Source of the DNA: a virus
Taxonomy: Duplodnaviria > Heunggongvirae > Uroviricota > Caudoviricetes
IMG/VR virus record: IMGVR_UViG_2698536536_000001
Location: 1 to 18,079 of that record
DNA: 18,079 nt
Strand: one strand, 5' to 3'
Part shown: piece by piece, positions 1 to 18,079 of the stretch
Position numbering within the stretch: position 1 is the first letter of the stretch
How the letters are laid out: each line of letters opens with the position of its first letter
Program-made: the position numbers and the translations under genes
Notes under the pieces: generated by a model
The model's input: only the letters and a program-made list of their open reading frames with translations
Told to the model about the DNA's origin: nothing
The model's database searches: none

Positions 1-318
1 ATGAAAAAGATAGCTGCTATATCATTAATTAGTATTTTTATTATGTCTGGTTGTGCTGTGCATAATGATGAGACAAGTATCGGTAAATTTGGTCTTGCAT
101 ATAAAAGTAATATTCAGCGTAAACTCGATAACCAATACTACACCGAAGCCGAAGCTTCTTTAGCCAGGGGTAGAATATCTGGTGCAGAAAATATAGTAAA
201 AAATGATGCAGCCCATTTCTGTGTTACTCAGGGCAAAAAAATGCAGATAGTTGACCTGAAGACAGAAGGTGCAGGATTACATGGCGTCACTCGTCTGACA
301 TTCAAATGTGGAGAGTGA
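1..318 (+). CDS. yegR: Small putative lipoprotein, 105 aa, host flanking gene
   Basis: Complete ORF from position 1. N-terminal signal peptide with lipobox-like IMSGC. Size and position next to the yegQ/cyaR/P2-remnant locus match my recollection of E. coli yegR; not verified by search. Confidence 0.55.
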   Translation: MKKIAAISLISIFIMSGCAVHNDETSIGKFGLAYKSNIQRKLDNQYYTEAEASLARGRISGAENIVKNDAAHFCVTQGKKMQIVDLKTEGAGLHGVTRLTFKCGE

Positions 319-476
319 GAATATTTTTTGGTAAGCGTCAAATATGCGCGTTCTGGCTGTGCGTAGCCGGAACCTGTGCGAGCACGATGCCGTTACGTGA
401 AAGGCATCGTGCTATGAAGGGAGATTCTATCGATGTGGTCAATGGAAGACGGTGACCAGGGATAGGGCTTATGCAT

Positions 477-503
477 AAAAAATAAGCCCGTGTAAGGGAG
501 ATT
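477..503. repeat. Left copy of 27-bp P2 att core (aaaaaataagcccgtgtaagggagatt)
   Basis: Exact 27-bp direct repeat of 16547..16573. It sits about 80 bp from the 3' end of int, as expected for a P2-type prophage junction. Confidence 0.8.
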
Positions 504-582
504 TAGGGTGTCACCAGTAGGGGCTTTCAACGGTACAATGCGGGTTTGAGCGGCATAAATTACCACTGAAAGCCCTTAAACG

Positions 583-1596
583 TTACTCTACTGTGGACAC
601 TGTGTGGACACTCTCGGCCTCAGTACCACCTCTTAGCGGATTAAGAGAAATGGCGTCCTGAAGGTACTCTGGCGCAAAATGAGCGTAAACCATAGTTTGC
701 TCAATCCGCGTGTGACCTAGTATCCGTTGTAGCGTGATAATACTTCCTCCATTAATCATGAAATGAGTGGCAAAGCTGTGCCTTAGTGCATGTGTGGCTT
801 GCCCCATTGGCAAATCCGGTTTTATTGCTTTCATTGTTCTTCTGAAGCGAGGGTAATCAGCATCAGGGAATAAAAAACCTCGTTTGTTATCCGCGATCAT
901 TTTGGCAACAGCCTCTGAGATCGGGACGGTGCGTGGTTTGTTTGTTTTCGTTTTAACAAACGTGACGCGGTTATGGATGATATTTTCTGCTTTCAAACGA
1001 GCTGCTTCTCCCCAACGTGCTCCTGTACTCAGGCAAAGAATCGCAATCTTTTTGTTGTCGCCGTCAAGTGCTGCAAGCAGTAAGGCAATTTCTTCCTGTG
1101 TGAGATAGCCTGTTTCTGGTTTTTCCTCCTTAAGCCTCTTTGTCCCTCTGATAGGGTGCTCACCAAAGAATAACTCCGCTTCAATCAGGGCTGTAAACAT
1201 GCCGCTAATACATGTTAAATCACGATTGATACTCGAAGGTTTAATACCCTGACTTCTTCGGGTGGCGCAGTACTGGCTGATAAGGGATTTCGTGATTTGA
1301 AATGCGCATGGGTCATTCGTTATTTTTGTGAAGATTTCAATTTTTCCAAGATTAGATTTCCCATGCTCTTCGTGTTTACCCTTTAAATCCCACCAGATCT
1401 GTGTCAGTTCCGACAGACGTCGTTTGTCTGTTGGTTTTGATAGCCATTCTTTATTGTGGTGGTTGTACAACGTGTATTTTTCGAAAGCGACAGCTTCGCT
1501 TTTCTTATCAAACTTCCTACGGATGCGTTTTCCGTTACGTCCAGTAGGGCGGATGTCCACTTCATATCGACCATCATCGAGTTTTTTGATTGCCAT
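583..1596 (-). CDS. int: P2-type tyrosine integrase, 337 aa
   Basis: C-terminal catalytic region carries R (TGARWGE), HALRHSF (H-x-x-R), LGHT and YAHF, the tyrosine-recombinase residues. Length equals the 337 aa I recall for P2 Int. It is at the prophage end next to the att core. Good SD (ggaggg) upstream of the ATG. Confidence 0.9.
   Translation of the reverse strand: MAIKKLDDGRYEVDIRPTGRNGKRIRRKFDKKSEAVAFEKYTLYNHHNKEWLSKPTDKRRLSELTQIWWDLKGKHEEHGKSNLGKIEIFTKITNDPCAFQITKSLISQYCATRRSQGIKPSSINRDLTCISGMFTALIEAELFFGEHPIRGTKRLKEEKPETGYLTQEEIALLLAALDGDNKKIAILCLSTGARWGEAARLKAENIIHNRVTFVKTKTNKPRTVPISEAVAKMIADNKRGFLFPDADYPRFRRTMKAIKPDLPMGQATHALRHSFATHFMINGGSIITLQRILGHTRIEQTMVYAHFAPEYLQDAISLNPLRGGTEAESVHTVSTVE
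592..611. promoter_or_regulatory. Putative Int arm-type binding sites, two direct TGTGGACAC repeats 11 bp apart
   Basis: tgtggacac occurs at 592..600 and 603..611, overlapping the 3' end of int. Related TGTGG(A/T)C motifs occur beside the right att core (16483..16513). Assignment as Int arm sites is inference from position. Confidence 0.4.
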
Positions 1597-1711
1597 CAGA
1601 AAACCCTCCGAGTGGTACTTTTTTTTGCTACTACTAATCGCTTTTTTCGTGGTGGCTGAAATTTAGCCACCAATAGTAGGCACTTGTGATGAATATATTC
1701 GCGATAAATTG

Positions 1712-2011
1712 TTAACCAGTCTTTTGACCGGAGTGGGGCGACGTTGTTTCGTTTTGCCCAAAGTGTGCGAGAGCGGGCGCAATTTGCCCGGCTTCTGGAG
1801 CTACCTGATCAGTCATGAACCACAAAGTATATTTAGTAAATCTGGGATGTTGTAAGACCTTCATTATGGCTTCAACTCCAGCGTTTTTTGACCGGCTCTC
1901 ATAGCTCGAAAGTGAGCTGTAGGCTACACCAGTTAATTCACTGAATTCTTTACGGTTTAACCTTTCAGATTCACGGATTAGCTTCAACTTCTCCGAAACG
2001 TCTATTGACAT
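1712..2011 (-). CDS. C: P2-type immunity repressor C, 99 aa from internal Met (ORF track starts further upstream at 2083)
   Basis: C-terminal sequence ...QIAPALAHFGQNETTSPHSGQKTG and the ...TKYTLWFMT... segment match recalled P2 C repressor. 99 aa from MSIDVSEKL. Divergent from cox, upstream of int as in P2. Confidence 0.8.
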   Translation of the reverse strand: MSIDVSEKLKLIRESERLNRKEFSELTGVAYSSLSSYESRSKNAGVEAIMKVLQHPRFTKYTLWFMTDQVAPEAGQIAPALAHFGQNETTSPHSGQKTG

Positions 2012-2132
2012 AATTACTCCGATTGCGTAATTTCTTGCTGATAGTGTGAAATGTTGCGCTTCTGGAGTTATCCTTTTAGGCAATAATTAGCCATTAGGAG
2101 CCATTAGAAGCACTAAGGGAGAATCGTAGCAG
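2012..2132. promoter_or_regulatory. Early control region between C and cox (Pc/Pe-type face-to-face promoters with operator-like repeats)
   Basis: Divergent intergenic region. Direct repeats ccattag(g/a)a at 2091..2099 and 2101..2109, and TTAG recurring with about 10-bp periodicity across 2076..2107. SD aagggaga precedes the cox ATG. Exact promoter hexamers not assigned. Confidence 0.45.
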
Positions 2133-2408
2133 ATGAATAGACAGCTTGTAAGCGTGACTGATGCCGTGCCTTATCAGGAGTTTGCAAAACTCATTGGTAA
2201 AACTCCAAGAGCTGTAAGGGGCATGATTGAGAAAGGGAAATTACCAGTTATTGAGATTACTGACCCTCAGTCAGTATCGGGGCGTGCTGGTGAATATTGG
2301 GTATACCTTCCGGCATGGAATAACGGACTAAAACTGGCTTATGAAAGCCGTCCTAAAGAGATTCGTGACGGCTGGTTGATGTGGTTAGGTCTCGGTGAAC
2401 CACGTTAA
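2133..2408 (+). CDS. cox: Cox excisionase / early transcriptional regulator, 91 aa
   Basis: Strong similarity to recalled P2 Cox (…PYQEFAKLIGK…GKLPVI…TDPQS.SGRAGEYWVYLPAWNNGLKLAYESRPKEIRDGWLMWLGLGEPR). Size and position match. Confidence 0.85.
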   Translation: MNRQLVSVTDAVPYQEFAKLIGKTPRAVRGMIEKGKLPVIEITDPQSVSGRAGEYWVYLPAWNNGLKLAYESRPKEIRDGWLMWLGLGEPR

Positions 2409-2418
2409 GGAGAACCGT

Positions 2419-2589
2419 ATGAATGAGCCTCGTTGTATTGCTCAGTTATTGCGTAACGAAAGCCCCAGGGCGATTGACTTCACCATCACCCACGGTAAGG
2501 GGCGTAAGGGAATCATTATCCGTACCAAAAAACAGAGTCCGTTAAAAAAGGCTCTGAGCTTTCTGAAAAGCCGGAGGGTCTGGAAATGA
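2419..2589 (+). CDS. Small early-region protein, P2 orf78-like position
   Basis: ORF directly after cox. Start chosen at the ATG preceded by aaggag (the ORF track starts at 2395). Function unknown. Confidence 0.45.
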   Translation: MNEPRCIAQLLRNESPRAIDFTITHGKGRKGIIIRTKKQSPLKKALSFLKSRRVWK

Positions 2590-3086
2590 CAGTGATGACA
2601 CTTAATCTCGTTGAAAAACAGCCAGCAGCTATGCGCCGGATAATTGGTAAGCATCTGGCCGTCCCTCGCTGGCAGGAGACATGCGATTATTATAATCAGA
2701 TGATGGAACGCGAACGGCTAACGGTTTGCTTCCATGCGCAGTTAAAACAGCGTCACGCAACGATGCGTTTTGAAGAAATGAACGACGTCGAACGTGAACG
2801 GCTGGTTTGTGCAATTGATGAACTGCGTGGGGCATTCTCAAAACGCCGTCAGGTCGGTGCAAGTGAGTATGCATATATTAGCTTTTTAACTGTCAGTCAG
2901 CGCCGTACTTTATTTATGCATGCCGGATTGACTGAAAAAGAATTCAACCAGCCATACTGGCGAATTAATGAAGAATCATGTTACTGGCGTGATGCCTTAT
3001 TCCGTGCATTACGTGAATTATTCAGCCTGTTTGAGTATGCACCGACAATTCTGACGTCGGTAAAACCAGAGCAATATCTGCATTAA
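2586..3086 (+). CDS. B: Replication gene B protein (helicase loader-like), 166 aa
   Basis: Position after cox/orf78 and length identical to the 166 aa I recall for P2 B. Start overlaps the preceding stop (ATGA), suggesting translational coupling. Confidence 0.75.
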   Translation: MTVMTLNLVEKQPAAMRRIIGKHLAVPRWQETCDYYNQMMERERLTVCFHAQLKQRHATMRFEEMNDVERERLVCAIDELRGAFSKRRQVGASEYAYISFLTVSQRRTLFMHAGLTEKEFNQPYWRINEESCYWRDALFRALRELFSLFEYAPTILTSVKPEQYLH

Positions 3087-3149
3087 GTAATTAACCAGAG
3101 TTTTTAACGCACTTAATTGTGCGGGGCTTCTTTTTGCCTGGAGAAAGTC

Positions 3150-3374
3150 ATGCATACAGTTTCTGAAAATCAGTGCGGTAAATACGCATTACTGCTGCAA
3201 CAGGCCAGAACCGAAGCACAGGCCGACGCAGCGACACGCTTTTCTTCTCATCTTGACGCCATGATTCGCCACATCACAAAGGCGGAGTTATCCCGCGTAG
3301 AGATAGTCGAGCTGCTCAGTCAGGAGTCGGAAAAATTTCACAATATCGGATTGTCTCGCGGGGAGGTGCTTTGA
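3150..3374 (+). CDS. Hypothetical early-region protein (P2 orf80 position)
   Basis: ORF with SD-like ggaga before the internal ATG at 3150; the ORF track starts at 3117. Synteny only. Confidence 0.45.
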
Positions 3375-3676
3375 TGTCCTGTTCTCGTTCAGTTGTATTA
3401 CTGAATAACGCCTTAAAAATCACCGTTATGAAAAATGGCGATCTATCTCTTATTCAACTTGGTCTTGATAAAGAAAAACGCGAAATAACTGAGTCTGTTA
3501 TCGCGATTTATCAGAACGAATTAAATCTCCTGTCTGATGTGGTCAATTTACTTGTTAAACGCGCTGTATTTCACAAGCAAATCTCCTCCGTGGATGAACT
3601 GACGAAATTAACGACAGAAATTGCCAGCTATTGCGCTGATGAATTTAAAAAACTGAACGACAAAAGGAACTGGTAA
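3371..3676 (+). CDS. Hypothetical early-region protein (P2 orf81 position)
   Basis: ORF whose start overlaps the previous stop. AT-richer than neighbours. Synteny only. Confidence 0.45.
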
Positions 3677-3900
3677 TGCCGGACAACGTAGATTTTATTC
3701 AGGAACAACAGGCTGAATTACTGGAGCGTCAGATTAACGCGGCAAGGGTAAAACATTGCGGAGCTTCTGCGCTGGTTTGCGAAGAGTGTGACGTGCCAAT
3801 ACCTGCTGCCCGTCGTGCGGCTTATCCGTCAGCCACGCGTTGTGTTTCCTGCCAGTCAGTCTTTGAAGCAAAAAACAAACATTACCGGAGAACGGCATGA
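3676..3900 (+). CDS. TraR/DksA-family C4 zinc-finger protein (P2 orf82 position)
   Basis: Translation contains C-x2-C-x17-C-x2-C (CEEC…17 residues…CVSC), the DksA/TraR zinc-finger spacing. 74 aa. Confidence 0.6.
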   Translation: MPDNVDFIQEQQAELLERQINAARVKHCGASALVCEECDVPIPAARRAAYPSATRCVSCQSVFEAKNKHYRRTA

Positions 3901-4172
3901 GTATTCGTATTGAAATTGGCGAACGTTATGTCGTTACCAGTGACAGCTTTCAGTTTATTCTCCACGAGAAAAAGAGAGCGGAAAGCGGTAAAAACGCCGG
4001 TCAGGAATGGCTGGCGGTGGTTGGTTATTATCCGAAATTAAGCCAGCTCGTTTCCGGCCTGATGCATCACGATATTCTGACCGGAAGCGCAAAGTCTTTT
4101 GCTGATTTAAACGCGCAGGTTGAGCAACTCAGCAGGCGTTGTTCAGAGGCTTTTGGCTCATATGGCCGTTAA
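3897..4172 (+). CDS. Hypothetical early-region protein (P2 orf83 position)
   Basis: ORF overlapping both neighbours (ATGA-type junctions). Synteny only. Confidence 0.45.
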   Translation: MSIRIEIGERYVVTSDSFQFILHEKKRAESGKNAGQEWLAVVGYYPKLSQLVSGLMHHDILTGSAKSFADLNAQVEQLSRRCSEAFGSYGR

Positions 4173-5753
4173 AGCCTCCGGGCGTTTTGTCCCTCCTTCA
4201 GCATTTGCTGCAGGCACCGGTAAGGCGTTTACCGGTGCTTATGCATGGAACGCGCCACGCGAGGCCGTCGGGCGCGAAAGACCCCTTACACGTGACGAGA
4301 TGCGTCAGGTGCAAGGTGTTTTATCCACGATTAACCGCCTGCCTTACTTTTTGCGCTCGCTGTTTACTTCACGCTATGACTACATCCGGCGCAATAAAAG
4401 CCCGGTATTGAGCGTTACGCCGCCGCAGAGGGTGATGTGGGGATGTTTATCACGCTGACCGCGCCGTCAAAGTATCACCCGACTCGTCAGGTCAGAAAAG
4501 GCGAAAGTAAAACCGTTCAGCTTAATCACGGCTGGAACGATGAGGCATTTAATCCAAAGGATGCGCAGCGTTATCTCTGTCGTATCTGGAGCCTGATGCG
4601 CACGGCATTCAAGGATAATGATTTACAGGCCTACGGTTTGCGTGTCGTTGAGCCACACCACGACGGAACGCCGCACTGGCATATGATGCTTTTTTGTAAT
4701 CCACGCCAGCGTAACCAGATTATTGAAATCATGCGTCGCTATGCGCTCAAAGAGGATGGCGACGAAAGAGGAGCCGCGCGAAACCGTTTTCAGGCAAAAC
4801 ACCTTAACCGGGGCGGTGCTGCGGGGTATATCGCGAAATACATCTCAAAAAACATCGATGGCTATGCACTGGATGGTCAGCTCGATAACGATACCGGCAG
4901 ACCGCTGAAAGACACTGCTGCGGCTGTTACCGCATGGGCGTCAACGTGGCGCATCCCACAATTTAAAACGGTTGGTCTGCCGACAATGGGGGCTTACCGT
5001 GAACTACGCAAATTGCCTCGCGGCGTCAGCATTGCTGATGAGTTTGACGAGCGCGTCGAGGCTGCACGCGCCGCCGCAGACAGTGGTGATTTTGCGTTGT
5101 ATATCAGCGCACAGGGTGGGGCAAATGTCCCGCGCGATTGTCAGACTGTCAGGGTCGCCCGTAGTCCGTCGGATGAAGTTAACGAGTACGAGGAAGAAGT
5201 CGAGAGAGTGGTCGGCATTTACGCGCCGCATCTCGGCGCGCGTCATATTCATATCACCAGAACGACGGACTGGCGCATTGTGCCGAAAGTTCCGGTCGTG
5301 GAGCCTTTGGCTTTAAAAAGCGGCATCGCCGCGCCTCGGAGTCCTGTCAATAACTGTGGAAAGCTCACCGGTGGTGATACTTCGTTACCGGCTCCCACAC
5401 CTTCTGAGCACGCCGCAGCAGTGCTTAATCTGGTAGATGACGGTGTTATCGAATGGAATGACCAGGAGGTCGTGAGGGCGCTCAGAGGTGCATTAAAACA
5501 CGGTCTGAGAAGACCAAACCGTCAGCAAAGAAACGGAAGCCCGTTAAAACCGCATGAAATAGCGCCATCGGCCAGACTGACCCGGTCGGAACGAATGCAA
5601 ATTACCCGTATCCGCGTTGACCTTGCTCAGAACGGTATCAGGCCGCAGCGATGGGAGCTTGAGGCGCTGGCGCGTGGTGCAATTGTGAACTATGGCGCAA
5701 AAGAATTTCATTACCATGTTCAGAAGGCGTGGGAAGCATTTTCGAGGTGGTAA
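4162..5753 (+). pseudogene. A: Rolling-circle replication initiator gene A, apparently frameshifted
   Basis: N-terminal frame MAVKASGRF… from 4162 ends at 4458. The C-terminal frame opens at 4398 and runs to 5753. The two frames are reconciled by a 1-nt change in the A4 run at 4396..4399. The C-terminal part carries an HUH motif (HHDGTPHWHMMLF) and a two-tyrosine motif (YIAKYISK). The combined length of about 530 aa is shorter than the roughly 760 aa I recall for P2 A. Confidence 0.7.
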
Positions 5754-5863
5754 TCTAAATATGAAAAATCTGCACACCGAAACACTCTTGTAGGTTGATA
5801 ATTTGCAAACTAGGTGGATTTACTCTTTGATGTGTAAGAAGTTATACTACAAAAAATTGATTT

Positions 5864-6784
5864 ATGGGCTTGGCGATGTATAACGATCCTTATAGTGACC
5901 CAAAAGCGTGGGAATCATATTTCAAAAATATTGTTTGGCTACATTATAAGCCTGCTAACTGTTGTGACTTGCCAGATGAGCATGGAGGCGACTTTGGGCT
6001 GGAGTGTTACACTCTGAGTGGTCATGTTTTTCAGTGTTACTTGCCTGAGCAGTCGAGTGATATTGATAAGCTTTATAAAGCGCAACAAAAAAAGATTTAT
6101 ACTGATATAAAAAAGTTTTCTCAGGATAACATTAAAGAATTAGAGGAGCTTTTTGGCACATTAAAAATTAGCCGCTGGATATTAGCTACACCATATAATA
6201 AATCGGCGAAATTAAGTCAATATTGCACAAAAAAATCATTAAAAGTAAGAGAGTTAGGGATTTCTTACGTTGCTGATGATTTTCAAATAGTAGTGCAAAC
6301 AGATCGAAATTATATAGAAGAAGCGTTCTTTCTTCGCAAAAATAACTATCAATTAAGCTTTAATATAAATGATGCGACGGCTGAGAATGCTGCTAACTTT
6401 ATTAGTGAAAATACATCTTTTTTAGATAAGCTAAATTTAAAATTACCTAAGATAAATGATGATGTATCTAGGCAGGGTTTATATAGAGAGTTTTTAATAC
6501 AAAAATATCTTGATTATCAAAACTTGCTGGATGCTTTGAAGAGAGACTGGGTTGATATCTATGAAATTATCTATAACTGTGTTCAACATAGAGAACGTAA
6601 TTTGGTAGGTCTCTTTCTTCTTACTTCATCAGATGCGAAACCATCAGATATAATGAAAGATGAAATCGCTTTGTTAAAGAAATGTATTGAAGAGGAAGTT
6701 AGTACGCTTAAACAGGCTGACTTGGATAAGATAACATGGGGAGTTATTTCTGATTGGCTTATAAGATGCCCTTTAGATTTTTAG
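5864..6784 (+). CDS. Cargo gene 1: unknown 306-aa protein, candidate effector of a defence operon
   Basis: Long ORF in a sharply AT-rich block directly after A, in the P2 tin/old hotspot position. N-terminal Cys/His-rich patch (NCCDLPDEHGGDFGLECYTLSGHVFQCY). No motif assignable by eye. Confidence 0.6.
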   Translation: MGLAMYNDPYSDPKAWESYFKNIVWLHYKPANCCDLPDEHGGDFGLECYTLSGHVFQCYLPEQSSDIDKLYKAQQKKIYTDIKKFSQDNIKELEELFGTLKISRWILATPYNKSAKLSQYCTKKSLKVRELGISYVADDFQIVVQTDRNYIEEAFFLRKNNYQLSFNINDATAENAANFISENTSFLDKLNLKLPKINDDVSRQGLYREFLIQKYLDYQNLLDALKRDWVDIYEIIYNCVQHRERNLVGLFLLTSSDAKPSDIMKDEIALLKKCIEEEVSTLKQADLDKITWGVISDWLIRCPLDF

Positions 6785-6785
6785 A

Positions 6786-7262
6786 ATGGAAAAGCAAATG
6801 CATATAACGATAGATGAAATAATAGGAAGGCCGTTTACGTTTAATAAACGACCTGAACATTTGCCATGTGATATGAGACCATTGTGGCGTTGCAGTTTGT
6901 TGCTGATAATATTCCTTGTCACAGGGAGAGCTGGTTGCTGTTCTTTAAAAAAACTTCATTTAATTAATTGGATGTTAAAGTCAGAGAATAATGAAGCAAT
7001 GTTTGAATTCTGGCTTTTAAACAAAGAAGGTTTAAAGCCTGAAGTAAGATTGGATCCAACTTTAGATAGAGCAATACAGCTATTATTAGCAGAGGATTTT
7101 ATTTTGAGAAATGAACGAGCGTTCAAAATAAATGAAAAGGGGCTTAAGGTCGCTGAGAAATTGCTTTCTCTTGATGTGTTCAAAGAAGAAAGGTTGGTGC
7201 TAAATAAACATAAGGCTGGACTGTCCGAAACTAACATTAATAAAATATTTCAGGTGGGTTAA
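6786..7262 (+). CDS. Cargo gene 2: unknown 158-aa protein
   Basis: Starts 2 bp after the gene 1 stop and ends 1 bp before gene 3. Same AT-rich composition. Contains one hydrophobic stretch (LWRCSLLLIIFLVTG). Confidence 0.55.
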   Translation: MEKQMHITIDEIIGRPFTFNKRPEHLPCDMRPLWRCSLLLIIFLVTGRAGCCSLKKLHLINWMLKSENNEAMFEFWLLNKEGLKPEVRLDPTLDRAIQLLLAEDFILRNERAFKINEKGLKVAEKLLSLDVFKEERLVLNKHKAGLSETNINKIFQVG

Positions 7263-7263
7263 T

Positions 7264-9285
7264 ATGTCGTTGGAAATTATTTCATTGGAGTTAGTAGCAA
7301 ATACTTCGGATGGGCGTTATGGTGTTAGTATACCTTTTTCAAATGGCTTGTTTTTATTAAGAGTTGAGAATTCTCATGGTAAATCAACTTGCATGAATGG
7401 GATTGCATATGCACTTGGGATGGAAAAGGCATTAGGTGTCGGTTCTGGAAAAATCCCATTCCCTCCATCTTTGACTAGAGCACTAACGACAAAAGATAAT
7501 GTTGAAGTTAGTGTAATATCATCTTATGTTTTGCTAAAAATAAAGAATCATAAGGGAATAGAAGCATCTTTGAAAAGGAATATTATCGGTCACGATAATA
7601 ATAATGTTATTTATATAGATGAGAAGAATAATGTAAAAAGTAAGAGTGGTACTTATTTTTTACATAGAGAGGGCGATACTGAAAGGGAACGTGGTTTCTA
7701 TAAGTGGTTAGCTGATTTTATAGGTTGGAGTTTGCCAAATGTTCCAAACCATAATGGGAAGGACACTATTCTTTATCCATCCGTACTTTTCCCTGCATGG
7801 TATGTTGAGCAAAAAAAAGGATGGTCGTCAATTATGGCGACTGTACCAACACAATTTGGAATTAAAGAGCCAAAGAAAAGAGCTCTAGAATTTTTAATGT
7901 CTCTTGATGTTAATGATAATATTTTATTGCGTAGTTCGTTAAGAAATGAACTTGATATTATTTATCATGATTGGAAGTTAATTAAACACAATGCAGAAGT
8001 TATTGCTTCTAAATTGTCGTCAGTTGTCACAGGGATTCCTGAACAACCAGTGGCAAAATTTGATCATTATAAGATAGATTTGATTATTAAAAATGGTAGT
8101 GTCGTTAGATCTATTGTTGATGTTCGTAATGAACTGGAAAAAGAGTTGCAAGAAATTAAGTTTGACACTCTTGGTGAGCAAGAAGAACAAACTTTACAAT
8201 TATCAGTGGTTAAGTTATTAGGTCAAAAAAATGATGAAATTAACTCTCTGGAATTAAAGATTAAAGAGATTTGTGAGCATAGAAGTTATATTCAATATCA
8301 AATTCAGGCGACCAAAAACAGATTGTATAATCTGTTGGAAGATAAAAGGAAGTATGAAGATTTAAAGAAAATATCATCTTCGGATGCGTATAAGTCAACA
8401 GATTTAATGTCAAATATTTGTCCGACTTGTGGTGCAAGTTATAATGATAATTTGCTAAGTTTTTCATCGCAAGAAAATCTGATGACATATGAAGATAGTT
8501 TGAACTTTATTAAAGAGCAAGTAAAAGCATTTGAGTTTGTTCTGTCGGATAGTGAAAAGCAATTAAAGCTTAAAGATGTTGAGAGGAGTGATTTAGAGGG
8601 GGAAATAGCCAAGATTAGAGTTGATATTAATGCATTAAGGGAGTCAAAATATCCCTCAATGGTTGTTCAGGAGGAGTTTCTGAGACGTAAAATAAACATT
8701 GAGAATAAAATTAATGCCATTAACGATGGCATTAAAAGTATATTGGACATTAGACTGGAGTTGGATTCATTACACCGTAGATATAAAAAGCTTATCGCGA
8801 AAAGAAAAGGGTTGCCAGATAATTTCTTGTCGCGTAATGATGCCGATAAGTTAAAATTTCTTAATAAAGAAGTCGTTGCACGATTAGAAAAATATAATTT
8901 TACAAGTTTTGATTCTAAACTTGTGTCAATATCAGAAGATAATTACTTACCTACTAGGGAAGGATATGATATAGGTTTTGACACATCAGCTAGTGATGGA
9001 ATAAGAATCATTTGGGGTTATTTAATAAGTTTATTTGTTGTTGGTTCTAAATTTCAAACAAATCACCCTGGATTGATTGTGTTTGATGAGCCTCGTCAAC
9101 AAGAAGCAAATAAAGTAAGTTTTGCCGAGTTACTTAAAGATGCTGCAGAAACAACAAAAGGACAAGGGCAGATCATTTTTGCTACATCAGAAGATGAAAA
9201 TGTCTTAAAAGAGGCATTAGAAGGGTATGACTATACAATGATATCCTTTGATAAGAACAATGGGAAATTGTTGAGGAAATTATAA
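7264..9285 (+). CDS. Cargo gene 3: SMC/Rad50-like ABC ATPase with coiled-coil arms, 673 aa
   Basis: N-terminal Walker A-like P-loop VENSHGKST (about 7366..7389). Long K/E/L-rich heptad-like middle region. CPTC motif at 8419..8430 near the middle of the coiled coil. C-terminal Walker B/D-loop GLIVFDEP (about 9071..9094). Confidence 0.75.
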   Translation: MSLEIISLELVANTSDGRYGVSIPFSNGLFLLRVENSHGKSTCMNGIAYALGMEKALGVGSGKIPFPPSLTRALTTKDNVEVSVISSYVLLKIKNHKGIEASLKRNIIGHDNNNVIYIDEKNNVKSKSGTYFLHREGDTERERGFYKWLADFIGWSLPNVPNHNGKDTILYPSVLFPAWYVEQKKGWSSIMATVPTQFGIKEPKKRALEFLMSLDVNDNILLRSSLRNELDIIYHDWKLIKHNAEVIASKLSSVVTGIPEQPVAKFDHYKIDLIIKNGSVVRSIVDVRNELEKELQEIKFDTLGEQEEQTLQLSVVKLLGQKNDEINSLELKIKEICEHRSYIQYQIQATKNRLYNLLEDKRKYEDLKKISSSDAYKSTDLMSNICPTCGASYNDNLLSFSSQENLMTYEDSLNFIKEQVKAFEFVLSDSEKQLKLKDVERSDLEGEIAKIRVDINALRESKYPSMVVQEEFLRRKINIENKINAINDGIKSILDIRLELDSLHRRYKKLIAKRKGLPDNFLSRNDADKLKFLNKEVVARLEKYNFTSFDSKLVSISEDNYLPTREGYDIGFDTSASDGIRIIWGYLISLFVVGSKFQTNHPGLIVFDEPRQQEANKVSFAELLKDAAETTKGQGQIIFATSEDENVLKEALEGYDYTMISFDKNNGKLLRKL

Positions 9286-9408
9286 ACTTTTATGTTGCTG
9301 CATTAGAATGCATGATTATTGTTTATCTGTTAAGAGTGCTCCGTGCCAGTGTCGGCGCGGAGAAATCATGTCATGCACCTGCATTAAAACCGACCCATGA
9401 AGCGGGCG

Positions 9409-9427
9409 GGCGAGGCGGGGAAAGCAC
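9409..9427. other. Putative cos site (19-nt cohesive end ggcgaggcggggaaagcac)
   Basis: Matches the P2 cohesive-end sequence as I recall it. Lies in the GC-rich intergenic region between the hotspot cargo and Q, where cos sits in P2. Confidence 0.55.
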
Positions 9428-9565
9428 TGCGCGCTGGCGGTGGTGCTGATTTTATTTTCCAGCGTCTCAGCGCGTCGTGACGGCGCTTAGTCTGCCCGTT
9501 GGGGGTTGGTGTGTCTGCGGGGTGTTTTGTGCGGTGGTGAGCGAGTGAGGGCGTGATGACGGGGT

Positions 9566-9589
9566 ATAAAAAAGCCGCCCGCAGGCGGC
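9566..9589 (-). terminator. Rho-independent terminator downstream of Q
   Basis: Minus-strand hairpin gccgcc-tgcg-ggcggc (stems at 9574..9579 and 9584..9589) followed by a U-run (a-run 9566..9573 on the plus strand), directly 3' of the Q stop. Confidence 0.5.
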
Positions 9590-9594
9590 GATGT

Positions 9595-10629
9595 TCAGCC
9601 GTTGTCAGTGTCCAGTGAGTAGTTTTTAAAGCGGATGACCTCCTGACCGAGCCAGCCGTTTATCTCGCGGATCCTGTCCTGTAGCGGGATAAGCTCATTG
9701 CGGACAAAGACCTTTGCCACTTTCTCAATATCACCCAGCGACCCGACGTTCTCCGGCTTGCCGCCCATCAACTGAAAGGGGATGCGGTGCGCGTCCAGCA
9801 GGTCAGCGGCGCTGGCTTTTTTGATATTAAAAAAATCGTCCTTCGTTGCCACTTCACTGAGCGGGATAATTTTGATGCCGTCGGCTTTCCCCTGTGGGGC
9901 ATAGAGAAACAGATTTTTAAAGTTGTTGCGGCCTTTCGACTTCACCATGTTTTCGCGGAGCATTTCGATATCGTTGCGATCCTGCACGGCATCAGTGACG
10001 TACATGATGTATCCGGCATGAGCGCCGTTTTCGTAATACTTGCGGCGGAACAGTGTGGCTGATTCATTCAGCCAGGCAGAATTAAGGGCGCTGAGATATT
10101 CCGGCAGGCCGTACAGCTCCTGATTGATATCCGGCTCCAGCAGGTGAAACACGGAGCCGGGCGTGAAGGCTGTCGGCTCGTTGAAGGACGGCACCCACCA
10201 GTAAACATCCTCCTCCACGCCACGGCGGGTATATTTTGCCGGTGAGGTTTCCAGTCTAATGACCTTACCGGTGGTGCTGTAACGCTTTTCCAGAAACGCA
10301 TTACCGAACACCAGAAAATCCAGCACAAAGCGGCTGAAATCCTGTTGCGAAAGCCACGGATGCGGGATAAATGTCGAGGCCAGAATATTGCGTTTAACGT
10401 AAATCGGTGAGCTGTGATGCACGGCAGCACGCAGGCTTTTCGCCAGACCGGTAAAGCTGACCGGCGGCTCATACCATCTGCCGTTACTGATGCACTCGAC
10501 GTAATCCAGAATGTCACGGCGGTCGAGTACCGGCACCGGCTCACCAAAGGTGAAAGCCTCCATTTTCGGGGCGCTGGCGGTCATTTTTTTTGCCTCAGGT
10601 TGCGGTGTTTTCCCTTTTTTCTTGCTCAT
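9595..10629 (-). CDS. Q: Portal (capsid) protein Q, 344 aa
   Basis: 344 aa, the length I recall for P2 Q. N-terminus MSKKKGKTPQP… Adjacent to cos and in P2 orientation. Confidence 0.85.
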   Translation of the reverse strand: MSKKKGKTPQPEAKKMTASAPKMEAFTFGEPVPVLDRRDILDYVECISNGRWYEPPVSFTGLAKSLRAAVHHSSPIYVKRNILASTFIPHPWLSQQDFSRFVLDFLVFGNAFLEKRYSTTGKVIRLETSPAKYTRRGVEEDVYWWVPSFNEPTAFTPGSVFHLLEPDINQELYGLPEYLSALNSAWLNESATLFRRKYYENGAHAGYIMYVTDAVQDRNDIEMLRENMVKSKGRNNFKNLFLYAPQGKADGIKIIPLSEVATKDDFFNIKKASAADLLDAHRIPFQLMGGKPENVGSLGDIEKVAKVFVRNELIPLQDRIREINGWLGQEVIRFKNYSLDTDNG

Positions 10630-10940
10630 CAGTAAAACTCCAGAATGGTGGATGTCAGCGGAGTGCTGATACCGGCGGTGAGTGGCTCATTTAACAGGGC
10701 GTGCATGGTTGCCCAGGCGAGGTCGGCGTGGCTGGCTTCCTCGCTGCGGCTGGCCTCATAGGTGGCGCTGCGTCCGCTGCTGGTCATGGTCTTGCGGATA
10801 GCCATAAACGAGCTGGTGATGTCGGTGGCGCTGACGTCATATTCCAGACAGCCACGGCGGATAACGTCTTTTGCCTTGGCCGACATCGTGCTCAACAGTA
10901 CGCAGGCGTCTTTCTGTACCGAATACCGCGTCGTGACCGG
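10629..10940 (-). pseudogene. P: 3' remnant of terminase large-subunit gene P, truncated by deletion
   Basis: Open frame whose stop overlaps the Q start (ATGA), as for P-Q in P2, but only about 100 codons remain before it collides with gene I on the opposite strand. Upstream boundary is approximate. Homology to P not verified. Confidence 0.4.
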
Positions 10941-10948
10941 AGGCTCGG

Positions 10949-11479
10949 ATGAGTGATTCGCGACTGCTGCCGACCGGCTCATCACCGCTTGAGGTCGCCG
11001 CCGCAAAAGCCTGTGCGGAAATTGAAAAAACGCCGGTCAGTATTCGTGAGCTGTGGAACCCGGACACCTGTCCGGCAAATCTGCTGCCGTGGCTGGCGTG
11101 GGCGTTTTCGGTCGACAGGTGGGATGAAAAGTGGCCGGAAGCGACAAAACGCGCCGTTATCCGCGATGCGTATTTCATCCACTGTCATAAGGGCACTATC
11201 GGTGCAATCCGGCGTGTGGTGGAGCCGCTCGGCTATCTCATCAACGTGACGGAGTGGTGGGAAAACAGTGACCCGCCAGGCACCTTCCGGCTTGATATTG
11301 GTGTTCTGGAAAGTGGCATCACAGAGGCAATGTATCAGGAAATGGAACGGCTGATTGCTGATGCCAAACCTGCAAGCCGTCACCTTATTGGCCTGAACAT
11401 TACCCGGGACATTCCCGGCTACCTGTTCGCCGGTGGTGTGGCTTACGACGGCGATGTAATTACGGTTTACCCCGGATAA
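10949..11479 (+). CDS. I: Baseplate assembly protein I, 176 aa
   Basis: 176 aa with sequence matching recalled P2 gpI (MSDSRLLPTGSSPLEVAAAKA…). SD ggagg upstream. Immediately followed by H. Confidence 0.8.
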   Translation: MSDSRLLPTGSSPLEVAAAKACAEIEKTPVSIRELWNPDTCPANLLPWLAWAFSVDRWDEKWPEATKRAVIRDAYFIHCHKGTIGAIRRVVEPLGYLINVTEWWENSDPPGTFRLDIGVLESGITEAMYQEMERLIADAKPASRHLIGLNITRDIPGYLFAGGVAYDGDVITVYPG

Positions 11480-11489
11480 GTGAGGAATA

Positions 11490-13700
11490 ATGAGCACAAA
11501 ATTCAGAACCGTTATCACCACTGCCGGTGCAGCAAAGCTGGCAGCGGCAACCGCGCCGGGAGGGCGGAAGGTCAACATTACCACGATGGCCGTCGGGGAT
11601 GGCGGTGGTAAATTGCCTGTCCCGGATGCCGGACAGACCGGGCTTATCCATGAAGTCTGGCGACATGCGCTGAACAAAATCAGCCAGGACAAACGAAACA
11701 GTAATTATATTATCGCAGAGCTGGTTATTCCGCCGGAGGTGGGCGGTTTCTGGATGCGTGAGCTTGGCCTGTACGATGATGCGGGAACATTAATTGCCGT
11801 GGCGAACATGGCCGAAAGTTATAAGCCAGCTCTTGCCGAAGGCTCAGGGCGTTCGCAGACCTGTCGCATGGTCATCATCGTCAGCAGTGTGGCCTCAGTG
11901 GCGCTGACCATTGACACCACAACGGTGATGGCGACGCAGGATTACGTTGATGACAAAATTGCAGAGCATGAACAGTCACGACGTCACCCGGACGCCTCGC
12001 TGACCGCAAAAGGTTTTACTCAGTTAAGCAATGCGACCAACAGCACGTCTGAAACACTGGCCGCAACGCCGAAAGCGGTAAAGGCCGCGTATGATCTTGC
12101 TAACGGGAAATACACTGCGCAGGATGCCACCACAGCGCGAAAAGGCCTTGTCCAGCTCAGTAGCGCCACCAACAGCACGTCTGAAACGCTCGCCGCAACA
12201 CCAAAAGCGGTAAAGGCAGCATATGACCTGGCTAACGGGAAATATACCGCACAGGACGCCACCACAGCGCGAAAAGGCCTTGTCCAGCTCAGTAGCGCCA
12301 CCAACAGCGATTCTGAAACGCTTGCGGCAACGCCAAAGGCGGTAAAAGCAGCATATGACCTTGCTAACGGGAAATACACTGCACAGGATGCCACCACGGC
12401 GCGAAAAGGTCTTGTCCAGCTCAGTAGCGACACCAACAGTGATTCTGAAACGCTGGCCGCAACACCAAAAGCGGTGAAGTCTGCCTATGACAATGCTGAA
12501 AAACGTCTTCAGAAAGATCAGAACGGTGCGGATATTCCGGGAAAGGATACCTTCACGAAAAATATCGGTGCCTGTCGTGCTTATAGCGGTGCTTTGAGCA
12601 CTGAAGCCGGAAACTGGACAACCGCTCAGTTTATTGACTGGCTAGAGTCTCAGGGAGCCTTTAATCATCCCTACTGGATGTGCAAGTGTTCCTGGTCATA
12701 CGGTAATAACAAAATTATTACCGATACTGACTGTGGGACGATTCATCTTGCAGGTTGCGTGATTGAGGTTATGGGCGTTAAAGCAGCAATGACCATTCGT
12801 GTGACCACTCCGAGTACATCAAGCGGTGGTGGTACCACCAGTGCGCAATTCACGTATATCAATCACGGAGCTGATTATGCGCCGGGCTGGCGACGCGACT
12901 ACAATACGAAAAATAAGCAACCGGCTTTTGCATTAGGGAAAACAGGAAATACGGTTGCAAATAATAAAGCGGTAGGATGGAACTGGGACAGTGGTGCTTA
13001 TTGTGCAAAGGATGGCGGAGCATCCAAAATGGTGCTGCATTTTTACACGGGTGAGGGAAGTTGTCCGGCAATGCAGTTTCTTGTGGATTATAAAAACAGG
13101 GGGATTTTTTACAGGTCGGCACGTGATTGGTATGGATTTGAGGCTGACTGGTCAGAGTTTTATACCACATCACGAAAGCCAACACCTGCGGATATTCTTG
13201 CTCTGGCATTATCAGGTGGAAGCATGTCAGGCAGCATAAAATTTATCAATGATGCCTTCCTGATTTGGGAAAGAAACACTGATTGGGCGAAAATTGGATT
13301 TAAAAATGATTCAGATGCTGATTCTGACTCATACATGTGGTTTGAAACTGGTGATAATGGCAATGAATATTTTAAATGGCGCATCAGGTCTGGCAGCACA
13401 ACAAAAGATCTGATGACGCTTAAGTCTGATGCACTACGGGTTACCGGGCAGGTGATACCATCAAATTTCAGCAATTTTGACTCCCGCTATGTCCGGGATA
13501 TCCGGCTTGGTGGTGCCGCCACATACAAACCTGCGAACAATGGCATGACATGGACACATCAGGCACCGTCCGGGTGTGTATATACCGGCATTATTGTTCA
13601 GGATACCGGCTCAAACTCTGCCGATAACATTGGTGGCGTATATTACAGACCGGTTCAGAAATACATTAACGGGACGTGGTACAACGTGGCGCAGGTATAA
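11490..13700 (+). CDS. H: Tail fibre protein H, 736 aa, with internal tandem repeats
   Basis: Conserved P2-type N-terminus (MSTKFRTVITTAGAAKLAAA…). Central 44-aa tandem repeats. C-terminal part is lower in GC and presumably the receptor-binding region. SD gagga upstream. Followed by G. Confidence 0.85.
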   Translation: MSTKFRTVITTAGAAKLAAATAPGGRKVNITTMAVGDGGGKLPVPDAGQTGLIHEVWRHALNKISQDKRNSNYIIAELVIPPEVGGFWMRELGLYDDAGTLIAVANMAESYKPALAEGSGRSQTCRMVIIVSSVASVALTIDTTTVMATQDYVDDKIAEHEQSRRHPDASLTAKGFTQLSNATNSTSETLAATPKAVKAAYDLANGKYTAQDATTARKGLVQLSSATNSTSETLAATPKAVKAAYDLANGKYTAQDATTARKGLVQLSSATNSDSETLAATPKAVKAAYDLANGKYTAQDATTARKGLVQLSSDTNSDSETLAATPKAVKSAYDNAEKRLQKDQNGADIPGKDTFTKNIGACRAYSGALSTEAGNWTTAQFIDWLESQGAFNHPYWMCKCSWSYGNNKIITDTDCGTIHLAGCVIEVMGVKAAMTIRVTTPSTSSGGGTTSAQFTYINHGADYAPGWRRDYNTKNKQPAFALGKTGNTVANNKAVGWNWDSGAYCAKDGGASKMVLHFYTGEGSCPAMQFLVDYKNRGIFYRSARDWYGFEADWSEFYTTSRKPTPADILALALSGGSMSGSIKFINDAFLIWERNTDWAKIGFKNDSDADSDSYMWFETGDNGNEYFKWRIRSGSTTKDLMTLKSDALRVTGQVIPSNFSNFDSRYVRDIRLGGAATYKPANNGMTWTHQAPSGCVYTGIIVQDTGSNSADNIGGVYYRPVQKYINGTWYNVAQV
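12010..12495. repeat. Tandem coding repeats inside H, 132-bp unit, about 3.7 copies
   Basis: Units begin at about 12036, 12168, 12300 and 12432. They are roughly 90% identical, differing mainly at third codon positions, and encode ATNSTSETLAATPKAVKAAYDLANGKYTAQDATTARKGLVQLSS. Confidence 0.85.
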
Positions 13701-13703
13701 TTT

Positions 13704-14231
13704 ATGCAGCATTTGATAAATATAACGGCAGGTAATCCAAAAACGGTTGAACAATATCAATTGACAAAGGACTTTGATGTTGTCTGGTTTTTTTCAGAAG
13801 ATGGTAAGAACTGGTACGAAGAACAAAAGTATTTTGCTGATGACACGATAAAAATAGCGTACGACAAAGATAATATTATCCGCTATGTGGAAAAGGATGT
13901 GACAGCTATCAGACCGGATGGATTAAGTGTGGTTGAAGTGGTGGATATTACTGCTAATCGACGGGCGGACATTTCAGGGAACTGGATGTTTAAGGACGGC
14001 AAAGTGATTAAACGCATTTATACGGCAGAGGAATTGCGGCAGCAGGCAGAAAACCGGAAAGCCAGACTTCTTGCAGATGCTGAATCCGTGATTTTGCCGC
14101 TGGAGCGCGCGGTCAGACTGAACATGGCAACAGATGAGGAGCGTAGCCGACTGGAAGCATGGGAACGCTACAGCGTTCTGGTCAGTCGTGTGGAGCCTGC
14201 AAATCCTGAATGGCCGGAAATGCCGCAATAA
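13704..14231 (+). CDS. G: Tail fibre assembly protein G, 175 aa
   Basis: 175 aa, directly downstream of H as in P2. Start is 3 bp after the H stop. Confidence 0.8.
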
Positions 14232-14412
14232 GTTGTATGAGCTTACATATCTATTGCGTAGAGTAAAGCATAATCTGACAGTCCGCTCTGTGCCAGAAGC
14301 GGACGTAGCGGCAGCATACATAACCTTATGATTTCTTAAAATTTTCCGCTTGGTTTCTGATTGACTAATGAAAATTAATTGAAATTATAAAGCATTCGCA
14401 GTAACTTGTGCG

Positions 14413-14658
14413 GTGCCGATAATTTCATTCTACCCAATATCATTTATGATTGTAGATAAGAGTAGTGAAAAATATAACAACGGATATAGTGTTGCAATAC
14501 CACTTGGAGCCGTGAAAATGGAACTGGCCGATGATGTACTAAAAATAAACCTTTCATCATGGAATGATATTAAAACAGGATTTCCTTACACAGGGATTAA
14601 TGAGTATGAGTTACTCATATTAGATGAGAATCTTTCATTTATAACTTATAAAAAATAA
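14413..14658 (+). CDS. Hypothetical small protein in the Z/fun hotspot position (start uncertain)
   Basis: AT-rich ORF between G and FI. The ORF-track start is a GTG; an alternative ATG lies at 14446. No clear SD. No recognisable motif. Confidence 0.3.
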   Translation: MPIISFYPISFMIVDKSSEKYNNGYSVAIPLGAVKMELADDVLKINLSSWNDIKTGFPYTGINEYELLILDENLSFITYKK

Positions 14659-14713
14659 CAATTAACAATACTTCACTTATGTGTGAGTGGTTTTAAAGAG
14701 TAAATAATTCATA

Positions 14714-15016
14714 ATGGAAAAAAGTATGACAATTGAAACCATAAAAATACTAGCGGCAATTAGTAGCATCATTGGTTCTATGATTCTTGCCTATCGAGTT
14801 ACAGGGATTCTTGCAGCACTTTCTCTTGCAATAGATTGCCATGAAGAAAACATTAAACAATTAATGCCAACCAATAAGGGGGATGTTTATTATCTCGCAA
14901 ATGCAACTACGCACGTTAAAAATGCGCAAAAGAAACCGCTTCTAATCACGGGGTTTATCTTTCTAATTGCATCTGGTTTTTTGCAGTTTACAGCGTTGAT
15001 AATGGCAAATATTTAA
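14714..15016 (+). CDS. Small membrane protein, about 100 aa with two predicted transmembrane helices
   Basis: Hydrophobic segments IKILAAISSIIGSMILAY…GILAALSLAI and LLITGFIFLIASGFLQFTALIMANI. AT-rich. Followed by a terminator at 15186..15213. Confidence 0.5.
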   Translation: MEKSMTIETIKILAAISSIIGSMILAYRVTGILAALSLAIDCHEENIKQLMPTNKGDVYYLANATTHVKNAQKKPLLITGFIFLIASGFLQFTALIMANI

Positions 15017-15185
15017 CAATGGAATGATACCACCGGTGGTGCGGCTGAAACGATTTGTACGTCATTTAAGCCGCATCGAAATTTAAAGTAACGTCCGCAA
15101 TTCGCTCCAAGCAGACTGTCAGATTTGATAGCGTTTTGGCTATGTAAATTGTCAGTCGGAAAATGAGTGAATACAAATCAGGACA

Positions 15186-15213
15186 GGCGGGCTGATTGCC
15201 CGCCTTTTCTTTA
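15186..15213 (+). terminator. Rho-independent terminator after the Z/fun-position cargo
   Basis: Hairpin ggcgggc-tgatt-gcccgcc followed by ttttcttt. Confidence 0.55.
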
Positions 15214-15308
15214 TCTGTTGTTTCATCCCCTGACCAGCCAGGTCAAATAGCGTCTCATGCTCTGCACAACAGAAAATAGTTGCACCCATTAACCACGGAG
15301 TTAAACGG

Positions 15309-16145
15309 ATGAGTGACTATCATCACGGCGTGCAGGTGCTGGAGATTAACGACGGCACCCGCGTCATTTCCACCGTATCCACTGCCATTGTCGGCATGGT
15401 CTGCACGGCCAGCGATGCGGATGCGGAAACCTTTCCCCTCAATAAACCTGTGCTGATTACCAATGTGCAGAGCGCAATTGCAAAGGCCGGTAAAAAAGGC
15501 ACGCTGGCGGCGTCGCTGCAGGCCATCGCCGACCAGTCAAAACCGGTCACCGTTGTTGTGCGCGTGGAAGACGGCACCGGCGACGACGAGGAAACGAAAC
15601 TTGCGCAGACCGTTTCCAATATCATCGGCACCACCGACGAAAACGGTCAGTACACCGGCGTAACGGCAAAGTGGTTACACACCAAAGACCCGAAGCCGCA
15701 AAAGCAGAAGGTAAAACTGAAACGCAAAAAGAAAGAAAAACACCTGCGCGCACTGGAGCACCCGAAAGCGAAACCGGTCACGCAGAAGAAAGCGCCAAAA
15801 GTACCGGAAGCGCGCGAAGGTGAATACATGGCCGGTGAAGCTGACAACGTTTTTGCCCTGACTACGGTATATGCCACGAAAGCACAGGCCATGCGCGCCG
15901 CTCAGGCGAAGTGGGATAAACTGCAACGGGGCGTTGCGGAGTTCTCCATCAGCCTTGCCACTGGTCGTGCTGATATTTACACGGAAACACCGGTCAGAGT
16001 GTCAGGCTTTAAGCGCGTCATAGACGAGCAGGACTGGACCATCACTAAGGTGACACATTTTCTGAATAATAGCGGCTTCACGACGTCCTTGGAGCTTGAG
16101 GTCAGGCTTTCTGATGTGGAGTACGAAACAGAAGATGATGAGTAA
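15309..16145 (+). pseudogene. In-frame fusion remnant: tail sheath FI N-terminus joined to tail protein D C-terminus (yegZ-like)
   Basis: First ~118 residues ([14 protein letters not shown]…TDENGQYTG) match the recalled P2 FI sheath N-terminus. The C-terminal ~100 residues lie immediately upstream of ogr, where gene D ends in P2. The two are joined by a Lys-rich linker. FII, E, T, U and most of FI and D are missing. Confidence 0.65.
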
Positions 16146-16226
16146 TGTTTTTATTTTATCTGTTTGTTTTATAAGGATAAATTAACTAAAATGGCACCGT
16201 CAACAAAACCGGAAGAGGTGCTCGCG

Positions 16227-16445
16227 ATGTTTCATTGTCCTTTATGCCAGCATGCCGCACATGCGCGTACAAGTCGCTATATCACTGACACGACAAAAGA
16301 GCGTTATCACCAGTGTCAGAACGTGAATTGTAGCGCCACGTTCATCACTTATGAGTCGGTACAGCGATACATCGTGAAGCCGGGAGAAGTCCACGCCGTA
16401 AGGCCGCACCCGTTGCCATCAGGGCAGCAAATTATGTGGATGTAA
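16227..16445 (+). CDS. ogr: Late-gene transcription activator Ogr, zinc-finger protein, 72 aa
   Basis: Sequence MFHCPLCQHAAHARTSRYITDTTKERYHQCQNVNCSATFITYESVQRYIV… matches recalled P2 Ogr, with C-x2-C…C-x4-C zinc-finger cysteines. Start taken at the internal ATG with SD ggaagagg, not the upstream ATG at 16164. Confidence 0.9.
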   Translation: MFHCPLCQHAAHARTSRYITDTTKERYHQCQNVNCSATFITYESVQRYIVKPGEVHAVRPHPLPSGQQIMWM

Positions 16446-16457
16446 TTACAAACAGAA

Positions 16458-16482
16458 AGCCCCTCAGTCGAGGGGCTTTTTT
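16458..16482 (+). terminator. Rho-independent terminator of ogr
   Basis: Hairpin agcccct-cagtcg-aggggct followed by tttttt. Confidence 0.6.
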
Positions 16483-16513
16483 GTCGATGTGGTCAATGTG
16501 TGGACGTGACCAG
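16483..16513. promoter_or_regulatory. Arm-type repeat region next to the right att core (tgtggtcaa / tgtggacgt)
   Basis: Sequence gtcgatgtggtcaatgtgtggacgtgaccag contains two TGTGG(A/T)C motifs. A close copy of this segment also occurs at 429..458 in the left flank. Confidence 0.4.
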
Positions 16514-16546
16514 AAATAAATCCTTTTATTTCAATTTGTTGTACGT

Positions 16547-16573
16547 AAAAAATAAGCCCGTGTAAGGGAGATT
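16547..16573. repeat. Right copy of 27-bp P2 att core
   Basis: Exact direct repeat of 477..503. It overlaps the terminator end of cyaR. Confidence 0.8.
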
Positions 16574-16634
16574 ACACAGGCTAAGGAGGTGGTTCCTGGT
16601 ACAGCTAGCATTTTATGGGTTATGTTTTTCAGCG
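16547..16634 (-). ncRNA. cyaR: Hfq-dependent small RNA CyaR (RyeE)
   Basis: Minus-strand sequence GCTGAAAAACATAACCCATAAAATGCTAGCTGTACCAGGAACCACCTCCTTAGCCTGTGTAATCTCCCTTACACGGGCTTATTTTTT matches recalled CyaR, including the CCUCCU anti-SD motif and the terminator hairpin with U-tail. Between yegQ and ogr, as in E. coli K-12. Confidence 0.8.
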
Positions 16635-16684
16635 AAACGGATGATAACCTTAATAAATGCAGCTGTATGTGATCGGTTTCTAAG
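16635..16684 (-). promoter_or_regulatory. Putative cyaR promoter with CRP-like site
   Basis: Reading the minus strand, a -10-like TATCAT lies at -13..-8 relative to the inferred +1 (plus coordinates 16642..16647). A CRP-like half-site pair TTAGA-N6-TCACA lies at 16669..16684. CyaR is known to be CRP-activated; the site match is partial. Confidence 0.4.
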
Positions 16685-16717
16685 AATTTTCCATCCGGGA
16701 AAAATAATCGAAATTAA

Positions 16718-18079
16718 TCACTTACCGTGGGGATTACGCGTGGTTTCCCCGGAGAAATTACGCATCAGCAGCGCGTAATTGAGCTCAAGATCCTGCGGGA
16801 CCGGGAGCCACACAGTATAACCATCGCCTGGTGCTATCGGCATAGCTTCGCCTTTGGCGTTTTCCATGTGCTCAAGGGTAAAATTAATGTTGCCTTGCGG
16901 CGTCATCAGCTCAAGGCTGTCGCCAACGGAGAATTTATTTTTCACCGCTACCGCCGCGAGGTCCCCCTTGCGCTCACCGGTAAACTCACCAACAAACTGC
17001 TGGCGGTCAGAAACTGAATAACCGTATTCGTAGTTCTGATAATCGTCGTGAGTATGACGACGCAGGAAACCTTCGGTATAGCCACGATGCGCCAGACCTT
17101 CCAGAGTTTCCAGCAGGCTGGTATCGAACGGTTTTCCCGCAGCGGCGTCATCGATAGCTTTGCGGTAAACCTGTGCGGTGCGTGCACAATAGTAGAAAGA
17201 TTTGGTACGACCTTCGATTTTCAGCGAATGCACGCCCATTTTGGTCAGGCGTTCTACATGGGCGATGGCGCGCAGATCTTTCGAGTTCATGATGTAAGTG
17301 CCGTGCTCATCTTCAAACGCGGTCATATACTCGCCCGGACGCTGGGCTTCTTCGATCATAAACACTTTGTCGGTTGGCGCGCCGATACCTAGCGTCGGCT
17401 CAACATTTTGCACCGGAATCGGCTCGTACTTGTGTACGATGTTGCCAACGTCATCTTCTTTCCCTTCCTGGACGTTGTACTCCCAGCGGCAGGCGTTGGT
17501 GCAGGTACCCTGGTTCGGATCGCGCTTGTTGATATAGCCAGAGAGCAGGCAGCGACCGGAGTAGGCCATGCACAGCGCACCGTGAACGAAGATCTCGATC
17601 TCCATATCCGGCACCTGATTGCGGATCTCTTCAATCTCTTCCAGCGACAGCTCGCGAGAGAGGATCACGCGGGTCAGGCCCATTTGCTGCCAGAATTTCA
17701 CCGTCGCCCAGTTTACGGCGTTAGCCTGCACCGAGAGGTGGATCGGCATTTCAGGGAAGTGCTCACGCACCAGCATAATCAGCCCTGGATCGGACATAAT
17801 CAGCGCATCCGGCCCCATTTCCACCACCGGTTTCAGGTCACGGATAAAGGTTTTCAGCTTGGCGTTGTGCGGTGCAATGTTGACCACGACATAAAACTTT
17901 TTCCCCAGCGCGTGGGCTTCATTGATGCCGAGCTGAAGATTTTCGTGGTTGAATTCGTTGTTGCGCACACGCAGGGAGTAACGCGGCTGGCCCGCATAAA
18001 CAGCATCTGCGCCATAAGCGAAAGCGTAACGCATATTTTTCAGCGTTCCCGCCGGGGAAAGGAGTTCCGGTTTAAACAT
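16718..18079 (-). CDS. yegQ: U32-family peptidase-like protein YegQ (TrhP), 453 aa, complete
   Basis: Full-length ORF from MFKPELLSPAGTLKNMRYAFAYGADAVYAGQ… matching recalled E. coli YegQ. The start codon is at the last three bases of the window. Confidence 0.9.
   Translation of the reverse strand: MFKPELLSPAGTLKNMRYAFAYGADAVYAGQPRYSLRVRNNEFNHENLQLGINEAHALGKKFYVVVNIAPHNAKLKTFIRDLKPVVEMGPDALIMSDPGLIMLVREHFPEMPIHLSVQANAVNWATVKFWQQMGLTRVILSRELSLEEIEEIRNQVPDMEIEIFVHGALCMAYSGRCLLSGYINKRDPNQGTCTNACRWEYNVQEGKEDDVGNIVHKYEPIPVQNVEPTLGIGAPTDKVFMIEEAQRPGEYMTAFEDEHGTYIMNSKDLRAIAHVERLTKMGVHSLKIEGRTKSFYYCARTAQVYRKAIDDAAAGKPFDTSLLETLEGLAHRGYTEGFLRRHTHDDYQNYEYGYSVSDRQQFVGEFTGERKGDLAAVAVKNKFSVGDSLELMTPQGNINFTLEHMENAKGEAMPIAPGDGYTVWLPVPQDLELNYALLMRNFSGETTRNPHGK

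Follow-up and report, generated by a model that had tools for sequence, protein, structure and literature searches.

The locus and its prophage

The window analysed here is a stretch of 18,079 nt (IMG/VR virus record IMGVR_UViG_2698536536_000001) in which a P2-like prophage lies between yegR on one side and cyaR and yegQ on the other (Table 1). The prophage is bounded by two identical att cores, and the left one (477-503) is identical to the attP core of phage P2, which occupies 24356-24382 of the P2 record AF063097. The P' arm and int region of the window is 98% identical to P2 24355-25720 and carries the Int P' arm repeats TGTGGACA at 592-599 and 603-610; the attR region shows 97-99% identity to P2.

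The prophage itself (477-16573) is a defective P2 of about 16 kb, compared with 33.6 kb for the complete phage. Three stretches of AF063097 are missing from it: about 0.7 kb within gene A, the part running from inside P to the end of J (the capsid, lysis and most baseplate genes), and the part running from FI to halfway through D. Upstream of cos, a Lamassu defence cassette of three genes at 5864-9285 (LmuA, 306 aa; LmuC, 158 aa; LmuB, 673 aa, as assigned by PADLOC) takes the place of tin/old; Pfam searches with these three proteins gave no match for any of them. Within the H tail-fibre gene, 12008-12491 holds three to four tandem 132-bp repeats of 84-86% identity, of which P2 has a single copy.

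Table 1. Features of the window between yegR and yegQ (positions in nt of the 18,079-nt stretch).
Feature	Position	Strand	Remarks
yegR	1-318	+	ORF; small predicted lipoprotein gene
Flank holding the relic	319-476		between yegR and the left att core
Hairpin AGCACGATGCC / GGCATCGTGCT	381-412		perfect 11-bp stem; no T-run
AAGGGAGATT	417-426	+	identical to the last 10 nt of the att core
Putative relic of the P2 Int arm-type site of the P arm	430-459	+	homologous to 16484-16511
Remainder of the P-arm IHF region	460-476	+	16 bp shorter than in P2
attL core of the present prophage, AAAAAATAAGCCCGTGTAAGGGAGATT	477-503	+	27-mer identical to 16547-16573; also attB locI
P' arm of the present prophage	504-613	+	Cox sites and Int P' arm repeats (P2 annotation); overlaps the 3' end of int
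int	583-1596	-	start of the P2-like element, which runs through to ogr
ogr ORF as listed	16164-16445	+	ogr of P2 length at about 16227-16445
Phage P arm	16446-16546
Putative Int P-arm site of the present prophage	16484-16511	+	annotated type, partner of the relic; maps onto P2 24293-24320
Predicted IHF binding site of the P arm	16515-16548	+	mapped onto P2 24324-24357
attR core, AAAAAATAAGCCCGTGTAAGGGAGATT	16547-16573	+	3' half of the CyaR terminator
cyaR sRNA gene	16550-16635	-	Rfam RF00112, 100.7 bits (gathering score 47), E=1.7e-19; terminator is the att core
yegQ/trhP	16718-18079	-

A second copy of the P arm lies outside the left core

The flank between yegR and the left core, which would be expected to be bacterial DNA, resembles the arm next to the right core. 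A repeat search paired 416-464 with 16470-16518 (49 nt, 71% ungapped) and 469-503 with 16539-16573 (35 nt, 91%), the offsets of the two pairs differing by 16 bp. Within the first pair, TCGATGTGGTCAATG at 430-444 recurs at 16484-16498, adjoining the right core, and GTGACCAG at 452-459 recurs at 16504-16511. The arm-like copy reported in the preliminary description is therefore real; the string is 32 nt long and spans 429-460 rather than 429-458, its right-hand partner at 16483-16513 being correct as given. Across the window the 15-mer TCGATGTGGTCAATG has just two occurrences (at 430 and 16484), against 0.03 matches expected, and none of 200 shuffles contained two or more. Local alignment of 319-475 with 16446-16548 gave a score of 22, compared with 8.2±1.3 for dinucleotide shuffles, none of 2000 of which reached 22.

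The P2 record annotates 24293-24320, which corresponds to 16484-16511 of the window, as 'protein_bind Int, P arm', followed by an IHF site at 24324-24357; two further Int repeats are marked in the P' arm. Since the right-hand copy is thus P2's annotated Int P-arm site, the left-flank copy is a homologue of that site. Arm repeats of the P2 type have the consensus tgTGGaCa (PMC3448106). A test for two direct repeats of this type about 11 nt apart found one of the two intact in the flank. The first, TGTGGTCA (434-441), is identical to the first P-arm repeat of P2, as are the 15 nt around it; the second, GGAAGACG (444-451), is degenerate and agrees with the P2 repeat TGTGGACG at 5 of 8 positions, after which GTGACCAG is again identical to P2.

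Neither a P2-like IHF site nor the P2 spacing between repeats and core is retained, 16 bp being gone in the majority allele of E. coli and 4 bp in longer ones. These minority alleles carry an additional 12 bp, are more P2-like and restore part of the IHF region (ATCAATCC... compared with ATAAATCC... in P2), and the common allele is hence a form with a further deletion. Over the IHF part the long alleles read ATCAATCC(T/G)T.. where P2 has ATAAATCCTT, so that of the IHF site only ATCAATCC.. survives there; the allele strings are GGGATCAATCCGTCTCT.., ..CCGTATTTACAG.. and ..CCTTCTTTACAG...

Further from the core, the hairpin at 381-412 falls opposite the ogr terminator hairpin of P2 in MAFFT and in global alignments. 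A promoter and terminator scan over the relic found neither, and the hairpin was not called as a terminator. Judged by its sequence, the whole of 381-476 is a decayed copy of a P2-type attP P arm, in which a terminator-like hairpin, the pair of Int arm-type repeats and an IHF region of reduced length follow in that order. One feature of the copy counts against a relic: perfect blocks of 15 and 8 nt stand beside strongly diverged stretches, which is uneven for uniform neutral decay.

The decamer AAGGGAGATT lies 3 nt to the left of the arm-like copy. It occurs three times in the window, in the two cores and at 417, where 0.03 copies are expected in the whole window; scaled from that expectation, the chance of finding any of the 18 core decamers in the 158-nt flank is about 0.005. 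It also aligns in register with GAGGGGCTTTT, the tail of the 3' half of the ogr terminator (7/11), and is polymorphic among E. coli, with AAGGAGGATT and AAGGGGGATT in other strains. The partial core of the preliminary description is accordingly present (at 417-426, not 416-425) and unlikely to be fortuitous, although its origin from a core is unproven given the register match and the polymorphism. By sequence it could have come from one more copy of the core, or else from a terminator tail that has diverged.

The flank is part of a species-wide insert at the att core

Positions 300-503 of the window are found at ≥80% coverage in 5373 of 5426 complete E. coli genomes (~99%). The segment is contained in uninterrupted yegR-attB-cyaR-yegQ sites (loci L001 and L003), and the reconstructed empty junction is matched at ≥80% by 4572 genomes, including K-12-type genomes with the two pieces joined. 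In K-12 the segment adjoins the D'-ogrK remnant. One of the uninterrupted sites, from E. coli ST131 (L003, 1330-1500), has an extra, AT-rich stretch of about 170 bp immediately behind the yegR stop codon that is lacking in other strains.

Outgroups were taken from a scan for the conserved cyaR loops with one genome per species, which gave at least 120 loci; among those listed there is one non-coli Escherichia, and E. albertii, E. fergusonii and Salmonella are not among them. In at least 96 non-E. coli species listed, yegS lies in the same block. In 54 of these, all Enterobacterales and among them Escherichia sp. E1V33, its start is ≤150 bp from the core (74-145 bp, measured to the core in the cyaR terminator), and in 27 of the 96 listed the distance is 151-450 bp. 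In E1V33, whose yegQ has 93% nucleotide identity to that of the window, yegS lies 85 bp from the core, and the yegS-cyaR spacer contains neither yegR nor arm-like sequence. The corresponding distance in E. coli is 874-1060 bp. These distances show that some 800 bp in E. coli are a derived insertion, placed precisely at the att core. The insert is thus lineage-specific at a known att site, and its base composition is atypical, with 33-40% GC compared with 50-58% in yegS and yegQ. A direct yegS-cyaR junction was matched contiguously in none of the 5426 E. coli genomes, a weak result as megablast aligned only the cyaR part of the query.

The preliminary description held that occurrence of 413-458 at an unoccupied attB would mark it as genuine host sequence. 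It does occur there in about 99% of E. coli, but the conclusion does not follow, because the outgroups show the whole yegS-cyaR spacer of E. coli to be a derived insertion. Presence in empty sites is hence no proof of ancestral host DNA, a point of relevance to prophage-boundary callers and to studies of att sites. Many P2-like prophage predictions in IMG/VR (L143-L222) start exactly at the yegR start codon, as the window does; callers that set the boundary there include the ancient relic in their calls.

Additional DNA at this position is found elsewhere. Among the loci listed, the interval from yegS to the cyaR core holds an additional 0.5-4.4 kb in 15 of the 96 other species (long-spacer loci L019, L116, L117, L112, L045, L033, L036, L101, L022, L066, L088, L039, L109 and L118), and some of these have P-arm-like sequence beside the core (Buttiauxella L088, Citrobacter L039 and Raoultella L109/L118). 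Another integrated element uses the same cyaR core in the attL junctions of L151 and L206 and in 4 further IMG/VR loci; its junction reads AAGGG|CGTTTTTCAGGGTAGGTAACATG instead of continuing into the P2 P' arm. The site is a hotspot used repeatedly, where remnants have decayed to differing degrees.

The far end of the insert resembles attL

On the yegS side, outside the window, E. coli and E1V33 align up to ...GAAAGTCGGAGG. Past this point E1V33 continues into the core and cyaR whereas E. coli continues with TAAAAAGTCAGTTCAAGCATGGGTAATT CAGTTGTTACCACCAGGAGCTTGCAATGG, which is colinear with the P2 core and the first 30 nt of the P' arm (score 17 compared with 8.5±1.3 for shuffled sequences, 0/2000). 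The 30 nt that follow the degenerate core agree with P' at 21 of 30 positions, with a score of 10 compared with -4.3±2.5 (p<0.0002), and the same 30 nt show no match to cyaR (p=0.32). The degenerate left core alone, with 17 of 27 positions identical, is not significant when its position is left free (p=0.43); what makes it significant is the P'-like stretch of 30 nt beside it, together with the place where it was predicted to lie. Direct repeats of the core, with phage arms pointing inward, thus enclose the insert, the left core by itself being weak. An attL-like relic on one side and a P-arm relic with an intact core on the other are the signature of P2-type integration followed by internal deletion.

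The arm is a phage feature

A TCGATGTGGTC-N3-4-TGTGGAC-type motif is found, with a few substitutions, in the P arms of P2-like cyaR prophages of Citrobacter, Buttiauxella and Enterobacter, and also in those of WPhi and a Klebsiella phage. The IHF region is likewise common, with a few substitutions, to all of these P arms. In contrast, GTGACCAG after the second repeat is absent from the other-genus, WPhi and Klebsiella arms, and the E. coli flank shares it only with P2. Since the arms are common to phages of other genera and the flank has GTGACCAG in common with P2 alone, the arm is a phage feature and the host copy derives from an arm of P2 proper, which speaks against convergence.

yegR and the interior of the insert

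yegR lies within the low-GC, E. coli-specific insert between yegS and the cyaR terminator. Among the loci listed it is absent from this position in E1V33 and the other species sampled, and YegR homologues at this locus are essentially limited to E. coli and Shigella. Relatives of 58-79% identity in other taxa sit in unrelated chromosomal neighbourhoods. Some homologues (among L125-L134) shortly precede a conserved ORF of 108-110 aa, a nitroreductase gene and ivy, and others of the same set lie between a bestrophin-like gene and a MerR-family gene. These differing neighbourhoods indicate that the YegR family has moved between loci. We considered whether divergent YegR homologues might mark less decayed relics in other Escherichia lineages and rejected this, as they belong to unrelated loci or to error-prone assemblies. 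A Pfam search with YegR gave nothing above threshold, and our literature search on yegR found nothing relevant.

Several observations on the interior count against the relic reading. No phage genes survive in the insert, yegR being the only gene present, and the YegR homologues found elsewhere are chromosomal rather than phage-borne. When the insert interior was compared with the phage collection at the DNA and protein levels, only records that include the host flank matched, and the 80 loci with YegR kept from IMG/VR are all E. coli prophage calls starting at yegR, with no phage-borne copy among them. In C. youngae, a P2-like prophage carries a cargo ORF in the interval from ogr to the P arm, which provides a precedent for cargo at the position of yegR. 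We consider that yegR probably arrived as cargo of the ancient element, and the orphan gene thereby gains a hypothesis for its origin.

Origin of the relic

Collectively our data favour, with a probability of about 0.75, a reading in which the left flank is the relic of a P2-type element far older than the present prophage, fixed in E. coli along with yegR, whose core was reused as attB. An element with a P2-type integrase and att site would have entered the 3' half of the cyaR terminator in an E. coli ancestor, and nearly all of it would then have been deleted. What was left by yegS would be the degenerate attL (the core and about 30 nt of P' arm), followed by about 0.7 kb of low-GC DNA with yegR, and on the right side the P-arm relic and the intact right-hand core. 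The relic would subsequently have become fixed, and its intact core, formally its attR, would be today's attB locI, reused by later P2-like phages; such later arrivals would include the K-12 remnant PR-X and the defective prophage of the window. The order of these events, the arrival of yegR as cargo and the present lack of function of the relic are what we infer from the remains. The scar of an earlier P2-like element with a reused att, as the preliminary description put it, thus stands insofar as the flank is the relic of a P2-type att site whose core served as attB for the present prophage. It is neither recent nor strain-specific, however: the relic is species-wide, measures about 0.8 kb with yegR included, and has its attL-like end outside the window.

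A fortuitous resemblance between the flank and the P arm, for which only the shortness of the match could be cited, is to our minds practically excluded, and we rejected it on the shuffle controls (0/2000 and 0/200). The flank copy furthermore has the same orientation as the P arm, lies at nearly the same distance from the core and is colinear with the extended match at the core flank, and the long alleles extend the match. Were the homology instead due to ancestral host DNA that P2 had captured by aberrant excision, the segment would be expected at an unoccupied attB and in nearly all E. coli, as is indeed observed. We nevertheless rejected such a capture as very improbable, because the arm repeats and IHF region, which are annotated Int and IHF sites, recur with a few substitutions among P2-like phages from other genera and also where the core differs, as in WPhi, the degenerate copy is the one in the host, and the outgroups among the loci listed do not have the segment.

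An alternative closer to the favoured reading is the literal model of the preliminary description, that of nested or tandem scars, in which AAGGGAGATT is left over from an older core. An element carrying yegR would then have occupied the interval between the attL relic on the yegS side and this older core at 417-426; a second P2-like phage would have entered the older core, and a deletion from the right edge of that core to the phage's own P arm would have left a fragment of the core next to the P-arm relic and the present core. The perfect agreement of the decamer with the 3' end of the core, its low probability by chance and its closeness to the arm relic are what such a history would produce, and repeated occupation with partial deletion is seen at this very site in K-12 PR-X, with its truncated attL core, and in the defective prophage of the window. 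However, the 17 nt to the left of the decamer are not core-like (5/17) and form the 3' arm of the perfect hairpin, so that a second rearrangement would be needed. No recognisable P-arm relic lies to the left of the decamer, which in addition varies among E. coli and is in register with the ogr-terminator tail. We therefore consider nested scars possible but unlikely, and retain a single ancient element as the preferred history of the flank.

Possible residual function

Conservation of the flank was measured on 84 E. coli sequences representing 28 alleles, of which 80 came from IMG/VR loci; 80 of the 84 are lysogens and the alleles are non-independent. While 35 of the 158 sites vary, an invariant run of 31 nt falls exactly over the arm relic (permutation p=0.006), and an exact word of ≥28 nt over the relic is kept in 5223 of 5426 genomes. 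Given that the sequences are mostly from lysogens and the alleles are non-independent, we treat this invariance as a mere hint of Int binding.

The retained repeat might be functional if the N-terminal domain of P2 Int bound it as a B-arm site in attB or attL, where it could add to the preference for locI or modulate excision and be kept by selection, unless ascertainment accounts for its retention. The identity of the first repeat and its flank with those of P2 (15/15) and the invariant run would fit such a role. It is set against the loss of the second repeat and of the spacing to the core, and against the failure of the scan over the relic to find promoter or terminator signals; there is moreover no evident selective reason at the level of the host. 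For tyrosine integrases of the P2 Int type, attB is thought to need only core-type sites. We regard a function of this kind as improbable. The same low standing applies to the fuller proposal that locI is the attR of the ancient relic, that Int may still bind 434-441 and its flanks, and that yegR is fixed cargo delivered by a phage. If it were true, the bound relic site would help to make locI preferred, or would alter the architecture of attL and excision.

Comparison with known systems

The ancient element, as we read it, makes the 'host side' of a classic attachment site itself phage-derived, with the cyaR terminator occupied again and again. Three generations would be represented at one locus, namely the ancient relic with yegR, PR-X in K-12 and the present defective prophage. 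No new mechanism is revealed by this, and the relic is an ordinary kind of genomic fossil.

Barreiro and Haggård-Ljungquist reportedly described, in 1992, a cryptic P2 remnant at locI of E. coli K-12, and it is possible that the flank homology was already noticed in the P2 att work of that year. The MG1655 annotation 'cryptic prophage PR-X' (yegZ/D', ogrK and attR) covers 2167183-2167811 and stops short of the arm relic and of yegR. PR-X resembles the relic in that it uses the same core at the cyaR terminator, is a P2-type prophage reduced by deletion and has kept its P arm and an intact right-hand core. It differs in being recent and strain-specific, with an ogr and D fragment 96-97% identical to P2 and an intact P arm, whereas the relic, which lies on the yegR side of PR-X, is older, is present in about 99% of E. 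coli, contains no phage gene and has a half-decayed P arm. The phage-derived boundary in the K-12 map hence extends beyond PR-X, and the relic is missing from the current annotation. At the left junction of PR-X (L002, 2670-2700) approximately the first 19 nt of the attL core are followed directly by the D fragment (AAAAAAATAAGCCCGTGTAG|CAGAG...), which implies that the deletion began inside the core.

Compared with the P arm of P2 attP (24293-24357), the relic has the same order of hairpin, two repeats, A/T-rich IHF region and core, with blocks of 15 and 8 nt identical. It departs from it in the loss of the second repeat (GGAAGACG in place of TGTGGACG), in an IHF region shorter by 16 bp (4 bp in the long alleles) and in a different hairpin that has no T-run.

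Finally, the insert resembles the decayed att-flanked islets found at tRNA, tmRNA and sRNA genes, and 'grounded' prophages, in being a low-GC, lineage-specific insert at the 3' end of a small RNA gene, with one intact and one degenerate att repeat and an orphan gene aboard. It differs from them in that a well-studied phage prefers its surviving core as attB, and in that the arm relic matches experimentally annotated protein-binding sites.

Follow-up and report, generated by a model that had tools for sequence, protein, structure and literature searches.

A defective P2-like prophage with a Lamassu system beside cyaR, very probably a product of recent decay

In E. coli, the chromosomal locus between yegR and yegQ carries a P2-like prophage that has lost most of its lytic genes and kept its cargo, and raises the question of whether such an element has been domesticated by its host, can be mobilised by a helper phage or is simply decaying. 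The window (the whole 18,079-nucleotide stretch of viral DNA analysed) was described in an initial annotation as containing a defective prophage, perhaps domesticated for its cargo functions.

The element and its site

The window was mapped by blastn against P2 (NC_001895) and by tblastn using all P2 proteins. The prophage was found to occupy positions 476–16573 (16.1 kb, about 48% of the P2 genome as a monomer) between yegR and cyaR/yegQ, which reproduces the earlier description of a defective P2-like element of about half a P2 genome. Blocks collinear with P2 (Table 1) have 89–98% nucleotide identity, and the P2 gene order, P2-type int, C/cox switch, early operon, cos and ogr are those of a P2-like (Peduovirus) phage. 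Besides gene order, the att core, cos and ori are shared with P2, and Int and Ogr are identical. Integration of the Int type is evident from a core shared with the host site, which forms perfect direct repeats at the two ends; the Cox sites, P arm and P' arm are identical to P2, with one mismatch in the IHF site.

The flanks on the source contig contain core genes only, namely gatZABCD-gatR-yegS-yegR on the left and cyaR-yegQ-yegP-baeRS-mdtDCB on the right. All 12,771 overlapping bases of the window are identical to contig CXYB01000001.1 (1.2 Mb) of GCA_001268725.1, and the sequence is therefore regarded as real.

Table 1. Features of the window and blocks collinear with P2 (window coordinates; P2 coordinates from NC_001895).
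Feature	Position	Strand	Remarks
attL core	476–503	.	left copy of perfect 28-bp direct repeat (27-bp P2 att core plus 1 base)
attL Cox-binding region and Int P' arm sites	520–617	.	0 mismatches vs P2 (P2 coordinates)
int, 337 aa	583–1596	-	100% identical to P2 Int
C immunity repressor, 99 aa	1712–2011	-	64.6% vs P2 C; identical to C of intact JNE25-003 prophage
cox, 91 aa	2133–2408	+	83.5% vs P2 Cox; identical to JNE25-003 Cox
orf78, B, orf80, orf81, orf82, orf83 (early genes)	2419–4172	+	all full length (tblastn)
A' N-terminal fragment	4162–4458	+	deletion junction 4402–4406, microhomology CCGGT
'A C-terminal part (aa 309–755)	4404–5753	+	another frame; holds ori nick region near 5338, identical to P2
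lmuA, 302–306 aa	5864–6784	+	low G+C; promoter-like site 5819–5848
lmuC, 154–158 aa	6786–7262	+	PADLOC match
lmuB, 673 aa, SMC/Rad50-like	7264–9285	+	P-loop GKST residues 39–42, Walker B LIVFDE 604, CPTC zinc hook 386
cos, 19-nt cohesive end GGCGAGGCGGGGAAAGCAC	9409–9427	.	intact, identical to P2, flanks near-identical
Q portal gene, 344 aa	9595–10629	-	intact, 98.8% vs P2; pP promoter lost
P terminase stub (aa 506–590 only)	10629–10886	-	tblastn vs P2
P/J deletion junction and J stub (26 terminal codons)	10877–10953	+	P2 1470 joined to 12121, 2-bp overlap
I (176 aa), H (736 aa), G (175 aa)	10949–14231	+	intact; 98.6%, collinear with intact VG12A2 prophage; pV deleted
Z/fun-hotspot cargo	14446–15016	+	70-aa ORF 14446–14658; 96-aa ORF 14726–15016 with two hydrophobic segments
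FI(1–120)-D(220–387) in-frame fusion ORF, 278 aa	15309–16145	+	conserved pF region upstream
ogr, 72 aa	16227–16445	+	Ogr 100% identical to P2; promoter 1 mismatch, terminator 0
attR	16484–16573	.	Int P arm, IHF site (1 mismatch vs P2), right 28-bp core copy 16546–16573
cyaR host sRNA gene	16550–16635	-	attR core supplies cyaR 3' end
Collinear block (blastn)	476–1841		P2 24355–25720; att core, int, C 3' part
Collinear block (blastn)	2155–4406		P2 26027–28278; cox through first 245 nt of A
Collinear block (blastn)	4402–5707		P2 28956–30261; remainder of A
Collinear block (blastn)	9409–10878		P2 1–1470; cos, Q, P last 85 codons
Collinear block (blastn)	10877–12215		P2 12121–13459; J last 26 codons, I, H 5' part
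Collinear block (blastn)	15090–15658		P2 17429–18001; pF, FI codons 1–120
Collinear block (blastn)	15651–16573		P2 23460–24382; D codons 220–387, ogr, att core

Three deletions and the functions removed

Three deletions with clean junctions, flanked by microhomology of 2–8 bp, set the element apart from its intact relatives. The first removes 677 bp within A (P2 28279–28955) and also shifts the frame, leaving 82 native residues followed by 16 out of frame; A had been annotated as frameshifted, which is correct as to the frame, but the cause is this internal deletion and not a simple frameshift. The second, of about 10 kb, runs from P to J, so that the reported absence of O through J is accurate except for a J stub of 26 codons. 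The third (5.46 kb, from FI to D) has its junction at 15651–15658 in the 8-bp repeat TACACCGG and gives rise to the in-frame FI'-'D fusion, to which the loss of FII, E, T and U had rightly been ascribed.

No tblastn match to P2 genes O, N, M, L, X, Y, K, lysABC, R, S, orf30, V, W, FII, E, T or U was found in the window, and P, J, FI, D and A are truncated (the P N-terminus, most of J and the D N-terminus being lost). As the full P2 set of replication, capsid, packaging, lysis and tail genes is thus not present by tblastn with P2 proteins, the element is a defective member of Peduovirus. The late promoters pP/pO and pV fall within the P–J deletion in P2 coordinates, leaving Q, the P stub and I-H-G without a known promoter. 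A tailocin-type domesticated tail cluster was rejected, with the sheath truncated and the tube, tape measure, baseplate (V/W/J) and lysis genes absent by tblastn.

Two intact prophages delimit the same deletions, as the initial annotation had proposed to establish by alignment. That of E. coli JNE25-003 (NZ_AP045053), at the same yegR site and with the same C/cox immunity type and Lamassu cassette, matches window positions 1–4406 and 4402–10878 at 98.4–98.5% with A intact. That of E. coli VG12A2 (NZ_CP128592), which shares I-H-G, the Z/fun cargo and pF-FI with the window element, matches positions 10877–15658 at 98.6% without gaps and with FI-D intact. Compared with P2 and these two, the window element is without 16–17 kb (677 bp of A, P–J and FI–D) and, unlike them, would be unable to replicate, lyse or build particles. 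The clean junctions and the presence of core genes alone on both flanks argue for deletion rather than rearrangement.

Could these joins have been created by a draft assembler collapsing two P2-like prophages? The source is indeed a draft assembly and E. coli genomes often have at least two P2-like regions (median of 2 places per genome). However, the joins link non-homologous positions sharing 2–8 bp, which repeat collapse cannot yield, and the source contig is 1.2 Mb in size. An independent read-derived Logan contig also encodes the FI'-'D fusion (with 2 amino acid differences), and analogous junctions exist in finished genomes. An assembly artefact is therefore considered extremely improbable. 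Endpoint coincidences among six other defective P2 remnants, plus one with the present element, are far above chance.

The sequence comparisons suggest an ancestor that would have been a mosaic phage of roughly 32–33 kb, its left half resembling the JNE25-003 Lamassu prophage and its right half that of VG12A2, inserted at the 3' end of cyaR between yegR and yegQ. Illegitimate deletion at short repeats (CCGGT in A, 2 bp at P/J and TACACCGG at FI/D) would then have removed 16–17 kb in three separate events. Replication (A), packaging (P, M), head (O, N, L), lysis (Y, K, lysABC), baseplate (V, W, J) and tail (FI, FII, E, T, U, D) functions would thereby have been abolished, and the element would no longer be able to kill the cell or form particles.

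Retained phage genes and cargo

The initial annotation listed int, cox, C, the att cores, cos and ogr as intact, in agreement with the full-length proteins, the perfect 28-bp repeat and the 19-nt cos found here. B and orf78–83 are 96–99% identical to P2 (B being identical to that of the intact relative), the I protein is 100% identical to P2 I and the ori region is identical to P2. As C is only 64.6% identical to P2 C, it is expected to be heteroimmune to P2. The retained proteins have their full length throughout and differ little or not at all from those of intact relatives, and there are no point-mutation defects in retained genes, useful or useless; Q, I, H and G are no less intact than the Lamassu genes.

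Both accessory hotspots are likewise occupied by intact cargo, as had been claimed. At the old/tin hotspot lies a short Lamassu system in the order lmuA-lmuC-lmuB, with the three genes adjoining on one strand at a spacing of 1–2 bp. PADLOC matches were obtained for LmuA (1.1e-29), LmuC (2.5e-23) and LmuB (1e-98, over its full length). Short Lamassu systems are recognised by an SMC/Rad50-like LmuB with a P-loop, a Walker B motif, a long central coiled coil and an optional CxxC hook (PMC12663957). Of these features, the P-loop, the Walker B motif (hhhhD[QSTE]) and the CxxC hook were identified in LmuB of the window. Searches for an LmuA effector domain (Cap4, Mrr, Sir2, lipase etc.) gave no matches in Pfam, NCBIfam or PDB sequences. 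LmuA and LmuC are identical to the proteins of the intact relative, and both LmuA and LmuB are common alleles, since the exact proteins occur on about 910 and about 850 contigs, respectively. No match was obtained in family searches with the 70-aa and 96-aa ORFs at the Z/fun hotspot.

Decay, domestication or mobilisation

Under domestication, dangerous lytic genes would have been selectively removed, and the host would keep the remnant because of selection for the two cargo loci and possibly for immunity. All three deletions do strike functions of lytic growth and spare the hotspots, int/C/cox, cos and ogr/att. When three deletions of the same sizes were placed at random, 2.5% of the trials left both cargo loci untouched and 1% did so for every retained module, which is suggestive of selection on the retained parts, but this simulation was devised after the pattern had been seen. 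Hotspots and int/C have likewise survived, and morphogenesis genes have gone, in three independent remnants at the same locus, LR-28 (cargo of a DUF7380 protein and DarTG), ZH177 (a three-gene cargo in addition to PIN and SIR2) and EC3 (SIR2).

The distribution of the element, however, speaks against this reading. The exact FI'-'D fusion is present on one NCBI contig (GCA_001268725.1), with a variant differing by 2 aa on one short Logan contig, and the truncated A ORF is present only on that same NCBI contig, so that there is no sign of long-term retention. The same defective element was not found across diverged host lineages, as domestication would require, and no complete E. coli genome covers at least 80% of the window. 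The useless Q, I, H, G and P stub are as intact as the cargo, which gives neither differential decay nor time depth; with no retained gene bearing a point-mutation defect, differential decay cannot be claimed. The proposal that the prophage was domesticated for its cargo was thus not borne out, and is considered rather unlikely. Recent decay, to which selection for the cargo may have contributed, accounts for what was kept better than domestication does.

Alternatively, the element may be a satellite-like island and defence carrier, excised by its own Int and Cox and packaged through cos by a co-resident or superinfecting P2-like phage. The intact int, cox, cos and both att sites with all arm sites are consistent with this, and two copies of 16.07 kb (32.1 kb) amount to 96% of the P2 genome. 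However, A is destroyed, and because the A protein of P2 is cis-acting, replication of the excised circle by a helper would not be expected, nor would dimers or a rise in copy number. The 16-kb monomer fills only 48% of a P2 head, Cox should stay repressed because C is intact, and the element, being confined essentially to one strain, lacks the distribution of a transferring element.

Phage P4 is small, has a P2-type cos and its own integrase, and depends on P2 structural proteins while encoding its own primase/replicon, capsid-size factor Sid, Psu and derepressor epsilon. The window element is also small, with its own integrase and a P2-type cos suited by sequence to a helper terminase (the 19-nt end being that of P2, with near-identical flanks). 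It differs in that sid/psu, primase and epsilon homologues are absent among the window ORFs; there is only the broken A in place of a replicon, with no primase family match, and sid/psu, epsilon and delta are lacking among ORFs and family matches, with the phage ogr alone present. Sp13 of E. coli O157:H7 Sakai, a P2-like prophage which has lost most morphogenetic genes, offers a precedent in being excised, amplified and packaged (PMC2669165). However, Sp13 is amplified after induction and has a P4 epsilon-like gene; such amplification is not expected here, because A is broken and an epsilon homologue is absent. Helper mobilisation is accordingly considered very improbable. Excision itself is plausible, as nothing is missing from Int, Cox or either att site and the element might still be cut out if Cox were expressed, but the excised 16.1-kb circle would not replicate and would be lost, not propagated. 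Packaging by a helper is speculative, since A is dead and cis-acting, although cos is intact.

The element is very probably a P2-like (Peduovirus) prophage that decayed recently, located where P2 preferentially integrates and having putative accessory functions. A smaller remnant at this site is PR-X of E. coli K-12 (yegZ-ogrK, beside cyaR), a P2-like deletion remnant in which ogr, attR and the 3' part of D also survive. PR-X differs in measuring about 640 bp, against the 16 kb kept in the window, and in having neither int nor immunity genes, cos or cargo; its junction joins the attL core to D at 23742, and the window D fragment begins at 23460. Defective P2 elements with conserved defence genes, in which the replication gene is often pseudogenised, have been reported (PMC13586616, Nucleic Acids Res 2026). 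The window element shares with those of that study and of Rousset et al., 2022 (PMC9122126) a variable defence locus between A and Q, as well as defence genes that hardly differ between inactive elements and intact phages. These studies treat the class statistically, and the present element and its junctions were not found in them.

Remnants of this kind, defective P2 elements with their defence genes kept, have therefore already been published for E. coli. In the present case the remainder most likely acts as a fixed accessory island, in which the short Lamassu system (LmuB as sensor, LmuC, and LmuA as effector) would provide an abortive or DNA-targeting defence and the C repressor would confer immunity against phages sharing its immunity type.

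Location and gene content of the element

The window was found to be a segment of the E. coli chromosome, with 12,771 overlapping bases identical to contig CXYB01000001.1 (1.2 Mb) of GCA_001268725.1. The P2-like element within it has yegR as its left neighbor and the sRNA gene cyaR, followed by yegQ, as its right; on the contig, gatZABCD-gatR-yegS lies farther to the left and yegP-baeRS-mdtDCB farther to the right. In E. coli K-12 the yegR-cyaR site holds a small P2 remnant, PR-X. As cyaR terminates within the P2 att core, the CyaR 3' end comes from the attR copy of the prophage, and in K-12 cyaR likewise overlaps PR-X. No tRNA genes were detected within the window.

The gene content was mapped by blastn against P2 (NC_001895), using the P2 annotation, and by tblastn of every P2 protein against the window. 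Seven collinear blocks were obtained by blastn (see Table). Int, Ogr, and I are full length with 100% identity to P2, Q has 98.8%, B and orf78-83 have 96–99%, and G has 74%. Cox and C, the immunity repressor, are also full length, at 83.5 and 64.6% identity, respectively, which suggests an immunity type other than that of P2. The tblastn search of the window gave no match for O, N, M, L, X, Y, K, lysA/B, R, S, orf30, V, W, FII, E, T, or U. P is left as residues 506–590 only and J as residues 277–302 only, while A is in two pieces, residues 1 to ~82 and, in a different frame, 309–755.

The initial annotation, which described a defective P2-like prophage, is thus borne out in its map by both searches. 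This includes the absence of FII, E, T, and U with an FI'-'D fusion, which is in frame, and the intact state of int, cox, C, the att cores, cos, and ogr (full-length tblastn matches, a perfect 28-bp direct repeat at both element ends, and an intact 19-nt cos end). Three refinements apply. The loss of O through J holds as a P-J deletion, but a stub of J remains; A is indeed broken, with its later part in another frame, but the cause is the loss of 677 bp from within the gene and not just a frameshift. The third concerns the late promoters.

According to the P2 annotation coordinates, the late promoters pP/pO and pV sit within the P-J deletion, which leaves Q, the P stub and I-H-G without their known promoters. 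The sole conserved late promoter region is pF, ahead of the fusion ORF, and the FI'-'D chimera would be produced only with Ogr expressed. This ORF joins a sheath N-terminus to a gpD C-terminus, the deletion happening to keep the frame. H is chimeric (736 aa), and within its gene a 132-bp (44-aa) unit, present once in P2, is repeated in tandem in about four diverged copies. The protein is the single member of its 90% cluster. However, H of the intact prophage of E. coli VG12A2 (NZ_CP128592) has equal gene length and 98.6% sequence identity, indicating a natural tail-fiber variant and not damage.

Table. Positions of features in the window and of deletion junctions on the P2 genome (slash, joined positions)
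Feature	Window position	Strand	P2 position	Description
Collinear block	476-1841		24355-25720	blastn
Collinear block	2155-4406		26027-28278	blastn
Collinear block	4402-5707		28956-30261	blastn
Collinear block	9409-10878		1-1470	blastn
Collinear block	10877-12215		12121-13459	blastn
Collinear block	15090-15658		17429-18001	blastn
Collinear block	15651-16573		23460-24382	blastn
A-cos segment	5707-9380			old/tin hotspot
lmuA	5876-6784			
Gene H	11490-13700			
H tandem repeats	~12008-12497			
Z/fun segment	14304-15090			Z/fun hotspot
70-aa and 96-aa ORFs	14446-15016			
FI'-'D fusion ORF	15309-16145			FI residues 1-120 joined in frame to D residues 220-387, 278 aa (tblastn)
attR core	16546-16573			
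cyaR sRNA gene	16550-16635	minus		Rfam RF00112, 100.7 bits
Window junctions			28278/28956; 1470/12121; 18001/23460	A; P/J; FI/D
EC3/AB104 junctions			28279/28985; 1509/12159; 20009/23743	Cargo: SIR2 protein
LR-28 junctions			26198/29940; 18008/22296; 22673/23485	Locus L006, 7876-19483; cargo: DUF7380 protein at old/tin, DarT-DarG (DarTG) at Z/fun
3908 junctions			754/7339; 18406/23485	Different att site
ZH177 junctions			25805/29316; 1507/10668; 18017/22925	Three-gene cargo; PIN plus SIR2
NCTC9100 junctions			host/1500; 1852/13102; 18017/19640; 20005/23487	
K-12 PR-X junction			attL core/23742	
Shared endpoints			1500-1509; 18001-18017; 20005-20009; 23485-23487; 23742-23743; 28278-28279	P (approximate); FI; T; D; D; A

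Cargo of the two hotspots

The segment between A and cos occupies the A-Q hotspot defined by Rousset et al. 2022 (PMC9122126). Its G+C content is 31–36%, compared with 44–58% in the adjoining P2-derived segments, and it contains three co-oriented genes matching the PADLOC profiles for LmuA (1.1e-29), LmuC (2.5e-23), and LmuB (1.1e-98, full length). The LmuB sequence includes a GKST P-loop, a Walker B motif (LIVFDE) and a central CPTC zinc hook, all of them features described for short Lamassu systems; in these, LmuB serves as an SMC/Rad50-like sensor that responds to DNA ends and to phage replication, and it releases and activates the effector, LmuA (PMC12663957). LmuA is short at 302 aa. Neither LmuA nor LmuB gave a match in PDB sequence searches, and no effector domain of LmuA was recognizable by Pfam, NCBIfam, or PDB sequence search; LmuA may belong to the Lamassu clade reported as having lost the known effector domain (PMC12663957). 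Exact LmuA occurs on ~910 contigs and exact LmuB on ~850, so these are common E. coli alleles. Compared with the intact prophage of E. coli JNE25-003 (NZ_AP045053), LmuA and LmuC are identical and LmuB differs by one residue.

The second cargo site, the Z/fun hotspot between G and FI, has a G+C content of ~34% and contains two ORFs, one for a 70-aa protein predicted to be soluble and one for a 96-aa protein that has two hydrophobic segments. Searches of Pfam, PHROGs, NCBIfam, and PADLOC assigned neither to a family. Both proteins recur (on ~85 and ~189 contigs, respectively), and their genes are adjacent at the corresponding locus of the intact VG12A2 prophage. This pair may be a small uncharacterized defense or exclusion cassette. 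The 96-aa protein is also present in Klebsiella, Serratia, and Pectobacterium.

Deletion junctions, progenitor, and possible mobility

The junction in A has CCGGT on both sides, the P/J junction has two bases common to both sides, and the FI/D junction lies at an 8-bp repeat, TACACCGG, of which P2 has just three copies. All three are typical illegitimate deletions at microhomology. Additional hidden homology at the P/J breakpoints was rejected, as the local alignment score of 18 is reached by 25% of random P2 windows. Anchor pattern scans (N{20,50}) of the viral contigs of IMG/VR and the genome contigs of GTDB gave no match to junction variants. In complete genomes, the 677-bp gap of the A deletion is smaller than the joining distance, hence intact A genes score as full matches in a search for that junction.

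That the morphogenesis genes were lost by deletion and not by rearrangement was confirmed by alignment to intact relatives. The JNE25-003 prophage, also at yegR, matches window positions 1–4406 and 4402–10878 at 98.4–98.5% and carries the same old/tin cargo, but its A is complete and it runs on into P, O, N, and the rest. In the VG12A2 prophage, window positions 10877–15658 are matched by a single ungapped block of 4,782 bp (98.6%) which includes the 736-aa H and the Z/fun cargo; unlike the window, it is complete from FI to D. As these relatives carry the missing parts, the sequence was lost rather than moved. The progenitor was thus an ordinary mosaic P2-like phage of ~32–33 kb (computed at 32.9 kb on the P2 scale). 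That the deletions arose instead as an assembly artefact is very unlikely, since the joined positions are non-homologous and the FI'-'D fusion, with two amino-acid differences, is also encoded on an independent contig derived from reads.

All that P2 is known to need for excision is present and unaltered, namely Int, Cox, and both att sites with arm, Cox and IHF sites, and excision of the element is thus plausible on sequence grounds. Relative to P2, the Cox-binding region and both Int arms (P and P') are free of mismatches and the ori nick region is unchanged, while the IHF site differs at one position. Since A is destroyed, an excised circle could not replicate. The A protein of P2 acts mainly in cis, and complementation by a helper would accordingly be poor. 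The 16.1-kb monomer is 48% of the P2 genome and a dimer would be 96%; dimers need replication or recombination. As C is intact, Cox should be repressed, and P2-type repressors are described, for P2, as not SOS-inducible (PMC2669165). A precedent for helper-dependent transfer is Sp13 of O157 Sakai, a morphogenesis-defective P2-like prophage which was excised, amplified, and packaged (PMC2669165). However, Sp13 has kept the ability to amplify and has an epsilon-like gene, two properties that do not hold for this element, and the window yielded none of the genes typical of satellites (primase, sid, psu, epsilon). Such transfer is considered highly improbable here.

Possible domestication and coinciding deletion endpoints

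The interpretation in the initial annotation is partly supported: an origin by deletion holds, but domestication for the cargo is rather unlikely. The retention pattern recurs in other remnants at the yegR-cyaR site (LR-28, ZH177, EC3/AB104), which have kept both hotspots and int/C and lost morphogenesis genes. The LR-28 remnant is still smaller (~11.6 kb), keeping int, C, and cargo with nearly every phage function lost. When three deletions of the observed sizes were placed at random, a test devised after the pattern had been seen, 2.5% of the trials left both cargo loci intact and 1% left every retained module intact. These low rates and the recurrence favor some selection. Against this, a single NCBI contig carries the FI'-'D fusion, one Logan contig of 3 kb encodes a variant that differs by 2 aa, and the truncated A ORF is confined to the NCBI contig; coverage of the window stays below 80% in every complete E. 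coli genome. Differential decay is also lacking: none of the retained genes has a point defect, not even Q, I, H, and G, which serve no purpose in the absence of their partners. The cargo is therefore preserved no better than junk, and decay must be recent. Support for selection on this particular element is thus weak.

A survey covering thousands of P2 and P4 elements, published in 2026, reported defective P2-like elements with defense genes nearly identical to those of intact phages, and the replication gene as the core gene most often pseudogenized, and does not decide whether such elements represent domestication (PMC13586616). The present element, correctly described in the initial annotation as a defective P2-like prophage, is an ordinary and recently decayed one with a Lamassu system; its class is already known and a single element adds little by itself.

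Searching complete genomes with the window junctions recovered other defective P2 prophages, and all junctions were mapped in P2 coordinates for the window and six remnants (EC3/AB104, LR-28, 3908, ZH177, NCTC9100, and K-12 PR-X; loci L002 and L006–L010). The breakpoints of the recovered remnants nearly coincide with one another and partly with those of the window. In this small and partly selected sample, 13 pairs of endpoints belonging to different strains are no more than 10 bp apart, compared with 0.38 expected; in a conservative subset, from which endpoints constrained in position by how the loci were found had been removed, there are four pairs compared with 0.16 expected (P ~1e-4). The window itself shares with other strains only the A-side (1 bp) and FI-side (7 bp) endpoints.

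Shared endpoints pair with different partners on the opposite side, which argues that the junctions were not simply inherited, and the DNA beside them is 94–98% identical between strains, not above P2 relatives in general. Common ancestry with EC3/AB104, whose P/J and A junctions lie within ~40 bp of those of the window, was rejected, as no deletion would convert either junction into the other and flank similarity is no higher than among P2 relatives generally. The coincidence suggests either that P2 DNA has fragile sites or that old junctions are used again. In the latter case a remnant would recombine with an incoming relative, and homology-facilitated illegitimate recombination would stall at the edge of heterology. 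The breakpoints showed no homology in common and no consistent signal for hairpin propensity, Chi sites, or the motifs ACACCGG/CCGGTGT; Chi (GCTGGTGG) is absent from the whole P2 genome (L001) in both orientations. Among the 5-mers at 28 breakpoint sites, GCTCC/GGAGC alone stood out (seven sites, Bonferroni-corrected P ~0.01), a weak lead. In spread samples of 5,426 genomes, 1584 of 2126 P2-like copies were complete in the D region and 1589 of 1737 in the Q-P region, leaving too few partial copies for mapping endpoint hot spots. It is a tentative and rather doubtful proposal that E. coli P2 prophages decay along a non-random, reproducible path with preferred breakpoints, toward a fixed defense island that keeps both hotspots and int/C and has shed replication and morphogenesis.

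The element is a tidy, fully mapped example of the passage from temperate phage to immobile carrier of putative anti-phage genes, in which the genes for replication, lysis, and particle formation have been lost but those for integration and immunity, as well as the two defense hotspots, are untouched. Its practical value is as a test case for excision of a remnant, host protection by Lamassu, and selection on cargo retention. Only the unexpected clustering of breakpoints could lead to something new; if confirmed on thousands of genomes it would matter more than the element itself, because prophage decay would then have mechanistic hot spots.

Follow-up and report, generated by a model that had tools for sequence, protein, structure and literature searches.

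Closest described systems

The type II Lamassu/DdmABC system of Vibrio cholerae and the LmuACB system of Salmonella enterica have the same gene order and the same roles of the components as the three-gene operon that was analysed in this study, which occupies positions 5864-9285 of a viral DNA stretch of 18,079 nucleotides (the window). Their solved LmuA and LmuB structures were the best structural matches of the models of the window proteins, and they share with the window a PD-(D/E)xK-fold effector and a short-type Walker B motif. However, no sequence similarity between them and the window proteins could be detected at the HMM level. At about 300 aa, the window effector is smaller than theirs (355-391 aa); it is not of the Cap4/DUF4297 type and does not have the catalytic lysine (K57 in V. 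cholerae, K68 in Salmonella) that was targeted by mutation there. The window LmuB is longer (673 aa vs chains of 571-653 aa). Moreover, the window LmuB carries a CPTC zinc hook (V. cholerae LmuB has no zinc hook, Salmonella LmuB does), and the window proteins, unlike those of the two solved systems, match no Pfam family of the ABC-3C CTD or MC type. Haudiquet et al. (2025) described short Lamassu as having the Walker B consensus hhhhD[Q/S/T/E], a LmuB of about 600 aa with zero to two CxxC motifs and a LmuA C-terminal domain that is a bundle of 5 to 6 helices; in long Lamassu, the Walker B is hhhhDD and LmuB has about 800 aa. In the window operon, the Walker B (LIVFDE), the single CPTC and the six helices of the LmuA C-terminal domain would fit the short type, but the length of its LmuB (673 aa) falls between the means reported for the two types.

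Lamassu-Mrr of E. coli O150:H5 SE15, which was validated by Millman et al. (2022), is also an E. coli Lamassu of three genes, in which the effector has a restriction-endonuclease fold and LmuC is of the wHTH type. There is a short, local resemblance of motifs (GDKGRD...YQCK in SE15, GDGGIDG...VQAK in E. coli Mrr and GDFGLEC...FQCY in the window). In the DefenseFinder table of Haudiquet et al., a system with a LmuA of 304 aa and a LmuC of 159 aa was labelled Lamassu_Mrr; this shared size signature is suggestive of a link to the window operon, but only that. In contrast to the window protein, SE15 LmuA has 379 aa and retains the lysine (QCK), no alignment with it was found by hhalign using a profile of 138 LmuA sequences, and the same was true for LmuC. 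The Pfam Mrr_cat family does not match the window LmuA, and a DNA search of the complete E. coli genomes revealed no diverged copy of the window operon.

The 'Hydrolase + SMC' system of E. coli REL606 (pFR106 in Rousset et al.) is a three-gene cassette from the same P2 A-cos-Q hotspot, and we presume that it is the E. coli Lamassu Ec-Lipase that Haudiquet et al. (2025) validated. Ec-Lipase is described as having a short-type LmuB with a zinc hook; the window LmuB likewise carries a hook and has motifs that would fit this type. Ec-Lipase differs in its lipase/hydrolase effector, which is not nuclease-fold, and in belonging to a different LmuB clade, and no similarity was detected at the DNA level.

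The old and tin genes of P2 occupy the same slot between A and cos and have the same presumed role, the prophage-encoded exclusion of other phages, but their proteins are unrelated to those of the window, in which PADLOC matched neither Old nor any defence family other than Lamassu. Finally, SbcCD/Mre11-Rad50, from which Haudiquet et al. proposed that Lamassu evolved, resembles the window LmuB in the Rad50-type head, the coiled coil and the CxxC zinc hook. Unlike SbcCD, the window element has no SbcD/Mre11 nuclease (neither gene 1 nor gene 2 gave a phosphoesterase match), has a far shorter coiled coil and an ATPase that is partnered by LmuA and LmuC, and is mobile, AT-rich and hotspot-borne.

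Organisation of the locus

The operon and its surroundings comprise the following features:

4120-5753, plus strand: left flank, replication gene A pseudogene in two ORFs (4120-4458 and 4437-5753), with phrog_91 matching both pieces
5819-5848, plus strand: candidate sigma-70 promoter, TTTACT-18-TATACT, 9/12 in a consensus scan
5864-6784, plus strand: lmuA, effector, maximal ORF of 306 aa (likely start 5876, 302 aa)
6786-7262, plus strand: lmuC, small middle component, maximal ORF of 158 aa (likely start 6798, 154 aa), PADLOC LmuC
7264-9285, plus strand: lmuB, Rad50/SMC-like ABC ATPase, 673 aa, PADLOC LmuB and Foldseek
9409-9427, no strand assigned: P2-type cos cohesive-end sequence, right edge of the cargo slot, read from the sequence
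9595-10629, minus strand: portal gene Q, intact, 344 aa (phrog_68, E 1.4e-176)

The coordinates and sizes of the three tightly packed same-strand ORFs that were reported in the first-pass annotation were confirmed, with 1-nt gaps at both junctions of the maximal ORFs. Based on the RefSeq annotation, the alignments of homologues and the Shine-Dalgarno positions, the starts at 5876 and 6798 are favoured for lmuA and lmuC, which makes the first gap 13 nt instead of 1. The lmuC start is supported by a GGA located 7 nt upstream as well as by the alignment, and lmuB is preceded by AGGTGG, 6 nt upstream. The claim that the block is far more AT-rich than the flanking phage genes also held: it has 33% GC compared to 53-56% in its flanks on the gene A and cos/Q sides, and the GC fraction was 0.31-0.36 across 5750-9250, 0.52-0.57 in the upstream gene A and 0.53-0.59 in the downstream Q/P.

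The candidate promoter, which is weak by itself because the consensus scan scored it 9/12, sits in the AT-rich 110 bp that separate gene A from lmuA. This spacer (5754-5863) is 100% identical to its PSUO2 counterpart and moves together with the cassette; similarity to the Serratia and Klebsiella cassettes starts at 5815-5836.

Upstream, the operon adjoins the gene of the P2 replication endonuclease A (phrog_91, E 2e-199). Downstream, the 19-nt sequence GGCGAGGCGGGGAAAGCAC at 9409-9427 is what we take to be the P2 cos. The homologous Serratia fonticola cassette likewise has a diverged copy of cos behind it. Together, gene A, portal gene Q and cos identify the locus as the A-cos-Q hotspot of P2 that was described by Rousset et al. 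(2022), in agreement with the earlier placement of the cargo in the tin/old slot.

Assignment to the Lamassu family

The PADLOC models matched all three proteins over nearly their full length in the order LmuA (E 1.1e-29, covering 19-333 of the 336 model positions), LmuC (PDLC03871, E 2.5e-23, 1-148 of 156) and LmuB (PDLC03863, E 1.1e-98, full length, with nine further LmuB models also matching). When the structures predicted for genes 1 and 3 were compared with the PDB, solved LmuA and LmuB chains of Lamassu came out best. Since the profiles of LmuA, LmuB and LmuC gave no sequence-level match to the solved Lamassu chains, the structural link rests on the predicted structures and the PADLOC models. 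Profile and structure searches place the three proteins in Lamassu, a defence family, and the LmuA-LmuC-LmuB order that had been noted from the sequence is borne out by PADLOC and by the fold searches of genes 1 and 3. We consider it very probable that the operon represents a type II Lamassu (three-gene, 'ABC-3C') with its full set of lmuA, lmuC and lmuB, carried as accessory cargo in a now-defective P2-like prophage of E. coli.

The proposal that the operon may be a divergent or undescribed variant was not supported. The PADLOC models cover all of its genes, PHROGs includes all three proteins, and identical protein sequences were listed by Rousset et al. (2022, Table S5B) as P2-hotspot system #51 with 79 occurrences. 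The operon is real but largely ordinary, having been catalogued in 2022 and being detectable with the standard defence-gene models. As such, it adds little new biology, being one more Lamassu in the cos-proximal defence hotspot of the P2-like prophages.

The ATPase and the zinc-hook motifs of LmuB are intact:

7369-7389, plus strand: Walker A NSHGKST with K40, invariant in homologues, codons verified
8419-8430, plus strand: zinc hook CPTC (C386-C389) at the coiled-coil apex, invariant residues
8986-9102, plus strand: signature-like SASDG (S577, D578) and Walker B LIVFDE (D608, E609), invariant columns, codons verified

N36, G39, K40 and S41 were invariant in 29 homologues, as were C386, P387 and C389 of the hook in the family, and the Q-loop glutamine Q183 is likewise intact and invariant. 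The Walker B (hhhhDE) agrees with the consensus for short Lamassu given by Haudiquet et al. (2025). The AF2 model (pLDDT 85) predicted a head-coil-apex-coil-head arrangement with a split head and an antiparallel coiled coil, in which the CPTC lies in a low-confidence apex between helices 308-372 and 409-460; the LmuB profile over 337-420 weakly matched the Rad50 zinc-hook structure 1l8d. In the Foldseek search of the PDB, the top four matches were all LmuB-containing Lamassu structures (9uxh_F at 8.9e-15, 9hqx_B at 1e-13, 9hqu_A and 9ux7_A), and the solved LmuB chains outranked Rad50, SMC and MukB. These results, together with the PADLOC match, substantiate the first reading of the last gene as an SMC/Rad50-like ABC ATPase.

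LmuC probably has a C-terminal winged helix, which is suggested by wHTH signals below the threshold: 6 of 15 members hit Pfam HTH_45, and Sso10a was hit with E 0.05. No Pfam ABC-3C MC family matched LmuC; a gene of the same size was found in the same position in all nine of the homologous loci that were examined.

Proposed mechanism

By analogy with the solved Lamassu complexes of V. cholerae and Salmonella, the likeliest way for the operon to act would be to protect the cell against phages or plasmids, for which the LmuB ATPase would be needed together with LmuC and the effector LmuA. Two LmuB protomers, with their Rad50-like heads, folded coiled coils and zinc hook, and one LmuC would hold a single LmuA via its C-terminal helical domain. 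Because LmuA matched none of the Pfam ABC-3C CTD families, this docking on LmuB/LmuC is something that we infer. Once the LmuB/LmuC module encounters DNA ends or replication intermediates that come from an invading phage (or from a plasmid), LmuA would be released and would oligomerise by its C-terminal domain, thereby bringing the PD-(D/E)xK-fold N-terminal domains together. The gathered domains could then degrade DNA indiscriminately, which would kill or arrest the cell before the phage cycle ends, i.e., abortive infection. The stoichiometry of the complex, the trigger, the nuclease activity and the protective phenotype are all taken from this analogy and would apply to the window operon to the extent that it holds.

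The LmuA effector

It is the effector that makes the operon scientifically notable: a widespread LmuA family with a nuclease fold and a non-canonical active-site signature. The AF2 model has an alpha/beta N-terminal domain (about residues 1-160) and a C-terminal six-helix bundle (about 173-301). The predicted fold of the N-terminal domain contains the alpha-beta-beta-beta-alpha-beta core of the PD-(D/E)xK superfamily; the best Foldseek matches were LmuA 9nxx and 9hr5. The putative active site is encoded as follows:

5987-6094, plus strand: LmuA motifs G42-D43-F-G45-L-E47, Q57-C58-Y59 and K77 (then D81 and K84), conserved, codons verified

Among 138 representatives, which are 22-36% identical to the window LmuA, D43, Q57 and K77 were invariant, position 47 was E or D, and position 59 was Y in 132 and F in the remaining six. 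The PD-(D/E)xK signature is altered in that beta-3 bears Q57-C58-Y59, with the canonical lysine replaced, while the invariant K77 is placed in the helix after beta-3. No family and no effector domain was found for LmuA in Pfam and NCBIfam, so the earlier remark that no effector domain could be assigned to gene 1 from its sequence still applies. The nuclease families of Pfam gave zero matches to the 138 members, Mrr_cat matched neither these nor the window LmuA, and Cap4/DUF4297 and the NTD(Cap4)-CTD7 architecture had no Pfam match in LmuA or in 168 family members. The LmuA family profile does not reach the sequences of the solved LmuA proteins, and hhalign of the family gave probabilities of 0.2% against E. 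coli Mrr and 1.1% against SE15 LmuA, in comparisons that had low power because both targets were single sequences. Given the missing (D/E)xK lysine and the lack of nuclease matches in Pfam, a nuclease activity of LmuA is plausible only.

The system could be a functional Lamassu in which the N-terminal domain of LmuA is not a conventional metal-dependent DNase, whether it acts on another substrate (RNA, ssDNA or structured DNA), uses the relocated lysine K77 or binds without cleavage. Such an explanation accommodates the Q57-C58-Y59 that stands for (D/E)xK throughout the family, the empty Pfam and hhalign searches, and the position of the invariant K77, D81 and K84 on one face of the helix after beta-3. 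On the other hand, the fold also matches the nucleases FokI, CdiA-CT, BspD6I and Can2 in addition to the solved LmuA, and D43 and E/D47 before beta-2 as well as Q57 in beta-3 are in the usual catalytic places of PD-(D/E)xK enzymes. Functional enzymes of this superfamily with a substituted third position are also known; BamHI uses E and BglII uses Q. The phenylalanine at position 59 in six of the 138 members argues against a tyrosine nucleophile. We consider this alternative improbable, and a Lamassu with a nuclease-type effector remains our preferred reading.

It is possible, if unlikely, that the family of about 300 aa represents a distinct class of Lamassu effectors that lost the beta-3 lysine (D43 / Q57-x-Y59) and uses the helix-borne K77; the substrate preference or the activation geometry may then differ from those of the Cap4- and Mrr-type effectors. 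We found no functional test of this subfamily in the literature, and it is absent from the table of cloned systems of Rousset et al. (2022).

Prophage decay and conservation of the cassette

The first-pass annotation was right that the prophage has decayed around an intact operon; three deletions were found outside it. The first is a 680-bp out-of-frame deletion inside A relative to A of the intact PSUO2 prophage, the second extends from the terminase to the baseplate with a join at about 10878, and the third created a sheath-FI/gpD fusion ORF at 15309-16145. The cassette, which differs from the copy in the intact prophage by 1 base in 3,422, is a further instance in which defence cargo has survived longer than the phage that brought it in.

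This near-identity also means that no time may have elapsed for visible decay, and the operon could be intact only because the decay is recent, being a silent or non-functional passenger in this host. The weak promoter evidence is consistent with this, as is the complete genome of H39/H98, in which lmuB is frameshifted (block of 3,421 bp, in which an additional CDS is annotated as 'AAA family ATPase'). Nevertheless, the operon was present at an identity of at least 99.4% in 32 of 5,426 complete E. coli genomes, with the full block of 3,421-3,423 bp kept in 31 of the 32 copies, conservation of the cassette, upstream spacer included, exceeds that of the surrounding phage backbone, and strong purifying selection is evident across the entire family. 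For this reason, we regard a passenger as very improbable compared with a maintained Lamassu.

Purifying selection acts on all three genes, with pN (0.14-0.44) far below pS (0.69-0.81). The tight layout of about 300/155/675 aa recurs in Serratia, Klebsiella, Shewanella, a cyanobacterium, Clostridium botulinum, Arthrobacter, Agrobacterium and Thioclava, mostly on plasmids or islands. It spans five phyla, with the gene order and sizes conserved in Gammaproteobacteria, Alphaproteobacteria, Cyanobacteria, Bacillota and Actinomycetota. The three long ORFs in DNA of 33% GC, the hundreds of homologues and the low pN relative to pS show that the operon is not a product of chance.

A phage-serving DNA-maintenance module with no defence role (SbcCD/Rad50-like repair or SMC-like partition) might be considered, as LmuB belongs to the Rad50/SbcC branch of the ABC ATPases and a plasmid-partition system occupies this A-cos-Q locus in roughly one in four P2-like phages (Rousset et al., 2022), but it is hardly credible given that the block has no Mre11/SbcD phosphoesterase, kleisin or ParB-like partner, that all three proteins match Lamassu-specific PADLOC models and none matches JetC, MukB or SbcC, that solved LmuB ranks above Rad50, SMC and MukB in the fold search, and that plasmids and islands with no phage around them carry the cassette as well.

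The practical value of assigning these proteins to Lamassu lies in annotation. The LmuA family comprises at least 919 clusters at 50% identity in five bacterial phyla and has no Pfam, NCBIfam or RefSeq name; neither the LmuA nor the LmuC of this large subfamily is covered by a Pfam or NCBIfam model. The labels in RefSeq are 'hypothetical' and 'coiled-coil domain-containing', while the homologues of LmuC appear as 'serine/threonine protein kinase'.

The operon and its position in the P2 hotspot

The AT-rich operon of the decayed P2-like prophage is a catalogued member of the well-characterised Lamassu family and not a new variant. Profile searches gave a divided outcome. PADLOC-DB named all three proteins, gene 1 as LmuA (PDLC03852, E 1.1e-29, profile positions 19-333 of 336), gene 2 as LmuC (PDLC03871, E 2.5e-23, positions 1-148 of 156) and gene 3 as LmuB (PDLC03863, E 1.1e-98, positions 1-604 of 610, with nine other LmuB models also matching), whereas Pfam and NCBIfam returned nothing above threshold for any of them. 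The operon and the cos sequence beyond it are located as follows.

Features of the operon and the adjacent cos region (window positions)
5864-6784, + strand, lmuA ORF (gene 1), 306 aa
6786-7262, + strand, lmuC ORF (gene 2), 158 aa
7264-9285, + strand, lmuB ORF (gene 3), 673 aa
9409-9427, 19 nt read from the sequence, GGCGAGGCGGGGAAAGCAC, which we take to be the P2 cohesive-end (cos) sequence

The three ORFs lie on the same strand and are separated by single-nucleotide gaps, and in a sliding window their GC content is 0.31-0.36; the upstream gene has 0.52-0.57 and the downstream region 0.53-0.59. The ORFs upstream of the operon match phrog_91, the P2 replication endonuclease A, while the minus-strand ORF downstream matches phrog_68, the portal Q. 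The AT-rich three-gene operon that the first-pass annotation placed between gene A and cos/Q is real. Judged by the RefSeq annotation of an identical copy, the homologue alignments and the ribosome-binding sites, genes 1 and 2 probably begin at 5876 and 6798, respectively; an AGGTGG Shine-Dalgarno sequence is found 6 nt upstream of lmuB. The slot is the A-cos-Q locus, the P2 defence hotspot as defined by Rousset et al. (2022), in which P2 itself carries old and tin.

The suggestion that the operon might be a divergent or undescribed variant did not hold, since the same system had already been catalogued as P2-hotspot system #51 ('AAA_13/DUF3732', 79 occurrences) in Table S5B of Rousset et al. 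(2022). The LmuC and LmuA of this entry match those of the window exactly, and its LmuB is an N-terminally truncated gene call, the stored portion of which is also identical. System #51 is absent from the cloned-system table of that study. In row 51, LmuB (WP_106121066) begins at an internal Met (MNGIAYALG...) without the Walker A region, and the hydrophobic LmuC helix LWRCSLLLIIFLVTG was marked by the pipeline as '1 TM in protein 2'; faulty annotation probably accounts for both. The expanded Lamassu family was defined by Millman et al. (2022), with members noted in the Rousset hotspots, and in PHROGs v4 each of the three proteins is listed as 'unknown function'. Experimental validation exists for an E. 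coli Lamassu whose effector is a lipase (Ec-Lipase), and we assume that it is the same system as the hydrolase and SMC cassette that Rousset et al. (2022) described in the P2 hotspot of REL606.

LmuB and LmuC

The AlphaFold2 model of LmuB (pLDDT 85) starts with half a head at the N-terminus, runs along a long helical arm to an apex of low confidence, and comes back through a return arm to the C-terminal half-head. In a Foldseek search of the PDB with this model, the first four places went to Lamassu entries that contain LmuB (9uxh_F, 8.9e-15; Salmonella 9hqx_B, 1e-13; 9hqu_A; and type I 9ux7_A), which outrank Rad50, SMC, MukB and JetC. Together with the PADLOC names for all three proteins, this placement showed that the initial Lamassu interpretation was right. 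No solved Lamassu chain was reached when the PDB was searched by sequence and by profile with LmuA, LmuB and LmuC; the only matches were Walker-A stretches of Rad50/SMC proteins, the zinc hook of Rad50 and noise from coiled coils. All of the family-invariant LmuB residues are kept in the window copy, i.e., N36 and G39-K40-S41 of Walker A, Q183, C386-P-T-C389 at the apex, S577-D578 (SASDG) and D608-E609 of Walker B. With Walker B in the hhhhDE form and one CxxC, LmuB agrees with the 'short Lamassu' described by Haudiquet et al. (2025), and the length of 673 aa falls between their means for the short (~600 aa) and long (~800 aa) systems. One E. coli copy of the operon (NZ_CM185151.1) is one base short (3,421 bp) and is annotated with an extra 'AAA family ATPase' CDS, which points to a frameshift in lmuB in this genome alone.

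In the case of LmuC, the winged-helix signals remained below threshold in the profile searches (weak wHTH in Pfam searches of 15 family members), which is consistent with the label 'wHTH' that was used by Millman et al. With hhalign, no alignment was obtained to the LmuC of the validated Lamassu-Mrr of E. coli SE15, a single-sequence target with low power. Many homologues of LmuC (154 aa) carry the NCBI name 'serine/threonine protein kinase', as in E. coli ARL09/232. This name appears to be a propagated misannotation, and it is implausible because the protein is so small and has no kinase-domain match.

The LmuA effector and the mechanism of the family

Gene 1 had been described as unassignable by eye, and Pfam indeed gave only noise; by its predicted structure, the effector is a domain with a restriction-endonuclease fold. 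The C-terminal bundle agrees with the '5 to 6 helices' that were reported for the C-terminal domains of short-Lamassu LmuA. A profile search of 1.84 billion representatives revealed an LmuA family of 919 representatives at 50% identity (E ≤ 1e-3). The best 150 of these 919 matches were all full-length members of the same family, almost all of them ~300 aa long, and none of these 150 showed the N-terminal domain in another architecture or a bridge to a named nuclease family. Pfam searches of 31 and 138 family members likewise gave noise and no nuclease family, and when hhalign was used to compare the profile of the family with the Mrr of E. coli K-12 and with the SE15 LmuA, both single-sequence targets with low power, no alignment resulted. 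Because neither Pfam nor hhalign detected homology, the domain was filed under the PD-(D/E)xK fold and not under Cap4 or Mrr.

Among 138 diverse LmuA representatives, D43, Q57, K77, K193 and C302 are invariant, while G42, G45, E/D47, Y59, D81, K84 and W298 are nearly invariant. The motif G-D-x-G-[IL]-[ED] ... Q-C-Y resembles the Mrr-type GDGGID...QxK (E. coli Mrr; cf. SE15 LmuA), but this LmuA has a tyrosine where the Mrr type has the catalytic lysine. A role of Y59 as a tyrosine nucleophile was ruled out, as this residue is Phe in 6 of the 138 family members and its hydroxyl is hence dispensable. The invariant K77, one helix further on, is the clearest candidate to stand in for the catalytic lysine. 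The active-site signature of this widespread LmuA subfamily is non-canonical; a substantive difference in behaviour between the subfamily and the Cap4- and Mrr-type effectors is unlikely. A system of matching size (LmuA 304 aa, LmuC 159 aa) carries the label Lamassu_Mrr in the DefenseFinder table of Haudiquet et al., a hint of the name that current tools would give to the operon.

The mechanism of the family is known from the cryo-EM of the V. cholerae, Salmonella and Bacillus systems. Monomeric LmuA is sequestered by an LmuA1:LmuB2:LmuC1 complex and its release is triggered by DNA ends, in vivo by a transient intermediate at the lambda origin. Once released, LmuA forms a tetramer whose paired nuclease domains cleave DNA with low specificity, which leads to abortive infection. 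We infer that the operon would form such a complex and would share the trigger, the DNase activity and the phenotype.

Distribution and mobility of the cassette

The triad of ~300, ~155 and ~675 aa, whose genes abut or overlap, is shared by many hosts. It was found in a chromosomal island of Serratia fonticola, in an AlpA/DUF3987 island of Klebsiella pneumoniae, in Shewanella baltica and a Leptolyngbya cyanobacterium, and on plasmids of Clostridium botulinum, Arthrobacter, Agrobacterium (pTi) and Thioclava. The Serratia cassette (CP072742.1; 71% nucleotide identity) is followed by a diverged P2-type cos, GGCGTGGTGGGGATAGCAT (positions 9429-9600 of the Serratia locus L012), so the cos-adjacent position is conserved across genera. 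All three genes are under selection, with a non-synonymous divergence far under the saturated synonymous divergence. Within E. coli, the operon was present in 32 of 5,426 complete genomes at an identity of at least 99.4%, always on the chromosome, and it adjoined the replication endonuclease gene in every match listed in a search that included the flanks. A distant blastn search of the E. coli genomes found nothing beyond these 32 near-identical copies, and no isolated phage genome in the phage collection carried the operon by DNA search or tblastn. In E. coli FDAARGOS_1249 (NZ_CP069459.1, 263307-268073), an IS5-family transposase lies ~170 bp or less upstream of lmuA, at the end of gene A or in the spacer with the candidate promoter (5819-5848 in the window), and the operon is uninterrupted.

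The reference for the window was a P2-like prophage of E. coli PSUO2 (locus L001) that is intact and occupies the same yegR-side site. Over the cassette plus the 110-bp spacer upstream of it (5754-9285), 1 base of 3,532 differs from PSUO2, whereas the flanking phage genes (4410-5753 and 9286-10629) are 94.5-98.2% identical. Because of this contrast, the cargo seems to have moved lately between diverged P2 backbones. That the operon is intact is thus better evidence that the cassette spread recently among P2 backbones than that it was retained over the long term.

Decay of the prophage

Three deletions relative to PSUO2 bear out the earlier description of a decayed prophage with an intact operon. 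The first is an out-of-frame deletion of 680 bp inside gene A (junction at 4404-4406; L001 equivalent 7025-7705). At the second (junction at ~10878), the terminase ATPase gene is cut down to its final ~250 bp and joined to the baseplate and tail genes J', I, H and G. The genes for the capsid and for lysis and most of those for tail assembly are lost, and this junction is not spanned by any complete E. coli genome in the collection. The third (FI' to 'D) created a chimeric ORF. Additionally, ~170 bp between yegR and the integrase end of PSUO2 (L001 2772-2942) are missing at window position 323, in the left attachment-site region.

Remnants, small ORFs and right-hand end of the prophage (window positions)
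4120-4458 and 4437-5753, gene A remnants, two ORFs (deletion junction at 4404-4406)
14413-14658, small ORF of a second AT-rich island, 81 aa
14714-15016, small ORF of the same island, 100 aa, two hydrophobic segments
15309-16145, chimeric ORF, 278 aa, tail-sheath N-terminus (Gp18 domain III N) and gpD C-terminus (Phage_GPD positions 194-304)
16164-16445, ogr, after the fusion ORF
16718-18079, - strand, host U32 peptidase gene, after ogr

The second AT-rich island (~14250-15050; GC 0.32-0.34) lies straight after the tail-fibre assembly gene, where P2 has its Z/fun accessory slot. Its two ORFs had no significant Pfam, PADLOC or PHROG match, and the island may be a second cargo.

Follow-up and report, generated by a model that had tools for sequence, protein, structure and literature searches.

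Lamassu-Mrr, the described system closest to the locus analysed here, defends Escherichia coli by abortive infection in strain O150:H5 SE15, and its effector, LmuC and the LmuB ATPase are all needed for this (Millman et al. 2022). In the Cap4-type Lamassu systems (DdmABC of Vibrio cholerae and LmuACB of Salmonella; PDB entries 9nxx, 9ny1, 9hr5, 9hqx and 9uxi), sequestration, release and tetramerisation of the effector are known from Cap4-LmuA structures, and substitution of the catalytic lysine (K57A, K68A) kills LmuA activity. Here we examine a stretch of viral DNA of 18,079 nucleotides, hereafter the window (positions 1 to 18,079 of IMG/VR record IMGVR_UViG_2698536536_000001), with emphasis on the first gene of a three-gene cassette. 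The reading that best explains the whole of the data, and one that we hold with considerable though not complete confidence, is that this gene is lmuA and encodes the effector of a type II Lamassu of the "short" kind, with a zinc hook and the gene order lmuA-lmuC-lmuB.

A Lamassu cassette in a decayed P2-like prophage

The element carrying the cassette is a decayed, defective P2-like prophage of E. coli, in which P2 gene A is disrupted, having lost about 680 bp internally relative to the prophage of strain PSUO2, which is intact. Since the cassette is flanked by P2 gene A and gene Q (Table 1), it occupies the gpA-gpQ (old/tin) defence hotspot defined by Rousset et al. (2022). The cassette has a GC content of 32%, versus about 54% in the flanks, and its three genes abut, with 2 nt from the lmuA stop codon to the lmuC start. 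Rousset et al. (2022) list the exact gene 1 protein, as hypothetical, among the contents of the P2 hotspot that they catalogued; they did not clone the cassette. We also considered whether the cassette could be the Rst_3HP system ("hp+hp+hp", plasmid pFR109) validated by the same authors, and rejected this identification because the sequences are missing from their table of cloned systems. A megablast search of the phage collection gave no match. In RefSeq all three products are "hypothetical proteins", found in 32 of 5,426 complete E. coli genomes and also in many other phyla.

Table 1. Features of the cassette, its flanks and the LmuA protein (window positions; residues numbered on the 306-aa ORF)
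Feature	Position	Strand	Basis
Left flank, 3' part of P2 replication gene A	4437..5753	+	phrog_91, E=1.9e-199
Sigma70-like promoter candidate, TTTACT-18-TATACT	5819..5848	+	consensus scan only, 9/12 matches; weak evidence
lmuA, Lamassu effector gene	5864..6784	+	ATG-started ORF, 306 aa; PADLOC LmuA
N-terminal PD-(D/E)xK (Mrr-like) nuclease domain, residues ~1-165	5864..6358	+	AlphaFold2 fold
Core catalytic-type motif G42-D43-F-G45-L-E47 … Q57-C58-Y59, β2-β3 hairpin	5987..6040	+	conservation
Conserved polar face of helix α2: Q74, K77, D81, K84	6083..6118	+	conservation
Helical C-terminal domain, residues ~170-306	6371..6781	+	AlphaFold2 helices at 173-301
lmuC, small winged-helix-like middle component	6786..7262	+	158 aa; PADLOC LmuC
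lmuB, SMC/Rad50-like ATPase sensor	7264..9285	+	673 aa; PADLOC LmuB and motifs
Right flank, P2 portal gene Q	9595..10629	-	TIGR01540, E=6e-75; phrog_68

All three genes are recognised by PADLOC models: LmuA by PDLC03852 (E=1.1e-29, residues 12-299), LmuC by PDLC03871 (E=2.5e-23) and LmuB by PDLC03863 (E=1.1e-98, residues 1-669). The lmuA start is more likely to be Met5 (ATG at 5876), as in nearly all homologues and in RefSeq WP_024174129, which gives a protein of 302 aa, and RefSeq places the lmuC start at 6798 (154 aa). The lmuC product has a weak Pfam match to HTH_45. The translation of lmuB contains a Walker A motif (HGK40ST), a CPTC zinc hook and a Walker B motif (LIVFDE), and its length fits the "short" Lamassu class.

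The linkage of the three genes is obligate. Among 68 loci of lmuA homologues, lmuB was found directly 3' of the homologue in 65 and an LmuC-like ORF in 66, in the same direction, and the loci with this linkage to lmuC and lmuB span many bacterial phyla and Methanosarcina. Single loci were also checked in Leptolyngbya, Pseudomonas and Pseudoalteromonas. Thus, the locus has the gene content and layout of a type II Lamassu: an LmuB ATPase, a small LmuC encoded between the two larger genes, a two-domain LmuA and a conserved co-directional operon. The matching phenotype, abortive infection directed at phages or plasmids and dependent on the three genes together, is documented for other subtypes.

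The first-pass annotation had found no motif to assign in gene 1, which holds true for sequence searches of Pfam, NCBIfam and the PDB, where both the single sequence and the family profiles yielded only noise-level matches, but not for PADLOC, which returned LmuA. No significant match was found in the BFVD viral fold library. The suggestion of the first-pass annotation that gene 1 carries the effector of an SMC-type defence operon is borne out by the PADLOC assignment and by structural matches to LmuA (see below). It had also pointed to this gene as the place to look for a new effector domain, and here the answer is different, since the PADLOC LmuA model already covers the family together with the validated Lamassu-Mrr effectors.

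Comparison with validated Lamassu systems and other nucleases

The best PADLOC models of the window system (PDLC03852, PDLC03871 and PDLC03863) are also those of the validated Lamassu-Mrr systems of E. coli SE15 and B. cereus and of a close SE15 relative. The window system and that of SE15 have in common the gene order lmuA-lmuC-lmuB, a short LmuB with a CxxC hook, and an N-terminal LmuA signature, [FW]-E-x-[FY]…G-D-x-G-x-[DE]…Q-C-x, followed by [DE]-I-x-K on helix α2. They differ in the size of LmuB (673 aa in the window versus 622 aa in SE15) and of LmuA (302 aa versus 375 aa), the window LmuA lacking an N-terminal extension of about 40 aa, and, most importantly for what follows, in having Q-C-Y in the window LmuA where SE15 LmuA has Q-C-K. 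In addition, the canonical ABC-3C REase-CTD6 family has the Pfam domains CTD6 (PF20282, in LmuA) and MC2 (PF20288, in LmuC), neither of which was matched, at E≤0.1-1, by the window proteins or by 48 + 56 members of their family.

Direct sequence comparison brings the two groups together only at the level of motifs. In hmmsearch the clade profile had no significant match to LmuA of SE15 or B. cereus, nor were there significant results from hhalign comparisons of the clade alignments (a narrower and a more diverse one) with SE15 or canonical Mrr-LmuA, and BLASTP of LmuB and LmuC between the window clade and the canonical Mrr clade found almost nothing. In a MAFFT profile alignment of the window clade with canonical Mrr-LmuA, every catalytic motif is nevertheless co-linear. 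The link to Mrr thus rests on shared PADLOC models, on fold and on motif-level alignment.

The Cap4-type effectors are only 8-11% identical to the window LmuA and have the canonical catalytic lysine (K57 or K68) that it lacks, while the V. cholerae LmuB has no zinc hook, as opposed to the CPTC of the window LmuB. Pfam Cap4/DUF4297 (PF14130) has no match in the window LmuA, and a PDB sequence search gave no match to Cap4-LmuA chains even at E≤10; the likeness between the two effectors, as seen in the predicted model, is structural only. FokI is another remote comparison: its cleavage domain (2fok) is 8% identical to the window LmuA, has the canonical D…D-x-K motif and, unlike LmuA, comes with a fused DNA-recognition domain and does not belong to an SMC system. 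The Mrr_cat nucleases, such as E. coli Mrr, AF1548 (1y88) and the N-terminal nuclease of Avs4 (8dgf), have the lysine of Q-x-K where the window LmuA has tyrosine.

Fold and active site of LmuA

The AlphaFold2 model of LmuA (pLDDT 88.7) consists of an N-terminal alpha-beta-beta-beta-alpha-beta restriction-endonuclease core followed by a helical C-terminal domain. The predicted elements of the N-terminal domain are α1 (residues 13-28), β strands at 33-35, 48-50 and 54-58, α2 (67-97), a strand at 102-108, a helix at 115-130 and a strand at 136-145. A Foldseek search with the model, one of the checks that the first-pass annotation had proposed, confirmed a PD-(D/E)xK restriction-endonuclease fold at the N-terminus. 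The best fold matches are FokI, the solved LmuA structures and other PD-(D/E)xK nucleases, and the top PDB matches, the LmuA structures 9nxx and 9hr5, align across both LmuA domains. The C-terminal domain ends in a near-invariant tail, D297-W298-L-I-R301-C302-P-L-D-F306. Of the 146 relatives aligned there, 145 have W298 and all have C302; K193, in the same domain, is kept in 150 of 151. By analogy with the Cap4-LmuA structures, we infer that this domain serves as a module for docking to LmuB/LmuC and for oligomerisation.

The window LmuA belongs to a clade that forms 911 clusters at 50% identity and occurs in bacteria as well as Methanosarcina; its members go down to 22-33% identity with the window protein. 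Conservation was counted over 151 representatives that are mutually no more than 50% identical. In the β2-β3 hairpin, G42, D43 and Q57 are invariant (151/151), G45 is kept in 150, and position 47 is always acidic (Glu in 137, Asp in 14). On α2, K77 is again invariant, and K84 (150/151), D81 (148/151) and, to a lesser degree, Q74 (122/151) are retained. On α1, the glutamate position (E/Q17) is glutamine in 74 of the 151, about half of the family. Position 59 is tyrosine in 145 representatives and phenylalanine in six, and is never lysine.

Compared with what defines an Mrr_cat/PD-(D/E)xK site, the αβββαβ core, the acidic residue at the start of β2 and the D/E/Q on β3 are all there, and the catalytic lysine two residues past the latter is absent from the LmuA clade; Pfam Mrr_cat itself (PF04471) has no match at E≤1. 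In the MAFFT profile-profile alignment, GD43xGxE47…Q57CY59 falls on GD81xGxD85…Q104CK106 of canonical Mrr-LmuA, and D81 and K84 align with its invariant E120 and K123, while K77 has no conserved counterpart there. The active site is likely to consist of D43 and E47 (both in β2) and Q57 (in β3), with help from E/Q17 of α1 and from K77, D81 and K84 of α2. Judging from conservation, K77 is the candidate for a relocated catalytic lysine and would probably provide the positive charge lost at Tyr59. Within the superfamily there is precedent for such a shift to α2 in Pa4535 (1y0k), a "PD-EXX-K" variant in which the lysine has moved from β3 to the second core α-helix. Obviously, because the β3 catalytic lysine is missing in every member, nuclease activity is not guaranteed. 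It is quite possible, although we would stop short of calling it probable, that this widespread clade of proteins of about 300 aa consists of functional nucleases in which the catalytic lysine has permanently moved from β3 to α2 (Q-x-Y … K77).

The first-pass annotation had been drawn to the same region by a dense patch of cysteines and histidines at residues of about 30-60, for which it offered two explanations, a metal-binding site or a degenerate PD-(D/E)xK-like core. The patch it quoted (residues 32-59, NCCDLPDEHGGDFGLECYTLSGHVFQCY) is present exactly as given and contains six of the 12 Cys/His residues of LmuA within 28 positions, an enrichment that is real for the window sequence (shuffle P≈0.012, taking the maximum Cys/His count in any 28-residue window as the statistic) and that would be the main argument for a structural or catalytic zinc/metal site. 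However, in the homologue alignment C33, C34, C48 and H54 are almost never kept (in 1, 2, 10 and 16 of 151 relatives, respectively), H40 is kept in 74, and only C58 is common (124), being replaced by Ala, Ser or Met in 24 relatives. Moreover, in the AlphaFold2 model these residues sit on strands of the nuclease core and not in a knuckle or loop arrangement. Since the patch residues are not conserved and the richness is lineage-specific, we reject a local metal cluster, which we regard as highly improbable; lack of conservation is also what the first-pass annotation itself had named as grounds for refuting it. The nuclease explanation was right with respect to the fold, but the motif proposed for it (P37-D38 … E47-x-Y49) was not: D38 gives way to Ala or Ser in 48 of the 151 relatives and Y49 to Phe in 119, and the true signature, the portion of the patch that is in fact conserved, is G-D43-x-G-x-E47 … Q57-C-Y59, which lines up with GDKGRD…QCK of the validated Mrr-type LmuA.

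For a protein with a nuclease fold that lacks the textbook lysine, one may also consider that the domain is a degenerate pseudo-nuclease with no more than a DNA-binding or scaffolding role, the system killing or protecting by some other means such as DNA clamping by LmuB or recruitment of a host nuclease. The replacement of the β3 lysine of Q-x-K by Tyr or Phe in 151/151 relatives and of the α1 acid by Gln in 74/151 could be taken in this sense, and Lamassus poor in effectors do exist, the short-Lamassu clade of Haudiquet et al. having "seemingly lost the effector domain". Nevertheless, decay would not be expected to leave D43, Q57 and K77 absolute and E47, D81 and K84 nearly so, a pattern that speaks for a maintained catalytic site; a full-size, confidently predicted domain is kept, and relocation of the lysine to α2 has its precedent, all of which makes this explanation rather unlikely. 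The near invariance of Tyr59 at the catalytic lysine position (145/151) raises a different alternative, namely an active enzyme of the same fold whose substrate is not bulk dsDNA but, for instance, RNA/tRNA, ssDNA or a particular structure, and in which Tyr59 may have a part in catalysis. The tRNA-splicing endonucleases indeed employ a Tyr/His/Lys site on this fold, yet such a site can be rejected here, since the family has no invariant histidine and the phenylalanine found in six representatives indicates that the hydroxyl of Tyr59 is dispensable. The conserved residues, moreover, occupy the canonical metal-binding β2/β3 positions and not the opposite edge of the sheet, and DNases make up both the nearest fold matches and the related effectors that have been validated, so that we consider an alternative substrate quite improbable.

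A proposed activation switch and its implications

A likely mechanism may be proposed by analogy with Cap4-type Lamassu. In the resting state an LmuB dimer and LmuC would hold the C-terminal domain of LmuA, with its …DWLIRCPLDF tail, and thereby keep LmuA monomeric and inactive. Phage DNA ends or replication intermediates sensed by LmuB would trigger the release of LmuA, which would then oligomerise through the C-terminal domain and so pair its nuclease domains. The paired nuclease could then degrade DNA indiscriminately, and the infection would be aborted; the defence phenotype of the cassette would presumably arise in this way.

With this analysis, what RefSeq has as three "hypothetical proteins" can be recognised as a Lamassu defence system, and its effector gains a fold and testable residues. 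The intact defence cassette in a decaying P2-like prophage also illustrates the domestication of prophage hotspots. With respect to the effector family, screens built on "ExK/QxK" motifs will overlook the LmuA clade. This clade might correspond to the short-Lamassu clade in which Haudiquet et al. scored the effector domain as lost, and, should this be so, that clade retains a cryptic nuclease. The loss of the textbook lysine combined with an invariant lysine on the adjacent helix makes LmuA a clean test case for active-site plasticity in PD-(D/E)xK immune nucleases, and the relocation of the lysine, if true, would be an active-site configuration undescribed for an immune effector.

Identity of the three genes and predicted fold of LmuA

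As the first-pass annotation had described, the first gene of the cassette encodes a 306-aa protein whose residues 32-59 read NCCDLPDEHGGDFGLECYTLSGHVFQCY; this 28-residue stretch holds six of its 12 Cys/His residues, a clustering beyond the shuffled expectation (P≈0.012 for the densest window). Met5 (window position 5876) is the start in most homologues and in the RefSeq model WP_024174129 (302 aa). The protein had no match in Pfam, NCBIfam or PDB sequence searches and its PHROGs match was to an unknown-function family only, while PADLOC identified it as LmuA (PDLC03852, 1.1e-29, residues 12-299), the second gene product as LmuC (PDLC03871, 2.5e-23) and the third as LmuB (PDLC03863, 1.1e-98, full length). 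The meaning of PDLC03852 was probed with two LmuA sequences that Millman et al. 2022 list as "Mrr nuclease" in their Table S2: those of E. coli SE15, whose Lamassu is an experimentally validated abortive-infection defence, and of B. cereus 172560W, whose Lamassu gave no defence in the assay of that study (Table S2). These matched the profile at 1e-105 and 1e-112, respectively, and PDLC03871 and PDLC03863 are the matches of the SE15 LmuC and of LmuB from a close SE15 relative. Since the window proteins share profiles with Lamassu-Mrr reference proteins, all three fall under the Lamassu-Mrr profile set.

The genes are tightly packed, lmuA first, and form a 32% GC island with flanks of ~54% GC. 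The length of LmuB (673 aa) is consistent with the "short" Lamassu class, and its translation contains Walker A (HGK40ST), zinc-hook (CPTC) and Walker B (LIVFDE) motifs. LmuC, which starts at 6798 in RefSeq rather than at 6786, was marked '1 TM' by Rousset et al. The protein matches the LmuC profile and, weakly, a winged helix, and a buried helix is a more probable reading of its hydrophobic stretch, LWRCSLLLIIFLVTGRAGCC, than a membrane anchor.

An AlphaFold2 model of LmuA, built from a 48-sequence alignment, was confident (mean pLDDT 88.7, pTM 0.74), with a predicted α-β-β-β-α-β-α-β N-terminal domain (residues ~1-165) and a C-terminal domain (~170-306) of helices only. The following fold matches are PD-(D/E)xK nucleases without exception: the FokI cleavage domain (9.1), V. 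cholerae LmuA (9nxx; 9.0), the CdiA-CT EC869 DNase (8.7), N.BspD6I (8.6), LlaBIII (8.1), the Mrr_cat representative AF1548 (8.1) and the Avs4 nuclease (7.4). In Foldseek searches of the PDB the top hits were the full-length LmuA structures 9nxx and 9hr5 (E=2e-4 to 1e-3, probability 0.97-1.0), at just 8-11% identity. Thus the earlier suggestion of a degenerate PD-(D/E)xK-like core was correct at the level of the fold, but the motif proposed for it, P37-D38 … E47-x-Y49, is not the conserved one, as both D38 and Y49 vary.

Conserved residues and a candidate active site

When 1.84 billion representatives were scanned in full with HMMER, 911 LmuA clusters (50% identity) scored E≤1e-3 and 466 scored E≤1e-30; among the 150 matches listed, nearly all are ~300 aa long.

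Conservation of LmuA residues in 151 representatives, and paired residues of canonical Mrr-LmuA
Residue	Conservation (of 151)	Canonical residue
E17	Glu 68, Gln 74	E53
C33	1	
C34	2	
D38	101; remainder mostly Ala or Ser	
H40	74	
G42	151	
D43	151	D81
G45	150	G83
E47	Glu 137, Asp 14	D85
C48	10	
Y49	30; Phe in 119	
H54	16	
Q57	151	Q104
C58	124	C105
Y59	Tyr 145, Phe 6, Lys 0	K106
K77	151	no conserved counterpart
D81	148	E120
K84	150	K123
K193	150	

Because C33, C34, C48 and H54 are so rarely conserved, the Cys/His patch is a feature of the enterobacterial lineage, and the metal-binding site that had been proposed there is refuted, non-conservation being the outcome that the first-pass annotation had itself named as counting against it.

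In the canonical Mrr-LmuA family the invariant residues are G80-D81-x-G83-R-D85, Q104-C105-K106, E120 and K123, with an α1 motif F-E53-R-F…E58-W59, and an unguided MAFFT profile-profile alignment of the N-terminal domains gave the pairing in the table. The Mrr-style D…Q-x-K configuration is common to both groups, but this clade has Tyr in place of Lys, and its extra invariant lysine, K77, lies one helical turn ahead of D81. This is the same kind of change as documented elsewhere in the superfamily for Pa4535 (1y0k), where the lysine has left β3 for the second core α-helix and the motif has become PD-EXX-K (Steczkiewicz et al. 2012). Based on the Mrr-style alignment and this precedent, we propose D43, E47 and Q57 together with K77 as the candidate active site of LmuA. 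The missing β3 lysine could instead indicate that the N-terminal domain is a pseudo-nuclease or a scaffold, yet active-site-type residues are strictly conserved, which makes this unlikely. One may also consider another substrate or Tyr-assisted chemistry, which is likewise unlikely, since Tyr→Phe replacements occur and there is no conserved His.

The last ten residues, DWLIRCPLDF (297-306; window 6752-6781), are nearly invariant family-wide (W298 in 145 and C302 in all of 146 aligned relatives). Together with K193 (window 6440-6442), at the start of the C-terminal domain, they are likely interface residues, for docking to LmuB/LmuC or for oligomerisation. In Cap4-type cryo-EM structures, two LmuB coiled coils and LmuC hold one LmuA by its C-terminal domain; LmuA is let go in response to DNA ends or phage replication origins and, once free, tetramerises via the same surfaces, bringing two nuclease domains together in an active site that cleaves DNA. 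Abortive infection was shown by Millman et al. 2022 to be the mode of action of Lamassu-family systems, the SE15 Mrr type among them; defence depends on LmuC and on the LmuB ATPase as well as on the effector domain.

An intact cassette in a decayed prophage

On its left the cassette is flanked by the 3' portion of replication gene A of P2 (phrog_91, E=2e-199) and on its right by the P2 portal gene Q (TIGR01540, E=6e-75), which places it in the gpA-gpQ (old/tin) defence hotspot (Rousset et al. 2022). The catalogue of that study contains the exact LmuA and LmuC sequences, under "hypothetical + hypothetical + hypothetical", and the cassette is not among the systems cloned there. Among 5,426 complete E. 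coli genomes, 32 have the identical cassette, in each case on the chromosome and with all three products annotated as hypothetical proteins.

Features of the window
Feature	Position	Strand	Remark
Prophage flanks	1-318, 16718-18079		yegR and U32-family peptidase gene (yegQ-like)
Integrase	583-1596	-	
Gene A	3480-5753		internal deletion
Gene A remnant	4437-5753	+	C-terminal 438-aa ORF, sole part still open
lmuA	5864-6784	+	306 aa
lmuC	6786-7262	+	
lmuB	7264-9285	+	
Terminase remnant	10629-11006	-	C-terminal, ~125 aa
Tail/baseplate gene fragment	10949-11479		phrog_48
Tail-fibre gene	11490-13700		736 aa
Low-GC segment	14232-15308		~39% GC
Accessory ORF	14714-15016	+	100 aa
Chimeric ORF	15309-16145		sheath/gpD

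The prophage is defective relative to the intact one of E. coli strain PSUO2 (L001), with which it shares its attachment region (yegS/yegR side). Gene A has suffered a frameshifting internal deletion of ~680 bp (junction ~4405; L001 5026-5704 missing). Homology to the PSUO2 prophage stops at 10878, within the terminase large-subunit gene, whose remnant is joined directly to the tail/baseplate gene fragment. In the chimeric ORF the first ~120 aa resemble tail-sheath N-terminal families (phrog_23, phrog_11242) and residues 109-277 a gpD-like tail protein C-terminus (phrog_52), which indicates another internal deletion that removed most tail genes. Despite this decay the Lamassu cassette is intact and ~100% identical to those of other strains.

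The tail-fibre protein contains about four tandem ~43-aa units (…ATNSTSETLAATPKAVKAAYDLANGKYTAQDATTARKGLVQLSS…). The low-GC segment separates the tail-fibre assembly gene from the sheath remnant, where P2 has its Z/fun accessory locus; the 100-aa product of its ORF has two hydrophobic segments and matches no PHROG, and the ORF may be a second gene with an accessory or exclusion function.

Gene linkage and the place of the clade within Lamassu

At three hand-checked loci (Leptolyngbya, P. aeruginosa and Pseudoalteromonas) the LmuA homologue is followed by ~155-aa and ~675-aa genes. A scan using one genome per species kept 80 loci, 68 of them with ≥2.6 kb downstream; immediately downstream on the same strand, 66 of these 68 had an LmuC-like and 65 an LmuB-like ORF. 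Three loci lack the latter: L020, and L055 and L070, of which these last two match just part of LmuA. Hosts include Gammaproteobacteria, Cyanobacteria, Acidobacteriota, Planctomycetota, Bacteroidota, Firmicutes, Actinobacteria and Methanosarcina. Three Methanosarcina loci (L033, L043, L045) carry the lmuA-lmuC-lmuB module with a Tyr-variant LmuA, and the clade therefore spans the boundary between bacteria and archaea.

Neither hmmsearch nor hhalign found significant similarity between this clade and canonical Mrr-LmuA, BLASTP between the LmuB and LmuC proteins of the two was almost empty, and Pfam CTD6 and MC2 (markers of the canonical subtype) and Mrr_cat were absent from the window proteins and from >100 family members. 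This makes the clade a deep-branching relative, one that the PADLOC models happen to span. The system agrees with Lamassu in all testable features and is filed there; its LmuA is called Mrr-like and is not placed in Pfam Mrr_cat. Since existing defence-system profiles recognise it and a distant relative provides validation of the subtype, the system is of a known kind, and the window carries an uncharacterised, deep-branching member. This clade may be the short-Lamassu clade reported as effector-domain-less, and it may carry a relocated catalytic lysine.

Follow-up and report, generated by a model that had tools for sequence, protein, structure and literature searches.

A probable LmuC middle component of a type II Lamassu system in a P2-like prophage remnant of Escherichia coli

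What is the role of a 158-residue protein whose gene is wedged, with one nucleotide to spare on either side, between two larger genes of a prophage? The question is raised by the gene at 6786..7262 (+) of the window (the whole stretch of DNA analysed here, 18,079 nucleotides). We consider this gene, with a probability of about 0.85, to be lmuC, encoding the small "middle component" of a type II Lamassu (LmuA-LmuC-LmuB) abortive-infection system, which is carried as AT-rich cargo in a hotspot of a P2-like prophage. Type II Lamassu systems are also called ABC-3C and DdmABC.

The reading frame begins with ATG and encodes 158 amino acids plus a TAA stop codon. At 34% GC, about 7% of random codons are stop codons, and by our own arithmetic a run of 158 open codons has a chance probability of about 6e-6. 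The frame was confirmed as a real gene, and an antisense ORF of 93 amino acids within it (6956..7237) is taken to be a mechanical ORF. The tight fit between genes 1 and 3 that had been read from the sequence was borne out at both junctions. Upstream, the TAG of gene 1 (6782-6784) is followed by a single A (6785) and the ATG at 6786; downstream, the TAA (7260-7262) is followed by a single T (7263) and the ATG of gene 3 at 7264, leaving a 1-nt spacer at each end (TAG-a-ATG and TAA-t-ATG). The start codon is ambiguous between M1 (6786) and M5 (6798; 154 amino acids). M1 has no Shine-Dalgarno sequence and M5 has GGAAAAG upstream; RefSeq uses M5, giving the 154-residue protein. The equivalent of M5 is the only possible start in a Xenorhabdus homologue, and the equivalent of M1 is the only start present in Salmonella arizonae homologues. 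Whichever start is used, lmuC begins 1-13 nt past the lmuA stop codon, and the description as tightly coupled holds both ways. The version of the protein in phrog_22260 has 96 residues and starts at M63 (6972-7262); it is too short, because the conserved F17, F19, R22-P23 and R31-P32 lie upstream. Phage annotations thus evidently call a truncated lmuC without the conserved N-terminal 60 residues.

At the other end of the gene, a strong Shine-Dalgarno sequence for lmuB, AGGTGGG (7252-7258, +), was read from the sequence five bases 5' of the gene 3 ATG and within lmuC codons Q156-V157-G158. In Xenorhabdus, the lmuB Shine-Dalgarno sequence likewise lies within the 3' end of lmuC (caggtggggtaaTATG). 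Since this site is embedded in the last lmuC codons, coupled translation of lmuC and lmuB is supported, as the original prediction had proposed. The fixed stoichiometry that it had proposed alongside does not hold in the sense of equimolar subunits, because the solved Lamassu complexes have the composition A1:B2:C1 (PMC12663957; bioRxiv 10.1101/2025.06.23.660979). Coupling ensures that lmuA, lmuC and lmuB are expressed together, and the strong internal lmuB site may allow extra, independent initiation. The C-terminal residues K-I-F-Q-V-G (7243-7262) are invariant or nearly so in close homologues and not in the wider family; as their codons carry the lmuB AGGTGGG, their conservation may reflect a dual constraint by coding and by lmuB ribosome binding.

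The family assignment is carried by a profile match. The protein matched the PADLOC LmuC model PDLC03871 (E 2.5e-23, model positions 1-148 of 156), and the same model was matched by 83 of 83 diverse relatives, with essentially no other model matched. These 83 sampled relatives are the basis of all family-wide residue statistics given here. With the PADLOC model, the protein shares its size, its middle position and a full-length match, and nothing distinguishes it at the family level. The suggestion of a small adaptor subunit in a three-component ABC/SMC defence system is thereby borne out and has gained a family name, LmuC, encoded between LmuA and LmuB. An exhaustive profile search retrieved relatives in 568 clusters at E<=1e-3, of which 263 reached E<=1e-10; almost all are single-domain proteins of 150-165 amino acids that match end to end. 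Close homologues in Enterobacterales numbered 18 in a word-indexed search, with identities of 54-99%. Compared with enterobacterial homologues, pN was 0.20-0.30 against a saturated pS of 0.76-0.82, which indicates purifying selection on the LmuC protein.

Several other resources gave no identification. Pfam and NCBIfam scans of LmuA, LmuC and LmuB found nothing significant, and a PHROGs search placed the cassette proteins only in families of "unknown function". PDB sequence searches, run with each of the three proteins and with the LmuC profile of 83 sequences, retrieved no chain of LmuC, LmuA or LmuB, a megablast of the cassette against a phage collection returned no matches, and the RefSeq accessions of the three proteins were absent from the literature searched. 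PADLOC gives no functional description of the PDLC03871 subfamily, and the literature searched reports no assay of its members. Several NCBI and UniRef records label LmuC homologues of 154-158 amino acids "serine/threonine protein kinase" (P0002, P0003, P0005, P0006, P0011 and P0015). This label is without support in the sequence, the Pfam scan or the model, and looks like a propagated annotation error.

The neighbouring genes encode the expected partners. The upstream gene, lmuA (5864..6784, +), encodes the effector subunit of 306 amino acids (302 from the RefSeq start at 5876) and matched PADLOC PDLC03852 (E 1.1e-29). Its AlphaFold2 (AF2) model (pLDDT 89.2) contains an alpha/beta part (residues 1-160) and a helical bundle (173-301), corresponding to a predicted N-terminal effector domain and a predicted helical C-terminal docking domain. 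The top PDB matches of this model in Foldseek were the solved LmuA chains 9nxx, 9hr5 and 9ny1 (prob 0.82-0.99; 0.89-0.99 for 9nxx and 9hr5), followed by the PD-(D/E)xK nucleases CdiA-CT, Can2 and Card1, and the N-terminus is predicted to adopt a PD-(D/E)xK-like nuclease fold. Invariant residues of LmuA include D43, E47, Q57, Y59 and K77, which would fit a variant PD-(D/E)xK site in a putative nuclease. The canonical Cap4 QxK lysine is absent, with Q57-C58-Y59 instead, and a Pfam scan of LmuA gave no match, including to Cap4 and CTD/CTD7. The downstream gene, lmuB (7264..9285, +), encodes an SMC/Rad50-like ABC ATPase of 673 amino acids, which matched PADLOC PDLC03863 over its full length (E 1.1e-98); the Pfam AAA_23 match was sub-threshold. 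The translation contains a Walker A GKS (39-41), a zinc hook CPTC (386-389) and a Walker B DE (608-609), with the two Walker motifs separated by a coiled coil. At 673 residues, LmuB belongs to the "short" Lamassu class (described in PMC12663957). Since its Walker B is canonical and a zinc hook is present, unlike in V. cholerae LmuB, the control of the ATPase may differ from that of the V. cholerae protein. A consensus scan found a promoter-like site, TTTACT-18-TATACT (5819..5848, +; 9/12 matches), just 5' of lmuA. This is a weak candidate for the operon promoter, as AT-rich DNA has many such matches, and repeat and promoter/terminator scans of the cassette otherwise returned only chance-level matches.

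The three genes also travel together. A locus search with the alignment of close homologues yielded 2 loci. Across all loci the order A-C-B was found in 8 of 8, from six independent contexts, with LmuC identities of 25-71%. The contexts are a Salmonella arizonae integrase island, a Pantoea island beside MazEF, a MAG beside ParE toxins, two metagenomic contigs beside helicase or restriction genes, and one short contig. At all eight loci a LmuA homologue (25-78% identity) precedes the middle gene and a LmuB homologue (28-69%), encoded by one gene or a split pair, follows it; between C and B, the arrangement varies from an overlap of 19 nt to a spacer of 1 nt. Identities to the A, C and B proteins of the cassette are 78/71/69% in Pantoea and 67/56/59% in Salmonella, and about 25-36% for each protein in the four metagenomic or MAG loci. 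LmuA, LmuC and LmuB diverge in parallel, as expected for subunits of one complex. Co-occurrence of the middle gene with homologues of the gene 3 ATPase had been proposed as a check, and it is seen in all eight loci, down to 25% identity. Its linkage to SMC-like ATPase genes and its conservation as a coding gene, on which the adaptor reading depended, were seen in the synteny, in the homologues and in the purifying selection. As a small gene between lmuA and lmuB that matches the LmuC family, in a conserved three-gene operon with these partners, it agrees with a type II Lamassu lmuC in every respect that could be tested. In one metagenomic lineage the LmuB homologue is split (L011 5465-7503, 400+286 amino acids; L012 3330-5320, 384+265 amino acids), at about residue 386, the position of the zinc hook. 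This could be a genuine split or a shared frameshift.

To describe the fold of LmuC, we used an AF2 model made from a 14-sequence alignment (mean pLDDT 84.7, pTM 0.81). Its N-terminal part contains a helix (28-46), a strand (51-53), a helix (54-64) and an inserted helix (67-78); its C-terminal part contains a helix (91-102), a hairpin (106-109/112-115) and then three helices. The predicted structure follows the H1-S1-H2-H3-S2-W-S3 topology of the winged helix-turn-helix (wHTH), and LmuC is predicted to be a wHTH protein with extensions. The candidate recognition helix is 91-102 (PTLDRAIQLLLA; 7056..7091, +), followed by the wing (106-115) and G119. P91 and G119 do not vary among the 83 relatives, in which R95 and A96 are also conserved. 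Foldseek searches against PDB and BFVD and PDB-profile searches returned generic wHTH proteins, all of the matches listed being below significance. The weak matches comprise MarR, MntR, DtxR/IdeR, Sso10a, S19e, Stn1 and HTH_45, the last of these being a sub-threshold Pfam match in 15 of the 83 relatives. The profile matches to Sso10a, IdeR/DtxR and S19e, though weak, align exactly on helix 91-102 and the wing. In a published study, short LmuC models repeatedly matched HTH transcription factors (PMC12663957), and our wHTH matches agree with that remark. Residues 1-30 were modelled with low confidence (block pLDDT 49-72) and are among the best conserved, with F19 in 89% of the 83 relatives, R31 in 99%, P32 in 83% and R22-P23 conserved as well. 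Because this segment is poorly modelled and yet so well conserved, it may become ordered only on a partner. Helix 28-46 and the N-terminal FxFxxRP...RPxWR motif most likely provide the core of the fold and partner-binding surfaces.

How does this protein compare with LmuC proteins of known structure? V. cholerae DdmB belongs to the MC3 family (PMC11707656), and the MC3-type LmuC has HTH-like models, is essential to defence and touches the DNA backbone (PMC12663957; PMC11707656). Our protein resembles DdmB/VcLmuC and the Salmonella LmuC, both MC3, as a single-domain globular protein of about 160 amino acids encoded between a nuclease LmuA and a short LmuB. In sequence it shows no detectable similarity to the solved MC3-type LmuC (entries such as 9ny5), for which phmmer and profile searches of the PDB were empty. 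It had no match at E<=1 to any of Pfam MC1-MC8, and hence none at the gathering thresholds; MC3 (PF20131) was matched by 2 of the 83 relatives, at E 0.046. Foldseek against the PDB placed no LmuC chain among the best 50 of 485 matches (best E 0.19). The partners differ from those of the solved systems too: LmuA has no Pfam Cap4/CTD7 match, in contrast to the Cap4-CTD7-MC3 subfamily, and LmuB keeps its zinc hook and canonical Walker B, in contrast to DdmB/VcLmuC-type systems. The cassette therefore represents a catalogued yet uncharacterised Lamassu subfamily, in which LmuC is either a very divergent MC3 or a separate family. We regard it as possible, if doubtful, that this subfamily is also structurally and mechanistically distinct from the solved MC3 type, such that its LmuC might have another way of docking on LmuB or another DNA structure as its target. 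The features that speak to this reading are a sequence outside MC1-8, an unusually hydrophobic first helix, the conserved disordered FxFxxRP...RPxWR motif, and as partners a PD-(D/E)xK-like LmuA without the Cap4 QxK lysine and a LmuB with a zinc hook and canonical Walker B. If this were true, unrelated or very divergent winged-helix proteins would have come to occupy the "middle component" slot of Lamassu on more than one occasion.

The preferred role of LmuC follows the Cap4-CTD7-MC3 complexes, on which three independent structural studies agree. These complexes are LmuA1:LmuB2:LmuC1, with a central LmuC that touches both LmuB coiled coils, the LmuA C-terminal domain and one LmuB head, and that also contacts the backbone of the dsDNA whose end LmuB holds; mutations of LmuC interfaces or of its DNA-binding lysines abolish defence, and activation frees LmuA to form a tetramer, which is the active nuclease (PMC12663957; bioRxiv 10.1101/2025.03.14.643221; 10.1101/2025.06.23.660979). 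In other Lamassu subfamilies, deletion of lmuC abolishes defence (bioRxiv 10.1101/2022.05.11.491447), and anti-phage or anti-plasmid activity has been demonstrated to need all three genes (bioRxiv 10.1101/2022.05.11.491447; PMC12663957). By analogy, one LmuC monomer would sit at the centre of an LmuA1:LmuB2:LmuC1 complex, where both LmuB protomers would touch it through their folded coiled coils and zinc-hook region, and LmuA through its helical C-terminal domain. These contacts would keep the LmuA nuclease monomeric and inactive. A basic surface of LmuC, together with one LmuB head, would bind the dsDNA backbone beside a DNA end or replication intermediate from an infecting phage. Sensing and ATP turnover would then release LmuA, which would oligomerise, degrade DNA and kill the infected cell. 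The most likely role of LmuC is thus to keep the LmuA nuclease inactive on the LmuB dimer and to assist in the binding of DNA ends. On the strength of the fit in family assignment, operon structure, size, predicted fold and basic character (predicted pI 8.9), we transfer this mechanism with moderate confidence. LmuC would accordingly be more than a passive adaptor, as it also contacts DNA in the solved complexes.

The wHTH is also the typical fold of kleisin and kite subunits, and LmuC might instead join the two LmuB heads as a kleisin-like or MukE/ScpB-like subunit, in the manner of canonical SMC complexes, rather than sit at the apex of the coiled coils. One LmuC relative weakly matches Pfam MukE (E 0.028), Foldseek gave a weak match to Nse1/MAGE (5hvq), and the subfamily is unlike the solved MC3 type, with a canonical Walker B and zinc hook in LmuB. 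However, the MukE and Nse1/MAGE matches are at chance level, one domain of 158 amino acids is too small to span two heads, and in the complexes predicted for 14 short Lamassu systems LmuC invariably takes the position that it has in the solved V. cholerae complex (PMC12663957). We judge a head-bridging subunit unlikely.

A stand-alone winged-helix transcription factor, regulating the defence operon or prophage genes, would explain the predicted fold, the basic pI and the restriction of the similarities to MarR, MntR and DtxR-type regulators. With MarR/DtxR domains LmuC shares the predicted helix-strand-helix-helix-wing topology, and its "P-x-L-x-R-A" recognition-type helix, hairpin and "LTxxG" align with the Sso10a and IdeR wings. 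It differs from them in its extra helix (67-78), its conserved N-terminal extension and its three C-terminal helices, and the matches have E values of 0.16-1, none of the regulator matches falling below 0.16. Moreover, lmuC is always the middle gene of the operon, co-varying with LmuA and LmuB; its product is matched by a model dedicated to LmuC; the upstream region (5754-5863) showed no palindromic operator; and the equivalent protein in the solved complexes is a stoichiometric subunit with a non-specific DNA-backbone contact (PMC12663957). A regulator acting alone is thus a slim prospect, somewhat below the head-bridging subunit. The roles of regulator and complex subunit are not mutually exclusive.

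The single strongly hydrophobic segment that had been noted is present, as C36-T46 (CSLLLIIFLVT; 6891..6923, +), but it is part of the predicted winged-helix domain and no separate feature. Its Kyte-Doolittle mean is 2.93 over 11 residues, all of them apolar in the E. coli protein, and it lies inside helix 28-46. Across the 83 relatives the apolar run comprises only 8 residues (36-43), bounded by R35 (charged in 92%) and position 44 (charged in 41%); R35 and R48 are the conserved flanks. We read the segment as a buried core or interface helix of the predicted domain and not as a membrane span. A transmembrane or anchoring helix that would hold the Lamassu complex at the inner membrane, for which the run of 11 apolar residues and a 19-residue Kyte-Doolittle mean of 1.93 (above the classical threshold of 1.6) would speak, is the least credible of these readings, given that the 8-residue family-wide run is too short for a bilayer (on which ground we rejected it), that close homologues have a Lys inside it (P0007 and P0008), that AF2 places the helix as the first core helix of a compact globular domain (block pLDDT 88-95), that LmuC has neither a second hydrophobic segment nor a signal peptide, and that V. 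cholerae LmuC is reported to be soluble alone (bioRxiv 10.1101/2025.06.23.660979).

The cassette resides in a P2-like prophage. Its genes have 33-35% GC, against 53-54% for the flanking P2 genes, which are the 3' part of replication gene A on the left (4437..5753, +; Pfam Phage_GPA, E 9e-57) and portal gene Q on the right (9595..10629, -; Pfam Phage_portal and the RefSeq annotation of an identical region). The cassette is taken to be AT-rich cargo acquired in the gene A/portal hotspot, the classic site of defence genes in P2. Cargo of this hotspot includes old, tin and other systems (Rousset et al. 2022, as cited in bioRxiv 10.1101/2022.05.11.491447; PMC13586616), and Lamassu-family systems have previously been reported in prophage hotspots (bioRxiv 10.1101/2022.05.11.491447; PMC13586616). 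The cassette shares with P2 hotspot defence cargo the position between gene A and portal Q and the AT-rich insert; it differs in that the prophage here is heavily deleted, whereas the cassette is intact. An identical cassette is found in strain PSUO2, in an otherwise intact P2-like prophage beside yegR. At an identity of at least 99%, the cassette occurs in 32 of 5,426 complete E. coli genomes, always on the chromosome, where RefSeq mostly annotates it as three hypothetical proteins.

Relative to the intact PSUO2 prophage, gene A (4162-5753) has an internal deletion of 679 bp with its junction near 4404-4406. This length is not a multiple of 3 and leaves only the C-terminal ORF of 438 amino acids (4437..5753), and with gene A so disrupted the prophage cannot replicate. 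At 10878, where the terminase gene has run for about 250 bp, similarity to the intact prophage ends, and the gene that follows encodes P2 tail protein I (10949..11479). Because the terminase break adjoins tail protein I (10629-11479), the terminase, capsid, lysis and baseplate genes are missing. The ORF at 15309..16145 fuses the N-terminal domain of the tail sheath to the C-terminal part of gpD, which indicates a second large deletion. The tail-fibre gene (11490-14231; 736 amino acids, Phage_fiber_2 repeats and a gp37_C domain) is retained, as is its assembly gene. The prophage is thus a remnant of about 16 kb with an intact Lamassu cassette, and this exact configuration was found in no complete E. 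coli genome of the collection. One side of the prophage is yegR (1-318, +), and on the other the CyaR/RyeE sRNA (16550-16635, -; Rfam 100.7 bits) lies beside the peptidase U32 gene yegQ (16718-18079, -), which defines the yegR/cyaR-yegQ chromosomal site. E. coli K-12 carries a small P2 remnant (ogrK, yegZ) at the same site.

Taken together, the gene is of a known kind, the LmuC of a known defence system family, that genome annotation still lists as hypothetical. The main value of the assignment is the correction of annotation, for the three "hypothetical proteins" of RefSeq and for the "serine/threonine protein kinase" of NCBI. With LmuC named, a complete Lamassu system can be recognised in 32 of the 5,426 complete E. 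coli genomes. The system belongs to a Lamassu subfamily without a solved structure or Pfam coverage of LmuA and LmuC, which makes it a reasonable comparison point for the generality of the sequester-and-release mechanism. Finally, the cassette is intact although the replication, packaging and most morphogenesis genes of the prophage are gone, which fits with retention of the defence cargo by the host.

What the first reader, a model, noticed from the sequence alone, without database searches (positions are those of the whole stretch)
7264..9285. SMC/Rad50-like ATPase with a central CPxC hook-like motif
The 673-aa protein has a P-loop (VENSHGKST) about 35 residues from the N-terminus. A long Lys/Glu/Leu-rich region of roughly 300 residues follows, consistent with antiparallel coiled-coil arms. 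A Walker B/D-loop (GLIVFDEP) lies about 70 residues from the C-terminus. Near the middle of the coiled-coil region is ICPTCG (8419..8430), which resembles the Rad50 zinc-hook CPxC used for dimerisation. A Rad50-type hook in a compact defence-associated SMC-like protein would be mechanistically informative.
Basis: seen in the sequence. Interest (0 to 1): 0.7.

Follow-up and report, generated by a model that had tools for sequence, protein, structure and literature searches.

The report
Lamassu LmuB with zinc hook
The gene encodes LmuB, the Rad50-like sensor ATPase of a Lamassu anti-phage system carried by a P2-type prophage of E. coli; its central CPTC really is a zinc-hook motif at the tip of the coiled coil, but this is an already published feature of the family.

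Summary
ORF 7264-9285 encodes a 673-aa protein with a P-loop (K40), a 328-residue helical arm, a Walker B (D608-E609) and CPTC at 8419-8430.

The interpretation also holds. The two cysteines and the proline are invariant in all 261 homologues examined, each of which has exactly one CxxC. An AlphaFold2 model puts the motif in the only non-helical stretch between the outgoing and returning arm helices. A profile of the hook region finds the P. furiosus Rad50 zinc-hook crystal structure as its best PDB hit, aligned cysteine on cysteine.

The protein is not a new kind of thing. It is LmuB (PADLOC E=1e-98), the last gene of an lmuA-lmuC-lmuB Lamassu operon. The operon sits in the known defence hotspot between gene A and the portal gene of a degraded P2-like prophage. 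The LmuB "CPxCG" zinc hook was described by 2023, seen at the coiled-coil tip in 2025 cryo-EM structures, and shown by mutation to be needed for defence.

Three things are specific to this clade: 12-15% identity to solved LmuBs, a canonical Walker B glutamate where the characterised systems have glutamine, and an LmuA with a restriction-endonuclease fold but a Q-x-Y motif where the fold's (D/E)-x-K is inferred to lie. Interest is low.

The parts
5864..6784 (+). lmuA, the effector. It has an N-terminal restriction-endonuclease-fold domain and a helical C-terminal domain of the ABC-three-component type. RefSeq and most homologues start at the second in-frame ATG (window 5876, 302 aa).
6786..7262 (+). 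lmuC, the small middle component. RefSeq starts it at window 6798 (154 aa).
   Evidence: PADLOC LmuC PDLC03871, E=2.5e-23, covering 17-156 of 158 residues. A 154-aa homologue lies between lmuA and lmuB in distant loci.
7264..9285 (+). lmuB, the Rad50/SMC-like ABC ATPase with a coiled-coil arm and a zinc hook. This is the finding.
   Evidence: PADLOC LmuB PDLC03863, E=1.1e-98, full length. Foldseek top hits are the solved LmuB chains 9hqx_B, 9uxh_F, 9hqu_A and 9ux7_A (E 1e-15 to 1e-12), followed by Rad50. AlphaFold2 pLDDT 84.
7363..7389 (+). Walker A / P-loop, VENSHGKST (residues 34-42).
   Evidence: N36, G39, K40 and S41 are invariant. Weak profile matches to Rad50 and SMC heads fall over this region.
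8338..8520 (+). Hook module (residues 359-419). It comprises the conserved flank DKRKYEDLKK, a variable linker, the invariant CPTCG, a low-confidence loop, and the conserved flank LM..ESL.FIKEQ.
   Evidence: The alignment block is gapless across the family. The non-helical stretch 373-408 lies between helices 308-372 and 409-460. The hook profile's best PDB hit is the Rad50 zinc hook 1l8d.
8419..8430 (+). CPTC (C386-P387-T388-C389), providing two zinc ligands per protomer.
8986..9000 (+). ABC signature-like motif S575-A576-S577-D578-G579.
   Evidence: A576, S577 and D578 are invariant. Its role in head engagement is inferred from ABC ATPases in general and from the S536R head-engagement mutant of Salmonella LmuB.
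9067..9090 (+). Walker B, GLIVFDEP, with the canonical catalytic glutamate E609.
   Evidence: D608, E609 and P610 are invariant. D-E is present in at least 141 of 148 further representatives.
5819..5848 (+). Promoter-like site upstream of lmuA (9 of 12 consensus positions). This is a weak consensus match only.
   Evidence: The number of such sites in the region is not clearly above the shuffled expectation.

Best explanation
ORF 7264-9285 encodes LmuB, the sensor ATPase of a three-gene Lamassu (lmuA-lmuC-lmuB) abortive-infection system. The operon is AT-rich cargo in the gene A / portal defence hotspot of a P2-like prophage of E. coli.

**Shown here**
- LmuB has a split ABC head, residues 1-215 and 544-673.
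- An antiparallel helical arm of about 115-125 helical residues per strand projects from the head.
- The invariant CPTC sits at the turn-around of that arm.

**Inferred**
- Each protomer supplies only two cysteines. There is no other Cys or His in the apex stretch, so four ligands need two protomers. The two hooks would share one Zn2+ as in Rad50, giving an LmuB dimer joined at the tip.
- By analogy with the solved Salmonella, Vibrio and Bacillus complexes, the conserved hook-proximal flanks dock LmuC and the LmuA C-terminal domain. This holds one LmuA as an inactive monomer.
- A DNA end bound at an LmuB head, together with ATP-driven head engagement, then opens the folded arms and releases LmuA.
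- Released LmuA oligomerises through its C-terminal domain, and its restriction-endonuclease-fold domain cuts DNA indiscriminately. The infected cell is stopped before phage are released.

**Specific to this clade**
- The Walker B glutamate is intact, so ATP turnover is probably faster than in the characterised E-to-Q LmuBs.
For: - **Family assignment.** PADLOC gives LmuB 1e-98, LmuC 2.5e-23 and LmuA 1e-29 for three adjacent co-directional genes separated by 1 bp. The best structural matches are solved LmuB chains, then Rad50. For LmuA they are solved LmuA, then FokI and other PD-(D/E)xK nucleases.
- **Hook.** CPxC is invariant in 260 of 261 homologues, with exactly one CxxC each. It lies in the stretch between helices 308-372 and 409-460. 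The top PDB hit of the hook profile is the Rad50 zinc hook 1l8d, with the cysteines aligned.
- **Conserved operon.** The same triad is found in Pantoea and Pseudomonas outside any P2 phage.
- **Context.** The operon is 33% GC against 48-52% in the flanks. It lies between replication gene A and portal gene Q in an intact P2-like prophage of strain PSUO2. That hotspot is already known.
- **Mechanistic steps, from the literature.** The hook is at the distal tip and is required for defence. LmuA is sequestered by LmuB2-LmuC, the complex binds DNA ends, and LmuA forms a tetramer.
Against: - No zinc, dimer or complex was observed here. The model is a monomer, and the apex has low confidence (pLDDT 47-60).
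- Even the published cryo-EM maps did not resolve the Zn atom.
- Sequence identity to solved LmuBs is only 12-15%, and sequence searches of the PDB do not reach them. Transferring the mechanism is therefore an inference from fold and operon.
- In the LmuA fold model, strand 54-58 is read as the third strand of the endonuclease fold, where (D/E)-x-K normally lies. It carries an invariant Q-x-Y instead. Nuclease activity is therefore not assured.
- No experiment on this particular system was found.
Confidence: 0.88

Rival explanations
1. The CPxC at the apex is not a zinc site. It might form an inter- or intra-chain disulfide or be purely structural, with the LmuB dimer held by coiled-coil and LmuC/LmuA contacts. 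This would resemble the Vibrio LmuB, which has lost its hook.
For: Some functional short LmuBs, such as V. cholerae DdmC, have no CxxC at all and still form LmuB2 complexes. Zn was not resolved in any Lamassu map. The AlphaFold2 confidence at the apex is low.
Against: C-P-x-C is invariant over 261 sequences down to 28% identity, while the surrounding linker varies freely. That argues for a precise chemical role. The motif and its flanks align to the Rad50 zinc hook. The bacterial cytoplasm is reducing, so stable disulfides are unlikely there (established knowledge). A functional hook was required for defence in Salmonella LmuB.
Confidence: 0.06
2. The protein is a housekeeping Rad50/SbcC-type repair ATPase, or a phage recombination protein, rather than a defence sensor.
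For: Weak profile matches to Rad50 heads and to the Rad50 hook. Rad50 structures appear among the fold matches. Lamassu is thought to derive from SbcCD.
Against: - There is no Mre11/SbcD-type nuclease gene next to it. Its partners are LmuA and LmuC.
- The arms are far shorter than in SbcC or Rad50.
- The best fold matches are LmuB chains, not Rad50.
- It is present in only 32 of 5,426 complete E. coli genomes.
- It is AT-rich cargo in a known phage defence hotspot.
Confidence: 0.02
3. The operon is a Lamassu relative, but its LmuA is not a nuclease. The restriction-endonuclease fold has lost the catalytic lysine (Q-x-Y), so it acts as a DNA-binding module or through different chemistry.
For: G-D-x-G-x-E ... 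F-Q-x-Y is invariant, and no lysine occupies the canonical third-strand position as inferred from the fold model. No nuclease family matches in Pfam, NCBIfam or the PDB by sequence.
Against: The fold matches active nucleases: FokI, CdiA-CT DNase, N.BspD6I and Can2. Invariant K77, D81 and K84 on the following helix could supply a relocated lysine, as happens in some PD-(D/E)xK enzymes (established knowledge; not tested here). This rival concerns the effector only and does not change the reading of LmuB and its hook.
Confidence: 0.15

Closest known systems
Salmonella enterica Lamassu LmuACB (PDB 9hqu, 9hqx, 9hr5; bioRxiv 10.1101/2025.03.14.643221)
   Same: Same three-gene order, A-C-B. LmuB has the same layout of ABC head, folded coiled coil and a single zinc hook at the distal tip, and it is the best fold match. 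LmuA has a nuclease fold plus an oligomerisation C-terminal domain. The hook, ATP binding and the nuclease are all required for defence in that system.
   Different: - Only 12-13% identity in the structural alignment, and undetectable by sequence.
- The hook sits at residue 386 here, whereas the published folding points imply about residue 355 in the Salmonella protein.
- Salmonella LmuB has the deviant Walker B (E to Q), while this one has an invariant D-E.
- Salmonella LmuA has a catalytic lysine (K68), while this LmuA has Q-x-Y.
Vibrio cholerae DdmABC (Lamassu Vc-Cap4; PMC12663957; PDB 9nxx, 9uxh)
   Same: A short Lamassu with LmuA, LmuC and LmuB. It has the Walker A lysine at K40, and LmuA is sequestered at the coiled-coil apex. 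It matches this LmuB and LmuA by fold.
   Different: DdmC has lost the zinc hook and has a deviant Walker B. Its effector is a recognisable Cap4 nuclease with K57.
Rad50 / SbcC zinc hook (P. furiosus Rad50 hook, PDB 1l8d)
   Same: A CPxCG motif at the turn-around of an antiparallel coiled coil that emanates from an ABC head. It is the best PDB sequence hit of the hook profile, with the cysteines aligned.
   Different: The arms are several-fold shorter. The partners are LmuC and LmuA docked near the hook, rather than Mre11/SbcD on the heads. The connection after the motif is longer (373-408) and contains a poorly predicted loop. Similarity is marginal (E=0.0035).
Bacillus type I Lamassu LmuAB (PDB 9ux7; bioRxiv 10.1101/2025.06.23.660979)
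   Same: LmuB has a single CxxC (285-CQYC-288), juxtaposed between the two protomers at the distal end. The LmuA C-terminal domain binds there. It is a fold match.
   Different: It has no LmuC, its motif is CQYC rather than CPxC, and its arm is shorter.

Membership tests
Lamassu LmuB (SMC/Rad50-like sensor of Lamassu / ABC-3C systems) | Sequence match to LmuB family models | tested here: met
   PADLOC PDLC03863, E=1.1e-98, covering residues 1-669. Nine further LmuB models also match.
Lamassu LmuB (SMC/Rad50-like sensor of Lamassu / ABC-3C systems) | Split ABC ATPase head with Walker A lysine and Walker B aspartate, separated by a coiled-coil insert | tested here: met
   K40 and D608-E609 are invariant. 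Helices 216-372 and 409-543 lie between the two head halves. Fold matches are to LmuB, Rad50 and SMC heads.
Lamassu LmuB (SMC/Rad50-like sensor of Lamassu / ABC-3C systems) | Encoded in an operon with an LmuA effector, usually with LmuC as well | tested here: met
   lmuA and lmuC lie immediately upstream on the same strand. The same triad is found in distant genomes.
Lamassu LmuB (SMC/Rad50-like sensor of Lamassu / ABC-3C systems) | Confers phage or plasmid defence by abortive infection | not testable with these tools
   No experiment on this system was found. Support is indirect: the operon sits in a defence hotspot.
Rad50-type zinc hook | CxxC motif conserved across homologues | tested here: met
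   C386 and C389 are invariant. All 261 homologues have one CxxC, and 260 are CPxC.
Rad50-type zinc hook | Motif located at the apex of an antiparallel coiled coil, distal from the ATPase head | tested here: met
   The DSSP assignment on the AlphaFold2 model places CPTC in the stretch 373-408 between helices 308-372 and 409-460. The arms have 114 and 124 helical residues.
Rad50-type zinc hook | Two protomers share one tetrahedrally coordinated Zn2+ | not testable with these tools
   Supported only by inference. Each chain has a single CxxC and no other Cys or His in residues 373-408. Dimer prediction and metal analysis were not possible.
Rad50-type zinc hook | Detectable sequence similarity to solved Rad50 hooks | tested here: inconclusive
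   1l8d is the best hit in the PDB and its cysteines are aligned, but only at E=0.0035. 6zff scores E=0.028.
Rad50/SbcC DNA-repair complex | Adjacent Mre11/SbcD phosphoesterase partner | tested here: not met
   The neighbours are LmuA and LmuC. No metallophosphatase appears in the window.
Lamassu LmuA with PD-(D/E)xK / Cap4-type nuclease effector | Restriction-endonuclease fold in the N-terminal domain | tested here: met
Lamassu LmuA with PD-(D/E)xK / Cap4-type nuclease effector | Canonical D...(D/E/Q)-x-K catalytic motif | tested here: not met
   The invariant motif is D43 ... E47 ... Q57-C58-Y59. No lysine occupies the position on strand 54-58 where the canonical motif is expected from the fold. 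No residue-level structural alignment was available to confirm the equivalence.

The most novel reading that the evidence does not exclude
This clade has at least several hundred 50%-identity clusters and is invariant for a CPxC hook, a canonical Walker B glutamate and a Q-x-Y LmuA. It could be a mechanistically distinct Lamassu subtype.

In that reading, LmuB is a true turnover ATPase, closer to Rad50/SbcC than the E-to-Q LmuBs studied so far, so activation could be reset rather than one-way. The effector would use a rearranged active site with a relocated lysine or tyrosine-based chemistry.

The clade would also be the natural system for the E-to-Q experiment. The Salmonella study says that experiment is impossible in its own system, yet it is needed to separate head engagement from ATP hydrolysis.
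Probability: 0.2. Interest if true: 0.45.

Novelty: already known. Interest (0 to 1): 0.2.

Why it matters
That LmuB carries a Rad50-type zinc hook at the tip of its arm, and that the hook is needed for defence, is already published with structures and mutants.

The practical value is in annotation. In most of the 32 complete E. coli genomes that carry the operon, all three genes are labelled "hypothetical protein", and they can be relabelled as a Lamassu system.

There is also a modest mechanistic opening. This subfamily keeps the catalytic Walker B glutamate that the studied LmuBs lack. A simple E609Q mutant could therefore test whether ATP hydrolysis, rather than only ATP binding and head engagement, is needed to activate Lamassu. 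Its LmuA also offers an uncharacterised variant of the nuclease active site.

Tried and rejected
- **Single-sequence and full-length profile searches of the PDB** did not reach any solved LmuB. They returned only keratin-type coiled-coil noise, weak Rad50/SMC P-loop hits and the Rad50 hook. The link to solved LmuBs came only from the fold search.
- **Pfam and NCBIfam** gave nothing usable for LmuB, LmuC or LmuA. LmuB scored AAA_23 below the curated cut-off, and LmuA gave only noise, including when all 49 aligned homologues were scanned.
- **Sequence and profile searches of the PDB with LmuA** found no nuclease. I therefore could not get a residue-level alignment of Q57-x-Y59 to the catalytic (D/E/Q)-x-K of Cap4 or FokI.
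- **A home-made 3.5-residue hydrophobic periodicity scan** was not discriminating. Only 2 of the arm windows exceeded the shuffled 95th percentile, so I do not use it. The coiled-coil claim rests on AlphaFold2 helices, composition and fold matches.
- **Model coordinates** are not exposed to scripts, so I could not measure the distance of CPTC from the head or the arm packing.
- **A possible shared zinc site between LmuB and LmuC cysteines** was considered and rejected. The LmuC cysteines are not conserved in a distant homologue.
- **Literature look-ups** for the RefSeq accessions and for supplementary tables that would give the published clade label found nothing. Krishnan et al. 2020 is not held.
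- **The phage collection** has no near-identical copy of the operon.
Full report
**1. The observation**

The ORF 7264..9285 (+) exists, starts with ATG and encodes 673 residues. The sequence features are as follows.
- VENSHGKST is residues 34-42, with K40.
- GLIVFDEP holds D608-E609, 65 residues from the C-terminus.
- Nucleotides 8416-8433 translate to ICPTCG, so the quoted 8419..8430 is exactly C386-P387-T388-C389.
- The region 216-543 is richer in Glu, Lys and Leu (34-36%) than the head (about 24%) and poorer in Gly and Pro.

With only four cysteines in the protein, a CxxC arises by chance in 1.8% of random placements. Within the 36-residue apex stretch the figure is 0.09%.

**2. What it is**

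PADLOC models identify three adjacent, co-directional genes:

| Window coordinates | Gene | PADLOC E-value |
|---|---|---|
| 5864-6784 | LmuA | 1.1e-29 |
| 6786-7262 | LmuC | 2.5e-23 |
| 7264-9285 | LmuB | 1.1e-98, full length |

The genes are separated by a single base. This is a Lamassu lmuA-lmuC-lmuB operon.

The surroundings are a P2-like prophage. They include an integrase (583-1596, minus strand), the C-terminal part of replication protein A (4437-5753), the portal (9595-10629, minus strand), tail protein I, and tail fibre H and its assembly protein. The host genes yegR and yegQ lie at the two ends.

The operon is ≥99% identical (100% in the best matches) in 32 of 5,426 complete E. coli genomes, where it is mostly annotated as three hypothetical proteins. 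In strain PSUO2 it lies in an intact P2-like prophage between the replication endonuclease and the portal. That position is the previously described P2 defence hotspot, and Lamassu-family systems have been reported in prophage hotspots. The operon is 33% GC against 48-52% in the flanking phage genes, as expected of exchangeable cargo.

**3. The hook**

*Conservation.*
- All 113 homologues from the first search, down to 29% identity, contain exactly one CxxC. It is always CP[T/A/V/I]C at the equivalent position.
- In a 59-sequence alignment, C386, P387 and C389 are invariant. So are K40, D608-E609 and A576-S577-D578.
- A profile search of 1.84 billion cluster representatives found 1,935 relatives at E≤1e-3 and 814 at E≤1e-30.
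- Of the 148 new representatives listed, all have exactly one mid-protein CxxC, 147 of them CPxC. At least 141 keep the Walker B D-E.
- The hook block aligns without gaps. It has a variable linker between two strongly conserved flanks, DKRKYEDLKK and LM..ESL.FIKEQ.

*Position.*
- An AlphaFold2 model (mean pLDDT 84) gives helices 216-250, 284-297 and 308-372. A non-helical stretch 373-408 containing CPTC follows, and then helices 409-460, 464-515 and 524-543 return to the C-terminal head half.
- The two arms have 114 and 124 helical residues, and the motif lies at the turn-around rather than in a globular domain.
- Confidence at the apex is low (47-60), as expected for a monomer model of a site that needs a partner and a metal.

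*Similarity to Rad50.* A profile of residues 335-440 alone finds the P. furiosus Rad50 zinc-hook crystal structure 1l8d as the best hit among 177,635 PDB sequences. The score is E=0.0035, and CPTCG aligns on CPVCG. The second Rad50 hook entry, 6zff, scores E=0.028. This is marginal but specific.

*Stoichiometry argument (inference).* Each chain offers two thiols, and there is no other Cys or His in 373-408. A four-ligand site therefore needs two chains, which is the Rad50 hook arrangement.

**4. Relation to solved structures**

Sequence searches of the PDB do not reach any LmuB. The fold search does:
- The top matches are Salmonella LmuB (9hqx_B, 9hqu_A), type II Lamassu LmuB (9uxh_F) and type I LmuB (9ux7_A). 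They score E 1e-15 to 1e-12 at 12-15% identity.
- Next is 9a6c_A, an integrative YYDD-YYDB model.
- Rad50, SMC, MukB and JetC follow.

**5. What the literature already says**

[quoted passage not shown] It cites Krishnan et al. 2020.
- The Salmonella cryo-EM study describes LmuB as an ABC head, a coiled coil and a zinc-hook dimerisation domain. The two hooks are juxtaposed, and LmuA and LmuC bind near them.
- The Bacillus structure likewise shows 285-CQYC-288 juxtaposed at the distal end without resolved zinc.
- The PNAS study maps zero, one or two CxxC copies over the LmuB tree and derives Lamassu from SbcCD.

**6. Mechanism**

*Shown here:* family membership, operon architecture, the split ABC head, the helical arm, and an invariant CPxC at the apex.

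*Inferred from the solved homologues:*
1. Two LmuB chains are joined at the tip by a shared Zn.
2. The conserved hook-proximal flanks dock LmuC and the LmuA C-terminal domain, sequestering one LmuA monomer.
3. A DNA end binds at a head.
4. ATP-driven head engagement opens the folded arms and frees LmuA.
5. Free LmuA oligomerises and its nuclease-fold domain degrades DNA, aborting the infection.

**7. What is particular to this clade**

- *Walker B.* The Salmonella study characterises LmuB proteins as carrying a deviant Walker B in which the catalytic Glu is replaced by Gln. Its authors note that the usual E-to-Q test of hydrolysis is therefore unavailable. Here D608-E609 is invariant. The PNAS survey already lists E among the short-Lamassu variants, so this is a known state. 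It does make this subfamily a convenient test bed.
- *LmuA active site.* The invariant residues are G42, D43, G45, E47, Q57, C58, Y59, K77, D81 and K84, and they are kept at 30% identity in Pantoea. Strand 54-58 is predicted as the third strand of the fold. It carries Q-x-Y where the (D/E)-x-K would be expected. I could not obtain a residue-level structural alignment to confirm this equivalence.
- *Context independence.* The same triad occurs next to an integrase in Pantoea dispersa and in the chromosome of Pseudomonas cavernae. The module is therefore not tied to P2.

**8. Verdict**

The thing itself is an ordinary, already catalogued member of a known defence family. Its hook is a published, structurally visualised and mutationally tested feature. 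Interest is low. The residual interest lies in the Walker B glutamate and the unusual LmuA motif.

Noticed in passing
window 4404; 10878-10949; 15309-16145: The P2-like prophage in this window is defective compared with the intact copy in E. coli PSUO2. About 680 bp are missing inside replication gene A. The sequence jumps from the 3' end of the terminase gene straight to tail gene I, so the capsid, lysis and baseplate genes are lost. One ORF fuses a sheath N-terminus to a gpD C-terminus. The Lamassu operon is nevertheless intact and 100% identical, so the defence cargo has been kept in a decaying prophage.
   Followed up: partly
window 5864-6784 (LmuA residues 42-84): LmuA has a restriction-endonuclease fold. 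Its invariant motif is G-D43-x-G-x-E47 ... F-Q57-C-Y59, followed by K77, D81 and K84 on the next helix. There is no lysine at the position where the canonical (D/E)-x-K is expected from the fold. The motif is kept in a 30%-identical homologue from Pantoea. No Pfam, NCBIfam or PDB sequence match exists.
   Followed up: partly
window 9082-9090 (LmuB D608-E609-P610): The Walker B keeps the catalytic glutamate throughout this LmuB subfamily, whereas the structurally characterised Salmonella and Vibrio LmuBs have glutamine. This predicts a faster ATPase and makes an E609Q experiment informative.
   Followed up: partly
window 8338-8370 and 8479-8520 (LmuB 359-369, 406-419): The two helical flanks of the hook, DKRKYEDLKK and LM..ESL.FIKEQ, are among the most conserved parts of the arm, while the linker next to the CPxC varies freely. 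They probably form the docking surface for LmuC and the LmuA C-terminal domain, by analogy with solved complexes. This was not tested.
   Followed up: no
LmuB homologues P0234-P0381: In the wider subfamily, the residue after the motif is most often histidine (CPxCH in 73 of 148 representatives) rather than the glycine of Rad50 and of this protein. A histidine there might act as an extra metal ligand or change hook geometry.
   Followed up: no
window 5864-9285 versus flanks: The operon is 33% GC, against 48% for the early phage genes and 52% for the portal-to-fibre region. This is consistent with recent horizontal acquisition of the cargo. It occurs in only 32 of 5,426 complete E. coli genomes and in no record of the phage collection.
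   Followed up: yes
window 5864/5876 and 6786/6798: The longest ORFs for lmuA and lmuC start four codons upstream of the starts used in RefSeq and by most homologues (302 and 154 aa). The true starts are probably the second ATGs.
   Followed up: partly

Follow-up and report, generated by a model that had tools for sequence, protein, structure and literature searches.

The low-GC stretch in the tail fiber region of the analyzed window (all 18,079 nucleotides of the IMG/VR record IMGVR_UViG_2698536536_000001, a member of the Caudoviricetes) is very probably the distal half of a P2-type tail fiber, responsible for receptor binding and forming an exchangeable cassette that continues through the first half of the adjacent chaperone gene G. 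The far half of gene H would then be AT-richer because it is a receptor-binding cassette traded among Mu, P1, lambda-like, and T4-like phages. The gene order I-H-G was collinear with positions 12193 to 15274 of P2, within the P2 late V operon arrangement (Table 1). Based on sequence similarity, H combines parts of the backbone with parts of a cassette, and its C-terminal part (C-part) is itself a chain of submodules: first a Mu S'-like domain, next a conserved segment resembling Mu S, and finally a tip.

Table 1. Positions in the window of genes I, H, and G and of the putative domains of H
Feature	Position	Strand	Evidence
Gene I, P2 baseplate/tail protein I, 176 aa	10949..11479	+	Pfam PF09684 Tail_P2_I, E 6e-56
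Gene H, P2-type tail fiber, 736 aa	11490..13700	+	PF12571, PF03406 x4, gp37_C, Gp34_trimer
H N-terminal tail-collar fiber domain, aa 1-151, baseplate-proximal	11490..11942	+	PF12571, E 2.6e-58; 96-100% DNA identity to P2
Tandem 132-bp (44-aa) fiber repeats	12036..12491	+	TRF, 3.5 copies; PF03406 x4, E 1e-79
Mu S'/P1 Sv'-like domain, aa 334-571	12489..13202	+	8ju3 residues 177-416, E 4e-117
Conserved segment NDxxLxWxRNTDWAKIGFKND...YMWFETGDNGNEYFKWR, aa 572-656	13203..13457	+	5yvq_A residues 183-267, E 5e-31
Fiber tip, aa 657-736	13458..13700	+	S-type resemblance
Gene G, tail fiber assembly chaperone, U-type, 175 aa	13704..14231	+	PF02413 Caudo_TAP, E 4.6e-33

A single-split likelihood scan placed the GC change point in H at nucleotide 12486 (log-likelihood ratio [LLR], 9.5), with GC contents of 0.554 upstream and 0.461 downstream of that point, and this LLR was attained in 2 of 1,000 codon-order shuffles. 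The first-pass annotation, made from the sequence alone, had described lower GC in H after a set of repeats; both the repeats (Table 1) and the drop were confirmed, and at the boundary given there, GC contents were 0.551 (11490-12499) and 0.462 (12500-13700; Fisher test, P = 3e-5). The GC and codon-usage comparison that it had proposed across H yielded significant shifts in GC, in GC3 (0.57-0.59 to 0.44 across the boundary), and in synonymous codon use; GC1 fell from 0.575 to 0.463. The C-part was also more AT-rich than gene I, as had been stated (0.461-0.462 versus 0.563; P = 1e-4). The accompanying statement that it is more AT-rich than G did not hold (G, 0.453 overall; P = 0.75 versus the C-part), and the low-GC region makes up the 3' 55% of H rather than its 3' third.

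The low-GC block was not uniform. The N-terminal domain of H had the same GC content as gene I (0.563), the S'-like domain had a GC content of 0.469 (GC3, 0.424), the conserved segment had the lowest value in H (0.412), and the tip (last 240 nt) had a value of 0.500, which is not low. From approximately 12486, the block extended into the first half of G (0.383), and the second half of G was at 0.523. Three boundaries agreed to within 5 nt, namely, the GC split at 12486, the repeat end at 12491, and the start of Mu S' homology. The shift in H is modest against the element's own GC heterogeneity; in the P2 late region, 19.5% of 1,215-bp windows had GC contents of ≤46.1%. Much stronger AT-rich islands lie elsewhere in the window (33% GC at 5864-9285).

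Part of the drop was attributable to the encoded protein. When backbone codon usage was applied to the amino acids of H, the expected GC content was 0.575 for the N-terminal part (N-part) and 0.526 for the C-part, which is the direction predicted if the distal domains simply need Asn, Tyr, Lys, Phe, Ile, and similar residues and have no separate history, as is the decrease in GC1. The observed GC content of the C-part (0.462) was well under that expectation, however, and the use of synonymous GC-ending codons differed between the C-part and N-part (Cochran-Mantel-Haenszel [CMH] test, P = 5e-4) and between the C-part and Q/I/FI::D (P = 9e-12). Approximately half of the drop therefore reflects amino acid composition, and approximately half reflects synonymous codon choice. 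A purely protein-level origin, which would also leave the collapse of P2 identity at the same boundary and the matches to Mu, P1, and other phages without a cause, is thus very unlikely; the stratified test of synonymous codons and the breakpoints in identity have largely refuted it. Because amino acids explain about half of the drop, composition alone is a weak sign of foreign origin.

The first-pass annotation had read the shift as modular exchange of the receptor-binding region, and sequence comparison supported that reading independently of GC. DNA identity to P2 (NC_001895) was 96 to 100% from gene I, which served as the backbone reference, through the N-part of H; it collapsed after the repeats (approximately 12346-12491) and returned only as a patch at 13273-13436 (82%). 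G was only approximately 75% identical. Like P2, the window has the I-H-G order, PF12571, PF03406 repeats, a Caudo_TAP chaperone, and a C-part shared with unrelated phages, and the P2 GC pattern is similar (H N-part, 0.56, and C-part, 0.475; G halves, 0.37 and 0.50). The two differ in that the P2-specific middle (P2 aa ~287-420) is replaced here by the Mu S'/P1 Sv'-like domain, a distal domain of ~120 aa found in P2 and Mu S is missing, the tip and G are only 45% and 74% identical at the amino acid level, and a copy number indel leaves four repeats here and fewer in P2. The repeat array is a likely recombination linker, since the GC content changes and P2 identity is lost at its 3' end.

Comparison of the C-part with fibers of unrelated phages, also suggested by the first-pass annotation, revealed matches in several lineages. 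Pieces of it were present in P1, Mu and D108, the Stf gene of PhiR42_1, Aeh1 (Straboviridae, T4-like), and phAPEC8 (Stephanstirmvirinae). H aa 334-571 was 72% identical to Mu Sv' (local blastp, aa 329-569), with 79% amino acid identity of the S'-like domain to P1 Sv' and 74% to D108 S' (tblastn), and H aa ~334-484 was 83% identical to the side tail fiber of PhiR42_1, which carries annotated Stf/Tfa side tail fiber genes. The conserved segment was common to Mu S, P1 S, and P2 H and contained a Pfam match to Gp34_trimer (aa 599-654) that was under the family cutoff. The tip had 51% amino acid identity to the Mu S tip, 45% to P2 H, and 37% to Mu/P1 S' and is thus nearer the S type than the S' type; H aa 652-735 also matched Mu S (5yvq), and the tip had a weak match to the short tail fiber 9cuy_c. 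The repeat motif SETLAATxKAVK also occurred at the end of Mu Sc.

Another scenario is that this prophage recently acquired its entire C-part in one step from P1, Mu, or another low-GC source and that there was no time for amelioration; the GC content of the donor pool (42 to 48% for Mu S/Sv', P1 Sv/Sv', and U/U') and the 72 to 79% protein identity of the S'-like domain to Mu/P1 S' are in keeping with it. At the DNA level, however, identity of the C-part to Mu, P1, and P7 was only 71 to 75%, and therefore neither Mu nor P1 is a recent donor. No donor outside Peduovirus with >95% DNA identity over all of 12489-14231 was found in the phage collection searched. Moreover, the submodules of the C-part have separate relatives, and the drop was family-wide, occurring even in unrelated alleles; it was found in eight of the eight Peduovirus H genes checked, which carry different C-modules. 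The drop is thus a standing property of the cassette pool and no sign of recent import, and we consider such an event highly improbable.

Within Peduovirus, other H genes diverged from that of the window at differing points, namely, 12900 (YpM_46 and P37), 13180 (12474III), and 13441. The tip was 92.7% identical at the DNA level to H of phage 11W, the N-part of which was only 78% identical. The same H allele was found in two complete phage genomes, fiAA91-ss (NC_022750) and NC_070905 ("P2DC1"), with approximately 97 to 98% DNA identity across the whole of H; NC_070905 was 97.5% identical over 10900-14300 (I-H-G), and H of fiAA91-ss (692 aa) had one repeat fewer and a C-terminal 404 aa that was 99.5% identical. 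Some piece of the C-part was detected in 556 of 5,426 Escherichia coli genomes, among which partial coverages recurred, and only 30 genomes contained at least 80% of it.

In contrast to these two complete phages, the window holds a deleted prophage. Relative to P2, it has three internal deletions (P to J, FI to D, and within A) and lacks the V operon promoter pV, V, W, most of J, and the sheath, tube, baseplate, and head genes, with most tail genes lost. Such losses could suggest that the GC drop records AT-biased mutational decay of a nonfunctional gene in a defective prophage. Yet H is an intact ORF, the same sequence occurs in fiAA91-ss and NC_070905, the N-part of H shows no such effect, and the same drop was present in all eight related genes, making decay an extremely improbable cause. 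A chance GC fluctuation within the gene, conceivable given the modest shift and the equally AT-rich windows of the P2 late region, was refuted by the shuffles, the Fisher test, the agreement of the split with the repeat end and the start of Mu S' homology, and replication in the related genes.

Gene G belongs to the same diverged, exchanged block. Its product matched Mu U (5yvq_B) over its full length (E = 1.5e-81), with 74% amino acid identity to P2 G and P1 U, 71% to Mu U, and 54 to 55% to U'. The N-terminal half was equally similar (66 to 69%) to U, U', and P2 G, and the C-terminal half separated the types (77 to 80% to U-type versus 40 to 44% to U'-type proteins). The chaperone of Mu binds the distal fiber (PMC9608196). 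A cotraveling pair formed by the fiber tip and a fiber-binding N-terminal domain of G was considered as the cause of the low GC and was unsupported, as the C-terminal and not the N-terminal half distinguishes U from U' and the low-GC first half of G is conserved in all alleles (0.37-0.39 in all Peduovirus G genes checked).

In the exchangeable-cassette reading, H is a chimera. The N-terminal domain and the 44-aa repeats represent P2 backbone (approximately 55% GC), and all of H past the last repeat derives from a pool of fiber cassettes shared by Mu, P1, other P2-like, Stf-carrying, and T4-like phages, a pool that is itself AT-richer (42 to 48% GC). The cassette is composite, with a Mu S'/P1 Sv'-type domain followed by a Mu S-type segment and an S-type tip, paired with a U-type G. 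Short conserved stretches may serve as linkers at which exchange takes place through homologous or relaxed recombination; candidate linkers, placed where similarity starts and stops, are the SETLAATPKAVK repeat, the NGADIP motif, and the conserved FKND...FETGDNGNEYFKWR segment. A swap would alter host specificity while attachment to the baseplate is retained. By analogy with homologues, trimerization of the fiber probably starts at its C terminus, assisted by G, and the fiber probably binds the lipopolysaccharide (LPS) core, so that exchange of the C-part would change host range. In a P2-like phage, swapping the C-terminal hypervariable region of the fiber changed host range (PMC5285337).

The Mu and P1 cassettes (Mu S'/U' and S/U, corresponding to gp52/gp51 and gp49/gp50 [PDB 8ju3 and 5yvq], and P1 Sv'/U' and Sv/U) resemble the window in segment matches and in low GC. 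They are invertible, unlike the arrangement found here, which has no invertible segment, gix/cix site, or invertase. A relic of an invertible fiber segment was rejected, as no gix-like site or junction motif was detected in or near H. A search of the whole window on both strands for Mu gix, allowing up to 9/26 mismatches, returned a sole match at position 1989 (9/26), and the junction motif LQETVN was absent from H. The ORF list contained a single fiber and chaperone set on one strand, with no serine invertase ORF beside G; downstream of G were an AT-rich region, small ORFs without Pfam matches, and the FI::D fusion.

The window further differs from the Mu and P1 cassettes in that an S'-type domain and an S-type tip are fused serially in one fixed gene and in that a U-type chaperone, and not a U'-type one, accompanies the S'-type domain. 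The two fibers of Mu recognize the outer and inner LPS core, with the S' type reportedly recognizing the inner core (PMC11821841). Since an S'-type domain and an S-type segment and tip are present in one fixed polypeptide, the product could be a two-specificity fiber, and the combination of S' domain, S tip, and U-type chaperone suggests that a chaperone match is needed for the tip only. The fuller proposal, in which the fiber has dual or broadened specificity, the chaperone matches the extreme tip only, and the intact I-H-G block acts as a recombination reservoir, seems to us rather unlikely. If it were true, upstream receptor-binding domains would be freely swappable, with the chaperone constrained by the extreme tip only, and the intact I-H-G of a gutted prophage would rearm incoming P2-like phages.

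H in this element is probably an unexpressed relic, given that the prophage is defective and has lost pV and most tail genes. A promoter scan of 10500-15350 detected nine promoter-like sites versus 7.5 expected, a chance-level result that provides no support for expression of H, and the sole strong terminator-like hairpin in this interval was at 15185-15205. Among complete E. coli genomes, no record covered at least 80% of 9300-16700, and the deleted configuration was thus not found there. At most, recombination could pass the cassette of H on to an incoming P2-like phage.

Mosaicism of H is already known, is a textbook case, and has been recognized for P2 since 1992, when Haggard-Ljungquist, Halling, and Calendar (J Bacteriol 174:1462) reportedly traced P2 fibers to horizontal transfer among unrelated phages. 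The discovery value is small, as exchanged C-parts of P2 H have already been exploited to retarget P2/P4 delivery vectors. Engineered P2-P1(S') chimeric fibers work and can be directed against Shigella (Fa-arun et al. 2023, PMC9942202). These chimeras, which are functional with altered tropism, resemble H of the window in that an S'-type distal portion follows the N-part of P2; theirs is the complete distal portion of P1 S', used with U', in contrast to the S-type tip and U-type chaperone of this natural allele. Natural junctions that tolerate fusion were mapped at the repeat end/NGADIP (~aa 330-350), at ~aa 470, at ~aa 563-571, and at ~aa 650, and these could guide the design of chimeric fibers. 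For genome scanning, the finding is a caution: the GC drop within the tail fiber is a family-wide standing feature and no marker of recent transfer.

GC content was examined per gene and in sliding codon windows, and a single-split likelihood scan placed the change point within the P2-type tail fiber gene H at nucleotide (nt) 12486, with GC contents of 0.554 before and 0.461 after (LLR, 9.5; equaled by 2 of 1,000 shuffles of codon order). At the boundary given in the first-pass annotation, the values were 0.551 and 0.462 (Fisher, P = 3e-5), and GC3 fell across H to 0.44 from ~0.57 to 0.59; the lower GC content reported there is therefore real. Roughly half of the drop reflected protein-level composition and half synonymous codon choice, as amino acid sequence under backbone-gene codon usage predicted GC contents of 0.575 for the part before the end of the repeat array (N-part) and 0.526 for the part after it (C-part), against the 0.462 observed in the latter. 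GC-ending synonymous codons in the C-part differed significantly from those in the N-part (P = 5e-4) and in Q/I/FI::D (P = 9e-12; tests stratified by amino acid), and amino acids were not the sole cause. Four corrections apply to the earlier description: the low-GC stretch covered 55% of H rather than its 3' third; its GC content was uneven (0.469, 0.412, and 0.500 in the S'-like domain, conserved segment, and tip); the assembly chaperone gene G, described as GC-richer than the C-part, had a GC content of 0.453 overall (0.383 and 0.523 in its first and second halves); and the drop was mild next to islands with 33% GC in other parts of the window.

The change point at nt 12486 had three independent landmarks no more than a few bases away. 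The tandem array of 132-bp repeats ended at 12491, homology to the Mu S' variable part began at H amino acid (aa) 334 (nt 12489), and DNA identity to P2, which was 96 to 100% from the upstream tail gene I through the H N-part save for a repeat-number indel, vanished between 12346 and 12491. Downstream, P2 DNA matched only at 13273 to 13436 (82%) and in G (~75%). The number of 44-aa repeats (12036 to 12491) differed between otherwise near-identical H alleles, which would presumably alter fiber length; H of the window and of NC_070905 aligned with one unit more than H of fiAA91-ss and P2.

Alignment with solved structures matched H aa 334 to 571 to Mu S' residues 177 to 416 (8ju3; E = 4e-117), aa 572 to 656 to Mu S residues 183 to 267 (5yvq), and aa 652 to 735 to the Mu S tip (residues 425 to 503). 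H aa 288 to 362 aligned with the end of Sc, the constant part of the Mu fiber; both the repeat motif and "NGADIP" lie in the aligned stretch. Relative to P2 H, the protein had more 44-aa repeats, an S'-type domain took the place of the middle part specific to P2, and a distal domain of ~120 aa found in P2 and Mu S was missing. Tip identity was higher to the S type (51% for Mu S and 45% for P2 H) than to the S' type (37%), and G was of the U type (71 to 74% identity to Mu U, P1 U, and P2 G; 54 to 55% to U'). Conservation across U, U', and G was about equal in the N-terminal half of G (66 to 69%), and the C-terminal half separated U-type (77 to 80%) from U'-type (40 to 44%) chaperones, reversing the rule quoted for Tfa proteins ("variable N-domain, conserved C-domain"). 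The comparisons show H to be mosaic, with breakpoints and homology to solved fibers, and G to be homologous to a solved chaperone. The only mildly unusual feature was an S'-type domain followed in series by a tip of the S type and a chaperone of the U type, an arrangement also present in the known phages fiAA91-ss and NC_070905.

The proposed modular exchange of this region was supported by the differing breakpoints of relatives and by C-part pieces in phages with other backbones. Sequence in common with the window H ended at the repeats in P2, at 12900 in YpM_46 and P37, and at 13180 in 12474III; in phage 11W, the tip (13441 to 13700) was 92.7% identical and the N-part only 78%. At the protein level, pieces of the C-part matched P1 Sv' (79% identity), D108/Mu S' (72 to 74%), an annotated side tail fiber (Stf) of PhiR42_1 (83% over ~150 aa), Aeromonas phage Aeh1 (Straboviridae), and phAPEC8 (Stephanstirmvirinae), in which the piece adjoined the phage's own Tfa gene. 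Some piece of 12486 to 13700 occurred in 556 of 5,426 complete Escherichia coli genomes, with recurrent partial coverages, and at least 80% of the stretch in only 30. Two complete phage genomes carried the same allele: fiAA91-ss (C-terminal 404 aa, 99.5% identical) and NC_070905 (97.5% DNA identity over I-H-G).

The GC drop is a standing feature of the pool of cassettes and not a mark of recent import into this prophage, since all eight Peduovirus H genes examined, with different C-modules, showed it (N-part, 0.53 to 0.56; C-part, 0.46 to 0.485) and every donor-pool gene had a lower GC content than the P2 backbone (Mu S, 0.458; Mu Sv', 0.473; P1 Sv', 0.482; U/U', 0.42 to 0.45). DNA identity to P1, P7, and Mu, only 71 to 75%, likewise argues against recent import. 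Every G of the eight had GC contents of 0.37 to 0.39 in the first half and 0.50 to 0.52 in the second.

The window holds a P2-like (Peduovirus) prophage integrated beside a yegQ-type U32 peptidase gene, with blocks collinear with P2 (NC_001895) between att cores at 476 and 16573 (local blastn). Pfam domains confirmed the earlier naming of I, H, and G (see the table). An ogr homologue (16164 to 16445) was kept beside attR at the yegQ-side site, and host flank genes included yegQ, a DUF1508 gene, and baeRS-like and mdt-like genes.

Features of the prophage and its flank (window nt)
Feature	Position	Strand	Details
LmuA-like	5864-6784	+	PADLOC E 1e-29
LmuC-like	6786-7262	+	PADLOC E 2.5e-23
LmuB/SMC-like ATPase	7264-9285	+	PADLOC E 1e-98
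Gene I	10949-11479		Pfam Tail_P2_I
Gene H	11490-13700		736 aa; Pfam PF12571, four PF03406 fiber repeats; weak gp37_C, Gp34_trimer matches
Gene G	13704-14231		Pfam Caudo_TAP
ORF, 81 aa	14413-14658		Inside 14304-15090
ORF, 100 aa	14714-15016		Hydrophobic-rich; inside 14304-15090
yegQ-type U32 peptidase gene	16718-18079	minus	
Deletion 1	10877-10878		10.65 kb; P (P2 nt 1470) joined to J 3' end (12121)
Deletion 2	~15651-15658		5.46 kb; FI (P2 nt 18001) joined to D (23460)
Deletion 3	~4402-4406		~0.68 kb; inside gene A

A strongly AT-rich island (5864 to 9285, plus strand; 33% GC) occupied the P2 tin/old position, with the P2 match absent across 5707 to 9380. It encodes a three-gene Lamassu-type defense operon, in whose proteins Pfam recognized next to nothing. 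A second AT-rich stretch (14304 to 15090; ~30 to 37% GC), without a P2 match, lay at the Z/fun position, upstream of a strong terminator-like hairpin (15185 to 15205); its two ORFs had no Pfam or PADLOC matches.

Relative to P2, the prophage had three internal deletions. The P-to-J deletion removed the pV promoter along with genes for the head, lysis, and the baseplate, and the FI-to-D deletion yielded an in-frame FI::D fusion ORF (15309 to 16145), the protein of which was matched on one contig (CXYB01000001.1) of the NCBI draft assembly GCA_001268725.1. The exact configuration was absent from complete RefSeq E. coli genomes, none of which had at least 80% of 9300 to 16700 in one place. This prophage is unable to make a tail, and I-H-G are without their late promoter; because of this, and because promoter-like matches around I-H-G were at chance level, H is most likely a relic that is intact but silent.

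H had the sequence and gene-order features of P2-type gpH and, with G, those of the exchanged fiber/Tfa cassette class. An invertible segment of the Mu G or P1 C type was ruled out, as neither a gix-like site in or near H nor an invertase gene next to G was found. Exchange of the H C-part is an already known phenomenon and nothing new; the title of a 1992 paper by Haggard-Ljungquist, Halling, and Calendar names it.

P2 fibers are the first to bind the host, and gpG is required for their assembly (PMC9594776). The Mu chaperone attaches to the distal fiber and secures trimerization (PMC9608196, summarizing North et al. 2019). Swapping a C-terminal hypervariable region of a P2-like fiber altered host range (PMC5285337), and P2-P1(S') chimeras work and are retargeted to Shigella (PMC9942202). 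The two Mu fibers target the outer and inner lipopolysaccharide (LPS) core (PMC11821841). The window H allele probably arose through recombination at two conserved places, the repeat/NGADIP linker and the FKND...GNEYFKWR segment, and its receptor would be an LPS core structure.

Follow-up and report, generated by a model that had tools for sequence, protein, structure and literature searches.

Within the 18,079-nucleotide stretch of DNA analysed here (hereafter the window), positions 14232-15308 form a 1,077-bp interval of a crippled P2-like prophage, with gene G for tail fibre assembly on its left and an FI::D fusion on its right (Table 1). Gene G is annotated by PGAP as 'tail fiber assembly protein' in a locus of 99.8% identity, and the identical gene matches the Pfam family Caudo_TAP. 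The fusion on the other side combines the N-terminus of sheath protein FI with the C-terminus of D (Pfam Gp18_domIII_N plus Phage_GPD) and results from a deletion of approximately 5.5 kb, window position 15658 joining L002 position 19427 to 24886. The GC content across 14300-14900 is 0.29-0.35, compared with 0.48-0.58 in the flanks, and the AT-rich segment of about 1.1 kb that the original prediction placed between G and the FI remnant is thus present. In the P2 reference the same G/FI slot holds fun(Z), annotated in the P2 record as blocking T5, which bears out the assignment of the interval to the Z/fun position; this slot is described as a variable or defence locus in two published accounts (PMC13586616, PMC9122126). 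The island has the position and the character of Z/fun cargo: it lies between G and FI, its content varies between homologous phages and its composition deviates.

Table 1. Features of the G-FI slot in the window.
Feature	Position	Strand	Basis
P2 gene G (tail fibre assembly), backbone gene to the left of the slot	13704-14231	+	175-aa ORF
Left boundary element, one arm of a 35-nt inverted repeat	14272-14306	+	Repeat search, P2 alignment, RNA fold
Retained upstream region of the ancestral cassette	14305-14420	+	87% identity to L003 3673-3819, upstream of gene A
ORF1, 81-aa ORF with GTG start; 3' remnant of gene B	14413-14658	+	Same terminal sequence as Edwardsiella 263-aa ORF
Deletion junction with CGA(T) microhomology	14417-14420		Breakpoints in L026 and L003 share CGA/CGAT
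Gene C (ORF2), 96 aa, intact; predicted two-helix inner-membrane protein	14726-15016	+	Homologues, alignment, dN/dS
Stem-loop directly 3' of gene C	15037-15078	+	Fold -18.5 kcal/mol, z -2.4
Right boundary element, second, degenerate arm of the inverted repeat	15091-15125	+	P2 homology resumes from 15090
Terminator-like hairpin with T-run, P2 backbone	15185-15205	+	8-bp stem, 7 GC pairs
FI::D fusion ORF, defective; right backbone gene of the slot	15309-16145	+	Deletion mapping and Pfam

The cargo proper (14305-15092) is limited by two inverted hairpin elements, whose repeat arms are 77% complementary; for the left element, one match stands against 0.01 expected. The core of the left element, GTCCGCT-CTGTGCCAGA-AGCGGAC at 14281-14304, folds at -16.3 kcal/mol, and the same hairpin is found in P2, 61 nt after G, where the alignment between the window and P2 ends at 14304. 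The right element, GTCCGC-AATTCGCTCCAA-GCAGAC followed by TGTCAGATT, has decayed, since its fold reaches only -5.1 kcal/mol. An apparently covarying outer stem of the boundary hairpin proved to be an artefact of reading the palindromic core on both strands, and it disappeared once the sites were oriented. The island is thereby shown to be horizontally acquired foreign cargo, and its place is precisely that between the two hairpin elements flanking the Z/fun slot of P2-like phages. The likeness to P2 Fun(Z) (NP_046777) extends to the slot, to the two hairpin elements and to the nature of the cargo, which is non-essential, low in GC and exchangeable (PMC13586616). There is, however, no sequence relation between them: Fun(Z) is a single 529-aa protein encoded on the opposite strand, whereas in the island the genes run in the direction of the tail genes and what is carried is a multi-gene cassette in truncated form.

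Among 5,426 complete E. coli genomes, the island was found in two, while 1,139 matched the flanks only. E. coli strains VG12A2 (CP128592) and SC480 (LR778153) are lysogens that carry it. Other genes occupy the slot in approximately 1,100 other E. coli P2-like prophages, in agreement with the expectation of exchangeable cargo at this position. Only three positions vary among the five E. coli copies of the cargo, and both ORFs are open in all five; the island is therefore young, and no conclusion on selection in E. coli can be drawn from its being intact. As the truncated island is present in P2 prophages that differ in backbone and integration site, it has spread after the deletion described below.

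The island had also been credited with its own terminator. A hairpin followed by a T-run does exist, a short way before the Ogr-dependent pF promoter region, whose activator site is at approximately 15212-15240 by offset from the P2 annotation, but the conservation of this hairpin extends over more than 1,000 E. coli genomes: the segment 15083-15308 that contains it is found in approximately 1,100 E. coli genomes bearing other cargo and in P2 itself, which assigns the terminator to the backbone and not to the cargo. The stem-loop directly 3' of gene C, on the other hand, is kept with that gene in other contexts (L026, L003 and, in part, L017) and may weakly terminate, or else stabilise, the transcript of the cargo. 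An Rfam scan of the island gave no match.

Elsewhere, the island has intact counterparts in which a promoter region is followed by genes A, B and C. Gene A encodes a protein of 301 aa with two transmembrane helices, a coiled coil and a C-terminal domain; gene B is intact, with 263-280 aa, in Edwardsiella and Pectobacterium elements, and the B-C pair is intact in L003, L026, L162 and L163. Sources of the intact cassette are Pectobacterium brasiliense (GCA_013449485.1, JACDSD010000004.1 at around 204-206 kb) and Edwardsiella tarda (CP084510.1, at about 1.696-1.699 Mb). By blastn, window positions 14275-14420 correspond to L003 3673-3819 (87%) and positions 14419-15116 to L003 5695-6391 (91.7%) and L026 4701-5388 (93.6%). 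Relative to the intact cassette, approximately 1.87 kb is missing, consisting of all of gene A and the first 184-199 or so codons of gene B. At the level of sequence comparison, this shows the island to be a deletion derivative of a three-gene mobile cassette, A-B-C, and the shared bases at the breakpoints mark the deletion as microhomology-mediated; with the N-terminal two thirds of B it removed a putative metal-finger/HNH motif. What is left is the promoter of the cassette, now joined to the final 81 codons of B, and after them an intact gene C. The retained upstream region contains a consensus match to a sigma-70-like promoter, TTGACT-16-AATTAT with TG, at 14361-14388, in a region where the number of promoter-like matches is not above the shuffled expectation; across four independent contexts, the promoter block hardly varies.

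The 81-aa ORF of the original prediction (ORF1) is present as an open frame, but its standing as a gene is lost, since it consists of the last 81 codons of the destroyed gene B. Its start sits on the deletion junction, it is collinear with the 3' end of the 263-280-aa gene, to which it is 92-94% identical in DNA sequence, and the gene callers split over its length (81, 70 or 46 aa). A protein of 46 aa, P0030, was considered as a decayed ORF1 variant and rejected, as it is merely another start-codon call on almost identical sequence. We found no homologues of ORF1 as an independent gene. It was a weak match of ORF1 to positions 198-257 of the phrog_21495 profile that led to gene B, which at full length matches the same profile with an E value of 2.5e-21 over positions 99-265 of 269. 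Full-length relatives of gene B carry C-x2-C, DHVPP and C-x2-C-N-N, and their HNH_5 matches are below threshold (E 0.0015-0.004, 17.6-18.9 bits versus a cut-off of 27.5 bits); the motif CxxC..DH..CxxCN is absent from the ORF1 of the window, which begins approximately 184-199 codons downstream of it. A PDB sequence search with gene B returned nothing, and its AlphaFold2 model, built from a four-sequence alignment, was unusable (pLDDT 40.7). The dN/dS values of the ORF1 remnant (0.17-0.54) are not distinguishable from those of intact gene B pairs (0.13-0.39), and we attribute the lack of any sign of decay to a deletion too recent to have left one. A gene B homologue is also known from the Z/fun slot of another P2-like phage: ORF9 of pro147 (AKH49325, 'putative metal-binding domain-containing protein'; phrog_21495) has 33% identity to gene B over 277 aa (E 6e-50), and stands there at full length, alone and on the opposite strand, whereas in the window just the last 81 codons of B are left and the CxxC..DHVPP..CxxCNN N-terminus has been lost.

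Taken together, ORF1 is best read as a pseudogene fragment and not as a gene, and it is not conserved as a coding sequence in related prophages. The original prediction of a self-contained two-gene cargo with its own terminator, encoding a pair of exclusion or abortive-infection effectors, could draw on the open state of both ORFs in the five E. coli copies, on the reputation of the slot as a defence hotspot and on a GGAG ahead of an internal ATG of ORF1, the 46-aa product of which was called by one of the gene callers. We nevertheless consider it very improbable, given that ORF1 is collinear with the end of a larger gene, starts on the junction, has no independent homologues and received three different starts from the gene callers, and that the terminator is conserved backbone. 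In place of a self-contained unit, the locus holds a larger cassette with an internal deletion.

Gene C fares differently. Its mechanical reading frame spans 14714-15016 (100 aa), but a 1-nt indel in L026 throws the upstream ATG out of frame and the homologues all begin with MTIETIK, for which reason we place the start at the conserved ATG at 14726. The two-helix protein of 100 aa predicted earlier thus keeps its two predicted hydrophobic helices, although its length is really 96 aa. The hydrophobic stretches comprise residues 3-38 and 71-96 of the 96-aa form (Kyte-Doolittle, 19-residue window, >1.6), and AlphaFold2 gives a helical hairpin of moderate confidence (pLDDT 68.7) with helices at 2-50, 58-71 and 75-99 in the 100-aa numbering. 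The inter-helix loop of approximately 47 aa has six Lys/Arg against four Asp/Glu, with R24 and K69-K70 flanking the helices as read from the sequence, charges which by the positive-inside rule predict a cytoplasmic loop. The protein stops two to three residues past helix 2 (...LIMANI) and has no charged C-terminal tail. We found 28 homologues (E 1e-18 to 1e-54), the alignment of which has a mean column identity of 72%, and the family as a whole comprises 65 representative clusters from Gamma- and Betaproteobacteria that are unannotated in databases. Near-invariant positions are G17, L21, A22, R24, H39, G76 and F77, with the H39-E40 pair also called near-invariant. With a dN/dS of 0.13-0.47, gene C is, on this comparative evidence, a real gene under purifying selection, and the expectation that ORF2 is conserved as coding sequence holds.

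Searches with gene C against Pfam, NCBIfam, PHROGs and PADLOC, and with its profile against PDB sequences, gave no match. In Pfam, including SLATT, no family was found at E<=1 for the gene C of the window and none was common to 64 family members; a match to TIGR00974 PstA (E 0.012, 14.8 bits versus a cut-off of 193 bits) was dismissed as hydrophobic noise. PADLOC-DB v2.0.0, which dates from 2023 and so covers systems described up to then, contained no family at E<=1 for ORF1, ORF2 or the full-length genes A and B. Foldseek searches of the gene C model against BFVD and the PDB found nothing below E 0.2, the matches being generic helical bundles, and tblastn of 50,697 phage and 72,556 plasmid records detected no homologue. 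Homology thus lends no support to the superinfection exclusion or abortive infection proposed for the locus, the Pfam, NCBIfam, PHROGs, PADLOC, PDB and Foldseek searches all being negative.

T4 Imm and HK97 gp15 are small inner-membrane superinfection-exclusion proteins, and gene C resembles them by analogy: it is short, borne by phages or prophages, predicted to have membrane helices and carried as non-essential cargo among tail genes. Compared with exclusion proteins of the Imm, Sie and gp15 type, however, gene C gave no PHROG, Pfam or NCBIfam match, and its BFVD and PDB Foldseek matches had E > 0.2; unlike Imm and gp15, it is not phage-specific, being present on plasmids, ICEs and chromosomal islands of Beta- and Gammaproteobacteria. 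Class II holins are encoded in the lysis cassette and have two transmembrane helices with a short turn between them and a hydrophilic, charged tail at the C-terminus. Gene C does not have the features of a class II holin or pinholin, as its loop is long, its tail uncharged and its position outside the lysis module; a holin and an endolysin are found elsewhere in intact relatives. Type I toxins are hydrophobic peptides, usually of fewer than 60 aa, with an overlapping, conserved antisense RNA. In comparison, gene C has 96 aa, and an antisense promoter-like match at 14732-14704 is not kept in the Leclercia-type leader.

Members of the gene C family are without exception located in variable or mobile regions, frequently next to nuclease or defence genes. 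Gene C occurs in approximately 20 different variable or mobile contexts without a constant neighbour. These include prophages, a locus beside a P4-primase-like gene, integrative islands, conjugative elements and a mobilisable plasmid, and an all-against-all BLASTP of the neighbours found no universal partner across them. A neighbouring protein of approximately 60 aa is common to two lineages only, L008 and the L013 group. Many neighbours are of the conflict type (KAP NTPase, AbiEi/AbiEii, putAbiC, HEPN, SLATT, DUF4145, HNH, TdeIII and SinI restriction enzymes, DUF4365, CbtA/CbeA); as several are not related to defence (AdeT, PEMT, ParA, aspS), the association of gene C with defence is a loose one. 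From this context, an anti-phage role of gene C at the membrane is plausible.

We also considered that gene C serves mobile elements or their hosts at the membrane for some other purpose, as a low-toxicity membrane toxin or addiction module, as a protein giving immunity to a bacteriocin or T6SS effector that targets the membrane, or as a stress- or ion-related factor. The lack of any match in the defence database and the presence of non-defence neighbours would fit such a role, as would the conservation of R24, H39 and E40, which also suits a ligand- or ion-related function. In Pectobacterium, gene C directly follows an orphan Hcp gene, and in Leclercia and L162 it is preceded by CbtA/CbeA-type toxin-antitoxin genes. 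We regard a purpose other than anti-phage activity as unlikely, because most of the contexts are enriched in defence-type genes, because no effector gene is adjacent to the copy beside Hcp, and because the protein has neither the architecture of a class II holin (47-aa loop, no charged C-terminal tail) nor the usual size of a type I toxin, no conserved antisense promoter having been seen.

The closest relatives of gene C (81-91% amino acid identity) always follow an intact gene B after a gap of 64-67 nt, in four independent contexts. In more distant lineages, genes of the nuclease type lie closely 3' of gene C on the same strand, namely HNH (54-nt gap), a TdeIII-like restriction enzyme (76 nt), DUF4365 (89 nt) and DUF4145 (236 nt). 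Such arrangements raise the possibility that gene C is an orphaned component, a membrane sensor or anchor or else a protective immunity or regulatory subunit, which works only together with B or with A plus B; the island of the window would then be a non-functional relic that has not yet been purged. The near-identity, and hence recent origin, of the E. coli copies, which could be neutral, and the rarity of the island (2 of 5,426 genomes) would also be compatible with a relic. We hold this reading to be a serious but lesser possibility. At least five unrelated partner families are represented and some contexts are free of nucleases, none being adjacent to gene C in L017, L007, L023 and L031, which is hard to square with a specific partnership. 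Moreover, each Leclercia-type copy stands as a unit of one gene, with a leader of its own and hairpins on either side: gene C of Leclercia, Pectobacterium and Dickeya has a common 5' leader with an AAGGAG Shine-Dalgarno sequence and a common 3' flank, and in Leclercia it forms a unit between the same hairpins, which in L017 are found at 5894 and 6367. The spread of the truncated island across P2 backbones and integration sites after the deletion also argues against a relic.

In the defence systems Kiwa and Zorya, a membrane protein is combined with an effector in the cytoplasm. A two-part defence system consisting of a HAD-like hydrolase and a transmembrane protein has been validated in P4 hotspots (PMC9122126). 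Gene C is similar to such systems in that a small membrane protein stands beside nuclease-type genes in hotspots of mobile elements, but it differs from them in that no PADLOC model matches A, B or C, the partner varies and the nuclease partner in the window is destroyed. One could speculate that the gene C family is the constant core of a modular conflict system with interchangeable, unrelated nucleases (HNH-like phrog_21495, classical HNH, restriction-enzyme-like, DUF4365, DUF4145), which it would license, or bring to the site in the membrane through which phage DNA comes in, and that recombination at the conserved 24-nt hairpin GTCCGCT-N10-AGCGGAC moves cassettes among prophages, satellites, ICEs and islands. 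We consider this scheme doubtful.

The reading that we favour, with a modest degree of confidence, is that of a deletion-remnant island in which gene C persists as an autonomous small membrane module for conflict between elements. According to this hypothesis, the cassette promoter that was kept, TTGACT-16-AATTAT, would drive gene C in the lysogen, and the gene product would insert in the inner membrane as a helical hairpin with both termini outside, the cytoplasmic loop of about 47 residues carrying R24 and H39-E40. It would act on its own, as one of those modules that mobile elements bring along for their conflicts with one another, and in the most likely mode it would oligomerise in the membrane and either hinder the entry of incoming phage DNA or permeabilise the membrane upon infection. 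If gene C instead needs a neighbouring nuclease, the island in the window would be inert. We stress that a clone of positions 14300-15230 would contain a broken cassette, and that the informative comparison is with intact B-C and A-B-C from Pectobacterium or Edwardsiella.

The locus is a clear and datable example of the internal decay of hotspot cargo. A recent survey of P2 and P4 hotspots describes defence loci as being swapped 'without pseudogenization' (PMC13586616); in the present locus, a truncated cassette has persisted and spread among P2 backbones. If gene C is active, a very small and widely transferred membrane protein would join the defence or exclusion factors borne by prophages, and it would provide a handle on a family of 65 clusters that no database annotates.

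The gap between tail fibre assembly gene G and the FI::D fusion measures 1,077 bp, with a GC content falling to 0.29-0.35 as against about 0.5 on either side, and the two ORFs originally predicted there, of 81 aa (ORF1, with a GTG start) and 100 aa (ORF2), are both present. As had been stated, the same slot in P2 is occupied by fun(Z), on the opposite strand, for which the P2 record annotates a block to T5; two reports (PMC13586616; PMC9122126) count Z/fun among those loci of P2-like phages that vary and that carry defence genes. The island flanks are matched in 1,139 of 5,426 complete E. coli genomes and the island content in only two, where it lies within intact P2-like prophages integrated at different places in the chromosome. 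The slot itself is a hotspot; this particular cargo is rare. Homology to P2 and ~1,100 other prophages covers a left-hand and a right-hand segment, and the terminator-like hairpin that had been assigned to the island as its own lies inside the latter, just upstream of the P2-equivalent Ogr-activator site/pF start, and belongs to the backbone. The cargo proper is bracketed by a 35-nt inverted repeat, whose arms are 77% complementary and each hold a hairpin of the form GTCCGCT-N10-AGCGGAC; fun(Z) in P2 is bracketed by the same two elements. The locus is exchangeable cargo at the P2 Z/fun hotspot, an already known kind, and in the tests run it could be placed in no named family of defence, exclusion, holin or SLATT proteins, and probably in none of type I toxins.

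Positions of features in the window and in related sequences
Feature	Sequence	Position
Replication gene A product (438 aa), apparently truncated	window	4437-5753
Second cargo island	window	5864-9285
Deletion joining terminase P to I region	window	10878
Tandem repeats in tail fibre gene H	window	12005-12491
Gene G	window	13704-14231
Conserved left-hand segment	window	14232-14304
35-nt inverted repeat	window	14272-14306, 15091-15125
Cargo proper	window	14305-15092
Putative cassette promoter	window	14361-14388
ORF1	window	14413-14658
ORF2, 100-aa call	window	14714-15016
Gene C (ORF2 from its predicted true start)	window	14726-15016
Conserved right-hand segment	window	15083/15090-15308
Terminator-like hairpin	window	15185-15205
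FI::D fusion	window	15309-16145
Deletion joining FI to D	window	15658
yegQ (minus strand)	window	16718-18079
First island piece	window; L003 (Edwardsiella)	14275-14420; 3673-3819
Second island piece	window; L003; L026 (metagenome contig)	14419-15116; 5695-6391; 4701-5388
24-nt hairpin	window	14281-14304, 15093-15116
24-nt hairpin	P2	15335-15358
24-nt hairpin	L017 (Leclercia-type)	5894, 6367
24-nt hairpin	L026	3863
24-nt hairpin	L003	4855, 6368
24-nt hairpin	L039 (E. coli TUM1880)	7175, 8850, 8892, 10065
24-nt hairpin	L040	3368
Cassette gene A	NZ_CP135706.1 (L039)	3080345-3081250
~60-aa protein	L008; L013	5701-5880; 587-769

The prophage is P2-like, degraded and integrated beside yegQ. By comparison with two intact relatives, in E. 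coli VG12A2 and SC480, it has lost ~9.8 kb between terminase P and the I region and ~5.5 kb between FI and D, the latter deletion making an FI::D fusion of the ORF that matches Pfam Gp18_domIII_N and Phage_GPD. It is defective in at least three places, and both cargo regions nonetheless survive; at the third place, the replication gene A product matches the Phage_GPA profile at positions 184-321 only and appears to lack its N-terminal part. The other cargo island occupies the cos-proximal hotspot between A and Q. Its three co-oriented ORFs (306, 158 and 673 aa) are a candidate uncharacterised system; their sole match is a sub-threshold AAA_23 (SMC-like ATPase) hit on the 673-aa ORF (E 0.0025). 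Internal blastn self-matches in tail fibre gene H mark a ~44-aa segment (…TAQDATTARKGLVQLSSATNS.SETLAATPKAVKAAYDLANGKY…) that is present three times in tandem.

In blastn, the island consists of two joined pieces of the Edwardsiella/L026 locus. The first matches, at 87%, the Edwardsiella region upstream of the 301-aa cassette gene A; the second, gene C together with the 3' part of gene B, matches the Edwardsiella locus at 91.7% and the metagenome contig at 93.6%. The CGA/CGAT common to both breakpoints points to a microhomology-mediated deletion of ~1.87 kb, which took out gene A entirely and gene B up to about codon 184-199. All five E. coli copies have an identical junction and vary at only 3 positions of the cargo, compared with 9 of the 215-bp backbone flank. 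The deletion was a single, recent event, after which the shortened cargo passed from one P2 backbone to another. The retained upstream block, nearly invariant across four independent contexts, includes TTGACT-16-AATTAT preceded by TG; it plausibly holds the promoter of the cassette, from which transcription would now run into the ORF1 remnant and gene C. Cassette gene A (L039, L003/L026) encodes two N-terminal TM helices, a coiled coil and a C-terminal domain, with no match in Pfam or PADLOC; in E. coli TUM1880 its neighbours are icd and an e14-type integrase. The promoter block is unchanged there, but the downstream gene (375 aa) is another one, and four boundary hairpin copies surround gene A.

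ORF1, predicted as a gene in its own right, proves to be a 3' fragment of gene B, collinear with the 263-280-aa frame. By itself it found no homologues outside E. coli, and its match to phrog_21495, a profile of 269 positions, is weak and limited to positions 198-257. In a prophage of Edwardsiella tarda, the protein encoded upstream of the ORF2 homologue has ORF1 as its C-terminus and a full frame of 263 aa (phrog_21495, E 2.5e-21); gene B has 280 aa in the metagenome contig, Pectobacterium brasiliense and a CP4-57-type island, and in each gene B locus the ORF2 homologue starts 64-67 nt after it. The gene B N-terminus, with C-x2-C, DHVPP and C-x2-C-N-N and a below-threshold match to Pfam HNH_5 (E 0.0015-0.004), is provisionally HNH-like. 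In P2-like phage pro147, the Z/fun slot is filled by a single gene, a full-length homologue with 33% identity. The GTG start of ORF1 falls on the deletion junction, and its calls diverge (70 aa from the PGAP start, 46 aa from another gene caller), as expected because it is not a gene; decay is not yet visible in the dN/dS of the remnant. That the island is a two-gene effector, as first modelled from the two ORFs, is very unlikely.

ORF2 is indeed a real, conserved coding gene, with 28 homologues (E 1e-18 to 1e-54) in Edwardsiella, Pectobacterium, Dickeya, Halomonas, Sulfuriferula and metagenomes, 65 representative clusters of about 90-130 aa without fused domains in an exhaustive profile search, and dN/dS of 0.13-0.47 against the window copy. 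Since nearly all homologues have 95-96 aa and an MTIETIK N-terminus, we place the true start of gene C at the corresponding codon; in L026 the upstream ATG is out of frame by a 1-nt indel. G17, L21, A22, R24, H39, G76 and F77 are near-invariant. The two membrane helices foreseen in the original prediction agree with two hydrophobic stretches (residues 3-38 and 71-96) and with an AlphaFold2 helical hairpin that has a short middle helix (pLDDT 68.7). R24 directly follows helix 1, K69-K70 directly precede helix 2 and the loop is net positive, so that by the positive-inside rule the ~47-residue loop, including H39-E40, would be cytoplasmic and both termini outside. Gene C has no match in Pfam, NCBIfam, PHROGs, PADLOC, PDB or Foldseek, and no homologue in phage and plasmid collections.

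In the roughly 20 distinct contexts inspected, gene C lies in variable or mobile DNA. These contexts comprise a lambdoid prophage, a locus immediately following a P4-primase-like gene, islands bounded by a tRNA or an integrase, conjugative elements, a MobA plasmid and CP4-57-type islands. Same-strand neighbours at 30-240 nt include HNH-like gene B (four contexts), a classical HNH, a TdeIII-like restriction enzyme ahead of a SinI-type enzyme, DUF4365, DUF4145, a C92-like peptidase, SH3_3 and DUF3592 proteins and a 60-aa protein. The constant pairing of B with C in the closest relatives favours the main rival explanation, that gene C depends on its nuclease neighbour, which would leave the window island inert; but partners elsewhere are unrelated, no neighbour family is common to all the contexts compared, and we consider such dependence unlikely. 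A further reading, in which gene C would be the constant membrane core of cassettes that pair it with interchangeable nucleases and are shuffled at the conserved hairpin, is improbable. Other neighbours include KAP NTPase, AbiEi/Eii, putAbiC, HEPN, SLATT and CbtA/CbeA, and also AdeT, PEMT, ParA and aspS; a non-defence role for gene C seems rather improbable. Leclercia, Pectobacterium and Dickeya copies have a common leader (AAGGAG Shine-Dalgarno) and a common 3' flank, and the Leclercia copy is a single unit between two boundary hairpins. Most simply, gene C can be read as a self-contained module of one gene that ends up in cargo slots, often, not always, beside nucleases. A protein or domain of ~60 aa (35% identity, E ~1e-9 to 1e-11; L008, L013, also L014-L016 and L032), absent from the window, adjoins gene C in two distantly related lineages, lying upstream in one and downstream in the other.

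The 24-nt hairpin, GTCCGCT-(YTGTGCCARR or YTGAGCGARR)-AGCGGAC, is found in several unrelated mobile elements of enterobacteria, at the borders of cargo and genes. Copies bracketing the Z/fun slot of P2 and the window are in inverted orientation, with a conserved AATCTGACA flank towards the backbone. Scanning viral contigs gave at least 120 stretches. Loop sequences are not random, and of 130 sites 107 fall outside any ORF of 100 aa or more; intact copies have folding energies of -18 to -22 kcal/mol. The hairpin has no Rfam match, and may be a recombination site or RNA element delimiting morons. What looked like covariation in its outer stem proved to be an artefact.

The island cargo is rare and broken, and its sole intact gene, gene C, is uncharacterised. 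Small membrane exclusion and abortive-infection proteins offer an analogy, not a membership, in that gene C would at best work alike. We are highly confident of the structural part of the statement on gene C and its island; an anti-phage role is conceivable and falls somewhat short of probable. We lean slightly towards the hypothesis that gene C, presumably transcribed from the retained putative cassette promoter, would be an autonomous small inner-membrane conflict module, acting by exclusion of incoming DNA or by membrane permeabilisation triggered by infection.
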